A stretch of DNA of 64,000 nt from Raillietiella orientalis (taxonomy: Eukaryota), in assembly GCA_036172245.1 (NCBI GenBank), contig JAYWIR010000042.1, positions 124,001 through 188,000 of the forward strand, read 5' to 3'. The first letter of the stretch is position 1, and every line of letters starts with the position of its first letter. Positions 1-64,000 of this stretch are shown one piece after another. Made by a program: the position numbers and the translations under genes. The notes under the pieces were generated by a model that ran no database searches, had not been told where the DNA came from, and saw only the letters and a list, made by a program, of their open reading frames with translations.

Positions 1-3000
1 AGGAAAGAAGCAGCAAAGAGCTCCTCACCGCAAAAGCACATAAATTTTTCTGGATGCGGAGAAGAGTACTTCCCAGGGGCGTTTTCCTGAGAGGCTAACA
101 GAGTTCGAAGCGAACTTCCAGGACCCTCCTAAAATTCCCTCACGCAGCCGTTTGATTGCAATCCATTTGAACCACCGATCCTTTATGATTCAGCGCGCGC
201 AAAGTTTCGACTCCGGACTTCACTCCCCACGACTCCCACCTACTCTGCTCATTTTACCGACGACTAGCACTACCCCTCCTCCATTCTCTTGAAACACAGT
301 AAAGCATCACGGGAATCTGAAATGGGTGCAATCTATTCCTATTTTCAGCTTCCTCCACCGTCTTCAACTCTTCATCATCAAGGTAATTTCCCCTTCCAGT
401 GCCATTGCAGTCCTGAAACTCGGTTTATCCATTACCGTGGTCTTCTTTCAGGAAATATCAAAGATGGCCGAAATGAGGATCAGGAGACAGCAGGAACGTA
501 AGATCCTTTCCTCCGTGCAGCAGCAACGGCTGTACACAACGAAATTTCCCGCATCCGTTACATGAGGAGCAGACGCGTTCAGCCAGGAAGGGAGAACTCG
601 TGCTATCAGAAGCCACGGGAATTCCGACACGTAACCACGGGCGGGAAATGGGTAGATTCCGAATTCTCCGGTAGATGGCACTCGTTGCCGGAGGTTTACC
701 TCACGAGCTGCTCGCCGGACACCCGCCGACGCAGTCTCAAATCGGAGGAAGAACTCCCAAAGCGCACCAGCGAAGTGTCCAAAACAGAACACATCCTTCA
801 GACGGCACCCGCGGAAAAAGATTATTCCGTCCAGCTCCCGTCTCCGATCCACCTCTTGTCATCGAACAGAAATCAGCGAACCAGTCGGCCTCCGCTTCCT
901 CCTCTCTGGAGGCCGCACGTCCTTCCCACATCAGCTTCCCGTTCTGCTGGACCGAAACGGAGCTTCCGTCTTTCTCATCCTCCTCAGGAACCGCTCCAAA
1001 GCAATCTGGAGCTGCATTCTGAGCAACAGAGCTTCGAACTTTTCTTAGCATGTTCTTCCGAATCGCTCGGCCTTTCGGCGAGCTGTTTTTCGCCCCGCCC
1101 TTGTGGCTGCTGTTGTTGGCAAGCGCACCCGGCTCAAGACTTGTTGCAATCCTGGCTGCATCCTGAGATGGTTCCGAGTTTGGGTGCTTTCGCTGCCTCT
1201 CCTTTCGAAGGTCTCCCTCTGCCCTGCAGAGCATCCAGCAGCAGTTGAGGTGGTCGTTGGTTTTTGTCGCGGGGCTTTCTCGGATTTTGAAGGATCGCGT
1301 TGAACCTGGCACATGCAAGGAGCCAATGCCACTTCGTCCAGAAGGAAAATCCATCTCTCTCGCACTCACAGAGGTGTTCACAGTGCCATGCGTGTAGAAG
1401 ATCCACGAACCCAAGATGCATTTTCTGTTGGAAAAGCTACAGAAATGTTCTAGAAATTTCTAGAACATCACTTGCAAAGATGCGCATGCACAAACGTATG
1501 TGCATTTGGAAGGAAGTTAAAAAGTCCACAATGTACGCACAAGTAATGCACGAATTAGCTGGTTTCATTTTTCCGTTTTACGGCCCATGCGAGTTGCCAC
1601 TCGCGGAATGCAGAAATCCTTGCTCTCAAGGAGCTTTGGTGGACCTTTGTGCCCACGATGAAGCAAAACCTCTTCGGTTGGGTGCGCTGAGGGGTCCTTT
1701 TCGCCAAGTCGCTGGCTGTGCTTCTCCGTCCACCACGAGCGACGTGCGGCATCCAAGATTTTGGCCACAAGAAAGAGCACCCTGCTTCAAAACGAAGAAT
1801 TGGTCTGTCGACTTGCGTAGAAAGTTGAGCATTTCGGCCTCCGATGAGCGAACGCCATTTCTTCCTTTGTCCAAGTCGCCCTTCTCCATGAGCCGATCGC
1901 TCGAGCTCGGGCTTGCTTTTTCTGGAAAGCTGCTCCCTAGAGTGTACATCTGGGTTGGTGGGTCGGTACCCGTGAAGGAGGATCACTGATGTATCTGGAT
2001 CCTATGCTTCGGCAGGTGGAGATCGCTCAGATGCTCTACTCGAAAGCCGATTCGGATTCTGGATACTTTTTTCTCCCGAGATGATTCTCGTTGAATCTAA
2101 GCGTTAAGTTGATCTCCTTGGGAGAGAAGATTTCAACCTGCCCGGTGTCTCAGCTCGAGGTTGAAGCTTAGTCTTCCGCCGATTAGCATGCCATCTGGGT
2201 CCGGTGAGCGCCCCGACCTGATGATCTCAATGAGATCCGCTAAGCCCACCACCCTGCTCTTTGGCAAATGCAGGACGGTTCCAGTCGATTCGTTTCCATG
2301 GTTTTCGTGAAGCCGAGCAGAATCGGATGCACTCTCGAAAGTTCTTCCTCCTGAGCGCTCATCGTCCATCGGGAGACAAGAATGATTCACTCTCCCTTCT
2401 CTCTTTGAGTGTGGATAGGCAGTCTTTCCTCCTTCGAGCCTTCCTTTCCTCAAGCTTAGAGGAGGAAGCATTCGGATTCAGGAAAAGATGCACGAACGAG
2501 GACTCTTTCTGCCTTCAGGCGATACCGAATGGAAGAGACTCACATGAAGCTTATCTTCGCTCACCACTCCCGCTCAACACGCTCGCATGATGAACCTCCC
2601 CCCCTCGCTCTCCTTAGCTGTTCCTCAACCTTTTGACACGTGGGTTGTAGCTGGGAGTTTCACCAGGGTGACGTCCGCATTTCCGGTCATGTTCGCGTCT
2701 TCGTTGCAAGGGGATCGGTAGCAGGGGCTCAGACGCAACACCTGCAATGGAGGGAGGGGGTGGAGGATACAATGTTGAGACGTGCTCCCATCTTCCTCAT
2801 TTGCGCTTCACGAAGAGAGATCGAAGTGTCCGAATCATCCGCACGCGCGTGCAAGGAGAGAGCTGCAGCAAATAATCCGAGATCTTCTGAGCACCTCCCC
2901 CACGTGCCATCTCTCCATGCCCCACCACGTGAATCTACTCCCTTCCCCTATCCGAGGGACGTGCTGGCAGTCGTGGTCATCTCACGTTTCTCCCCCCCTC

Positions 3001-5450
3001 TCCCCCTCCCCTTTGAGAGCCTTCGAGGAGCGCGGCTGGAAACCCACCCACCCGGCAAGATAGCTGGAGTTCTCTTAAGCTCCCAGAACTCTTGCCAGCA
3101 ACAGAACCATGCTACAGAACCATGCTGCTCGGAAACTCACATGACGAAGATTCTGGTCCGCTTCGTCTCTTACTGATCATTACGATGGCTAGGACACCTC
3201 AGATGATTCCGACCTCTTCGAGCATGAGGAATTCCATCTCATTCCATCCACCATTCCATCACAACACTACGAGTGGACAGGAATGGAGATCGAAACGATG
3301 ACCATAAGTCAGGAGCAGAAAGACGACCTTTCAGAGACGACGTCTCGAGCGCATTCCATGGTGAACTGCTTTGGGAGTCAAGACGGTACTCATCATGAGC
3401 TGTCCTGTAGGTAGTTGCTCCTTGTGATGCAGAACAAGAAGAGCGATGACATTCGATGCAAGAGTGCCTAATGCCCAAGGGCCTCTCCTTGAACCCAAGT
3501 TCAACGCGAAAACCCTAATTACTTGTCTCTCTTTGTAGTCATGGAAATGATGGATTGCGAGGTTGCGGTATCCGCCAACCGGAAAGATGGAAGGAAGCCG
3601 CTGCTGCTCAGGTTAGACAGCAGCCTGCCGCAACTGCGCTTCTCGAATGACGCGACAGACTGAGTGGACTTTCGGGAAGGTTCCTTCCTAGTACAAGCGG
3701 AAAGTCCCGGAAGGGCTTCTGCACCGACGAGGCGGTGCAGCCGAAACAGCCGCAGTCTTAAGGAGAGGGATGCAGAAATGGCAGCAGGGGCACGGATAGC
3801 AAACACCTCGTATCCTCCCTCTTGTTGCTCAGTCCTCAGCAGCGGGAACTGCTCCGGGCTTTGTGGACGCTCGCATCGAGTCATCCAGCTTGGCAGATGG
3901 ATGCCTCCGGGAGGCGGGTCTCGGTCTTCCTCCGAGTCCCGCTAAATGCAGCAACGGAGCTTCCCTCATCCGTTAATTTTCTTTCCTCCAGATCAAAGGA
4001 CGCGCAGAAAGGAAAGCGGTGGGTAGGCAGCTGGGTTATTCCCGTAACACGACTGTGCCAACTTGCTTCTGCTCTCCCGATTGCCCAAATGATCTTTTCC
4101 GAGCCTAAGGGCCATTCTTCCTGTCGATTTCCGTCTCTCTTCTTGCCCGCTTGTCCCCCGCTGCCTCCACCTTACTCTCTTCACGCTCGGCGAAGCCGGA
4201 AGCAACGGGAACGAAAGATCCGGCACTCCGATTCCAAACAGGACGCTTCCTTCTGCGCGGCGGATCTCCGTTCCTTCGCTCAACCTTTCGATCCTTCCCA
4301 CCCCTTTCCCCCCGGGAGTGATCCCAATCGCCTCCAAAATTTCCGCGAGGTGGATCGAACATGATTCCGGTCTGGAACTCTCTGCATACCTTGCTGTGGG
4401 TGCGCAGCAGCCCTACTCCTTATCAAGTGCTCCCCACTGCTAACTTGTTCGCCTTCTTCTTCACTCTCAAGGGCTCCGGAAAAGCGGCTCTGTGACCTCG
4501 CGCCCTTCCCAGTCTCCCTGGAGGCGAAGACCGGTGAGTCCTCCTAACCGCGGGCATCCGGAAGTTTCCTGTATGATGATGCTTTTTGGAGGCCTTCGCA
4601 TGCCATCCTCACGAGGGAAAAATCTGCGGGAAAAGGAGCAATCAGAAGAAGAGAAGGAAGCAGGGAGTAGACCTCGAAGAAGGGTGAATGAATGGGAGCT
4701 GACGGGTGGCGCTACTGGTGACCCAGAGTAGAGGCGCTGTTGGACTCTACTTTATCGTGTAGCTGTCGCCACTGGCGCTGGTAGCATTGCTCCAGGTATC
4801 CCGTCCTCCTGCTGCTTACTCCTCTTCCAGAAGATCGCTTGCGATTCGGGTCAGGCTGTCGGGAGTCTGATGCCCCTCCGGTGGAAGAGAAGAAACTAGG
4901 CGGAGCGCGACCCAGTCGCAAGGGAAAATTCACGGATGTTTGAGGGCCTGGAGAGGGTGAAGGAGGAGGAAGAAAAGGCTCCATCGCGAAAGCGTTGAGG
5001 CGCAAGGATTTGTCCTGGAAGTCGGTCGCCCCTCTTCGATAGCCGACGTATGCACTCCACGCTCAGCAGCTGGCAGCGCTTGACACCCGAAAACTCTTTC
5101 GGATTCGTCGCTGCTATTCATCAGATCCTGGAGCCTTCTGATGATGTTTTCCAGCTGTTCGGAAGGATGAGGAGACTTTGAGATTGTTAGCATCCTCGTC
5201 GCTAGTTTTCCGGTTGCATCTTTGCTGGAGAACTCGAAGAGGGTGATGGAAGGGCAAGGGGCAGAAGTTGTTCCCACGAAGCAGCCAGGATTTTGCTCGA
5301 AGCACAGCTACTGCTGGCAACTCAGCGTCTTCAACAGCAACATCTTCACATCTCCGTCGGACGCTTGCTGAGCGATGTGAGGTCTTCCCACATGCAGCAC
5401 ACTCCATGATAGGGGGAAGGGGAGAGGGAGAAGGGTAATCCCTGAGGCGC
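1..5450 (-). mobile_element. Heavily decayed non-LTR retrotransposon (gag-like knuckle, RT, RNase H); R1/I-group type
   Basis: Broken motifs occur in the expected order on the minus strand. Zinc-knuckle-like CAACGKTSH (~5390); RT-like GRSPDPDG (~2200), GYRPTN (~1965) and KVHQSSL, similar to GVPQGS (~1640); RNase H-like VTDAG (~560) and ISDSRDAL (~315). Many stops and frameshifts; boundaries approximate. Confidence 0.6.
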
Positions 5451-5899
5451 CGGCTCTCTCCTTTTGTTAGAACACAGACGCTGCGTGCCGGATCCAGCTA
5501 TTTTCAGGTACTGGTCACCTTTTGCTGGAGGTAGGAGCTGAGGTGGAGTACGTTCCCGCTTCTCATGTTTTCATTCTCTGTAAGCCGAATAGCAGCAAGA
5601 CACTGACAGCGGCAGCGGTCCCAGAGCGTCATCTCGCAGCCGCTGCTAACAATCAGCAGGACAGTCCGGATGCGTCGCTTAATGCGTCCGATGTGCCAAG
5701 GCTTCCCTTCAGTCACCAGACCTTTGCTGCTTTACTCGGATGGCTGGTCAGCCTCTGTCCGCTTCCTTCCTTCCCCCTCCCCCTGTTCCTCTCTCCGTTC
5801 TCACTCGAAACTGTGAGCATTCCATCAGGATGCAAGGACTTGAGCGTTCTCAGGAATGGGCACACTTTGGACCACAATCCCTTTCCTCTTTTCGATGCA

Positions 5900-8800
5900 C
5901 GAACGGACGCGACCCTAAGAGAAGGCAAGTCCTCTTTCACTCCTCTCCCTCCCCTATATGCTGCAGCTGTGAAACAGCCCAGGCGTGCAAGATGAAAAAG
6001 GAGAAGCAGGCTTCCGTGTCAGGGATGGACAAAGATGCTCGTCATGCTCCTTCCTTCATTAAATCCAGTTGCATGTAATGGCTGCACACCCAGTCCTCCC
6101 TGTTGCTTCGGTCCAGCAGCTTTCACGAGCGAGCTTACGTACTTGGAAACGTTTCTTTCTTCATCTTCCTTTGTTCCCTCTTACCGAAGTCGGCACCTAA
6201 ACTTCCCGAGCTTGAACAGAACTTGCCCGGTGGCAGGAGGCCAAGGCCGTAGGATGGCAGCACACATCCTCAGTCTCCTGCGTCTGGACATCTCTTTGTT
6301 GATCAATGAGAGAGAGCTAGACATTTGAGGACCCTGTGCAGATCTTCCCCTCGCAAGATGTGAGCCAGCGACGACCTCATATGCGAGCACGAACGAACGA
6401 CAAGCCGTAAGCTGTCCCACCGGGTTTCCAGGATTCCTTTGCATGTTTGCAGCGACGCCAGTCCGTGGTCCTGCTCCCTCCCGCCACTCTTTGGTGCGTC
6501 GAGGTTCGTTGCACCGGGGCAAAGAGCCCCATGTTCCGCTTCGACGGAAAAATTTCGGGTGCTTGAGTAGTGCGTCGTAAATTCGTTCATAATGGATTTC
6601 CCTGCTCAACTGCGGAGTCCCTGCAGCCTCTCAAAGAAGGAGCTCTCTCGTTCTTCCAGAGATCGTTTCCGCCGTCCACGTACGCCGCCCCATGTTTCCA
6701 TTTCTTTTTTTTTCCCCTCTCTTTCATCGGAAAATGACCAGAAATCCATTCGATGCTCTCCCGAGACTCGCAGTTTCCTTCCAAAATCCTGAGTGCGCCG
6801 CGTGCCTCAATGAGAATCGCCTCCACGTTTCGTTCGTCGTGCAGGAACTGAGGCGTCCAGGAGCCTGACAGGACCATCTGGTCCCTGATTGGGTCCCGGA
6901 TCCGAGGGCTGATGGTTGCAAAATAGAATCCGTCACGCCAAGATGAGCACCGCATTTCCTCGGGCGGATTTGCCGGTGCGTACTCGGACCCGCGCGCGGC
7001 TTCCGCAGGGGAAGGGCAGCGAGATACCCCTCACCTTGCTTGGCAACGGGTGTTCCTATTTGCATCCGGAGGAGGAGCAGGAAGCACGGATTTTTCGATT
7101 CCCTCCCCATGCAGGTGGATGCATGAAGGTCTCTCATGCCTTGTCTCATTGAGACGCCTTGGACTGCCGATGCGATCTTCCATGCAACCGCTCCCTTATC
7201 ATTTCAGGTACGGAGACTTTCTCGTTCCTGATCTACTGAGATGCTACGATTTCTGGAACGTAGTGGCAGCACAATGGGTTTTGAATGAGCCCGTAGGCAG
7301 TGCAAAAAGGAAGAAGTCGAAAAGAGATTCTCGGACAAGTTTCCGGTCCCTGAGTCGACTTTGCCAACTGAATGTTGTGAGTCAGCAAGCAGACTCCATC
7401 TTCTGGTCGTGCTGAGATAGTTCCTGGGTGAGTGCTCTGTTCCGCCGAGGTTCTCGAGTGCAAATCTCATGGCCGGAACACTTTCACTCTCCGGGCGATG
7501 AAGCGCGAATGCCGACGAATCCAGTCTTTTAAGGTGCTGCCCAGATCACTACAAATGAAAAAAAAAAAATGGAAGGGAAGACGTAAGAGACCACCGAATT
7601 CCTTCAAGCCGTTCATCACGAACCGTCCACGATTGGCAACCTGAAGACTCAATCCGAACCACCTGAGAAGGCCAATCTTTCCGGGCCCTCGAATTCGCGT
7701 TTTTAAACTGCTCATCTGAAGTTGCTCTCGTGGCGGGCGAGCTGACCATGGTGGATTCTTCGTCCCAGCGAAGGAAGGTTGCTCCGGAAAATCGGCCTTT
7801 GCTGGAACTATGCCCCTGCCTCCAAAGCCCCTGATGCTGATTTTCCCTTGCGTCAAATGCCCATACCTCATGGGCGCCTCAATGAGGCACATCTTACCAA
7901 ACAAATTGAGACGCGTGCTTGCTCACGACTGAATTCTTACATCCGGGACTCCAGAGAAACTCCTTTTCCCATGCGTTTCTCCAGGAAGATTGATCCTTTC
8001 CGTTTGGTTCGTTTCGTCCACTCGTGCGCGGCACTGAGGTCCACGGTATCCCAATCTCCGAGTGCCGGTTCGGAGGGTTCCCTGATTTTCCCGACAGAAA
8101 AGAAAGGGAAGGCAGAATTAGGAACCTTCCAGCAAAGAAGGGCGGAAAGAACGTTCGCAGGACGCGTTCCTCCCCAGAGATGCCTGCGCCGACGATGTCG
8201 GCTCGTACCATTCAGTCTCCCGGAAATCTCGGTGGCCAAATCCTGCCTTTCGCGGAGAAACTGAGGACAGAGGAACTTTGACAGATGAGGACCGTTCTTT
8301 CGTTCCTCTGAACTACGGGAGCAGGAGACCAATCCTCTCAGCTTATCGATGGCCATTTCGTTGATCCCGACGCAGGTGGTCCACTGATACAAGCACTTGG
8401 AATCCGCCTTCTGAGACACTTTCGCCTTGCGAGATCTTCTATATGCATTCTTCCTGGTGAAAAGTTGTTTCTAGAAGAAGAATAGGCTCCTGACTTCAAA
8501 CTGCGATTCTTCTAGAAGCTCTCTAAAGCCTCTAAGGGTGCGACGGCGTGACCAGCTCCTCCCAAGGGAATATTCCACAAATGAGTCGGAAACGACTTCC
8601 ATAGTTCCTGCTTGCCTTTGAACGTGACCATCTGGGATCCGAAACGAATGTTGAAGCACGCTTTTCGGAGCAGCAAAAAGACTTACCAGAAAAATGCCGA
8701 CGGCTCCGGTAGTACCAAGGGATGAGCTTCCCATGTCTCGTGCTTCTTCCTGGAACCGCCTCGGACCTTTTCCGATTATGAGTGGGGACACACGGAGACA

Positions 8801-9380
8801 GCCCGCTCGTTCTGAGAGGAAAGCAGAAAGGAATGGAGAAGTGGGAGATGCCTGGAAACTCTGAAGTTCCCGGGCGACCATCCGCTCACAGGACGCGTAT
8901 CAGAGAGGAGACGCTGGTTCGGAACTGAAGCCGCGGGAAAGGTTCTTTGGGGGAGAGCTGGCAGAAGCAGCTGCAGCTCCGTTCCGATCCAGTGAGGCAG
9001 GAGCTGACGTAGGAAAGCGGTGCGAGACCCAAAGACCGGGAAATTCAGAGAGCACGCGCATCTCCAGGTAGCTCGGAAGCGGGGATTGGACAGCTTGACA
9101 TCCGGAGCAGCGTCCGTCCGCCCCGTTTCCGCGGGGTCACGCGCGGCTTCCCTTCAGCAGACAGCGGAAGGCTCGCCCTCCTAGCAGGGAGAGCAGCGAG
9201 CTGGGATGAAGCGGCAGCTTGGAGACGCACGTTTTCCCAAGGTGGAGGACGCCAATCGCTCGGCTCGGTGGAGCCACTGAACAGCTGGCGGTACTGCGAG
9301 CACCAGCAAGCGCGACAGTGCTCGCAGACGCCGCTGCGATGCGCTCAGTCCAGCCGCCTCCATGCGAAAGAGCTGCTCCT
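5900..9380 (-). mobile_element. Decayed L1/Tx1-clade LINE ORF2 remnant
   Basis: Degenerate RT-like blocks (GRFVMNG ~7610; GLIQNPL, similar to GvRQGcPL, ~7285) and a C-terminal Cys-finger-like GSLPRCNEP (~6520). Fragmented across frames. Confidence 0.4.
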
Positions 9381-9424
9381 TGTAGCACGCGACCCATCTG
9401 CAGGCGGAAAGGCTCTCCTGGAGA

Positions 9425-10560
9425 CGGGTTAGAGGCCGTGGGTGTGGCTGCAGGGTGTCTGCGGGTGGTGCCAAGCGTTGAGGGCTCGAATCCCCGCGTG
9501 GAGGAATCGACGCCAGAGAAATGGATGCGTCGTAGGTTCCAGTTCCCCCCTCAAGATGACGCTGGTTGGCCTGTAGGCCTCGGGCGAGGGGCCGCTGGAA
9601 TCCAGAAACCGGATACCTACGATGATTAGCCGGAACTAAAACTTGACCTTCCGAGGTCCTTCCAGGAATTAAGGATTCCTTCATGGTTCCCCTCCGGTTA
9701 TGAAAATGGTACGAGATAAGGGGTTCCCCCTCGACGAGAAGGGGTACTCCTTATCTCGTACCATGGAGCTGGTGCACTGATACCTCCCCAGAGTGTCCAA
9801 GAAGCGCGCTGCTCCCTTCTAGGAGGGCACCCTTCAGGAAAAATTTAGAAGCGCTTCTTCGGCGTCAGAGGAGTAACAAGGAGCGGATCCTTTCTGGAGG
9901 GTCCCTCCGGAGAAAATAAGGAAGAGGTGGTTTTCTTCGGGGTTCTCTCCCAAGCGTGAGAGGAACGGACTCCTTCCTTCTTAGCCTTCCTGGATTCCTA
10001 GGGTGATCCCTTAGGGATGACCCGCTATAACATGAAGCGCCTCTTCATGCGCGCCCTTTCTCCTGGAGTATCTCCAGCAGCTCTTTGCTGCTGCCTACGT
10101 GAGGAGTATGGTGCCCTGGAGGTACGCGAGAGGAGGACGGCGCGCGACGGGGACGCCATCTACTTTGCCCTGCGCTTCTTGCGGACGGCAGCAAGATGGC
10201 CACACCTGGAACCCATACTCGGAAGCAACTTGCCGGCATTCTGGAAAGGATGCAGAGGACGACCGCCAGCACCGGTGATCCTTCCCTAACCCTCCCAATT
10301 TTTTGTACATATTTTTGTTTTATTTTTATTTCTGTTTTCCCCTCTCGCTCCCCTGCCGTGGCGAACCTCGCCGGCCTGAGTACCGATTCTCGGCAGGTTC
10401 CGAGCATTTTCGGACAATGTAGGGCCCATGACCCTACACTTGTATGTTTATTATTTTCTTATAATAAACGTCCTGGCGTGACCAGGTGATGAACCTACAG
10501 CTTGAAGAGTTTCACGCTCCTTGGGACGACGTGGACAGTGTCAAAGAGCTTCGTGAGCCC
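9425..10560 (+). mobile_element. tRNA-headed structured SINE-like element, copy A (interrupted by a LINE 3' fragment)
   Basis: B-box-like GGCTCGAATCC (9483-9493) and core AAGATGACGCTGGTTGGCCTGTAGGC (9553-9578). Colinear with copies B-E. Homology resumes at ~10489 after the insertion. Confidence 0.8.
10038..10488 (+). mobile_element. 5'-truncated LINE 3' end (L1/Tx1-like), nested in SINE-like copy A
   Basis: Encodes AALCCCLREEYGALEVRERRT...FALRFLRTAARW, homologous to 60866-61150 (+) and 48223-48430 (-). T-rich 3' UTR, AATAAA at 10463-10468, terminal hairpin. Confidence 0.75.
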
Positions 10561-10599
10561 CCACCCAACCCCCCCTTTTCAAGGAGGCGAACAGTTCTT

Positions 10600-11450
10600 C
10601 AGCACTCTGCGAACCAGAAGAAAAGAGGGGGGTGGAAAGGCAGCAGGGAGACTCGAAGGCACCTCTTCCGGGGGGCTGGAACTCTCCAGAACCTCTGCTC
10701 CTGCGAGGAATCGGCGGGATGGTCCCGCCTCCTCCTCCTTGCCTTGATGGGAGCACCCGGACGCATGCTCTCCCGTGCACTGGGCTCCCGCGCTCTCCCG
10801 CTAGTTATGGAGAGAATCTCTCGTCCCTGACCCCGGTCGGATCTGAGGTAGAGGGGAGGTCTCGGAACCCGCATCCGCTCGGCGTCAACGCTGGCCCCCA
10901 GGGCTCCCGCTGGACCGGCGCGAACTTCCGGCCTGCAGTCGGAGGGCAAGCAGTGCCTGCGCTTGGTGGTGAAGAGCGGGCAGTCGTCGGGCCTTCAGCA
11001 GCGCCGTGTCCTTCTCCTCCTGTCGTGAGGTTCAAAGGGCACTGCTCAAAGGGCATCGCCTCACTACCATCCCCTTCCTCCTTCGCGGAAGAGCTCGGCC
11101 GTTCGCTGACGGCGTGTTCTTGATCGGAAGGCTTCAGAGCGGATCCGACGTCGATGTCCCGTCGACCTTCCTACGGGATTCAGGATCGAACGCTCCCTAC
11201 GTGCCGCCGCCCCGCGCCCGCAGCCCGACGGGAATGCTGCGCGCGTTTGCGTGCGCTTGTTGGCAGGGACCGTCGCGCTGTCGGGGCTGCGTGGGGGTAA
11301 AAGGGAGGGGCAAGTTGCCAAAAAGACCAACCCTGCGCCACCACTCGTGGCGACACTGCGCCTGAAGGCTTCCTAGAACGCAGTCGAAGATCGCGTTTCC
11401 TAGAAAGGGCTCCGCCTCCGCGTCCAGCCAGCCGGTCGCGAGACCGTCTA
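10600..11450 (-). mobile_element. LINE C-terminal remnant (copy 1 of a local pair)
   Basis: 10960-11097 is a diverged direct repeat of 11793-11897 (shared TCCCCTTCCTCCTTCGCGGAA.AGCTC). Both translate on the minus strand as ELFREGGRG. Confidence 0.45.
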
Positions 11451-11459
11451 TTTGTTCGT

Positions 11460-13560
11460 TTAGCTCTATGCGTTGCCAGATTGCTGGTTTTCGCTGCTTC
11501 CTTTTGCCTTGGGATCGCCTCCTCATCCTTTGGTTGGTTTTCCTTGCGTCACTTCGTTTCCGGGAAGCGACTGCTTCACCTCACGTTCTATCGTCGGTCC
11601 CGTCGCCTCCTTTCGGGTTTCGGATCCCGGCTCTCTCTCTCGGAAGGAAGGGGGAAAGGGGGGGGGGAGGAAAGGGTGATGGAGAAGCAGGAGCCGCACC
11701 AGGCTCAGAGGACGCACACACGCGGGTGTCCCAGGTGGACGCGCGGTCCGGGGACACGGACCGCTGGGCTGGCGGCGGCGCAAGCGGCGCTTGCGCTCGG
11801 CGGTGAAGAGCTGGCCTTCCGTGGCGCCGCATCTTCGTCCGTCGTGAAGCGTGGGGGAGCATTACTTCACTCCCCTTCCTCCTTCGCGGAAAAGCTCTAT
11901 CTTCTCCCGCCGAGGAAGCGCTGCGTCTCTGGTCGGAAGAGCTCCCAAGGTGCGCGCGGCTGGAAGCATACGGAGGCGGGCAGTTCGTTTCTCAGTCAAG
12001 CTGCCGACCGCTTTTCCCCCTCTGAGCGGCTCCCCATCTGGCTCAGGGAGGCGCATCGCGCTCTCCCCCTTCGGTTGGAACAATCCCCGTTCTAGAATCA
12101 CCGTTCACTGGAAAACCATCTCGAGGAACGACGGCGTTTTACTCCTCCCGATCCTGACGTATTCGAGCACGTTCATTAGTTGGAGCCGGCAGCAGCATCC
12201 CCGATATCTGGAGATTTTCATTTACGGGCTCGAGAAGCTGCGCTTATAATCTCAATGATAAGCTTGCTTGTCTCACGGAAGCATGGATAAATGATGGCCT
12301 TGATTTCCACTGCCCTGGGAGCGCTCCATCCCTGCCGCCTCGCGGACGACCGGGAGGAAATTCGCTGTCAGGAGTAGTGCAGCGCCGTTCTCTTCCCTTC
12401 CGGGAGGACTCCGCGCTCGGCGGAACGACGTTATGGGGTCCCGCGGTTTACCTCGCGCGGAACGAGCCAGGTCTGCTTTATGTAACGTTCCCGGAGCTGC
12501 TCCTGGTCGGAGCGGAGTGGTCTCTTTCGGCAGTCTCAGTGGAGATCGTCCGCTCCCCATCGTATCGGTTCGTTCTCGCGTTGTCGGAAGCCAAAGATCC
12601 ACGTGGATCGAGAGAAGACGGCAGACACGAGGGACGGTCGCCTCCGCAGAGCCCAGCCCTTCTGCAGTGGCAGTGGCGTGGTGGCTTCTATGATGGAGGA
12701 ACCCTTTACGTGGGAAGGTCCATCTTGTAATGTGAGCCATGGCTTCCTGCGCCTCTGGAAAGCCACAATGGCGAGGTCTTCTTTGCAGCACTGGAAACAA
12801 AAGAGAGATGAAACTTTGATCCCTTTCCGCCGCCTTGCAAATGCTCTTGATGGCTAGATGATCCTGTTTCCTCGCTCCCGCGAAGCTCCAAACCCGGGTG
12901 CTTGGAAGGCTTCTCTGGGATTCCGAAAGCAATTCTTTCGAATGACTGGCAGCACTCTGAGAGGCTAATAGAGGGACGAGGCGCGCAAAAGTGGCATCGC
13001 TGAGCAGCAAAGAAAGACCAAAGCAGCATCAAGACCGTGGGTGACGAATCAATAGGGCCGTTTTCATCCTCCCGATGACACCAGAGGCATGCACTCGATA
13101 TTTTTTGGCGGTTATGAGAAAAAGCTGAGTTTTGTTAGTGATGGCGTCTGCTATATTGTCTTGTGGCTTCCAGGAAGAGGTCTCCGTCATTTGATCTTAC
13201 GAGTCGAATCTGGAAGTCCCTGCGGAGGCTGCCCAACGCACTTTGGCAGCAGAGGAGTGAAGAGTCATCCGAAAGTGCACCGGGCTGATGAAGTTGCTGC
13301 GAAAGCTTGGCACACGGGACGCTCCAGGTTTCCGAAAATCCAGGCGTTTCGTGTCCGATCTGGCTGTGCCCAACAGTCTCTCCTAGGAAAGGTTCAGGGA
13401 TTCCCCAGCGGGAAACGTGGAAGGATAGTTCCCTAGCGAGAGATCAGCTCGGGCGTGATGTCTCTGCAGCGAAGAGGCACTGAGGAGAATAACACAACGA
13501 AGACCAAGTGGTGACCTATTCTGGATTCTTGGCATCCCCCGCTCGAGCTACCGGCGTCCA
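11460..13560 (-). mobile_element. Decayed L1-clade LINE, RT to C-terminus
   Basis: ALSDDSS, similar to YADD (~13270), and TLGALPTRD, a zf-RVT-proximal ALPT motif (~11940). Many disruptions. Confidence 0.5.
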
Positions 13561-14029
13561 CTCAGAGAATTCCCGTTTTCGAATTTACCAATGGAAATTC
13601 GCGACATCAAGAGAGACGAAACCGGGCAGCGGCGTTCGCTTCGCTATCCCCCACTCCCCAGCACGGAGCGGAAGAAGCGGGCTTGAGATTCCAAATCGAG
13701 GGAATCGGCCCTGATGAATGTTCGCACATCTTGAGCCACATTAGATTTTCCACCCCGATTAATGTCAGAACATCATGCACTGTGTTCAAGATAAGAAATC
13801 ATTGCGCAGAAGGAAGGGAGAAGAAAAAAAAAAAAACAGTCGATGCATCCAAAGAGGACGCTGGACCAACCCCTGCACCCTCGCGGCCGGAACGAAGAAA
13901 GCGGGGTGCCTCGTTGATCATCGCATGTGGAAAATTTGCATGGTCAGGTTCCTCATGTGCGGGGGAGGGGGAGGGTTTTGGAGGAAGCCCCGCATAGCTC
14001 CCGTCTCCGTAGAGGTGCCTCTAAGCTAG

Positions 14030-15190
14030 CTGAAAGTTAAGTCCTCCTGGAAGCGCTCTTGAGAAATCGATTTCGAGTAAGGAAAGTTGCCAGGACTCTA
14101 GAGAAAGCGACCGCCCTTGCTGCTCCGAGAACAAATCGATCACCCCCCTCCTCAAAAAAACTGAAGCGAGCAATCGTCGGGCACGGCACCCCTACAACCG
14201 GCGTTTCACATCCTGTTTTGAGAGCTTCCTTGGAAACCGTGCAACGCGGACGTATCAACCGAGAGTGTTGTGAGGGAGATGCCGTCGGAGATGCATCGCA
14301 CCGAGCCAGTCGCCGCTTTGGCCTCCGCGATCCACGGAGAGGACAGTGGAGCATCTCAAACCCAGGGCAGCCTGCCTGGTGGCTCTTCAGCTCTGGAAAA
14401 CCCCGGAGTCATCCAAGAAGTAGCGGACTTGCTAGGCGTTGCTATGTCCAAGAAGACACGGGAGACGGTCGAGCACAGAATCCGAAAGTCCCTGAGGAGG
14501 CTGCACGGCGCTGCTTTTTTCAGCCACCTGATTAAAGATTCCACGGCCAATATCGAGGAAATCCTGCTGAAACGCGTCGTTCTTGCTCGAATGCGACCGG
14601 AAAGAACTGGCGGAGTCCATCCCCAAGGAAAGCCCGACCTCCACTTGGAGCAAAAACCTGATCCTGGACGGGTGGTTCGCAGAGTCCAGGTACTTCCCGA
14701 TAATCTTTTTGGGCCATCTGCAGATAGAGATTATTCATGAGAAAAGAAAGCAATTGGAATTTAGTGATCCTGGCTTATCGTTTCCCAACATCATGGTCTA
14801 GTGTCTCCTTCCCCTGCATCGTGAATCTCGAACGAAGGAGGAAGATGGCGTTCCTGAAATCACAGAGAAAGTACGCAACCCAGAGGAATCCTGCAATCCT
14901 AATTCGACTCATTTCCCGGTGGGTGGGCCGATAGGGCTGCCGAAGTGTTTAAAACAAAGGAACCTCGCGTACGCGATGGATTCGGGAGCTCTTCCCTGGA
15001 ATTGGGTCCTCGGAATTCCGGAATGGGAAACAATCCACCTGAATCAAGGGTCTGACAAATTGTACGTGTCTTTGGATAAACAGCAAAGAAGGAGTATCCG
15101 GCAAAAATTGGCCAAGAAGGACACAGAAAAGGAAGTCCACTGTCCATCGGTCGGCATTCCAAGTGATTTTCGCGGACGTGAGGTAATCTA
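14030..15190 (+). mobile_element. Decayed L1/Tx1-clade LINE RT fragment
   Basis: DLLGVAMS...VEHRIRKSLRRL...LLKRVVLA resembles the YLG/post-RT region of L1-clade ORF2. PGLSFPNI resembles GGLG.P.I. Confidence 0.55.
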
Positions 15191-15203
15191 ACCCCCTCCA
15201 GAG

Positions 15204-15210
15204 TATAAAA
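15204..15210 (+). promoter_or_regulatory. Candidate TATA box of the fucosidase-like gene
   Basis: TATAAAA lies 100 bp upstream of ATG 15304, just after a LINE remnant. Confidence 0.45.
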
Positions 15211-15303
15211 GCACAATTCCCTTTGAATTCTCCTTCCAGTTTCCTCAGCTCTCCTTCCCCTGTGGTGCTTTGGCAGACGTGCGTTTGCGGTTCGCTTTTC
15301 AGG

Positions 15304-18300
15304 ATGAGCAGGAATTCGAATCACCTTTGGCTCGCTGTGATTGGGGTCCTTCTCGCCAGCACGAATTCCGACATGATTCCGAACCACAAAATGCCCATTC
15401 CGCGATGGTACACCGACTCCAAGTTTGGCATTTTCATCCACTGGGGAATCTACAGCGTCCCGCCTTGCACCGAAAATTTTCGTTGCTACTATTGGCACGA
15501 TGCAGGTTAGTTGCTCAGAAAGTGGTCACGCGCTTCCTTCTTCCCTGTGAGTAAGATGCCTGCCTACTACTGCATGCTTGAGAGAAAAAAAAAAAATGCT
15601 GGCAGAAGATAAATCGAGGATATGCCTTAATCCTTAATCCATTTGTATTATGTGGCGTAGTAACCACATGACTCCTTTCGTATTTAATATTTTAATCTTG
15701 ACGAATAAGAAATGTGCCTGGCAGCCTGCTTCTATAAATGGAAAATCATAACTCAAGTTCATGCAGATTTAGATGATTCCGTCATTTTTGTTAATGTCTC
15801 CAGTTCCGTTAACCGTTATCGCTCTTCCTCTGACCGTCTCCAAGAGCTTAACTCCCGTACTGAAGTTTGTAGAGGTTTGAGAATCCTCAACAGGAGAACG
15901 CCCATCAATCACTTGGCCGTTGTTTAGAATGCGGAAACACCCGATGAGAACACCACCTCTTCCAGGTTGCCTACTTTATGATCCACTGAATGACTCCTTG
16001 TTGAAGTTCTTCGTTCTTGTTGATTCAGGCTCTGAGCGATCCTTTTTCTGACCAATCTGGACGCTTCCCCGGCGTGGCTCAAAATACCTTGCCTTTTGTG
16101 CACATCAGTTCCTGCATACTTTTGACCTTATGAGGGATGACTATAGCACTCTTGCGGGACATTTGCTTCGGGATCCGTGGACACGATGAAGAATAGCAAA
16201 ACACAGTTTCACATCCTAGGGCTCACAGATCTGAGGAAATTCTGTTTCGTAGTAACTAATCCACATACATCTTATCTGCGTGCATAACGCAGGGTTCACA
16301 GGAATTTCATCTTGCATCCAGAAATGAATGGATACCGCATCAGTGAGCTTGCAATACAGAGTTTGTGAGCACCTTGGTGACCCAATGTGCAACATTTGCG
16401 TAATACACGAAGTCGATCTCTCGACCTGTCAGCTAGCAAGAACGAAATCAGCGATTCTCATCACAGTTTTGCTGATGAGGAGCAGAAATGATAGTGACAA
16501 GGTAGGAAGGAGTGGATGCTGCCCTCAAAACAACCCAAATGGCACGTAAAAGATGCCTACAAAATCAAAGTTGCAAACTTGAGCAAACCTGTAGTCTCAT
16601 TCTGAGACGAAGCTCAGCCTGGCTTTCCTTTCCCGTGCTAGGATAACACGTTCCGCTCACTACGACGGGTGTGCTGAGAAAAATGAGCAGGAGGACTTGC
16701 AAAATGTGAAGAGATGTGCCTGATACTCCATTATGGATGAACCAGCACTCACCTGTTCGATAGGACCATTCCCGAAACTAGAGGATTCCTTACAGGGTTC
16801 AGCGTTGCTTGCAACTGGGAGACGTTGACAGACATCACTGTTTGGGAGTTATGGGATAAAAATCTTGCTCAAGCCTCTTCAAGCGAAAAGACCGAGGCAG
16901 TGTGTTAAATATGAATCCAAGAACTCTCTAGCCTTTGGAAACTGAGGGTATAAAGGTCCTCTTCCATACTGCAATTTCCATTTATTAGAAGAGGTCATGG
17001 TGATAATTTCTACGTGTTCGATTAGGCACTTCATCTTGGCTTTAAATGATCCAGTAAAGATGAGCTCCCACGAAACGTGGGTAAACCTAAATTCGTTCCT
17101 GAATTCCGTGAACTCAGAAAAGATTGCTTGTGAAAGATTCATAAAAAGTTGTGGTTTGCTGTCACGTTTCTCTCGAGCTAAAGTAATGTTAGGAATCCTT
17201 CTAGAAGAAAACCTTTCGATGATTTGGAGCAGCAAACGGATCCCAACGGAAATCAGCTGGAGAAAAGAGGTTAAAAAGCCAACTTGCTAAAAATGCACGA
17301 TAGAGGTAATAAAGTCCTCGAGGTCTTTTCGATGCAGAAGTTTCCGAGGACCATGCACTTATCTAAGTTACTCATCTAACATGATTTCTAAACCTCATAT
17401 TGATGAACAGGACAGATTCAATGATCCACCTCTATCTCTACTACATTCATGGCAATGACACGTCACCGTGCAATTCAATGAGCAAGAGTCTCTAGTGAAA
17501 ACGACAGCAGTTCAGGCAAACTCAGCCTCATGTCTCAGATTGGGACCTTAGCACGTGGTGTGGCGAATTTTTGTCGGGCAAACGCCACATGAGCAGAAGA
17601 ATGGTCCATGCTTCCTCTCAGCTCTATCCATCTTCAAGATAAATTCATCCTATGAGACAAACTCTTGCAGTGCCTTGCTTATGCGATGGCTGCTATCTTC
17701 TTTGAGGTTACTGTACAGAACAACTTTAAGGGGGCTATGATTTCTGGCTCTGCAAATGCAGAAGCCCGCGACAGCCTTCTCAACCGAACCGCAATTTACT
17801 GTCTTTGGTTTCCTCCCAGAATTGCCATGCTTGATGGATTCAATGCCTTATGCACAGTCGCAGACGAATCATCGTGATAGCGGTATACTCAGCAGTGTCC
17901 GTATGTTTTTCGTTTGAAGGCGTCTCCACGAGATTACATGGTGTATTTAGTGAAGGTATCATCTTAAACATGTTCCCTGGTGAAATCCATTCCGAGGACC
18001 TCGATCGCCGTGTTCCTGCCCTGGCATGCATCGGTCACACTGTGTGTGATTCCCACTCAGCGTCTTGAGGAACCTATGGCGTCGCTGGCACACTCCGTTA
18101 GAGACCTTCCGGGTGATGGAGCAGAGAGACTCACAGCCCAGACGTCCCACGATCTGTGTACGGCCAAAGCACCCCTTCCTGTGCGCATTTCTTGCAGACC
18201 GATCGAGCTCCACTCCTGGGCGGACCGAACTTCTCGACCATTTGCCAGAACCCTGGCACTTCCATGCTTGCGAACGGGAATCTCGAAAAATGGGTCTCCG

Positions 18301-21300
18301 TCTCATCCGAGTGGGGCGTATTCCTTTGGCTTCTGTGGCCGGCAAACAGTTGGTGCCACATCAGCAAGTACCATATAGCATCTCTGTAGCCGAAATCGCT
18401 ACAAACAGCTGCACCACTTGCTCTCGTTCAGTCAATGGTCAGAGTCTGCATGCATTAGTAGGGACATTAGGGAGAAGTCAGGGGAGGCTGAGGAAGTGCA
18501 ATCGACAACGCATCTCACTTCGAGATCATTGCTTGTATTAAGTGCTCTTAAAGCGACATTATCATGTCTGTCTGAGGAATCGATCCCCTTCTCGTGATGA
18601 GGGGAATCCTTGCCGATGCGCACGGTCCGCTACCAAGCCGTTCTAAACAAAGAGCGAGCAAACAGAAATGAAACCAGGAGCCGTGGAAACAACTGGACTC
18701 AATTCACCGAGATGATCTCTCTCTCTGTTCCCTTATCTATACTACAGACAGTCCAGCGAAAGTCTCTGTTCTGGACTATCTGGCTGAGGAGGAGTTGCAA
18801 CGGAGACCTAACCGTTACAAGCACTAGATGCGAGAGGCCGCCGCTGATCGAAGATGAATGGATCTCAGCTAGTACATCCAGAGTGGCTGAACTGCCCATC
18901 TACGAGCCGAAGACGCATTGCCTGAAGCAAGAGCTTCATGTGTCTTCTCTGCTTTAACACGCACGGTAGCTATTATTTATCTGGTGGAGAACTTCCTCTT
19001 CTGGCCGCAAAAATGCCCGATCCTTCTCTCCGATCCTCATACTCTCAACACTCGCATGTCAGGTCAGGTCAATATCTCGAATTCTGTGTGCAAATTGCAC
19101 TCCCTACAGAGCTGTGTGCAACTTTGACGTGGCAGTCCATGCAAAGAATCGAACGTTTGGTGGCAAGGCATGCCTCTAGCATTGTAGGAGCGGAGTTTAT
19201 AAGGGACCGACTCCCCTCCAGCAATCTTTCAGCGGAGAGCCGTCGATCCATCAGGGTTGCGGAGGGATTTCATACTTCCTTCCAGGCAGCTGGAACGATG
19301 AGCTGCTCTGCAAGCTGCTCCGTTTTTTCCAGCATCCTTACCCTCCTCAAAAAGAATTCTTCTTAATTCTTGACGTGTAGAGTTTCGAAAGCTTACCTAT
19401 GGTGAGGACGTTTGATAAGGTGCTGTTTTCTTGTTTCCTCAGTTTCCTTCGATGCCGCCTTTCAAACATATATGAACAGAATTTACCCTAAGCGTACGTT
19501 GTATCCAGCGTTTGCAAAATACTTCAAAGGAGAATATTTTTGCTCTGAAGCGTGGGCTGATGCGATAGCGTCTTCAGGTGCCAGGTTTGTACCTAAACAA
19601 ACGCGGTCAGTGGGGGGGAGAGTTTGCGTTCCTGGCCCTGCGAATCCTCGTGAGACCAAACCCATCTCAGTGAAACGCCCCCGAACCCGAAACAACCAGC
19701 TCACAGTGCTGAAGAACTCATCTGCTTATGAGAATCCACAAGCGTTTTCCCAACTGATTGCAGGAGAATTTCTCTATGAGCCTCCGCGGGAATCCGTTCC
19801 AAATTGATGCGGACCCAGGCGCACGCTCATACATTCAGCTCATGCGCTCTTTCTGCTCACACGATCAGTGCAAATGCCTCCACCGCGATACGGAAACACC
19901 CCCGGCTCGTCGATTCCTGCAGCCGTGTTCAGAGTACGTCTTGCAATTCTTCCCATCCGTATCCCAAGTCAACATCGATGATGGTGGAACTCCTCAAGGG
20001 CAACAAAACGAAAGTCGACCCATTCCACATTCTTGTGCGTGGAGCGCTGACTGACATTCTAAGACTGAAGTCTGAGTTCGAGGACCTCAGCCACGTCTAC
20101 TAGAGAGAGAGAAACAGTGGAGCAAGATAGACTGTTTTCCAAGGTGTCTGGTCGCCAGAAGATCACTTTTTGAAACAGTGCCATGAGCACAAAGATGTAA
20201 TCACAAAGGAAAGGAGGTATCCAATGGTAGACTTTTGCGTTTGGTAGAAGACAAACTCATAGGCGTAGGTTCTCCAGTGGAAGGTCTGAGCTATCAGAGC
20301 AGGAAGAGTCAAGAATGGTAGGTGCACAAGTTTCCATTAAAGCAGCCAGCGAAAGCAACTCAGTTTTTCAAGCAACTTGCAGATTCAGTGGCGGATTCTT
20401 TTCCGAAGAGATCCTCGTGCCGCTGGATGGCCGAGATGATTAGCTCCAGTGTGCTTTGAAATGGTACCTTTCCAGAACGTTAGAAGCGGAAGCTCATCTT
20501 GGGTTTCTGAAACCAAATACCAGGCAGCATCTTCGTAGTTAAGAAGCAACCCACAAGTAAACACTCTTCGTTCAGGAAAAACGAGTTGAGATGGACCCTT
20601 CAAGGATTCGTCGGATCCATCAAGTCGAATGTTTCGGTCCGCGTCGGCGGCCGTGTGACTGCGGTGTTCCCGCGTGGTGCCAAGCGCTGAATGTTCTAAT
20701 CCCGCCGGGAGAAAGGGTCGACGCCGACAAATGGATGCCTCGTGGGTCTCGAGCGCCCTCGCGGAATGGCTCTGGTTGGCCTGTAGGCTTCGGATGAGAC
20801 GCCGGTAGAAAGAAACCACTTGCTATCGTCGAGTGGCTGGGATTGGGAGTTTACCTTCCGGGGTCCTACCAGGATTCAAGGAACCGGTTTCCTTCGGGGT
20901 TTCCCTCCGAGAATGAGAAGCCCTCTCCATCGCGGAGGGGAAACTTCCATCGCGTTCTGTGAAGCTGGTTGATTGGGAGGTTGCCTCTCTAGAGTGTCCA
21001 AGTAGCGCGCTGCTCTCTTCGGGAGCGGCCCTTTACGGAAATTGGGAATCGTCCCTTCGCGGTTCCATTCGGAGACAACCATAGCGCGGGTTCTTTTCGG
21101 AGTTTTCCCTCTTAAGCGTAAGAGGAAAGGATTCAATTCCTCCGGTTCCTTTTTGGATGCATAGGGTGGTCACCGGAATACCCCCTGTAACTTGAAGAGT
21201 AACAAGCACCCTCGGGAGACGTTGAACAACGTTAAAGAGCTCCCTGACCCCTAGGGGAGCGGTTGTGGAGTGCTTCAGTCTTGCAGATAGAAGCTTTGGA

Positions 21301-24300
21301 ACTCGCTCTGACTCAGTGAGGCGCCTCGAAACTCCATCAGCTCTTCGCAGGTTGACTGACTGCACTGTGACAGGATGAACTGTGACTCCTCAAGATGCGG
21401 AGAACAGTTTCGGCATTGTGGAGAGTGTCTTCAGCAATCACACTCTCCACGATGCCGGAAGTGTTCTCCGCATCTTGGGAATGATAGATTGCGTGAGGCT
21501 AGATGCTTAGATGGATAAGCTGGTCGAATGTCAAAGAAGGTGGGCTCCGCAGATGCATCGGAGTACCAATTGACGGAACGCGTTCCGCAACGGTTCGAAC
21601 GTTCAGAGAATTCACTTGCTCCCAGGATGCGAAATTGAGAAGAATGGGCCAAATTATCCACAGGAACCATAAGTTGGTTCCGTTATGCTCACCGTAGAGC
21701 TTGGGACGAAGGTCTGAATTTCTGGCACCATCGAGGAGGCAAACGGAGCAACGAAAGAACGGAGAACCCTACTTTTTTTGGCTTGGCTCATCAACATGAA
21801 CGCATCTGCTGTGTTCTCTTGATTCGGAAAATACCATGTCTTTTCCGTTTCCTCATAGGCAGAAAGCTGGGAGCAAGGGATTCCTTCGGACCCATATTCT
21901 GGTAACAGTGAAATGCCTAAGCACTACTGCTGCTGTCGAGTCAAGCATGAGTTTTCGACACTCCACATCAAACAGATTTTAGAATGGACTTTTCTCCTTC
22001 GCATGGAGCTCCTGAGTAATAGAACTACTCTAGGATCTTGTCACTTGGATCCGCCGTTGCACTAATTCTAACATTGGGGTGCCGCCAAATCTTGCTTCTA
22101 GCTGCGATTCCGTATAAGAACCATGACGGAAATGTGAAAGATCGCTCTGAGGCATTGGACAATCGGGCGGAAAATCGCCAGCGTGCATCAAGAACCAGAA
22201 ATGCAAACGATTCTTGACGCCAGAGCATTTGCTACTCCCTGTTCTAGAGGGCTTCTTGCTTTGGGAGATGCTCACGGCAGTGGTGGAATGAAAGCATTAT
22301 GAAAAGAAGCGAAGCGGTCATCAGCAACCTCATTTCTAAGCAGAAGCAGTGGCGATGCTCACTGGGCAAGATGGAACTTTCTGGAAATTGCTGAAAATGT
22401 TGAAAACAAACTCATCCTGGCAAGCGAAGTGGGCAAGCAGAACAGGCCCAAGCGACCTCTTTACTTCCGTTGAGTTCTTGTGGGACTTCGAGCACCTTTA
22501 GACGCTAAAGGTCCATTGGCGCGGAGAAAATGGCAATCTTTTTGACGGAAGTTCCCACCTGCGAAACAGTCTTTTTTTTACCAAGCGTTTGGAATTGCTT
22601 TCCTCTTGCATTGAGTTTACTTCACCGCAGGATTTCAATCCACGAAAAGGTGCGATCTCTGGATCTTCCTTAAATCCAAACCACATCAGCCCGTACGATG
22701 GTGGAAAAAGACGAAGGAACGGTGATGCAATCGCTGCTTTTCTTACTCCGCTTGTGCCGCCTTATGCCTCTTCGGTCGAGTCATTTTTTTTTTTTTTCCG
22801 TTCGCATCAGTTTCCAAATAGAAGTTCCCGCTGCTTCTCTCTTCGAACCAGTACCTATGGAACCAAAGTGCCGGAAAGGCAATAAAGGAGAAATGGCCTC
22901 AAAGCAAAATAGGAAGATGCAGAGGTCTTCGTTATTTTCTTCCACGGGACGACTTGAAAAGTTTCAAGATGGCGGATCAAATGAACGGAAAATTTACTTC
23001 AGAATCTGTCGTCTTTTAGCTTTCCAGTGAAAGAGAATCCCTCCGTGTCGCGATAGCTGGTGGCCCGTTGCCTTGCTTAGCAACTTTATGGGATGCTGGG
23101 ATATAATTGACGCGAACGTTTCGTTTATCGAAATTAGGAAAGCAGGGATTTATCTTTAGGTGATGAGGCAGCATTGTTTATAGCATTGACGTGCTCGCTG
23201 CAAAATTTTAGTTTAGAGCAGGTGGCATCATCTGCCTCTACTTCTACCTACCTACAAAATGCTCTCTCTAAAGCTTGCCTGTGTAATATGCTTGTTCGAT
23301 AAGTGTCAGAGTCGTTTCTTTCCGTCACGCACAGAAGGAAGATCGCAGGAGCTTGGAGGATAGTCCTCCAAAGAGAAACTCCTGGTCTCGAACCTGATGA
23401 AACCCTGAATCTCTTCCCCTCATGCGGGTGTGCATGTACGAGCATACGGAACCAGGAGCGCGTCCTGCTCGTCGGATTTCACTGGTTCGTGTGCTCGGTT
23501 GGTTCCTCCGGTGGAAAACTTCCCCCCACTCCAATGCAGTAGCTCACTTTGTACATCCTCAGCGTATCCTGAGGGGAGCCGTCTGTGAGCTTGGAATGCA
23601 GCTCTGAAAATCCCCAGTACGCTCTTCTGCATCTTCTTCGTTGGATAAGCGGGGCGGCGAGGACGGGAAGGGAAAAAAAGAAAGGAAAAGAGAATTTCAC
23701 GGTGTGTCCGTGTATCCCCTCTCTCGTGACTGCTTGACGCTCTTGAGACAAGCGAATGGTTGAACGGCTTGCTGGATGGGCGACGCGGATGGCGGCAGCA
23801 CACACGCAAGCCAAAGGAAGTCTCTTTGTCCTTGTGCACCTTCTGGTGACTTTCAGATACGTTGTCCTGATGTCTCATCACAATGACGGGTACTGCTTGT
23901 GGAATTCGAAGCACTGCACGGTGTGGAATACGATCGTCTCCGGACCACGGCGAGACATCGTCGGTGAGTTGGCAATTCTCTCTCCCAGGTGTGTAAGTCT
24001 CCTTGGAAACTGAAAGGAGAGCTCTTGAATTCTACGAGGAAGAGGAGAATGAGGTTCGGTCTATTCTTCTCCATGGACGAGTATATGAGCCCTCTCTTCC
24101 ACTCGGACAAATACCTGAACTTCAGGGTGAATGAATTCCCAAAATTGAGGACCATTCCTCTGTTATATGAATTGGTAAAGTTTTCAACTAGCAATAATCA
24201 CGGCTCAGTCGCCTTCCTCGCCTATGATACTGCCCGTACCAAGGCTGAATTGGTACGAAACACCAATGTCGCTGTTGACTTCTTATTTCGAGACCGCGCA

Positions 24301-27300
24301 ATTATGCTCTTACGTTGGAAAAAACCACAGATGATACTTTCTCTCAAACTACGGTCTGCATATGCGGGTATCTCCCTCTGCATCTCTCCAAGAGGCCGAT
24401 TCTGGAAAAAAAGTGGGCGGGGGTTCTATTTTCGGAATCCCCCTTTCCCAAGGTGGTTGAAATTCCACGATCCTCCTTTTTGGTCTCCCATTCCTGGAGG
24501 CATCGCTTGCTTGGAGGCGACCCGTGCCTGCGACCGTTCCTTGACGGGCCGATTTTTTCGTCACGAGAGAATGGAAGAAGCAAAGGCAGCGAGAACTGCG
24601 AAAATTCGTCCTCATACTGCCAAGCTGTGGATTTGCGGAACGCGGATAAGACAAAGGCAGAAGCGCAGCAGAAAAATTCTTGCATAGCAACGAGCGAACT
24701 TTCCCTCTTCCGAATCGCATGCAAAACCGCGGATGCGGTCTGTCACTCTCCCTCCCAGCCGCGCCGGCTCCTCCCCTAATCGCGATCCGTGCAAGTCGAG
24801 CGGCCACCCTTCCCGAGCTTCATCCGAACTTTTGTCTCCCTTGTTGAAGGTCAGAAAATACTCTCCCGATCTGTTGTGGGTCTCAGGAAACAAAGAACCG
24901 TTTGAGTACTATGAAAGGGACACGTTCCTGTCGTGGGTGTACAACAAGAGCTCAGTGGGGAAACACATCGTGATAAACAGCTGCTGGCATTCCGATGGCT
25001 GCCCTGAATGGAAACGTAAGTAGGGGCTTCCCCCCGTTCCCTACACAAGACACGACTCTCAACGCTCCCGATGGGCTGCCCCATCGGGCGCCCGAACCGC
25101 ACGCTGGCGGCCGCGTGGCTGCCGTCCTTGAGAGTGGCATTGCGGGTTCGAATCCCATCCGGGGAAGCGTCGTGGCTTTCGAGTGCACCCCGTAGGATGA
25201 CGCTGGTTGGCCTGTAGGCTTCCAGAGCGGCACCAATGGAAGCCAGGAACTCCCGGAGGTGCCCATTAAGTGGCCGGAACTTGGAAGCTGACTCCTCGGG
25301 GTCCTTCCCGGAATGAAGAAGCCCTCTGGGGCTCAAGTCCTCCGGTCGTGTGAAAGGGGACCCTCCATCACGTACCCATGGAGCTGTTGGTGGATTGATA
25401 CCTCCCCAGAATGTGAAGAAGCGCTCTGCTTCTAAAGGGTGGGCAGGAGAGAACTTCACACTCTGGGGAAAACAAGGATGAGGCTCTCCTCGGAGACAAC
25501 CAGGGTGTGGGTTCGGGGGGGGTTTACCCTCTTACGCGTAAGAGGAGAGGACTCGTTCCCTCAGAGCGCTTTCTGGAAGCATAGGTTGGTCCTCTCCCAG
25601 TGTACCCCCTGCAACTTGAAGGGTCAACACGCACCGCCAGGTGGCGTGGAACAGGGTCAAAGGGTTTCGCGAGTTCCTAGGCGAGTGGCTCTTGCTTCAG
25701 CCAAGGGCAAGGGTCGGCTTTTCCTCCGGTGCGCGGGAGGACTTTCTTCCAAGGATGGCGCGGCCTGCGTCCGGGCGGAAGCTGGAAAATTTGCTGATGT
25801 GCTTTGCAGAGCCGCAGGAGTTACGGCAGACCTATTCGAACGATCGCTCGGCACCACCGTGGAGGATCCCTTGCTATTTTAACGGGATATCTGAAATTAG
25901 ATCTTGTTGTTTTTTTCACTCAACGGCGACGACTGGCAGCACGAGAAGAAAGGGATAGAAGAAAAGGAAGGGAAGAAAAAGAAAGAACAGCAATAATAGT
26001 CTCATTATTTTCTTTGCTCATCACTGCGCAAAAAAAAAAAAAAAGCTGCACTCAGCGGGACTGATGTAAAGGAAAATGCACGTTGGATACGCGCGCGTTT
26101 CGCCGGTCCTCGAGAGGCAAATTGGTAAATTTCACGTGGAAGACGTGACACGGAATACCGGGCGAAGTGGATGAAGCACGGGAGGGGCCGTCGCGTTCGG
26201 GCGTGCACCGCCGGGTACGGATGTTCCGCGGAGATAGAAGAAATGAGTCAGGATGCTCCTGGCGTAGGCGTCTGGAGCAACACTCGAAGTTCACCTCCGA
26301 TGCGTGCCGTTCGCTTGATGACGGATGGCGGTGCGGAGAAAGAATTCCTCCTCTTTTTCGGGATCGGCTCCGACACCGACGAGTTGCCGGCGCAGCCACA
26401 GGGCATAGGAGCTCAACGAACGGGGTGGAGAAGAGAAGCTGGGTTCCCTTAAGGGCCAGAACCAGGATGAAACATCGCAGCACACGCCATGACGACGTGT
26501 CGGATTACCTTCGGGCATCTTCCAGCATTCTGTGCCTCGTAGTTTTTTTCCATTTTTCCACCCCTGTGGTCCGCTTGCAAAGGCATCCCGACCTGGATTG
26601 TCAGGAATTTCCGAACGTGCTTTACGGACTCTTCGTCTTGACATCCAGCTCCAGCGGGTAGGGGGAGGAAAGTTTGCCGTAGCAAACGCCGAGACTGAAA
26701 GCGAACGACGCCGCAAATTCGAACGACAGGAGGAACGGCGGCTGCTTTTCTATGCAGCCGATCTTTTGATTCCTCGAAACCCACGTTTTCGCCTCGTTGG
26801 GCTTATACTGGCTCCAGGGAGCCATGCCACTGCAAAGATGCCGCAGGCAAACTAGCAGATGATCAAGGAAGAAACCGCAAGAGGCAAGAACGTGAAGCTT
26901 TGTGCCGATCTTAAGTCAGAGTGGGTTCTTCTCGAAAGGAAGAAAGAGAAAAGCTGCGAAACTTCCCCGTCCGGAAGGAGCGTCCTGAAAGAACACAGCC
27001 ACCTCCGTCCCCATCCCTCGGAGGTCGATGCCGCGAACCAGTTTTGACTCGCTCTCTGCGTTCACCCCACCAGCACGGAAAGGCAGCAGCGGGACGGGGC
27101 TACCAAGGTACTCGCGAAGGGTGGTGAGCAGCCGAAAGCGCGCCCGTACGTAAAAGTGTACGCGCACTTTTGCGTTGGAGGCCTTGGAGGCTGCGGTTCT
27201 CCGCGCGCGTGGTTCCAAGCGTCGCGGGTTCGAATCGCGCCTGAGGAAGGATCGATGCCGAGAATAGGGGTGCGCCGTCGTAGGTTTCGAATCTGCTTCC

Positions 27301-29937
27301 CTCCCCCCGCAGGATGACGCTTGCTGGCCTTGGTTGGCTTCCGGCGCGGCACTGGTGAAAGTCGGGAAACCCCGGATGTCCCCATTAAGTGGCGAAACTT
27401 GTAAGCTTATTTCCCGGGGTCCTTCCCGAAATGAAGAAGCCCTCTGGGGCTCAAGTCCTCCGGTCTCGTGGAAGGGGACTCTTTATCACGTACCCATGGA
27501 GATGGTGGTGGATCGATGCCTCTCTAGAGTGTGAAGAAGAGCTCTGCTCCCTTCGGGGAGCGACTCTTCAGAAAAACTGGGAGGCATCCCCTCGGGGTTC
27601 TCTTCAGAGGTGTAAACAAGGAGCGGGTCCTTTTTAGGAGGTCCCTCCGGGCACCACTCCGGAGGGAACAAGGAAGAGGTTCCCTTCGGGGTTCCTTCCG
27701 GAGACAACCGGGGCGTGGGTTCACTTTGGGGTTTCCCCTCTTAAGCGTAAGAGGAGAGAACTCCCTCATCAGCCTTTTCTAGAATCATGGGGTGACTTCC
27801 TTCCGGGAGTGAACTCCTATAACTTGAAGAGTCACTGCACGCAGCTTCGGGTGGCTTGGAACCGAGCCAAAGAGCTTCGTGAGATTCCAGAAGGACCAAA
27901 AAAAAAAAGAAAGCCCGAAGGAAAAAAAAGGGAAGAAGCTGAACGCAAAGCAGAGGAAACGGAAAGAACCCAAAAGGATTTTCAGCACCCTCCGAGGTCG
28001 AGGGGCTCAGGAGCCCAAAGGAAGTCGGGATGCTGGAGCGTTCTTCCGAGCTCGAAAGCAAGTCTTCCGGATGAATCCTTGGGGAGGCTGGTACCGGAAT
28101 CGCGGGTCATCCTGAGTGGCGACGTCACTCTGGATGGTAAACGCTCTCCCGGGAGGCGCCGGAGCTCGCCCTCGGCGTGCAGCTCCCAGTAACGGGTGCC
28201 AGAGGCCTCCGATCTGAAACGCCCCCTCCGGATCGCGTGTCTTTTGGTCTGCCACTCCCCGCCTCCGCGCACGAGCCGAAGACATTTCGTGTGTGTGCAG
28301 GCAGGGTAAGGTCTGATACTTTCAGTAGCCTCCGGGAAGAAAGGAGGTCTCCGAGGGGACAGTCAAGTCTACGGGTTCCGCTCCAGCATCCGCAATCGGA
28401 GTGTGGAGGTGGAAGGGAAGGGCATGTAACCACCCTGAACCTCTCCAGAAAACCGAGCGTTCCTTTCCCGTGGTCTTCAATTGAGACGTCGGAAAGCCAT
28501 GCGGGAAGCAAGGATACCTGGATCCTCACGTCCGCATCTTCGCATCATTGTCTCACCCCCCAGGAGGGACGGACGAGGGACTAGGCGCAGGCGGGGAAGC
28601 CATGTGGATCCCTGGTAACAGGAACCGTAGCGTCCTGTCACCGAGGCGAAGACGAAGCACCGGAGTCAAAGCGTCAGCAATTTTCGCCCGTCCCGTTTAT
28701 CCGGGAGCGCAATTTCCTGCCGCGGGGAAATGGCGCGAACCAGAAGACCAGAGACCTCAAGGATCTGCGGGAACAGGGATGGTCTCTTTCTGAAGAGCCT
28801 GCCTTTCGACTCAGTGGGTTCCCTGAGCGACAGCTGCTTTCGCGCTCTCCCGGTGCTTCGGGGACTGAAGCGCTTCCTTCTCCTTTTCCTGGCTCGCTCC
28901 TGCTAGTCTTGCCGAGCGGTTGCGCCCTCTCCGAGCTCCTTACGAGTCTTTGCCCGAGGCCCCCCGCCGCGTTTCTCAGAAGCCTTCCATCCTGGAGGCT
29001 GGTGGCCGAAAGGAGGAAGCGAGATGAACGGTGGTTTGCGCGGGTGGGCGGTTCGGAAAGGAGGCGGGCCAGGGGGCGAGGAATGGGCTGAAGGCTGCTC
29101 CCATGGGTCCAGACCTTCAGCTCCCTCTCCCTTTTTTCACTTCCCTCCCTTCTCTGCCGTTCCCCGTCTCGCAATGCGTTGCCATCCCCACGCAGTGACC
29201 CGCAAGGAAGCAATGTGGGAGGCCTGGGACAGGACGGATGTAAACAACTGGAGCTACAACCCGGAAACCCCCCTGAGCCGCTTGCTGACCTCCAAGAGCA
29301 TCGTGAGGAACCTCGTCATCCTCATCAGCAGGGGAGGTAGGTCTCTCCCGCGTTCCTGCTGATCAGGGAGAGAGGCACGGGAACCGCGCGATCCCCAGAC
29401 AACTACCTCCTGAACGTGGGACCGAGCAAAGAGGGGATCCTGGATCCATACATCCATGAGCAGCTGGTGCAGGTGGGCCACTGGATGAAAACCAACGGTC
29501 AAGCCATCTACGGTGCGGAGACTTGGATCTGCTCTGAGGACCCTAAGTACGGAAACATGAGGTAGCGGGAAGAACGGGAGGAGAGAGAGGTTACACGCTC
29601 GGATCCCTTCCTCCCCTGCAGGTACCTCCTGAAGAGAGCCAGGAACAGGCAGAACTCCATCTACGCCGTCCTACTGGATCTCCCTTCCTCCGGGTTCGTG
29701 GACCTGAGCTGCCCTGTACCCAACAGGCAGACCGTCGTCACCTACCTCGGAAACCAGAAAGTCCCTATCAGGGTAGGGCTTTGTCCTCCACCCCCTCAGG
29801 GAGGTGCCGGCCGAGAGTAGCCATCCCTCCAGTTTCAGTACGCGGGCGGCTTCATGCGCATCTTCCTTCCCCTCGAGGAATTAGACCTGAGTGCCCAGGC
29901 CTGGGTTCTGAAGCTCGCTCTCCTGAAGAACGCCTGA
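15304..29937 (+). CDS. Alpha-L-fucosidase-like protein (GH29), 9 exons, 444 aa, probably non-catalytic
   Basis: Exons 15304-15505, 19443-19584, 23857-23963, 24017-24174, 24850-25015, 29196-29336, 29399-29561, 29622-29772, 29833-29937. All introns are GT-AG and phase-compatible; 1335 nt with no internal stop. GH29 motifs: [72 protein letters not shown]-terminal signal-peptide-like stretch. The exon 6 acceptor is least certain and a micro-exon may be missed. Confidence 0.93.
16700..19400 (-). mobile_element. Decayed R1-like non-LTR retrotransposon in fucosidase intron 1
   Basis: [11 protein letters not shown], similar to GVPQG (~18090), and C-terminal [16 protein letters not shown]...YLTHCLG, similar to W...kGR..y..fP...lTq.l.GhG (16890-16985). 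Confidence 0.55.
19600..20620 (-). mobile_element. Decayed non-LTR RT fragment in fucosidase intron 2
   Basis: Weak remnants WKLVHL and ENLRL, similar to WK.A.v and nYRPI, near 20260-20340. Confidence 0.35.
20640..21256 (+). mobile_element. tRNA-headed structured SINE-like element, copy B
   Basis: GTTCTAATCCCGCC box, CTGGTTGGCCTGTAGGC core, CCTCTTAAGCGTAAGAGG hairpin, CCTGTAACTTGAAGAG block. Confidence 0.8.
21391..21477. repeat. Near-perfect inverted repeat (38-bp arms, 11-nt loop)
   Basis: Arms 21391-21428 and 21440-21477 match at 35 of 38 positions. Confidence 0.95.
21780..22900 (+). mobile_element. Possible decayed RT/RNase H remnant
   Basis: SNIGVPP, similar to GVPQG (~22070), and ISPYDGGK, similar to IYTDGSK (~22690). 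Weak. Confidence 0.3.
25100..25681 (+). mobile_element. tRNA-headed structured SINE-like element, copy C (fucosidase intron 5)
   Basis: Perfect B box GGTTCGAATCC at 25145-25155 and core GGATGACGCTGGTTGGCCTGTAGGC at 25195-25219. The central part closely resembles copy D. Confidence 0.85.
27172..27908 (+). mobile_element. tRNA-headed structured SINE-like element, copy D (near full length, A-rich tail)
   Basis: B box GGTTCGAATC at 27227-27236, several cTTCGg hairpins, CCTATAACTTGAAGAG, terminal A run. Confidence 0.85.
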
Positions 29938-30225
29938 TCGGGAAGGGAGGAGGAGGAAGATGAGGAGGGCAGCAGTTTGTACAATAGCGGGCGAAGAACA
30001 AGCCGAATGAAGTTTCCTCTTGGTCTCTCACGAGGGCATCATGGGAGGGAAAGGGAATGCGGAGGGATGCAGTCCGGGTCGCCGGGAAAGGAGCCCACTT
30101 TTTTTTTTTCCTCCCCGATGCACACTGAGCACTTCCCTCTGCTAGAAGATGCCCAATGCGACGCTGAGGTCTCCCGCTGGATCGCCCTAGGTGGTGGTCA
30201 ACCAGCTAGACCCGCTGCCCACCCA

Positions 30226-30810
30226 ATGCCCCGCTACTGCCTTGAGACCGCAATCAGTCTTCACCACCATCATCTAACGGAGGGTGTACGGAGGGGAGGA
30301 TGAGGACGTCTCCCCTTCTTCTTGGGCAGCTCCTAGTTTCTCCGCCAGGTGTGCTCCTTCCTGCCTCCGCGTCTTTCCTCCGACGAAGACCCTCCGTACG
30401 GAGGGTCTTCGTCGGAGGAAGAAGCAGCAGCAACAACAACAAAGGCGCTGCTCCGGAGGTGGTGGTGCTGGCGTCCAGCAGCACCAGCTGGCTCAGGCAG
30501 CGAACCTGCGCAAGCGCCGCAGGATGCCGAGCATCAATGAATGACGCCTTCGGGGTTCGGCGCTTGCGCATCCCCAAGCAGCCTTACGAGAAGCAGCTGA
30601 GCAAGGTGGAATTCTGCGGCTACACCACCTTCCTGGACAACCTGCTGCGTGGCAACTGTCCCACCCCGTGGGAGCAGCACCCCTGCAAGGTCTGGGTACA
30701 CTGCAGCGCCAAAAGGCTTCATTCCATGGCACGGCCGGACACTCTTCGATCTGGTGCAATGCCAGCAAAGGGAGGAATGCAACACTGTCTCATCCCGGAG
30801 TATCTCAGGA
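30226..30810 (+). pseudogene. Ptf1a: Ptf1a/Fer1-like bHLH transcription factor pseudogene
   Basis: QAANLRKRRRMPSIN / DAFGVRRLRIPKQPYEKQLSKVE..GYTTFL matches the Ptf1a bHLH [44 protein letters not shown]. A 4-bp AATG duplication (30536-30543) shifts the frame, helix 2 is partly deleted, and the C-terminal motifs are eroded. The 5' boundary is uncertain. Confidence 0.85.
30375..30420. repeat. Perfect 46-bp palindrome with no spacer
   Basis: TTCCTCCGACGAAGACCCTCCGT|ACGGAGGGTCTTCGTCGGAGGAA. Confidence 0.97.
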
Positions 30811-33231
30811 CTCATCCCTATGTAGCAACGATAACATCTAGCCGGGAAGAGAGCGTCCTTCCCAGGAGGAAGATCCTGTTCATCCGGTTGTCACTAGGGA
30901 AGAGAAGGAGAGCACGGAGTCTGCCGCCGCTCTCCCTTCCCTCCCGGTCTTTGCACTTTGTGATGGGCTCACTCAAGGGAGAGGAAGAAATGCGAAAAGG
31001 GGGAGAGGGGGACGGCAGGGAAGGAGTGAATGAAGATTGGAAAAACGAGAAGCACAACAGCGGCCACGTCTGTTCCTTCGCGCCCGTTCCCGGGTGGAAG
31101 AACGCATGCTGCATCACCTTTCCCCCTACTCTCTTGGTCCCCTCCCCCCTTTCCCTACCAGCAAAACGCTCCTTTGGAAAGGGAACGTAAGCGAAGAGGA
31201 AGAAAGGAAGTTCCTGGTTGAAAGAAGGATCATTCCTGATAGCAGTACGTGATTCCTCAAGAAGACTGAAATGCAGATTTTCCAACCTGCCTAAAGGCAG
31301 TTGGCAGTCGAGCTCGGAATGCAAAGAGGAAGGCCACATCGACGAGCCTCCGAAGCCTCTCAAAGGAAACCCAAGCTGGCACCCCAGTCCCATTTTTCGA
31401 GCGAAGGAGCGGCACTCCCCTAGTGTGAATGTAGAGGAACCAACCCAGTCCCCAAACCGACTGCTAAGACCTCGGACCGATTTCGCTGGAACAGCTGCTG
31501 CTGCCCCGCCACTGCTAATTAGTCATCGATGCCTTGGTGGATTCTTCGAGGAAAACGTGGAAGCAAAGAGAAGATTTCAAGTCCGGAAGCAGAGTAAGAG
31601 CGCGGTGGAAAGCTGCCTGTCAGACCCTGAGAGGAAAGAAACCAAAGGGCAAGGCAAGCACTTGGAGGAATCGCAAGTGCCAGACGAAAGAGCGTGCTAC
31701 CTGCGCAAGGGGCGTGGAAGCGAGGATGAAAAACCTCCGCGAGGGCGCGGAAGGACTTGCAGAGAGCTCATTCTCCCATGAACACTCTTCGCAAATCACT
31801 AAGACGTGAGTCGGCAGCTCCAGTTAGCAGTGCGCGGAACCTGCGATGCTGGTACTCGGAGGAGCAAACTGCAGAACTCAGCACTTCCCTCTTCTCCCCA
31901 TACAGGAAGATGCAGGCATTAAAAGTCTCCAAAAAGCCATGCTGATCCCTCTTTAGTACTTGGAGGTATTTTCTGATCCCATCACCCTCATTCTGGCACT
32001 TGGAAAGGCATAAATTTGCGGCATGTGGTGAGGTTTGCAGGAACAGCGGGAGTCCCGGCAGATAGCAAAGGGCGAAACAGGGATCACTAGGGAAATAAAC
32101 GCAGCGGCTCGGTGGCATTCCTTCAGACCTCTCAAACATTCTTTGCTGACGAAAAGAATGCTTCCGGGTGGAAGGGAGCACAGGACTACTGATAGTCCAG
32201 AGAGGGAGTGCAGCAGAAACAGTTAAAAGGATACCGGAAGACGTTTCATCGCCATGAGGTTTCTGAAAGGCGTATGCACGCACGACTTTTCTTAGGTTTC
32301 CTGTGGGATCTTCGCTTTCGGCAAGGATGGAAACAGACAAGAAGGCATGCTGTGATTTTCCAAAGTGAGTTATCCAAGCGAAATCCGGACATGCCTACTC
32401 CAACATGGGTCAAGGTGATGAGCGCTTCCTCTTGCAGAGAACAACTTCGAAGGCAAGTTCCGGACGTGCTCCTGTAACTGCCGTTAGCGTTTCGTTTTAC
32501 CGAAATCTCTCCCGGTTTCGCGGGCACAAAAAAGGAAAAGTCTCCTCCTCGAGAGAGAGGAAACTGAAACCTGGATCAACTTCTGTCACATCGGATGAAC
32601 AGCAAGAGACCCGAGATGGTCTCATCTCGAATGTTGAACGTAAGCGGACACCGATTTCAGGAGGAAAGGATGCGCCCTTTTCCTCCCGTAATGCCTGCAC
32701 GCACACGAATTGACGAAGCAGGAACGGCAAGCTCCCAAAAGTGCGCTGGCCTATTGGAGGACTTTGAGAAAGATGAGAGCTCCCCACAAACCATATCAGT
32801 AAGCAGAGAGAAGGCACGTGGTCGGAAGTGCCCATGTGAAAGAGTTGGAGAAGTCTCTTGACTGGCGTGGACAGAGCTGACCAAGCGTTCCATTCAAGTG
32901 GGCCAGATAACGAAACGAGTGGCACTGATTGGAGATGCGCTTGATATGGAGGAAAAGCAGCAATGTAGAAAGGAAGTCCCGAACAAAGGAGAGTGAAACC
33001 ATCAGCTCTGGAGGAACAGACAGGAATAAAGAGCAGAATCAAGGCATGCTCAAAGACGCCTCCGACACGAAATCGCTTCGCGTCGGAGGCCCTTGTAGGA
33101 ACACATCGTCAGTCTGGCTGTGGGAAGGAATCGTTGGTGATCCTCTCTCGAGGAATTTCACTTCTGGTGTGCTCTTTGGACGAAGGACATTTCAATACAA
33201 TCTTCTGAGTGATGCTGATGTCTTCCTTCAG

Positions 33232-33559
33232 ACAACCTACCATGTACCTGTTGAAAGTGGCATCACCAACAAGAACAGGCACGTCAGCTACATCAACAAG
33301 GGTTTGTTTGTTTGTTTGTTCTAGCTTGGAATGTCACGTGTGACTTCAGTTCATCTACATTTTGATGTTGTAGGTGACCCTGTTCAGAAACCTCATTATC
33401 GCGAACATCCGTTAAGGACGAAATTGAAAATGAAAGGTTAAAGTTTCCATGGTATCCACAAAATGAGCACACGGTTCTTGCCGCTGCCACGGCAAACAGA
33501 GGATGACGGTCTTACAACAAGTGCTGCTTCGACTAGTGTAGGACTTTACTCCATCAAAG
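33232..33559 (+). other. Three candidate small coding exons of an unidentified gene
   Basis: 33232-33301, 33374-33436 and 33500-33559 join through 72- and 63-bp GT-AG introns into the open frame TTYHVPVESGITNKNRHVSYINKGDPVQKPHYREHPLRTKLKMKEDDGLTTSAASTSVGLYSIK. No family recognised. Confidence 0.35.
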
Positions 33560-33599
33560 GTTGGTAATGACTAAAACTACATGAACATCAACTCGATAC

Positions 33600-35900
33600 C
33601 TCGACTCGACTTGTCTCATTATGGAAAATTCTCGAATTTTTTCTGTATGAACCTGAAGACGCGTATTCTCCGCGGTCCTTCAGTTAGGAATCTCCATTCA
33701 TAACTGACTTCTGTCTTGGGAAGGTTTTGCTGGTTCCTCCTTTACCCTCGAGCTTCGTCATGAACTGGCATTGCCATAGAGGAAAACTTTCTCCTTATAA
33801 AAGCTTCGGAGATCACGCAAGTTGTGTTACTTTATCGGTAGTTGTCCCATGAGGAATCTCATTTCAAAAAGGCTTGAAAAATAATGAATGATGAGCTGAA
33901 AGCGATCGGAAAGCTGCCTCATTTCGTGGGGAGAATGCCAGAAATCTAACGTTCCAAGGCATTGAAATGCAATTCGGTGGTCCTGGATCGCACTACTAGG
34001 GAGCAGATACCTTCCTCTTCACATTCACGTGTGTCTGAGAAGTTTGGCATGATTCTGGTTTGCAACTCTTTTCGGATCATCGGGCAAGGTTTTTGCGAAC
34101 TTCCTTGCACAGTTTGGCCTTCTCGCTCCTTCTAGAGTTTCAAAAGTTCTCGGACTCCTCCTAGCTTTCTTAATTTCTTTCTGAATGGGTCCCTGATTGT
34201 CCTAGCTTTCATCCTTGAAACCATCCTATTGGATTTTCAGGTTCATGGCATTTTTAATGCTCACAAATCTCAGGAAGCTGCATGCTCGTACTCTTGTAGG
34301 TAGCTCCTGCTGCGTTCATTCTTCGTCACAAAGGATGTCTTGCCCGTTGGTGCAATTTTTCCTTTCTAGAGGACTCACAGATTTCCTTCGAGGAGCTTTT
34401 TCTTCCTCTCTGTGCTCCGTTCTGTTTCCCACATTACCTTTCATGAGGACGATATCCCTTTTCCATTCTTCACTCCTGTAACTCATGACAACGGAAACAG
34501 TCTGTCTCTCGTTAGTCTTTGCTGAAGACTGATACCGTCCTCACGCATGAATTCAGGCAGAACTCACTTCTAAATCTGAATCTTTCTTGTGACTCTCGGT
34601 CCAGTTGCTACTGGTTCTTCCTTAGGTGATCCGCCATAGAATTGCTGACGGGAAAGTCTATAACACTCTTGGAAAAGAAGCGACCACCTGAAGCTTTACG
34701 TATAATTTTCACCCTGGTTCTATATCCAGTTCCCTCTGCTAAGACAGCTGCATGAAAATGAACTTTCTGGTGCTGCTACTGAAAGGTTTGCTTTTGTTTT
34801 ATTTTTTATTTTGTTTCTTTACTTCACTGCCTCCGTAGTGGGCGATACTTCCATATGATCTCTGCTCGCCTCTGCTGCTAGAATCGCTGATGCTGATGGT
34901 TGTTTGGTGCTGCGCTACAGCTTCGAGGATGCAGCTGCGAACTTCCGGTGATGATTTTCGGTGTTGTTGGTGTTAGCATTCACTGTGAATGCCAAAAGCT
35001 GCAACGATGCCTCGAGGGATTCAGAACGAAGCAATCGGTTTCAACGAGGAATGCGGTAATTCCGGTTTCGAAGGCCAGCCCAGGTATGCTTCCCCCTTGT
35101 TTTATAAACAGACCAGACCACTCAAAACTTGCCTCATCTGAGGATGCACGCGTAACTGAAATCATACACTCATGCGTACTTTCATCTGGATAGTTAGTGG
35201 CCATCTTTCCCGTCCTCCTCACATCGAGAAGACGGCAAACTCCATGACAACCAGTGAGCTGCGCAGCCTACAATCTAAGATGCACGATCTTTGGATATAC
35301 TGACTCAGTTAGTGATTCGGAGGCTAAGCCTACACGCTGATGGAGCAAACGACGATAAAATGGAACTGGATGTCGGGACGATCTATAGGAAGGAGTTTTC
35401 AGAGCTTTTGCTTTGGAACTGCTCGTGAATAGGAAGGCTGCTATTCGATAGGAGGGGAAAATGCGATCGCAGGGACCATATCCGTGATCTCTCACGCACT
35501 CTGCAAGTGATCCAGGAAGAAAAGATGCTTCATCTGCAAGCCACGGTAAGTTGGGCATTATTTTCGGTCGCGAGCCTGCGACGTGCAAATTATCCAAGAG
35601 ATACTCCCATGAAAGCAGCAGCTTTGTTTTATGCTTTCATAAGTGGGCACCGGCTTCATATTCAGCCTCCTCTTGCCATATAAGAAGCTCCTCTAAAGAG
35701 AATATCTCGCACTTGTTTGTTTGCAGCTTCCGAACACATTTATCTCTTTCTCCGAAACTTGTGCTTTTTCCTCTCTTCGTGTCTGCTATTAGTCGTTGTT
35801 CTTTTACCTCTCTCTCTTAGTCGCGGTCCATTCCTCTCATACTGATGTGATCTCTGAGGAACCGCACGCTATCTGTTGCGGCTTAGAGTTCGCCTAATCA
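33600..35900 (-). mobile_element. Decayed 5' part (gag-like plus AP endonuclease start) of a non-LTR retrotransposon
   Basis: ISMPWNVRFL, similar to the APE I.sWNvrgl start (~33955), lies downstream of low-complexity basic and Cys/His-containing remnants. Confidence 0.35.
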
Positions 35901-37357
35901 CTTTGTTATCTTCCTGACTTCTTGAGTTTGCCCATACCTGAAGGAGACGCATAGGCTTGCCTTCTGCGGGATCCGAAGAGTTCCACGGATTTGAGAAGAA
36001 ACCAAATGCTCCTGGCGAAAGAAACAACTGTTACCTTGATGCGTCGAAAACACAACTCTCACCAACGAAATCCAAGAAGAGAGCTCGTGAGCTCCTGGCT
36101 TCAGGATAATTCAAGGACCAGAAGTTCCGAAACCTCTCTAGCTATGATATTCGCTGACGCTGGTTTGCAATAGATTTCCCGTTCCCTGCATTTTGTCGAA
36201 TCAATAGGGATATACCGTGTGTGTTCGTGTCGCACGAAGTTCCCTCCTATTTTTCAGGGTTGCGCTTACTGTGAAATCCCAGTTGTGCCGATTGGAACCC
36301 CGTATCGGAAAGATGCGCCAGAAAGGCGAAAGTAAATAGAGAAGACAAATGCGGCTAAAGGGAAGAAGGGTCGTTGATCAGAGGAACAAGGGGGATTGCT
36401 GGCCTCATCGTCATTCACGGAAAATCAAGTGCAGGAACTTACTGTACGAGGTTTCCATAGTAGCAACGTGATGATTAAGGCGATCCTCAAGGTACAAATC
36501 GTGTCCTCTGGTCAGAAAAACCCTCTGTTCAGCTTTTTAAGAATTTGAAAGTGCTTCATTCTTTTATCATTCAGATTCAGAGGACGATCTGCTGAACTAC
36601 ATATAGCTCTTGGACTTTTGTTGTTAGTTCTTGGAATCTCTTGTTCTCAAGTACCTCTTTTCAAGCATTTCAGTGTTCCAAATAACCATCCGATCTTTGA
36701 TGATTCTCCGTCTACATGAAGTACTGAAAGTATTGTGATCAGAAGACGGAGGTGCTAATACCAAGGGATGTAGCGCAGTTGTTTAGCACGTAGCCTTTCC
36801 TCATTTCTGGTAGCTGTTGTGAAACCTTCTGCGTATCTATGCACAATCCATGGCGAGTACATTCCTTGTGCATGGATACGCAGAAGAGAGGATATCCTTC
36901 GTATCTGGAATAACCCCAAAGCATACCCGGAAAAGAGTATGATGATTCCGTGCTTCAATGATGCAGTCATTTTTTAGCAGGATACGCTATGATCAGGATG
37001 AGTCTGCCTTCAACAGAAGCACGGATCCCTTTGGCAAAGCCAGCTTAACTTGCAAGCGAGTTGATCCCAAAGAAGTGAAGCCCCCAGATTTTGAATTTCG
37101 AGAGAACCTCCACGAGGTACTTTTGGAGCATCGCCTCTCCTCGTCTGCAGCCTTTTCAGTGTCGTGTTCCACTTTCCTGATGAACGGATGCCTAATGGTT
37201 AAAGGAAAGGGGAACGTCGTGATTTTTTGCTGGAAAACTGAGTCTGCTTTCCACGAGCGCCCCGAAATTCCTCACCGTTACTCAAGTTTGCCTTCCCTCA
37301 TCTTAGTTAACTTCAGTGCAGATTGAGTGAGGTAGAAGAGGCAAAATTTCTCAAGCA

Positions 37358-37643
37358 GAGTGGTAGCTCAGTACTCGTCGGTAATTCGTTCCCGAACTCG
37401 TGACGAGTGCCGAAACCAACGAGTACCGAACGAGCCATAATTTATGATCCATGATTAACGCTTAAAAAGTACACAAAGCACAAAAAAAGAGGAACGATTC
37501 GGGAGGCACTCCATGAAAGCGTTCCCTCGCTTCATCAAGAGAGCGGGATGCCGAGTTCCGGGCATGCGCCGAGTGTCGAAACATTTTTTTCTCGTCAAAA
37601 TGCGACGAGTACCGACACCGTCGAGTACCGAGGTACTACTGTA
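37358..37643. mobile_element. MITE with pogo/Tc1-like terminal inverted repeats
   Basis: Left AGTGGTAGCTCAGTACTCG versus reverse complement of the right end TACAGTAGTACCTCGGTACTCG. Internal repeats of CGAGTRCCG; TA at the right end. Confidence 0.55.
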
Positions 37644-40600
37644 CAGAAAAATCCATCGCCTCTTCACTTGGATGATAAGTAGAAATGAGACGCAAAGCCT
37701 CCTGATAGAAAGGAGGTAAGGACTCGCCAGCGAAGGCACAATTGGTGAATGCCCACACCGAAAGAGAACCAAAGGTGTTACATCTATGAGAGCCTTTGAA
37801 ATCAATTACAGCCTAATTAGAGTGGCGCTCTTAGTAGCCGTTGCACTCTCGAAACAGCGACAAGAAGGGAGCCATTTATCTTTGCAGAACGCCAATTTAG
37901 TGAATTCGGAAAGCTTCAACCCGTTGAGCTCAAGTGTGACTCTGGTTTTACCAGAGCAAATACCGAAGTGAATTTGGTTAGAAGCTCCGCAGAAGTTTCG
38001 GAGCTGCGCCGCATCGGAGGAGGGATTGCATCAGGTTGCGACCAGCGTCTCAATTTTACTCAAAAGACCTTGCAATCTAGAAACCAAAGTTTTGTGGACG
38101 GCGGTTCTCTTCAACGAAGAAGAGCTTTCCCGTCAGAGGAGGAAAGAAGAAGAAGAGAAGAAGAATTGCGAATGAGATTGGCACAAATATTCAAGCTTCT
38201 GACACCGCCATAAGGCGCAGTGAACTGTGCAACTTTTATATGCAGACCTCCTCCTCCGGGACGGAACTCATACTTTTGCCTTTCGGTTTCTGGAGCCAGA
38301 AAGTTTGCTACATTGAAAGAATCTTTTGCATTTTATTTTTTTTTTTGAAAAAACTCCAGAACATTCACTACGCTCTTCTTTCTTTTTGATAGTCCCCAGT
38401 TAGAAAAGGAGATTGTCTAAAAGTGTTGAATGTAGAGTAGTCCATTTACGATCCTTTCTTTCTCACTACTACTTATATCGACGGAACACAACTGTGTCTG
38501 CTCTTGCCACCACCTTCTTCCAAAGCACTCCGTATCTAAACCATCATTTCTCTGCTTCTTCTCTCTTCTCTGTCGTTTTTGTTTTTGTTTTTTGCAGATT
38601 TAAATGAAAGATTCATTTGCCTTGGTTTCTCCGCCTATTGGTCATTTTGCTAAATTAGCAGCGTCGGCAGTTGTCATGCGCTTCATTTCCGTCATCTGAG
38701 AAAAGTTAAACCACCCGAAATTCTGACTGTTAGCACCATCTTACTGTCCATGATAATTTCCCCTCCAAAAGCGGGATGATTGAATACTGCACATAATTCA
38801 AATTTCTGGAACTTCTGCAAATCCATAGACGCTACCCACGATTCAGGGTTACCAAAGCCTGTAAAGCTGCTCAGACCCTTTCATCATCTGAGACTTACTC
38901 GACTTTCTGAAACTTGCATCTGATCTTTTCCTGTACCGATACTTTCCTTTCCCCGTGTTGCCAACTTCAAGGCTCAGTTCCTGGAAACCTTTCCAAGCTG
39001 CTTTTCCCTTTAGGCGTCTTTTTCATCGGCGTTACTTGGAAACACTACGCTCATGTGCTTTCGCACATAGTGACGCGATAGAGGCACTTCTTAGACACTT
39101 CTTGCCCGTGGAAGGGTGTGGACTTGGCCTATGCATTTCGGCTCTCTTCTGTGTACACGCAGCACTTTTCAAATCGACTTGCACCTCCTCATCGTTTTCT
39201 GCTCTGCAACCGAAGCCTTCCTGAAATTTCAGTCCGAAGCATGATTCTAACTGATTTGTTGATGTCCTCACACATTTTTGAATCCACGTCCATCCCATTT
39301 CAGATCGGATGCACTCTGCAACTGCACCCTTGAGTCTCTCCATTGGCAGCAGGAGACCCCCGCAAAAACTTTGACTTGCAGAAACAGTTAACGGTTCAAA
39401 ACCATTCGAAGAAGTACAAAAACAAACGTGAGCATCCTGCTGGAATCCTTCGGAAGCTCGACATTCTTATTCAGGCAGTCGATTTATGAATCGCATGAAT
39501 AGACATAAGTGTTTATTAGATGCGAGTCGAAGGCGAACTTGAAGGAGCTTGCACCGATGAACGTGAATTTCCTCATTATTCCCGCGTTTCTCCCATCATT
39601 TGCAGAGCTGGAGATAAGGGCACGAAAAAAAAGAAAAAAAAAGGGGGGGAAGGGGGCAAGAACTGGATCAGAGAATGAGGAAACGAAAGCAGCGTTGTCC
39701 AATTCGACGGAGGAAACCCAGAAAATTCCTGCCAAGTCCTTCAAACGGGATCCGTCGCTCCCGCTGGGGCTGAGGGAAGAAAGCTTTTGACTGGAACCAC
39801 CTTGACTGAAATCTTTTGATAGATCGCGAGCTGGAGGCATATCTAGAAAGAACGGTTGCAGCAATCCGACCGAGATGAAAAAGCAGGAGAGTTGCAAGAA
39901 CAGAGCGGTTCGCGTCTGAGATACTCTTGGCTTCCAAGTGATGATCGTAAAAGGTCCATCTCAGAGAGAAAGGAGATAAAGCCGCGTACCATTATTTCAA
40001 AATTCCACATTGAACCAAGTGAAGAAAAAAGCCGAAGGACCACCGAAAAGGGGAAGAATCAGTGACCAAACGCCACGTACACTTAATGTAACTTTACCTA
40101 CGAGTAAAGTAAGCATTGTAAATATTGTGATGAGCACTGTATAGCATCGGATGAGGAATAAAACACTTCCGATGTAAGAGAACATCAGGGAAAAAGTGGG
40201 AGGGGGAGGGGGGCAGGGAACAGCTTTTCGATCTCAATGCACGCAGAAGGATGAGCCATGCATGGTCACATGGAACTTGTAGCCCCAAAACCTCATCAGA
40301 CTCATTTCGCAGTCTTCAAAATCAGCTTGCCTCCGCCATTCCCCTTTAAATTTCCACGGAGTAATCCGTTACAAGCACGCCTTCTGGCCACGAGTTTACT
40401 GGGAATTTATTTTCCTACAACTGGTTGCTGCGAAATACGAGTACACAGCAGTAGGTTGATTTAACTGACACGACCAGTTTTCCAGGAGAAGAGATGGTAA
40501 CGTGGAAATGATGCCTCGCTGAGGCAAAATTAGAATAAACCGGACCAAAACTGCAGGAAATCTCAAAGTGAATGAGGAAAATCCTCGAGCTGAACACTTC

Positions 40601-43489
40601 AGGCAAGTCACCTACTCCGTGATGTATCATCTCCAAACAGGGAATTGCATCGCATGCAGCAGCAGAAAGTACGAAAGGAAGGACTCTGAAGCAGGCTGCA
40701 CGTGAAAATAGCGAGAAGGAGGAAACGTCAGCGGAAGATGGGAGAGAAGTACCACTGCAGAGCGGGATGACCAGCTGCCCCAACGTGTGTTTGTCGGCAA
40801 AAGGTCGTGTGATTTTCAAAAAGCATGCCGATCGCACTCGGTTTTGCGCGGCATAACTTCAAGCGAGCACAGTGCCGAACGAGAATGGGAAAGGTTTAGC
40901 GATCCGATCTTCTCATGTTCAGATTCTAATACATCTCAACTTTGGATGTTTTTTTTTTTTTTTTTTTCCTGCTGCTGCTGCTGCTGTTATCTATGTCGTT
41001 CAAACCACCTTCTGCTTGCCAATGATCAGTAAAAGGCAATGTGTCGTGGGGTTTCGTTTATTCAGAGGAGCTCCATCCCACTTTCCGTCTGCACTGCGTA
41101 CTGCTCGCAAACAGATGTAATGTACAAGTACTTGTCATTCGCCTCGGCTCAAGTGCAGTCGCTAAAAACTCGCTAGGAAGGTGCAACGAGCACACCGATG
41201 TAATCAAAGAGAGTTGCTTGCTCGTCCTGCGGATGCTCGTGAATTCATACGTTCCCTTTCTGGAATTGGAGACGTGCGTCAGAAAATCTCGCCGCAGCTG
41301 GTCCCTTCTGAAGCGCGTCGTCGACCCTCTGTGCCCCAGGATCGGAACCTCCGTGCTTGGGGTGGGGGAGAGACCTGGATTCGCGAAAGGTGTCCCAGGG
41401 CAACGCCGCCGAAAAACCATCTGCGCGCTGATGCAGGCGACCGGCGCTTCCGTACTCCGGGGAAAGGGGCACCGCACTCCACCGTCTGGTTTGCTCGTTC
41501 CCGGAAACAGGAGGGCCGAATCGGAAAAACGAGCGGAAACCTCGAGAAACCGTCATCGTCATCGACAACGAAGCGAGGGAGATGAATATGCATTTCGCTG
41601 ACGGAGATTTGGAAACTTTCGGAACCCTTGGTCAGGCCTGCCGCAGACTATCGCAGCAGCGAAGGCAGGACGGAGTGGCACTTTGGAAGCAAACGCAAAA
41701 TGGACATCGGCCGCAATTGCGCACCATCCTCCTACATGGGAGATTCCCGCGAGAACGGACGAGCAACTTTCACGTGTACGTGTACAAACAAGGCGACGTT
41801 CTCCGTTTCAAGGACTTCCTGCGAAAGGCCATTCTCGCCGAGCGAAAGAATGCGAGGGAGTTCTGCAGCTGAATTGTCTTAGCGCGTCGGAAAAGAACCG
41901 CCGTGCAGCAGGAAAGGGAACTTTGCCTGAAAGGAACGGGGATTGAACGAAAAGAGCTCAAGGATTCTCCTCTCAAGGATTTCGGATTTTCTGAGATGGA
42001 AAGAAGAATAAGCCGATAAGTAGGAAAGAGAGATCGCATGAGCGGAAGCAATGAAGCGATCGCTCGGCTATTCTTCTCAAAAGATAGTGTCCCAAAGTAA
42101 ACGAGCTTATAGTTTTTAAAGACTTGTTACGGTCAAATGCCGAAAACGGGCACTCTGGAAATTTCAAGATCGCACGGCCCAAGCATTTCCCGTGCTGGTG
42201 TTGCGGTGTGTGCTGAACACTCCAAGCATCGAGGAAAACCTTCCCGAGCCTCCGAGCCTGATCCTACATCGGAATTCTTCAGCCCGGCTTGGAATTTCGA
42301 ATTCAAAAAGAAAAAGTACTTTTAAAATACGCGGCAAAAAAAAAAAAGAACGAATCGCAGCCCCCCCAGCAGTGCCTCGAAAAAAGAAACACACCAGATG
42401 TGAAGCTGTTCCAGGAAAAGAACACCGACATACCTTACCGATTAGGAGCCTTTCGAAGCTGAGTCTGCCGGAATGTTCACGCGGAGGAGACCGACCACGC
42501 AGCGTATCTTACACCTCTTGCTGGAAACGCACTCACCAGTGTTCCCGATTTTTTTTTTCCTTCAGGGATTGCGGATTGCGAAAGAAGCGGCGAAACCTGA
42601 ATTGCGCAGAACGAACGTCCGGTCGATCGTGACCAGCCCGAGCAGAGGTCAGCAAAGTCTGCCCGACGACTCTTGAACGCGTATTCCGCTTTCGTTGCCG
42701 CGATCCCCTGAAGGGAAAAAGCGGCCCTGTGGCCGACTCCAGCCACCAAACCGTCGTCCGCCAACCAAGCTAGGAGACCCCCCTTGGGTTTGAACCCGCC
42801 CAATGCGAAAACAGCTTCCAGAGAACCGAGCTGACCGCACGCAACCGTCCTCCGAGGACGCAACCCTCCCCCCCCCCCCCCCCTTGACCTCGCGTTTGAA
42901 ATCCGTTGCCCCGTTCTCGCTGCTCGCCAAACTGCTGCTGCCACTGCTGGGGTGCCGTGAGGCCCGCCGCGGCGAAACGGTCAAGCTGAGCTGACGTGTA
43001 ATAGGACGGCAGCAGTGCATTTAATTCACCGCGTAGCCCGAGGCACTAACATGCTGAACCCCTCTTGCTGTTGTCGTTCGGCTGCACACGGACTTTTTCT
43101 TCGAATGTGCCATACATGCTGCGTTAGCCTGACATGACCAAGATATTTAAATTTGGATAGGATGTTCCGTTTTATCAAAGTAATTGACTTTATGTTTGTT
43201 TCGATGAAAGCTCCGAAGCACAGGGAGTTGCGTGGTGTTGCCTTCGAGATGTGAAAACGTGTAGAAACAGTGTGCGTTGTCGTGAATCTCAGTTTGTTGT
43301 TGTTCTCGGTGAGGGTCGGACTTTCTGCAGATCTGATTTCGTAGTAACTGCTCGAACAAACAAATCGAAATTACTGTGCATCTCGCAGTTGCGTCTCACA
43401 GGCAGCTAAGTCTTAGCATCGGAGTGTCACTGTTTGCGACCGTAAAGATGGAATGAATTCTCTTTCCTTTTTTTTCTCTTTTTTCGAAA

Positions 43490-45261
43490 ATGAGATTCCT
43501 TCGAATTCAATTTAAATAGTAAATGCTAATCGGTTTAAGCAATGAAATTGTTTTTCAAATGTAGAGTGGGGATTGTACGAAAGACATACGTAGTGCACGA
43601 TGCTGGACAACGATCGGCATTGGCGTGACCGGAGGAATGTTTTTGCTTCTTGGCCTTTTGCTTGCCCTAATAGGTGTGCCATACATAGTGAATCAAAAGA
43701 TTGAAGAGGTACGAAAGATCAGGTGGCATACGTTGAGTAAAACTGTGTTTGCTTTTAAGCACGTGAAACTAGAGAATGGCTCAGAAGCCTTCGTTTTATG
43801 GGAAAATCCTCCAGCTGAGATTTTATTTAAAGTGTACTTTTTCAATGTGACCAATGCAAGAAGTGTTAGCTGGCTTGGTTCTAAGCCCCGGTTGGAAGAA
43901 GTAGGACCATTCGTTTATAGGTGTGTGCAAATGGTGATCTCTCACTGTTAAGTGTGACTGTACATAGCTGCTTTCCAGAGAAAAGATTAAGAGGATACCA
44001 GTGAGCATAGGCAGACATAATGGAAAGCACATCCATTATATACAGACACGACAGTACGTATTTGATGCCAAATTGTCAGCACCCTTAAGTGAAGATCATC
44101 AGATATGTACTGTGAATGTACCACTTCTGGTAGTTTCTCCTTTCGTAATCAGCAAGTTTCAGTATGTTTTAGGCCGCTGCAGACTCTTCCAAACAACTTC
44201 CCCAAGTATTCAAAATAATATTAGAGCTGATCTTCCAGAGATTTCATGAGCAACTATTTTTGGTGAAGCCAGTAAGACAGTTACTGTTTGAAGGATATTA
44301 TGAGCCAATGATTGCACTCCTTTCTCGTATTATGCAGCAAACTATGCTTCCCAATAATACTTTTGGTTACATGTACCTGGTAAGACAACATCAAAAGAAA
44401 CAAATTCAGAAAAAGCTTTTCAGAAAAATTCCTCTACCGATGGAGAATATAGCATTGACTCTGGAGTAGAAAATATCAGTAGTCTAGGCAAAGTCACCAG
44501 CTGGAATAATAAGGAATCATTAGACATATGGAATGACCAGTTTTGTAACATGCTCAATGGCACGGATGGCACTGTCTATGCTCCCTTTGTGCCGCAAGAT
44601 CAGAATCTCTATGTGTTCATCTCAGATGTGTGTCGATCACTGTATTTGAAGTGGGAGAAACCTGAATTTGTGAAAGGCATCCCGGGGCAACGTTATGTGC
44701 TACCAAAAACCATTTATGCCAATCCAGATACAAATCCAGATAACAAATGTTTTTGCACTCCGGAAAAAGGGCACTGCATTCTACCATCTGGTTTGCTTGA
44801 AGGCACACGATGTCAGCCAGGTGCACCATTATATTATTCCAATCCCCATTTCTACGAAGGAAACCCATCTTTATTGGAATCAGTGAATGGTCTGTCACCA
44901 TCACAGAGTGCCCATCAAACATTTGCTATTCTAGAACCTGTGAGTAAATGCAATCTAATGAATGATACTTAAGGCAGTACAGAGAATGGGTATTCCATTG
45001 AGAGTAGCTAAGAGAGTACAAATTAACATGCATTTGTGGCCAGTGAATGGCTTCACAAACTTCCGCCATGCACCAAGTGTCTATCTGCCTGTGCTCTGGA
45101 TGTCAGAGGAAGCAGAAATACCAGAAGACTTAATGCAACTGCTGAAAAGTAGACTCATAGATCCTCTGGCTTTGGCAGACATTGTCTGTTGGTCATTGGT
45201 AACAGTGGGAAGTCTAATTTTGTTGTTCTTTCCATTGTTTCTCCTGAGGTTCCGGACCTAA
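43490..45261 (+). CDS. CD36/scavenger receptor class B family protein (SR-B1/LIMP-2/croquemort-like), ~494 aa
   Basis: Exons 43490-43518 (tentative), 43567-43708, 43760-43920, 43979-44129, 44173-44379, 44424-44939, 44983-45261. Motifs KVYFFNVTN, KPRLEEVGPFVY, LLFEGY, CNMLNGTDG, DVCRSL, NKCFC, GAPLYYSNPHFY, KRVQIN. N- and C-terminal transmembrane segments. Confidence 0.95.
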
Positions 45262-45310
45262 TCTTAATCTTTTTACTCCCGTTTTCTGAACTGTGATATT
45301 TACCTTTTCT

Positions 45311-45316
45311 AATAAA
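45311..45316 (+). terminator. Polyadenylation signal of the first CD36-like gene
   Basis: AATAAA 50 bp after the stop codon. Confidence 0.6.
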
Positions 45317-45562
45317 AACTTACAATTAAAAGAAGCCGTTTTTATTTTTCCGATTAGTTGTGCACTAACTCAAGAGCTGCTCTGCAGAATAACAACGGGA
45401 ACACTACAGGAAGAGAAACTGCCCACTCAACAAACGTGTTTATGGGAACATAAAGGAACACAATAATCCTCAGGTCTCTGCTGTGTAAATCATGTATGGA
45501 TACAATAAGATCACTTACACCAACAAAAACAAAAGTTACCAAAACATCCTTGCATAGCACAT

Positions 45563-46352
45563 TTATTGGTATTCACTGTGAACCAATGCACCCATGTGCA
45601 TAACAAATTTGTTACAATTAAACGATGGTTCCCATATTTTGTAAGTAATGTGTCAACTTTGGTCTATCTGTCTGACCATGGAATATCCATTCCTTAGTAT
45701 TAAATCAAGGGAGCATTTTGTAGATCTTGTAGATTGGCTCACCTGATATCATTACGGTTTTTCAGGTGCAGAATCTTGGCCACAGAATGAGAAAAATAGA
45801 ACGCTGATCTCAAATGAAACAAATGCATAATACAGACAGATACATAAAACAAAACCAAGGATCCCAGAACGAAAGAAGGCTGCAGCTGATGTTGTTGAAC
45901 GCTTAGTTTGATTTTATAAATTCCATAATTTAGGTGAAGATCATTCTATTACCCTCATAGCTCCGAAAACTTAATGAACAAGCGATGATGGAAGAACATA
46001 TTGTTCCGATTTATGAGCGACCTCTTGCGATGCCAAAATTACGCAAAATGATCAGCAGCTAATTACAGATAAGTACACAGTAAATACAGATTGCAAAGTC
46101 CAACACATTCCCCTGCAATCTTGTACACGATCTTGTACAACAGTGTCAACAGATCATGACACTTGCTACTGCTTACCAGTCTGCAGACTAATCATGAAAC
46201 AGTAGGAAAGCCCTGTACCGTGAATCTTATGTATTTATGTCACAAAAACATACACCATGAAAATTTTGTGAAGTTTTCCGAAGCATTCTTCGCTAGCGGG
46301 AAGTTTTTTGCATGGTTCCGTGGAAAATAACCTCGTGAATCTCGCAGAATCC
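45563..46352 (-). pseudogene. Candidate multi-exon gene or pseudogene convergent with the first CD36-like gene
   Basis: Regularly spaced 41-51 bp GT-AG segments. Splicing them gives a frame of about 180 codons interrupted only by two TGA codons. No family recognised. Confidence 0.35.
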
Positions 46353-46381
46353 TTCTGCAAAATTGGGCAACCACAAAGCCC

Positions 46382-47170
46382 GCGTCGGAGGCTTTGTGGT
46401 TAAGGCTCCCGCGCGTGGCACCGGGCGCCGCGGGTACGAATACTCCGACAGAGACTGACGCCACTGCGTCGTTTGGGTTCCTCCTGCAAGATGGCGCTGG
46501 TAGGCCTAATCATTCGGGCGTGGCACCAGTGGTCGTTTAAGCCGGGGGCCCCCTATGAAGGCCGGAACAATGGGAAATTGACCTTCGGGTCTACCTAGGA
46601 ATGAAGGAGTGAGGAGTCCCCCCCCCCCTGTCGTGTAACGGAGAGCGGGTCCCCCCCTCACCGGGGGAACCATATGATTTCAAGATGGAGCAGGAGCCCT
46701 CACGGGCACTCTCCAGTTGTTCAAAGGAGCAGACCCCCCTGTTGCGGGGGAACCCTCCGAGTCGCCGCCTCTTCACAGAGTGCACAAGGAAGCGAGAGCG
46801 ATTCCCTGCGGGAAGCTGCAGCGCCCCTTCTGAATTTCGGAAGCGACCCTTCGGGTTCTCTTCAGAGGAGCGAACAGGGGATTACCCACCCCCCTTCCGG
46901 GGAGGTCCCTCAGGAGACCCTTCCGGACCCCCTTCTGGGTCCCCCTTCGGAGACAACCAGGGAGGGAGGTGCCATCCCCTCCCCAAGCGCGAGAGGAACG
47001 GACTCCGAGCCTTTCTGGATTCAAAGGGCGGACTCCCTTCCGGGCGTGCCCCCCCTATCTTGAAGATAACACGCACCCTCCGCGGGTGGCGTGGAACAGT
47101 GTTAAAGAGCCGCGTGCGCCGCGAGGCACGCGACCGGCTCTCGAGGTACTTCGCGTACCAAAAAAAAAAG
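46382..47170 (+). mobile_element. tRNA-headed structured SINE-like element, copy E (A-rich tail)
   Basis: TGTGGTTAAGGC D-loop-like and GGGTACGAAT T-loop-like segments, AAGATGGCGCTGGTAGGCCT core, GACCTTCGGGTC and other UUCG hairpins, A-rich end. Confidence 0.8.
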
Positions 47171-47998
47171 AAATAAAAAAAACCTGAAAAACCTGAAAAA
47201 AAAAACACCGCTGGAAGGGAGAAAACAGCGCAATATCAAGGAATACGTAACTATGGACGCAATTTTTATGATCATCGCAGAAGACCATTGTATTAAGTGT
47301 GTATTAGCTCCCCGATGCTTTCTTGACTGATGCATCAGGGTGTAGGTAGGGAGATGATTATCACCTACGATGTAGACTTCAGTTTTTCATGGAGGATAAC
47401 CAATAAGATCATACCACACCCTGTTCTAATCCGGTCCAAGTTTGGTATCCGTTGATTTTCAGCTATCTCCTGGTTAAGAGAAACTTTGGTAAATGGTGCT
47501 TTGCAACGAAAATCGTCCGAGTCGCGTTACTTTCCTGAGCATAACACGGGAGCAAAGACGCAGCTCTCCGAGAAACTCCTTGAATAACCCCAGCAACCTC
47601 ACTTTGGTAGATTACATACGTTCTGCTCATATAGGAATGAGCCTTATTACTAACTAATTGGCCTTACGATAAATAGATATAAGTTCTGTGAGGCTACTAC
47701 TAAATCATCAGGGAACAATTATCTAATTTAGAAAAAAAATTGCTGAAATACGGCAAAAAAAACAAATTGGTCTATTTCCGCATATTGGCATTTTAGCCAA
47801 AATGCCTAAATAAACCACCTTGTCATACATGAGAACTCTTATGCTATTTTTCTAAAATGCCTCGCTAAAATGCTAAAATGCCTCCTCTCTTTCCCATTTA
47901 ATTCAATCTCATCTTGTAACTGTCAGACGAATCTGGGCCCCACTTTGCTCTAATGGAATCATGACAAAATGTTGAAAAAAGGCAAGTTACAGTCGTTT

Positions 47999-48883
47999 CC
48001 CACCCGGGTGCTCCGGGGCGTTTATTTCTAAACTATCCGGGAACAGAGTTCCCGGACAAAGGACACAGAAGAAACGAAGGGGGGGATCCATGACACGCAG
48101 GTCCGTAAACCGAAAGTCCGGAACGGGAGGGGGGGGACCACAAATACACATATAAAAAAACATAAATAAAGATATCGGGAGGGGAGGGGACGGGGGTCCT
48201 TGGTTGCGGCCGTTCCTTTCTTTCAGAACCGGCGATGGATGCCGGACATCTCGTTCCTCGCGTGTTCCGGAAGATGGGTCCACTCGGCAGCCGACGCCAT
48301 GTTCACGCCGGCTATTCCGGTGGCCTGACGACGAATCGCCAGCTTCCCCAGCTCTCGGTGGGCCTTGTCGATGGCGCGGGTGCAACAGACCGTTGCGATG
48401 ACGGCACCTAAGGACAGGCCGACTGGCGTGAAGAAGCGGCGCATCAAGTCTCTCGCGGTGTCTCCCTGGTGCAGGAGAGCTGAGGCCAGCCTCCGCCACA
48501 GTCCTAGGAGGGCACCGCAGTCCAGGAGCAGGTGCGGGAGCGTTTCCACGTTCCCGCACCGCTTACCGTTCGGGGAGGCAACTCCCCCGGAAACACGGTT
48601 CGTCCGCTGGTTGGAGTGAAAACCCCAATGCACCAGCATGATGACGTCCTGTTTCCAGTTCAGAGGGAACACAGAAGTGTTCAAACAGGAGGGAGGGATC
48701 ACAAGTTCTTTGGGGGGCACACTTACATGTTCGCTCCACCGAAGAAGTCCCTTCGGGATGATGCGAGGCGAGGCGGCGTCTGCCAGCTCGCAGGTCCTCC
48801 AGCCGCCCATGGGTCGGGTTGCTCCTTCGACGGTGCAGGAGACCTCCCACCTCGCCGATAGGCAGCTGTCATCACTGTCATCA
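47999..48883 (-). mobile_element. 5'-truncated L1/Tx1-like LINE 3' end with diverged target-site duplication
   Basis: zf-RVT-like KRCGNVETLPHLLLDC..LW, a 3' UTR with AATAAA and a terminal hairpin. Flanks CAAGTTACAGTCGTTT (47983-47998) and CAGGTTATAGTTGTCT (48884-48899). Confidence 0.8.
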
Positions 48884-49169
48884 CAGGTTATAGTTGTCTT
48901 GTGACTTTGTTTCCCATCGTAGACTCGAGGGACTGTCATTCCCTATCGGTCTCTTCGAAACATCAGTGATTGGTAACTGCTGTGAATATGAATTTCTTAG
49001 AATTCTATTGAGCTGCATATTTGTGATAAATATTTGTTGCGATCATTATTAAATGCATAACTGATGGAAAATGCGGTTTTCAGCGATAATCGGAAGGTCG
49101 GTGGAAACAAATGGATTTGCATTTTTGATTTGCCTATAATCACTTGAACAACAAGACTCTTATCTGATC

Positions 49170-49350
49170 ATTTCCAAATTGATAATAATACATAATTATG
49201 TAGACACCTGTAGTTACGTAAGTATTCTACATTGAAGTATACTGCATTAGAAATCGGAAATCCTCGTTCAAATCGCTGAAACTTCTTCTTTAAGACATCG
49301 ATATTCACGTTGATTTGAGAATACGCTGAGAGTATTAACGGAATGAAGCA
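49170..49350 (-). mobile_element. Possible DNA-transposase C-terminal remnant (hAT-dimerisation-like)
   Basis: AYSQINVNIDV / RSFS / FNVEYLRNY across frames resembles Y.PITS.DVERSFS...F..ENL..Y. AAAATGCC repeats at 47800-47882 could be subterminal repeats. Confidence 0.3.
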
Positions 49351-52300
49351 CAAGGGGTTTTTATTAATGAAAGGAATCTTCCTCTAGCCTGAATCGTCAT
49401 AGTAGATTTCGGCTCTTATGTTCCCTAACAGATCAAAGCATCATGTCACCTGGGGCATGCCAAATGTCATTCACGCATCCTGGATTTCACTTAAGTGCTT
49501 CTTACCGTGCCCTTACATGTTTATTTGTTTTTTTTTTCCTTTCATATCAAAAGCATCACTCGAGAGCATTCTATCTTGGTAGATAGTTCATTGAGGTTGC
49601 TTACTGATCCCATAGCAAGGGTCGACGTTGCAAGCGAATGGAACGCGTGCAAAACGGACAAAGACAACGACTTTTTGCAATGAGCTCCCAACATCACCAC
49701 GTGAACTTAACGATGTGTGAACGTAAAGATCTTTTGTGTGTGTGTGTGTGTTACTCCTTCGCTACTTTGAGGAGGATTTCAATCCACACCGGCACGGGAG
49801 GCAAATGTGCCACGTATTCTTGCAGTTGAACAATTTTTGCGTTTCATTCCACTTTTCTGAACCGTCTCAATTCAGTTTTTCTTGTTGCTGTTCATGTCAG
49901 GAATAGCTTTCAATTTATTGTGGCAATCAACAAGAATGAGTCCCTTACTGTATGTAGGGTTGGGACCTCCTTAAAGGCTTGCCCTAATGATGGAAAATTA
50001 AGTGAAACGTGTGAATGTGAGTAGGTAAAACGCGTAAGATATATTCAAAGAGAAAATAAATTCCTCTCTGGGTGTACTGGAAGGGCAGGAAAAGGCTGGC
50101 ACCTGGCTACAAAACATGCACGTGAAAATTGCACAACGAAATGGCTGCACGTATCCTCGTTCGGATGAAAGGTGCCCTGCTACAGCGTGCGCAGCTTCCC
50201 GATTTCCTCATGAATCCTCGATCTCGTTCTGTCAAGCACAAGGACCGTGGAAATACAAGTGCTGCGTACTTCATTTTTCACTTTCAGCTCTTAAACTTCG
50301 CTTGGTGCGTACATTACTGCAATGGCGAAGAGCTTCTTAATAAACTGCCTCTATCCATTTAAATAGAGTTTTTTTGTCCCGTTCCTTAAACCTTGTTAGG
50401 GGCTTTTATTGCGCCACTTCCCCCCCCCCCCCACTTCCAACAGCACGCTGCTTTTGATTCTGGCCTTCCCTAAGTAACAAACATTTCCATTTTCTTCAAG
50501 GTTCTAACGCCACGTTCCACAATTGCTTAGTTTTTCAAGGAACGAGGACTTCCAACTCGATAGCTAATTTTATGCAAGCTTAGGTGTAATTAATTCTTCT
50601 CACGTCTGCTCTCGTATAGCCGTTCTGTGCATTACGAGGAAAGTCATTTGCCTTTAAGGCTGCTGTCAAATCCCTACATCCGAATTTATTAAAAATGGGA
50701 GGCGGGTGGGGACGCTTGAAAAAATTAAATGTTGAAAGGAAAGCTCAAGAATTTCTGTCGTCCAATGGAACAAGCACCAGGAAACTATTTAAGTCGTCAT
50801 CTGAGATGATCAAAGACGGAACATTTTCTTTCTTGCACACAGTTCCAGTGGAAAGCAGTCTTTTATGCAAGAGGGAAAATTTTTTCGCAGTGGGAAGCGT
50901 GACATCTTCTCGGCAGGAAAAAAAGGCGCGCTCGGCGAAAGTTTTCGAAATTTTTGGAATTTTTGAAAAATAGGAGAATTCATTTTTTTTTTTCCCCTTA
51001 GAAAAAAGGAACTTTATTGACAATTTAGAGTTTGAAACACCAAGTTTTATGTAAAATCTTTCAGCAGACGCAAAAGCAATTCGAAAAAGAAAAAAAAAAA
51101 AAAAAAGGCAAAAGACTCCTGGTGCGTGACTAAATCAAATGGCATCCTGTATTTGTAAATGAAATTACATATTCATCTTAGCGAAGAAGAATGGTCTCCT
51201 GGAAGATCTGCACGATGAGTCTGGACGAGAGCTGGTGGGCAGCGGACAGCGGTCATCGTGCCACATCCGTGCCTGCGGAACCCGAATCGCCTGCCGACTT
51301 CTGACGTGAGAATCCCATCCACGTGAAGCATGCGATCCCCCCGAGATGGGATCCCAGTTGAGGAATAGGGGGTCCTGGAGTGAGCAGAGTGATCCACAGG
51401 CCAATCCTCGGTGAAATTCTTTTTTTCTTTTTTTTTTCCTTCACCCCCCCCCCCCCCCCCCCCTTCTTTTCCTTTCCGATTGTTTCTGGCCGTTGATAAA
51501 ACAATTGGAAACTTCAGAGTGTCGGAAATACGTGAATGGCATATTGCGTGAACCCACAAAATGGGATTTAATCACAATAAAAGATTTACTCTAGCCGACC
51601 ACTTTTCAGATAATTCAGAATAATTGAAATAATGAATTATTTAAAAACTGTAAGTAAAATAATTCCAGAAATCGACTAGAATTTTAGTGGTTTACGCGAC
51701 CTTATTGATTGAGAATGACAAGAAAGAAAGAAAAGAAAAGGAAAGTGACTGAATAGTATCTAAATGTTTGTTTAGAAAGTAGAACATGGAACACTCAATA
51801 TTTTTTTGATTTCGGTTGTCGTAGACTATGTATAATATGAGGATGATTTCTCGTGTACTTTACATGCGCACTGTGACGTTTGGAGTGCATCAAAAATGCA
51901 GTCATGTACAGTGAAATACAAAATTAATGGTTTCTCGAGTTTAAAGGTTATCGAGAGTTTATGGGGGGGGGGGAACACATAAATAAAGATATAATGAAAA
52001 TAACTCATCGAAATTTGCACATATTGTTTATCACCGGAATATTAGCATACATATTTTTGAATGCCACAAAAAGTCATGAATTCTCTTCGTCATAAATGTA
52101 ATTCCTAGAATGGTTGAACAAAAGAAGAAAAAACTGTTGATGGATTAATTAAACTCAAATATTCACTCGATAATGCCCGAGCAACAGGGATTATTACTTT
52201 TCATCATAATTTTTTCTAAGCTTTTTTCCAATTCTTTGTCATTAATTGCACCAATATCACTTTTAACCTCATAAATAAAGAATTGTTTATGAGACTTTGA

Positions 52301-54299
52301 TGAATTAATAGGGGATTCATTAAGAACTAAGAATTTTGTCAAATTTTGATGACTGAAAATTGTCCCTGAGTACAAACTTGGTACAACCAATTACATGGAG
52401 CTGATAAATCGTTTTGGTATCTTGTAAGGGTGAATGCTGTTGCTCCCCTAAACTTTGTGTTTCTTTTCAAACCCTGCACCCAACTTGGTTTCCAGATTAG
52501 CAGCTTTCCAACTCACCATGACTTATCTTTATGATGTTGTCAAAGGGTAGCACAGATTTAAAACATGAAGTTCAAGGAGATAGTCAAGTATTTAATATTC
52601 ACTTTGGATAAAATGCAAAGCAAAAAGAAGCCCAAAGCAAAGGAAGCAGATGCCTCACATGAGAAGACGAGCGAGCACCGGTCTGATTTCATAATCAAAG
52701 TGTAGTCTGGGTGTGAAAATTGGGTCTTCTTGAAAGAAATCTGCCAGCTCAAAAGCTCAGCAAAATTCCTGATTGGTTCGTGAAATAGTAACAGTGAAAT
52801 AAAAGTGGTAGACGATGGGTTTATCACAACCAAAAAAGGAAAAAAAAAAACCAAAAAAAACCAGGGAATGATGCAAACGGAAGAGCTCTCAAGTAGCCCG
52901 AGTGAAAATAATAAGTGAAGGATGAAATGATAGCAATCATCAAAGGAAAGAAATTTTGCCGCCCGGTGTGCACGCATAGTTTTCAAAAGTTTATGGGAAT
53001 CATTGAAAAGGGAAAGAAATTCACCACATGAAACATGCGGATAAAGATTACCGTTACTTTCTACGAGATTCCGATGGATTTGGCAGAAAATGACGATCGA
53101 GAAGTGGAAAGCTCAAAAGGAAACGAAAATAGGTTGAATGGCTGCAGCGCTGAGGAGGGAAAAGGTCCGCTTTTCCATCTGTGGGAATCCTTTCTCAAAG
53201 GGAAACACCCTCGTCTGCCATGAGTATCCCATGTGGAAAGCTAACTTTGGGAATTTCAGTCAGAAGGCACTCTCTACCCCGACAGACAGATAGAAGGAAG
53301 GAACGGGCTATACGGATGCGGCATTTGCACCGGCGAAAGAACCTGAATCGAAAAAACAAGAAGAGGAGGGACCTTGGAGATCCTCATGCAATGAAGTTTC
53401 GGTCCATCAACGGGCCTGCTTGCTTTTTGCCACCGGCGAGCATACTTGAAAAACGGCTGATGTTCGGCAGTACGGTTTTCATTTTTTGTACCAATATGAC
53501 TTCAGTTCTGTGCTAAGGAAGACGTTGCACCTCTCTCTTCTTTAATGTAGGAAGTATCGAATAATGTAGGGACTTCCCACTCGCCCTGTGACCCTTGCGG
53601 TCCGTTTCACCCAGCCGCATGGCACTTCTGAGCCGATGTTATCAGAGCGCTCCCGTCAGTGAATGAGACTCCGTCGTTCTGAAGATGACACCCTGGTTGC
53701 GGTGGTTCTCTTGTAAAAAGGATTCGTCTCCAATTCCCGTAAGCACCCGTTGAGGTTTCAGCCGTTCATTCGACATTCGCCGCATCGAATGAACGGCCGC
53801 AGCGTCGTAGAAAGAGACCTACGATGTGTTTGGGGCTGTCGCGTTTCGCGATTTCTTTCGATGAGCACCTCCGTGCAATCCGCGCCAATAATCAACAACT
53901 CAGTAACATGTAGCAACTGACTACGGTTACTGACATGACGATGTTGACCTTTCGGTATGCCTGGTTTTTGTGACGTTGTATGCATGAGAGAGTTGGTGTC
54001 CTCATTAGGGGGTGGGTATCCACGAGGTAGATTGTTCTCCATCTGGCAAATGCGAGTTCGTGTCGGTTTCAGATTATAGCACGATCTAGAGCTAACGTGA
54101 TTTCTTGGTTTATAGCTTCACAAGAAACAAACAACCTGTAGGAAAGGATCCCGCGATTCGTTTATCCTCCTGTTTCCTTGTCACCATTTCTTCTTGCGAC
54201 TCCAATTCACGAAGAATAATTTTCAATAGAACCGTTCCGTTGTGCTTCTTCCGTGGTACGAGAAGAACGAAATCCACTCGCTACACTCCTCTTCCTTAC

Positions 54300-54536
54300 T
54301 CATCCACCCCTTTCCCTCATATGTTCATGTCCGAAGAAAATTTCATACTTTCCAACCCCCTAGCAACTCCTTCACACATTCAACCCGAATGATACTTCCT
54401 ATTCGCTTATACTATTCTACGGTCAATCCCCAACAAGCTAGTAGGAGTAATTGCCCTAATCTCCAGAATTCTTATTCTAACCACCTCACCAATATGCAAA
54501 CTTCCAACCCTTCCGACCTCTCACTACTATCCTACA
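54300..54536 (+). pseudogene. cob: NUMT: fragment of mitochondrial cytochrome b
   Basis: Standard-code translation FPHMFMSEENFILSNPLATPSHIQPE(TGA=W)[24 protein letters not shown](AGA=S)ILIL contains the PEWY motif region of cytochrome b. Confidence 0.93.
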
Positions 54537-55490
54537 AAAAAGGAAAAGCAAAAGCTATGGAAAGAGAACGCAAATTGCGGTTATGGGGCAGTTGCGGCAG
54601 TTACTAGAAAAGCTGTCCTATCGATGACCCAAGGGAATCCTAAACATTTGTTGTGACCGATCAAGTCGAACCGAAACTACTATGTCGTGGAAACAAATTC
54701 TCCGCTTTTGTCTTGTTTGATTTTAGAGCGTTGTAAAAAGCACCACAATCTTCGGCAAGCTTTTGGCCCTTCCGTCTGAGGGTATGAGACAAATAACAGT
54801 ATAGGGTTCACGGACCGCAAGAGGGGCGATCTTGAAAATTTTTTGCTTCCTGAAAACCAGCGAGGTCACAGCCGAGTGAAATGAATAAAATAAATCCGAA
54901 ATCTCATCACCAAAATCTGGGAGACGGGAACCTCTGGGAGAAGTTCGAGGGGGATGCTCGAGTCAACGCTTCGCGATTTCCGTTTCCTCTCAAATTCAAT
55001 TCAGCCGGTGTTCTCACGAAAGAAAAGAAAGGGAAAAAATTGGCAACGTCAACTACTCCAGCAATGAGCCAGAAAACGCTTGGAAAATGGCTCAAAAATA
55101 CGTTACGGATCTGAGTGAAAATTTGCGTTTCGCTCTGCCCGATGGCTATTTGTTGTTGTAGCAGACTCCCGTAGACTACCGCATGACGATTCCCAGTACG
55201 GAAAAAACTAGAAAGTAGAACTTTGAGCGCATTCGTTAAGAATCATGTGTGCCATCAGTCTGAGAGGACGGTGATTCGGGAAAACATTATTTCCGTTGTG
55301 TCCACCGCAGTTGGCAAACGCTCTGCATAGACGTCCCGCGCAAGTTTCGAACTTCAAAATGGTTTCATCGAAGATGGTTTTGTTGGTGGTTCCCTGCACG
55401 AGGTCGCTCAACCCACTGTAGCGAGACTTAACAGCACGTGTCGGTCAGAAAAACACACACACAAAAAGGTAGAAATCACGTCAGAAGCCA

Positions 55491-57344
55491 ATGCTGGGTT
55501 ACTTTATTCTGACCTCTGTACCAAACGCCGACTTCCTCGTGTTCCTTTGCCTTTCCCGAACGGTAACCGGAATGAAAGCTTGCATTTATTTCCTTGTAGA
55601 AGTTTAGTAGGGATGACGAGGAGCGGGACTTCCACAAACCAAGCCAGAAAAAGGTGAAAAGGAAGCCGATCCGGAAACTCACGCTGGTATTCCTAATCAC
55701 GTCAGCCACGGGGCTGATGTTTCTACTGATAGGTGCGACTTTAATGATACTCTCGCCTACGTTGGAGAGCAGACGCATCGAGAGCGTGAGTGCCCGTCAC
55801 CAGACGTCCCATTCTGACACTTTGCTCGCTACAGATTATGCAGTTGTTCCCGAAAAGGGAAGCCTTCGAGAGGTGGAGGAACCCCGAGCTTCCTTTCTTA
55901 TTTAAGGTCTACCTTTTCAACATCACCAATCCGCAAGCCGTTTTGAGCAAGGGTGCCAAGCCCAAGGTTGTGCAAAGGGGGCCTTACATTTACAAGTAAG
56001 TGCACGCCTTGGTCATAGGCGACGCGGACGGTTCCGATTTCGGCTTTGAATGGCAAGCTGCTTTGGCGATAGAGAGGAGATAGAGAGAATTCCCACGGGA
56101 GGAAAATCTAGGGATACCGGGGAGATCCGATACGTGCTCAAAAAAAATTTCACCTTCGACTGGGAGAGATCTCATCCACGGAGCGAAAAGGAATGGATTA
56201 GCACCGTGAACGTACCCCTTTTGGTAAGATTTCGCAAGTGGTCCGTGGGTTTACCATGCCCCAGCACTTGGCGCAAGCCTTCCATGAGAAAAATGCACTC
56301 TTGAAGTCCTCATTCCGGAAAAATGTCCTGAACTCCAGCCAGAGTATCTTTCACTCTGCGTCCGTGGGCGAACTTTTGTTTCGAGGCGTTCGTTATTCCA
56401 CGTTGAAAAAGCAGCTGCACATCTGGAAATCTTTATCCCCTGAATCTTACAGGAGGTTCGCCTTTCTTCATGGAGTAAGTGAGCCGCGAGCGGAAACGGA
56501 GTCATGCTGTGCGATCTTCAGAAGAACAACTCGATCAGAGATGAATTCTCGGCGAGCACCGGGAAGGTCGTCATCCAGAACCTCGGTCTTTTGAAACGAG
56601 TCAACGGCCAGAAGCTACTGCACATCTGGAACGAGACCTCCTGCAACAAGATCCGAGGAACCGACGGCTTGAGCTTCCCCCCTCTCCTGCCCAGGAAGCT
56701 CTGGATCCACGTGTTCTCTACGGAACTGTGCCGCTCGCTGCCCATGAAGCGGGTGGCGTCCGAAACGGTGCACAGACTTTCTGGGGAGCGATACGAACTA
56801 TCCTCAAGGGTGTTCGACCCGCTGGACCAAAAGGGCTGCTTTTGTATGGAAGACCAAACGAACTGTTCCGTCGCTTCGGACCTGCTTGAAGTGCAACCGT
56901 GCCTGAAATTCGTGTATCTCTCGAATCCACACTTCTACCAAAGTCGCCTCCCTCTGAGCTCTGTCGACGGGCTGGAACCTTCGAAAGCCAATCACTCGAG
57001 CTTTCTGGTGCTGGAACCGGTAAGCCGCTGACACGTTTGCACTGGCCTTCAAGGCTTCCCTGCAGAAGAGTGGTTACCTGCTGAGATACTTCAGACGCGT
57101 GCAGTACAACATCCACCTGAGTCCAGTACTAGAGCTGAAGCTGTTCCGAAATGTCACCAACGTGATGATTCCTTTGCTGTGGACCTCTGAAGAATTCGAC
57201 ATCACTCGGCATTCCGCGAGGGAAATTCGTGTCGAGCTGCTAGGCATCAATCCGGTGGTGTTCTTCATCATGTGGACCGCCATCACCATAGGAAGCTCGC
57301 TGATTGTGGTCTCCTTGATTTTCTGCGTGTGCTCGAGGAAATGA
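55491..57344 (+). CDS. Second, more divergent CD36/scavenger receptor class B family protein, ~518 aa
   Basis: Exons 55491-55562 (tentative), 55600-55785, 55835-55995, 56073-56223, 56265-56474, 56522-57019, 57066-57344. Motifs KVYLFNITNP, GPYIY, ELLFRG, CNKIRGTDGLSFPP, ELCRSL, CFC, YLSNPHFY, RVQYN. The five internal intron positions match the first paralogue. Confidence 0.93.
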
Positions 57345-57392
57345 GCATCCTTTTCCCCTTCGTGTGTTTCCAGGGTGCTCTCTCGTCACGAC

Positions 57393-57398
57393 AATAAA
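57393..57398 (+). terminator. Polyadenylation signal of the second CD36-like gene
   Basis: AATAAA 49 bp after the stop codon. Confidence 0.6.
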
Positions 57399-58399
57399 AA
57401 GGCTCGCCTTCTTTTTTGAGGAGGAACGTTCCGGAAAACGTGTGCACTTTGTGCCTTTCCTCTGTCAGATCCTGGAGCATTCCCAGGTACTCCCGTCTTC
57501 CACTTCACGCTAACGGAAGGACTGATAAGGTGCAACCCCCATTTTCCTTTCTTCTTCTTTGTATTTTTTTGCCACTGTTGTTGCAGCTGTCTCTCGTTCA
57601 TTATCGAAAGAGTTGCACTGGGAATCTCCCGGAGTGTTCGTGCAAATCCCCCTGAGTAGTTGCTGCACGTCATCTCTCGTGCGTGCACACGAGAGCATCC
57701 CGAGGAAGTCGTTCCCTTCGTTGCCAAGGAGAGAGATTCTGAAAGCCGCAGAAATCTTTCTCGGACGGAGTCTCGAAGCGCATGACGTCTGTGTTTCCGA
57801 TGTTCCTGCCTTACTAAAACCTGACCGCTTGACTCGCCTTTACCCTCAGCTCCCTTTCCCTTCTACGCCATTCCTCCAGCCCTCTAAAGACTTACTTTCA
57901 CTTTTCCTACTTTTTTTTTCGCTGCTTCTTTCACAAAAGGTGAGCGGTTCCCCATTCCTTCGCGCAAAAAGACCCGGACGTCGGGTGCGCCGCCGGGAAA
58001 GACGAAGTTGCTCTCGCTTTCACCTCCGGCAGAAGGCAAATCGTTTTTGTTTCTTTCCGAGATATTCGAGTGTTTTCGATCATCTCCCGAAGACCTGCGA
58101 CTCGCAACTCCTTCCATCCCCCTCTTTCACGAGGGCGCGCGAGTGTGCATTTCCGGATCCGCCAACCTTCCCTCTCGCGCTCCGAGAGTTCTGGAAGAGA
58201 AAACAAACCCCCCAAGGTAAAGCAAAGACGCAGGCGCCCGCCGACAAGCGGAGGCAGCCAAAGACCTTGACAACTTGGGATCCTCCTTCTCGCACCGCGT
58301 TCGCTCGCGACTCTCGGACAACGCTGCGGTGTTCGACGTCGGCGTCGGCATCTCCCAGCGAGAGAGGCTGCGATGAGCCAGAAAGGAAGGAGGATATGC

Positions 58400-59041
58400 A
58401 CAGAAGGAAACGCCAGTCGCACTGAACGGCGGCGTTGCCTGCGTGGGGACACACCGACAGGGGGACGGACGCGCCGGAACGCAGCTACCGTGGTGGCAGT
58501 TTCGCGCCGCTTTGCATGACATCAACGAAGGAGGAAGATTGCAGCGTCGCTGTCTGCCTCGCTCGTCGCCAGCCGCCGCTACCCTCTCCTTCTACTTTGG
58601 TTCCGTTGCGCCCTCCTCGAATCTGAACCTTGCACAACACCTCGGGCTGTGGCTGAGCCACCTCTGCGGAGTTACGCCACGAGCGAGCGCCTGCCGCGAG
58701 CAAACCTCTTGACCCTCCGCGACGCTAGGGTCGGAGGCGGAACGCTCTTTCGAGTCTACCTCCCATCCTCCTCCTCCTGTGGCGGCAGGATTACCGATGG
58801 GGCTGTGCCGCCCTCCATCCCTGCGAGCTGCACTTCCGCCGCGTGGAAGCAGGGTTGCCACCCCTGCGAACTCCATAGAAGCCACGAGTCGCAGCTTTCG
58901 AGCAGGGCACTCTCCAAGCGTCCGTCACCTCCCTCGCCACGGCGTTCGAGCTGCCCTTCTGTCGCGGGCTCTCCTGTTTCCCCTTGGCCATCCATTCGTT
59001 CCAGATACAAACTCCGTTCGATCCTTCTCGTCCACTGGACA
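58400..59041 (-). mobile_element. Probable decayed LINE C-terminal remnant
   Basis: RQALARGVTPQRWLSHSPRCCARFRFEE resembles a zf-RVT region. Weak. Confidence 0.3.
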
Positions 59042-59896
59042 AGATCTCTCCCAATCGAAGGTGAAATTTTTTTTGAGCACGTATCGGATCTCCCCGGTAT
59101 CCCTAGATTTTCCTCCCGTGGGAATTCTCTCTATCTCCTCTCTATCGCCAAAGCAGCTTGCCATTCAAAGCCGAAATCGGAACCGTCCGCGTCGCCTATG
59201 ACCAAGGCGTGCACTTACTTGTAAATGTAAGGCCCCCTTTGCACAACCTTGGGCTTGGCACCCTTGCTCAAAACGGCTTGCGGATTGGTGATGTTGAAAA
59301 GGTAGACCTTAAATAAGAAAGGAAGCTCGGGGTTCCTCCACCTCTCGAAGGCTTCCCTTTTCGGGAACAACTGCATAATCTGTAGCGAGCAAAGTGTCAG
59401 AATGGGACGTCTGGTGACGGACACTCACGCTCTCGATGCGTCTGCTCTCCAACGTAGGCGAGAGTATCATTAAAGTCGCACCTATCAGTAGAAACATCAG
59501 CCCCGTGGCTGACGTGATTAGGAATACCAGCGTGAGTTTCCGGATCGGCTTCCTTTTCACCTTTTTCTGGCTTGGTTTGTGGAAGTCCCGCACCTCGTCA
59601 TCCCTACTAAACTTCTACAAGGAAATAAATGCAAGCTTTCATTCCGGTTACCGTTCGGGAAAGGCAAAGGAACACGAGGAAGTCGGCGTTTGGTACAGAG
59701 GTCAGAATAAAGTAACCCAGCATTGGCTTCTGACGTGATTTCTACCTTTTTGTGTGTGTGTTTTTCTGACCGACACGTGCTGTTAAGTCTCGCTACAGTG
59801 GGTTGAGCGATCTCGTGCAGGGAACCACCAACAAAACCATCTTCGATGAAACCATTTTGAAGTTCGAAACTTGCGTGGGACGTCCATGCAGAGCGT
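59042..59896 (-). pseudogene. Inverted partial duplicate of the second CD36-like gene (5' flank, exons 1-3, part of exon 4)
   Basis: Reverse complement of 55318-56172 with about six substitutions seen by eye. ATG (59723) and splice sites are retained. Confidence 0.95.
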
Positions 59897-60529
59897 GTTC
59901 CTCCTTCGTCCAGTTTCAAATTGGGAATGTGCTGGTCACTGTCCTCAACCCTCAATTCAGGAAGGAATCTCGTATCTCCAGGACGCTAGCTCTCCGATCC
60001 TTGGAGGATGCGTTTACTTCTGAGAAATTTTCGTCTGGAAGCTCTGCCCATTTTTTTCCTTGCTGATCATCCCTTTTCCGAGAAGGGATCGACGTGCTTC
60101 TGCTTCCACTTTTCTTTTTCTTTAGCAGTCAGCGTTTTGGCACGGTTAAGCTGAGGGTCAGCTGCCTACCGAACCCTCGTGGAGAACTTCGCGAAGCCTG
60201 TTGGACTCGCGCTCTTGTTCAGGAGAACATGATCCAGAGATGATGCGCTCTCCATCTCCCGCGACGAAGCATCCCTGCGCTGAGGTTCACTGCTCGAAGA
60301 TGAGAAGGTGCCATTCCTCTGTGAAAGCTTCGCCATCAGACAAAAAGAGGGATGGAATCCTACCCCTGTTTGACAGCATGGTTCATATGAATGTGACTCA
60401 TGTCTGGCAGCGTAGCCCCTCCGATGCTCACGTCCAGGGTAGCATGCCTTGCCGCGGTGCCGCCCTCCTTGAGGGAGCTTCTGGGTAGCAACCTACCGGC
60501 AAAATAAATGAGATTCTCTCTTGTGAGAT

Positions 60530-61405
60530 CGACTCCAGATGGAAGATGCGGGGTGGCGCTGGACCACGGGCAGGCTGACTGACACTGCAGTCCCAAGTGC
60601 CCCAGAGAACGGACTTTTGAGCTGGGCTGAGCTGCCGGGAATTCCCCTTTGAGATGCCGAGTGACCCCCGGCGCTTTCGAACAGCCGCACTCTCCCTACC
60701 AAGTGAAAGGAGCCGGCGCTTCTGCTGCTGCACTGAGGCCTCCCGTGCAACGTCCCGCCGGCGTGACCGGACTTGGGTAGGGTGTATGGAACCAAACTGC
60801 AGCAGATGAGGGAACGCTAATCTTTTCCGCACCTGCTCGTGGACGGGCTCGTTGCCCCGTGACCCTTGAGGGAACTTTCTGCTGCATCGACCCTCTGGAC
60901 TCCATGTGGCAACCCCAGGTACGCACGGAAACTCTTCTTCGTGTGTGACTCATCGCCGCCAGCCGCGCCCGCAGCAGCTCTTTGCTGCCTGCGCAGGAGC
61001 GACCTGGAGCGATGCGAGAGGAGGACGCTGAGACAGGGAGGCCATCGCCACTTTGCCGTTCGCTTCATGAAGATGGCAACAAGATAGCTCCACCTGAAGA
61101 TTACTCGGCAGGACCTTGCCGGCACCCTCGAAAAGATGCAGAGGACGGCATCCACCAGGCTGTGATCCCTTCTCGTGATCCTCCCCCCCCCCAAAGTTAT
61201 TTTCTTTGTTTATTACTTTTCTTGGTATTTTTATTTTTTTCTTCTTTGTTTCCTCATTTCCTCCCTGATCTCAGGGGAGACACTCTCCCCGGTCTACGCA
61301 CCGGCTTCTCGGCGGGTTCCTCGTGGACGTGGTAGGGTCTATAGCCCTACTACCTTTGTACTATTTTTCTTTAAAATAAATATACGCCTCAGCGAACCCC
61401 GGTGG
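60530..61405 (+). mobile_element. 5'-truncated L1/Tx1-like LINE 3' end (same family as 10038-10488 and 47999-48883)
   Basis: RWTTGRLTDTAVP..ENGLLSWAEL aligns with GWRTCELADAASP..PKGLLRWSEH. Also AALCCLRR...HFAVRFMKMATR, a T-rich UTR, and AATAAA at 61375-61380. The 5' boundary is uncertain. Confidence 0.75.
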
Positions 61406-61559
61406 AAAATCCAGAATAACATCCGGTTAGACGAGCTAGCGAAGCAGAAACATGTCCAGCATATGGACCGCAAGTTGTCAAGAATCTGGACGAATCCAAG
61501 CGCTCTCGAACTCCGAGGAAGGAGAACTAAAGATTATATTCGGGAGGTTCACTTCTGAT

Positions 61560-63800
61560 CCTCAAGGATAAGGACTCAACTTTGCCTCCAGCCGCCGCCC
61601 ATATTTCCAGCTCAGGGAAGCGTGGTATTCCCGTGCAGAGAAGCACCCAGATCAGGGAAGACCAGTGTCCTGCGTTGGACACCATCGTGCGTCAAGTAGT
61701 TTCCTTTACATTGAGGAGCCACCTGGAAACTTCCTGCTTGCAGCTTGAGCACGCTGCTCCCCGCACCAGCGCAGGCTACAGGATCACATGTGGGGAGGTG
61801 CTCGGGATGAGAAGAGTTCCCTCACGCACGAACTCAGTCTCTACGCGAGGAACTCCAACCTCCTCTCCAAGAGACGGCGCGCTATCATCTGGTCAGCGAG
61901 ACGAAACGGAATGTGCAGTAGCAACGGCAAACCGGTGGTCCCCAACGAGCCAACATCGCAGGCTGGTTCTGGACTCCATCCGGACCTGTCGCTCCGGACC
62001 CAGAATCGGGTCATCCTACGCGCTGCTCCCAAGTACGTGGGAACTCGGTGTGGTGTTGGAGGAGCTCGTCGTGGAGGGACGCATCGGCACGAGCTTTGGC
62101 GACAGTGGAATCCCTGTTAGCCTGGATCACGAGGAATTAAGGGACACTCGAAAACCTGAACCAGATGACGATGTGTGCCAGTGCACAACGTAGCCGGGGC
62201 ATGTCTTTTCAGCCATCGGCAGCGATGAACAAGTGTCCATGATGATCACGGATACAGCATCACTCTTTTCGCTGGATGGTGCGTGTGACGAGCTCCAACG
62301 AAAACTTTGAGTAGACACTGCCTCCGCGAGCTTTCTCTGCGGGGGGAGTTTTCTTCAAAGCCTCTTCCGATGTCTCCTGGAGCTGCTGCAACCTGTTCTA
62401 GGCGAACAGAAGTCTTTCGTCCACCGTAGTCCAGGAAACGGAAGGAGTCTGTTGCTCGCTCAGGATCGCGTCAGCTGGTCTTTTAAGCCGTTTGTACCGC
62501 GCTTGGAAACTCGAAATTCACCAGAGGCTGGGTCCCCAGCCGCTCGAGTGCCGGTTCGCCCTCTGTGTGTGGCTCGCGCACCCCGCGTACGTGGAGCTCA
62601 TGGATATGTGTCATCCTCGGTTCACCTCAATGGGAGGACTTCAGTGTGTGGGTGGTGCAAGTCCATCCACATGGATTACCAAACGATTCGAGCGAAAGGC
62701 CATTCTTCCCCTCCCCCCTCCCTCTACGGAAGATATCCCGGTTCTAGCTCCTCCATTGCTATAGCGATGTCTTCGTTTTGTTCAGAGCTTCTGACGAGTG
62801 CTGAGCCACATGCGCTTAGCGACGACCTTCGCACCTCACCGATGCGGTGCAGATGTTCTGCAGAACGAGCGCACGTTGTGATGTATGTAGGTTTTCTCGC
62901 TTCCGCACAGATGCTATCTGGCATCTTTATCGAACGTGCGGGTCCATGCCCTTGGATCTGTTCTTTCCTTCCTTGCCTCGCTCGCCGCCATTGCCCAACC
63001 TGGAGGAAGGAATGGCGCTTTCACTGCTCCTTCCGCCAAGTTGGGCAACAGCAAAGAGGTCGCCTCACAAGACTTCGAGGTCGTGATTCCATGGAAGCTG
63101 GGCTTTTCCGACCACTTCACGAGTCCCCAGTCTTCCGTTTCCCGCACTCGGGGGAGGGAGGGGTAGAGGACGTAGGTGGGACCTGCTCGTCAGGGGGAGA
63201 TCCCGCGGTACCGAGGCGAGCACGGAAGTTAGCAGGCGACCTGAAGGCAACCGTGCATCTTTCCCTCCTTCTCATGCCGAGGAAAGACGCCCAGCTGATC
63301 GCCAAGTACGACTGGTAAACCCACATGCCCTTAGGTGGCTTCCCATGAAAGCTGAAAGCGCTCGTCACCCTGTCCTGGCTCGCTGGAGAGCGCGAACGTC
63401 TGCGCGAATGCCGAACGACGATGGCATGCGATGCCAACTAGCTGTAAGTTCATCCGATGCTTCCGGTCTCCCTGTCAAAGTCCGAACCGGGAGCTGAAGT
63501 CTGCCATGAGGACCGTCCCATGCAGACGAGAGCTGCTGCTCTCTCCTCAGCGTGGCGCCTGCAATGGGATGTCTTTCGTTGGCTTCTAACACGTGCGTTC
63601 GCTACTGAGCGCTGCCGTTTCCACTGTTTCACGCGGATATAACGTGCCAAGGACACTGTGGGTGTTTCGTCTCTTTCGAAAGCACCGGGACCGCTGGACC
63701 CCTGGATTTCCTCTTCCCTATTCCTCAACCAGGTGCAGAAGAGAAGTCCCTCCTTCCAAACGCCATCGCGGGTACAAGGAGGGACTGTGTGCCAAGATGA
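61560..63800 (+). mobile_element. Decayed L1/Tx1-clade LINE ORF2 (RT to C-terminus)
   Basis: Ordered weak remnants: SSGKRGIPV (similar to SPGpDG.p), LVLDSIRT (lD..KAFD), RGIKG (RGvRQG), and a Cys-rich block near 63650. Confidence 0.4.
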
Positions 63801-64000
63801 CGCATTTTGTTCTCGCTGCCTAAAGAAAGAGTCGCTTTCCTTTCCAAGTTCCTCAATACATCCTTCTGTAGGATCCAGATCCATTTGTTATTCTTCTTCA
63901 GACTGACCGCATCCCTCTGGGAGGATGGTGCCTGAAGCTCCAAAATCGCACGGCCTGCCGGTTCTCAGTCTTGCTCTATTCCTCTTCTGAGAGAAATTCA

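What the first reader, a model, noticed from the sequence alone, without database searches (positions are those of the whole stretch)
9425..47170. Five copies of a long tRNA-headed element built from tetraloop-capped hairpins
Seen: colinear copies at 9425-10560, 20640-21256, 25100-25681, 27172-27908 and 46382-47170, all on the + strand. Each has an A-box-like GGCC.TGTGG and a T-arm consensus GCGGG-TTCGAAT-CCCGC, then a core RGATGACGCTGGTTGGCCTGTAGGC and a 500-700 nt GC-rich body with no shared ORF. The copies are visibly diverged, yet hairpins recur at equivalent positions with different sequences. One is GACCT-TCCG-AGGTC (A), GACTC-CTCG-GGGTC (C), GACC-TTCG-GGTC (E). Others are GCTCCC-TTCG-GGGAGC (D) and CCTCTTA-AGCG-TAAGAGG (B, D). 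Copies D and E end in A-rich tails. Known: tRNA-derived SINEs carry internal Pol III boxes and are usually shorter; cUUCGg is an exceptionally stable RNA tetraloop. Inference: an undescribed long SINE, or retrocopies of a structured Pol III ncRNA whose fold was selected in the master copy. All heads have GTGG where an anticodon loop would lie, so a tRNA-His origin is tentative.
Basis: partly seen in the sequence, partly recalled or inferred. Interest (0 to 1): 0.8.

Follow-up and report, generated by a model that had tools for sequence, protein, structure and literature searches.

The report
Unusually long hairpin-rich tRNA-headed SINE
These five repeats are old copies of a small jumping gene (a SINE) that has thousands of copies in this animal genome, whose youngest form is about 1,100 bases long, well beyond the usual size, and into which a larger jumping gene repeatedly lands at fixed spots.

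Summary
The five copies are real. They belong to a dispersed family of roughly 6,500 copies (rough estimate) in a 210-Mb animal genome. It behaves as a tRNA-headed SINE. The head has A/B-box spacing and best matches tRNA-Arg(CCT); His ranks 14th-29th of 54. One lineage runs from an old ~0.85-kb burst (window copies A-D) to 1.09-kb copies 94-98% identical to each other. Complete copies end in a hairpin, a T-run, an A-tail and 9-14-nt target-site duplications. Copy A is split by an L1-clade LINE; such LINE ends recur at fixed sites inside the SINE, and one SINE-LINE chimera shares a single duplication. Subfamily consensuses fold better than shuffles, carry 4-5 CTTCGG on the transcript strand only, and lack internal TTTT. 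Covariation is weak: clear only in the 5' hairpin, borderline overall; the quoted hairpin variants are mostly decay or subfamily differences. No Rfam match inside the element; Dfam/Repbase and RNA data could not be checked. Verdict: new, oversized variant of a known element class.

The parts
9425..10036 (+). Copy A, 5' part (old subfamily S1, consensus positions 4 to ~640)
   Evidence: 84% to S1 consensus
10032..10493 (+). 5'-truncated 3' end of an L1-clade LINE ('LINE-B') inserted in copy A at hot spot I; decayed 13-nt duplication at 10024-10036 and 10494-10506 (9 of 13 alike, by eye)
10494..10663 (+). Copy A, 3' part resuming after the LINE
   Evidence: 78% to S1
20637..21287 (+). Copy B (S1), 3' end lost before the A-rich tract
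   Evidence: 82% to S1
25098..25701 (+). Copy C (S1), internal deletions, 3' end lost; perfect B box at 25145-25155
   Evidence: 81% to S1
27168..27990 (+). Copy D (S1), runs through the internal A-rich tract (about 27899-27935) to the common truncation point; B box 27227-27237
   Evidence: 83% to S1
46378..47231 (+). Copy E (younger subfamily S2a), 3' end lost just after the internal A-rich tract (about 47160-47207)
   Evidence: 89% to S2a
46378..46419 (+). 5'-terminal hairpin, containing the A-box-like 11-mer (46389-46399); the best-supported conserved helix
46433..46443 (+). B-box-like 11-mer of copy E, 44 nt after the A box as in class I tRNAs
   Evidence: sequence; spacing from established knowledge
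9555..9578 (+).
60550..61410 (+). Second, more distant LINE-B-like 3' fragment, not inside a SINE
   Evidence: 66-72% to LINE-B loci

Best explanation
A tRNA-derived SINE, about 0.85 kb in its old form and 1.09 kb in its youngest. RNA polymerase III starts at the first G from internal A/B boxes, reads a body free of TTTT and stops at the element's own T-run after a 3' hairpin (inferred). The RNA gains an A-tail (inferred from T2-8 followed by A). An L1-clade LINE protein then copies it by target-primed reverse transcription into A-rich nicks, leaving 9-14-nt duplications (footprint shown; enzyme inferred). One master lineage has evolved throughout, growing by duplication of a ~31-nt hairpin module and by new self-complementary inserts. 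Genomic copies decay neutrally. The hairpins come from the master; selection on its RNA fold probably acts on the 5' hairpin and perhaps more widely. An older L1-clade family (LINE-B) uses fixed sites inside the SINE as preferred targets and at least once copied SINE RNA in the same event as its own.
For: Copy number and dispersal. Ladder-shaped tree of 75 copies; divergence from subfamily consensus falls 20.6, 11.4, 8.2, 7.7, 4.2, 1.7%. Head scores above all 200 shuffles against 54 genomic tRNAs (45 vs max 38; 43 vs max 40); 62-64% identity over 77-78 nt to tRNA-Arg(CCT). No T>=4 inside any of six consensuses; shuffles give none in 10%, 1% and 3% of trials. 29 of 30 hairpin-anchored copies have T2-8 right after the hairpin and most are followed by an A-rich run. 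Exact duplications of >=9 nt next to the tail in 14 of 24 complete copies. LINE-A ORF2 has endonuclease and RT domains and is closest to human L1 ORF2p; LINE-B matches it by tblastn. Chimera L227/L266: whole SINE, T-run, 1.3 kb of LINE-B, one 17-nt duplication round both. LINE-B ends at SINE site I in 6 of 29 LINE-anchored loci, with different 5' truncations, plus 5 more junctions genome-wide.
Against: No transcript evidence. Isotype is not firm: local alignment ranked Asn, Arg(CCT), Asp for S1 and Thr, Gly for S2. ARAGORN and Rfam see no tRNA in the heads. No 3' homology with the 30 best RT loci, and the LINE that makes today's A-tailed copies was not identified (150 of 3358 RT candidates scored). 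24 of 30 tail-anchored copies stop just before the 3' hairpin, and 0 of 21 such 5'-complete copies have an adjacent duplication; LINE insertion explains only some. Length exceeds the SINEBase definition (<700 bp; <1 kb in practice).
Confidence: 0.88

Rival explanations
1. Retropseudogenes of a functional, structured cellular Pol III RNA (7SK-, 7SL- or MRP-like) whose gene is under host selection.
For: Own terminator after a 3' hairpin; consensus folding z of -2.9, -4.9 and -8.3; U6-like chimera with a LINE; many copies truncated at one point, as in tailless retropseudogenes (PMC5322556, passages).
Against: No Rfam match in the window or in 15 copy-bearing loci apart from flank hits. The source changed continuously and gained large inserts. 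Substitution rates at paired and unpaired positions between S1 and S2 are similar (0.13-0.18 vs 0.13-0.19). Thousands of copies. No rDNA homology.
Confidence: 0.05
2. The element is a SINE, but its hairpins are a by-product of mutation (slippage in C/G runs, fold-back copying during reverse transcription, module duplication), not of selection on RNA structure.
For: Changed pairs kept between masters: 28 of 69 (41%) against 37% in dead copies, p=0.32. The two relatedness-resistant measures are not above shuffles (140/500 and 222/500). RNAalifold covariation term on the five copies is unfavourable (+4.49). New inserts are themselves inverted repeats.
Against: 5' hairpin: 5 of 5 changed pairs kept. 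Gap-free blocks: 10 of 17 kept vs 36% (p=0.053); 10 of 14 in the S2d-versus-intermediate comparison (p=0.009), but 9 of 22 and 11 of 21 in others (p=0.41, 0.1). CTTCGG 4-5 times per consensus against 0.35-0.61 in shuffles, its reverse complement never.
Confidence: 0.45
3. A non-autonomous LINE derivative or DNA transposon with a chance tRNA-like 5' end.
For: Length; fixed-site association with LINE-B.
Against: Sharp common 5' end at the tRNA-like head (92 of 145 copies start within the first 50 profile positions, a set enriched by the searches used); no terminal inverted repeats seen; variable-length duplications with A-tail; no homology to LINE-A; LINE-B junctions carry their own duplications, so they are insertions.
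Confidence: 0.05
4. The RNA carries a self-cleaving ribozyme or processing site that explains the sharp truncation before the 3' hairpin.
For: Only 6 of 30 copies continue past that point against 28 of 30 past an internal anchor.
Against: By-eye threading of the head and the 3' hairpin onto an HDV-like topology (recalled) failed; no Rfam ribozyme hit; at least L042 and L171 are explained by LINE-B insertion at this site; internal priming is a published alternative.
Confidence: 0.07

Closest known systems
tRNA-derived SINEs (SINE2 class; SINEBase, PMC3531059)
   Same: tRNA-like head with internal boxes, body of unknown origin, >100 dispersed copies, subfamily succession, target-site duplications.
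   Different: About 0.85-1.09 kb against 75-662 nt for 175 families; body built from repeated hairpin modules; second B-box-like arm after the head.
Mammalian T+ SINEs (B2, Dip, Ves; PMC8466645)
   Same: tRNA head, own T-run terminator directly before a variable A-tail, L1-type insertion footprint.
   Different: [quoted passage not shown]
Tx1-Mar LINEs and SINEU of crocodilians (PMC4494074); Tx1 in Tx1D
   Same: L1/Tx1-type LINE prefers fixed sites inside another mobile element.
   Different: Here the target is a SINE, not a DNA transposon; the SINE itself does not appear to share the LINE's preferred sites; Tx1 clade membership was not tested by phylogeny.
U6/L1 and Alu/L1 chimeras (PMC13174262)
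   Same: Full-length Pol III RNA, sense, fused to a 5'-truncated LINE within one duplication (L227/L266).
   Different: One clear case and one possible (L242); 11 extra bases at the 5' junction.
V/Vhc and Meta/MESC central-domain SINEs (PMC4824008, PMC4758252)
   Same: An 11-nt match to a MESC-region motif at a similar distance from the head, and a loose likeness of the modules to the Vhc stem-loop.
   Different: Neither short motif scored above shuffles (14-47% of shuffles as good).

Membership tests
SINE (SINEBase definition) | Interspersed, at least 100 copies | tested here: met
   1565 core hits, both strands, many contigs; 448 younger-type heads
SINE (SINEBase definition) | >=60% identity to a tRNA over >=60 nt | tested here: met
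   62-64% over 77-78 nt to the genome's tRNA-Arg(CCT); above 200 shuffles. Tested on this genome's 54 tRNAs, not the human set the paper uses
SINE (SINEBase definition) | Short (<700 bp; <1 kb in practice) | tested here: not met
   Old form ~0.85 kb passes the 1-kb limit only; youngest copies 1,076-1,102 nt pass neither. Hence filed as an oversized variant
SINE (SINEBase definition) | Transcribed by Pol III from internal promoter | not testable with these tools
   Indirect only: box spacing, no internal TTTT, terminal T-run
SINE (SINEBase definition) | Non-autonomous, LINE-dependent retrotransposition | tested here: met
   No shared ORF; A-tail and duplications; chimera with LINE-B
T+ SINE | Pol III terminator before the A-tail | tested here: met
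   T>=3 in 25 of 30, T>=4 in 16 of 30
T+ SINE | AATAAA upstream of the terminator | tested here: not met
   Present in 4 of 30 copies, absent from the consensuses
V/Vhc-SINE | Vhc stem-loop domain | tested here: inconclusive
   One 15-nt motif only; not above shuffles
MetaSINE/MESC | 66-bp Meta domain right after the head | tested here: inconclusive
   No clear likeness by eye to the printed bivalve sequences; one 17-nt downstream motif not above shuffles
CORE, Deu/Nin, Ceph, alpha, beta SINEs | Shared central domain | not testable with these tools
   No Dfam/Repbase; SINEBase supplements unreadable
tRNA-His-derived head | Best similarity to tRNA-His | tested here: not met
   Rank 29, 14, 20, 22 of 54 for four consensuses
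Known structured ncRNA or ribozyme (Rfam) | Covariance-model match | tested here: not met
   only U4 and a flanking 28S fragment score, both outside the element
Tx1 clade (for LINE-B) | RT phylogeny within Tx1 | not tested
   Only L1-like ORF2 similarity and target preference; the label Tx1 is recalled

The most novel reading that the evidence does not exclude
A recently active 1.1-kb monomeric SINE whose RNA fold is selected along its whole length, which terminates and gains an A-tail by an AATAAA-independent route outside mammals, and which doubles as the preferred landing site of an L1-clade LINE that has also mobilised it.
Probability: 0.3. Interest if true: 0.72.

Novelty: new variant of a known kind. 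Interest (0 to 1): 0.52.

Why it matters
It pushes the size limit of Pol III SINEs from about 0.66 kb to 1.1 kb and supplies a dated series of master sequences in which growth by hairpin modules can be followed. It suggests terminator-plus-A-tail SINEs exist outside mammals without AATAAA. It shows a LINE using a SINE as a safe target, a relation I did not find described in the searches run. Length-capped SINE finders would miss or split such families.

Tried and rejected
ARAGORN on the window: 0 genes. Rfam: nothing inside the element. Shared 3' tail with the 30 best RT loci: none; the one strong hit (L065) is a LINE-A copy inserted antisense into a SINE. rDNA origin of the body: no profile hit in three 28S loci. 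Vhc and MESC motifs: chance level. HDV-like ribozyme in head or tail: by-eye threading on a recalled topology failed. tRNA-His: rejected. Short copies as RNA chimeras with a distant duplication: 2 of 21 gave a distant match, one 9-nt and chance-like, one a LINE-B insertion. Expression: no RNA holder listed, no run was listed; this is no evidence either way. Placing the organism with a CD36 exon: two searches empty, so taxon-specific literature was not searched. Four element motifs searched in full texts: 0 papers. An unbiased random genome sample was not obtained, so the copy number rests on motif calibration. Window copies A-D were dropped from the tree by my de-duplication step and were assigned separately. 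Subfamily consensuses left out L154-type duplicates L008, L173, L180, L221 and L231 of the 75 tree copies.
Full report
Setting. The window is G000:C42:124001-188000 of a 210-Mb, 491-contig genome. CD36-family exons, a U4-like match and the tRNA set point to an animal, probably an invertebrate (inference). Two homology searches to place it were empty.

Observation. Five colinear + strand copies exist and all quoted hairpins are where stated. The quoted A-box and T-arm strings are consensuses, exact in no head. The A-rich stretches of D and E are internal. Copy A holds a 460-nt LINE fragment. The element covers 3,726 of 64,000 window bases (5.8%) against 990 of 92,187 bases (1.1%) round 30 tRNA genes.

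Copy number. The core 18-mer has 800+765 hits at <=1 mismatch, control 1. It detects 17 of 72 copies found by other anchors, giving about 6,500; those 72 are themselves biased to well-kept copies, so this is rough. The tail motif has 272 hits, the 3' hairpin 101, the younger head 448; controls 0.

Anatomy. Sharp 5' G; tRNA-like head whose first 42 nt fold as one hairpin; a second B-box-like arm; the core motif; a G/C-rich body with 2 (S1) to 4 (S2d) recognisable copies of a ~31-nt hairpin module; an internal A-rich tract; AAGGATTTCCATCATC; a ~45-nt terminal hairpin; T-run; A-tail. Against 54 distinct genomic tRNAs the head beats all 200 shuffles. Global alignment ranks tRNA-Arg(CCT) first for three of four consensuses and Asp for the fourth; His is 14th-29th. 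Local alignment ranked Asn or Thr/Gly first, so the isotype is tentative. No consensus has an internal run of four T, though several have eight TTT; shuffles give none in 10%, 1% and 3% of trials, and dead S1 copies carry about one each.

History. A tree of 75 near-full copies is a star of old copies followed by a ladder (window copies A-D were lost from it in de-duplication). Mean divergence from subfamily consensus: S1 20.6% (32 copies), intermediate 11.4% (6), S2a 8.2% (16), S2b 7.7% (6), S2c 4.2% (4), S2d 1.7% (6). S2d copies are 94-98% identical (one duplicated pair 100%) and 1,076-1,102 nt long, so activity is recent. A-D fit S1 (81-84%), E fits S2a (89%). SINEBase gives 75-662 nt for 175 families (PMC3531059, parts 1-2 of the text read; supplements unreadable, and they may hold a matching family).

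Insertion footprint. Of 30 hairpin-anchored copies 29 have T2-8 next, usually then A; AATAAA occurs in 4. Of 24 complete copies 14 have an exact adjacent duplication of 9-14 nt, mostly starting AA(A). This is the T+ SINE layout minus AATAAA; PMC8466645 (passages) reports T+ SINEs only in mammals. Of 30 copies anchored just before the hairpin 24 stop there, against 2 of 30 after an internal anchor; 0 of 21 such 5'-complete copies have an adjacent duplication. LINE insertion explains some (L042, L171); internal priming (PMC5322556, passages) is an untested option; the rest is unexplained.

LINE relations. The top RT hits are one young family, LINE-A, with endonuclease and RT domains, closest to human L1 ORF2p (E 5e-57; R2 3e-28), in head-to-tail arrays, with no tail homology to the SINE. 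The insert in copy A is an older family, LINE-B, similar to LINE-A ORF2 by tblastn (E 6e-13; one short frame gave nothing). Among 50 distinct LINE-B 3' ends, site I (S1 position ~625, sense) holds 6 of the 29 LINE-anchored loci other than the window (5 by profile, 1 by eye), plus copy A and L164; five more junctions appear genome-wide. My rough arithmetic for chance is about 0.04 of 29. Site II (~168, antisense) holds 8 SINE-anchored loci (6 by profile, 2 by eye; two are arms of one inverted duplication); site III (~512) holds 2. Duplications of 13-17 nt flank several. Precedent: Tx1-Mar in Mariner-N4 (PMC4494074, passages). L227/L266 is a full SINE, T-run and 1.3 kb of LINE-B inside one 17-nt duplication, like U6/L1 chimeras (PMC13174262, passages). 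So LINE-B protein could copy this RNA. The partner of today's A-tailed copies is unidentified; only 150 of 3358 RT candidates were scored.

Structure. Consensus folding z-scores are -2.9, -4.9, -8.3 from old to young; window copies give -5.7, -0.4, -1.1, -3.0, -2.3 (25 shuffles each); a young copy's first 299 nt give -3.75. CTTCGG occurs 5, 4, 5 times against 0.35-0.61 expected, its complement 0 times; total four-base-loop hairpins (9, 7, 15) do not exceed the shuffled maxima. For covariation, S1-predicted pairs changed in S2d were kept in 28 of 69 cases against 37% in dead copies (p=0.32). In gap-free blocks only: 10 of 17 (p=0.053), 9 of 22 (p=0.41), 11 of 21 (p=0.1) and 10 of 14 (p=0.009) across comparisons. 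The 5' hairpin kept 5 of 5 changed pairs, one of 22 helices and noticed after the fact. On 22 real copies, 81% of cells pair and two-sided cells exceed shuffles (1/500), but the measures resistant to relatedness do not (140/500, 222/500). RNAalifold on the five window copies gives an unfavourable covariation term. Conclusion: the hairpins are real and inherited from the master; selection on fold is plausible, shown at best for the 5' hairpin.

Known families. Rfam: none inside the element. 28S rDNA: none. MetaSINE and V-SINE sequences were seen in PMC4824008 (passages; supplement parts 1 and 4 and searched rows) and PMC4758252 (passages and part of section 11); a full comparison was left out and two short motifs were at chance level. 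PMC4994717: one passage, not useful. Nine literature searches showed no such family; the library lacks most subscription journals and Repbase Reports.

Verdict. Shown: dispersed family, subfamily ladder, length, terminator, A-tail, duplications, LINE hot spots, one chimera. Inferred: Pol III transcription, post-transcriptional tailing, selection on fold. A new, oversized variant of tRNA-headed SINE; interest 0.52.

Noticed in passing
window 55306-56192 and 59022-59908: 887-nt inverted repeat, 98% complementary, bracketing CD36-family exons (56483-57031); looks like a recent inverted segmental duplication.
   Followed up: no
window 44358-44972 and 56483-57031 (+): Two CD36/scavenger receptor B exons covering the same profile region, so tandem paralogues.
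   Followed up: partly
window 24122-24246 (-): U4 snRNA match, 56.4 bits over a cut-off of 46; gene or pseudogene not determined.
   Followed up: no
window 21391-21477: 38-nt inverted repeat, 92% complementary, 11-nt spacer, just downstream of copy B.
   Followed up: no
window 9706-9764: 27-bp near-perfect hairpin inside copy A, formed by a local inverted duplication absent from the other four copies.
   Followed up: partly
L249-L264 (e.g. G000:C150, C53, C26, C74): Young L1-clade family LINE-A, ORF2 of 1,214 aa intact in L252, in head-to-tail arrays with about 5.6-kb spacing and a 3' stem-loop rather than a poly(A) tail.
   Followed up: partly
L158 3162-3339 and 5999-6497: A LINE-A copy inserted antisense into a SINE copy near S1 position 600.
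   Followed up: partly
L233 1153-1282 and 2553-2725: Degenerate 28S rRNA fragments flank a SINE copy, which seems to have inserted into an rRNA pseudogene.
   Followed up: no
L157 (G000:C24:2030001-2040000): Recent inverted duplication of a SINE plus LINE-B block; L010 and L011 are its two arms.
   Followed up: partly
L054 5' flank; L186 3' end: Head preceded by an inverted copy of itself (L054) and terminal hairpin half inverted (L186); possible fold-back or twin-priming products.
   Followed up: no
L224, L240, L164: Young SINE copies nested in or next to older SINE copies; L238 and L240 have LINE endonuclease-coding sequence downstream.
   Followed up: partly
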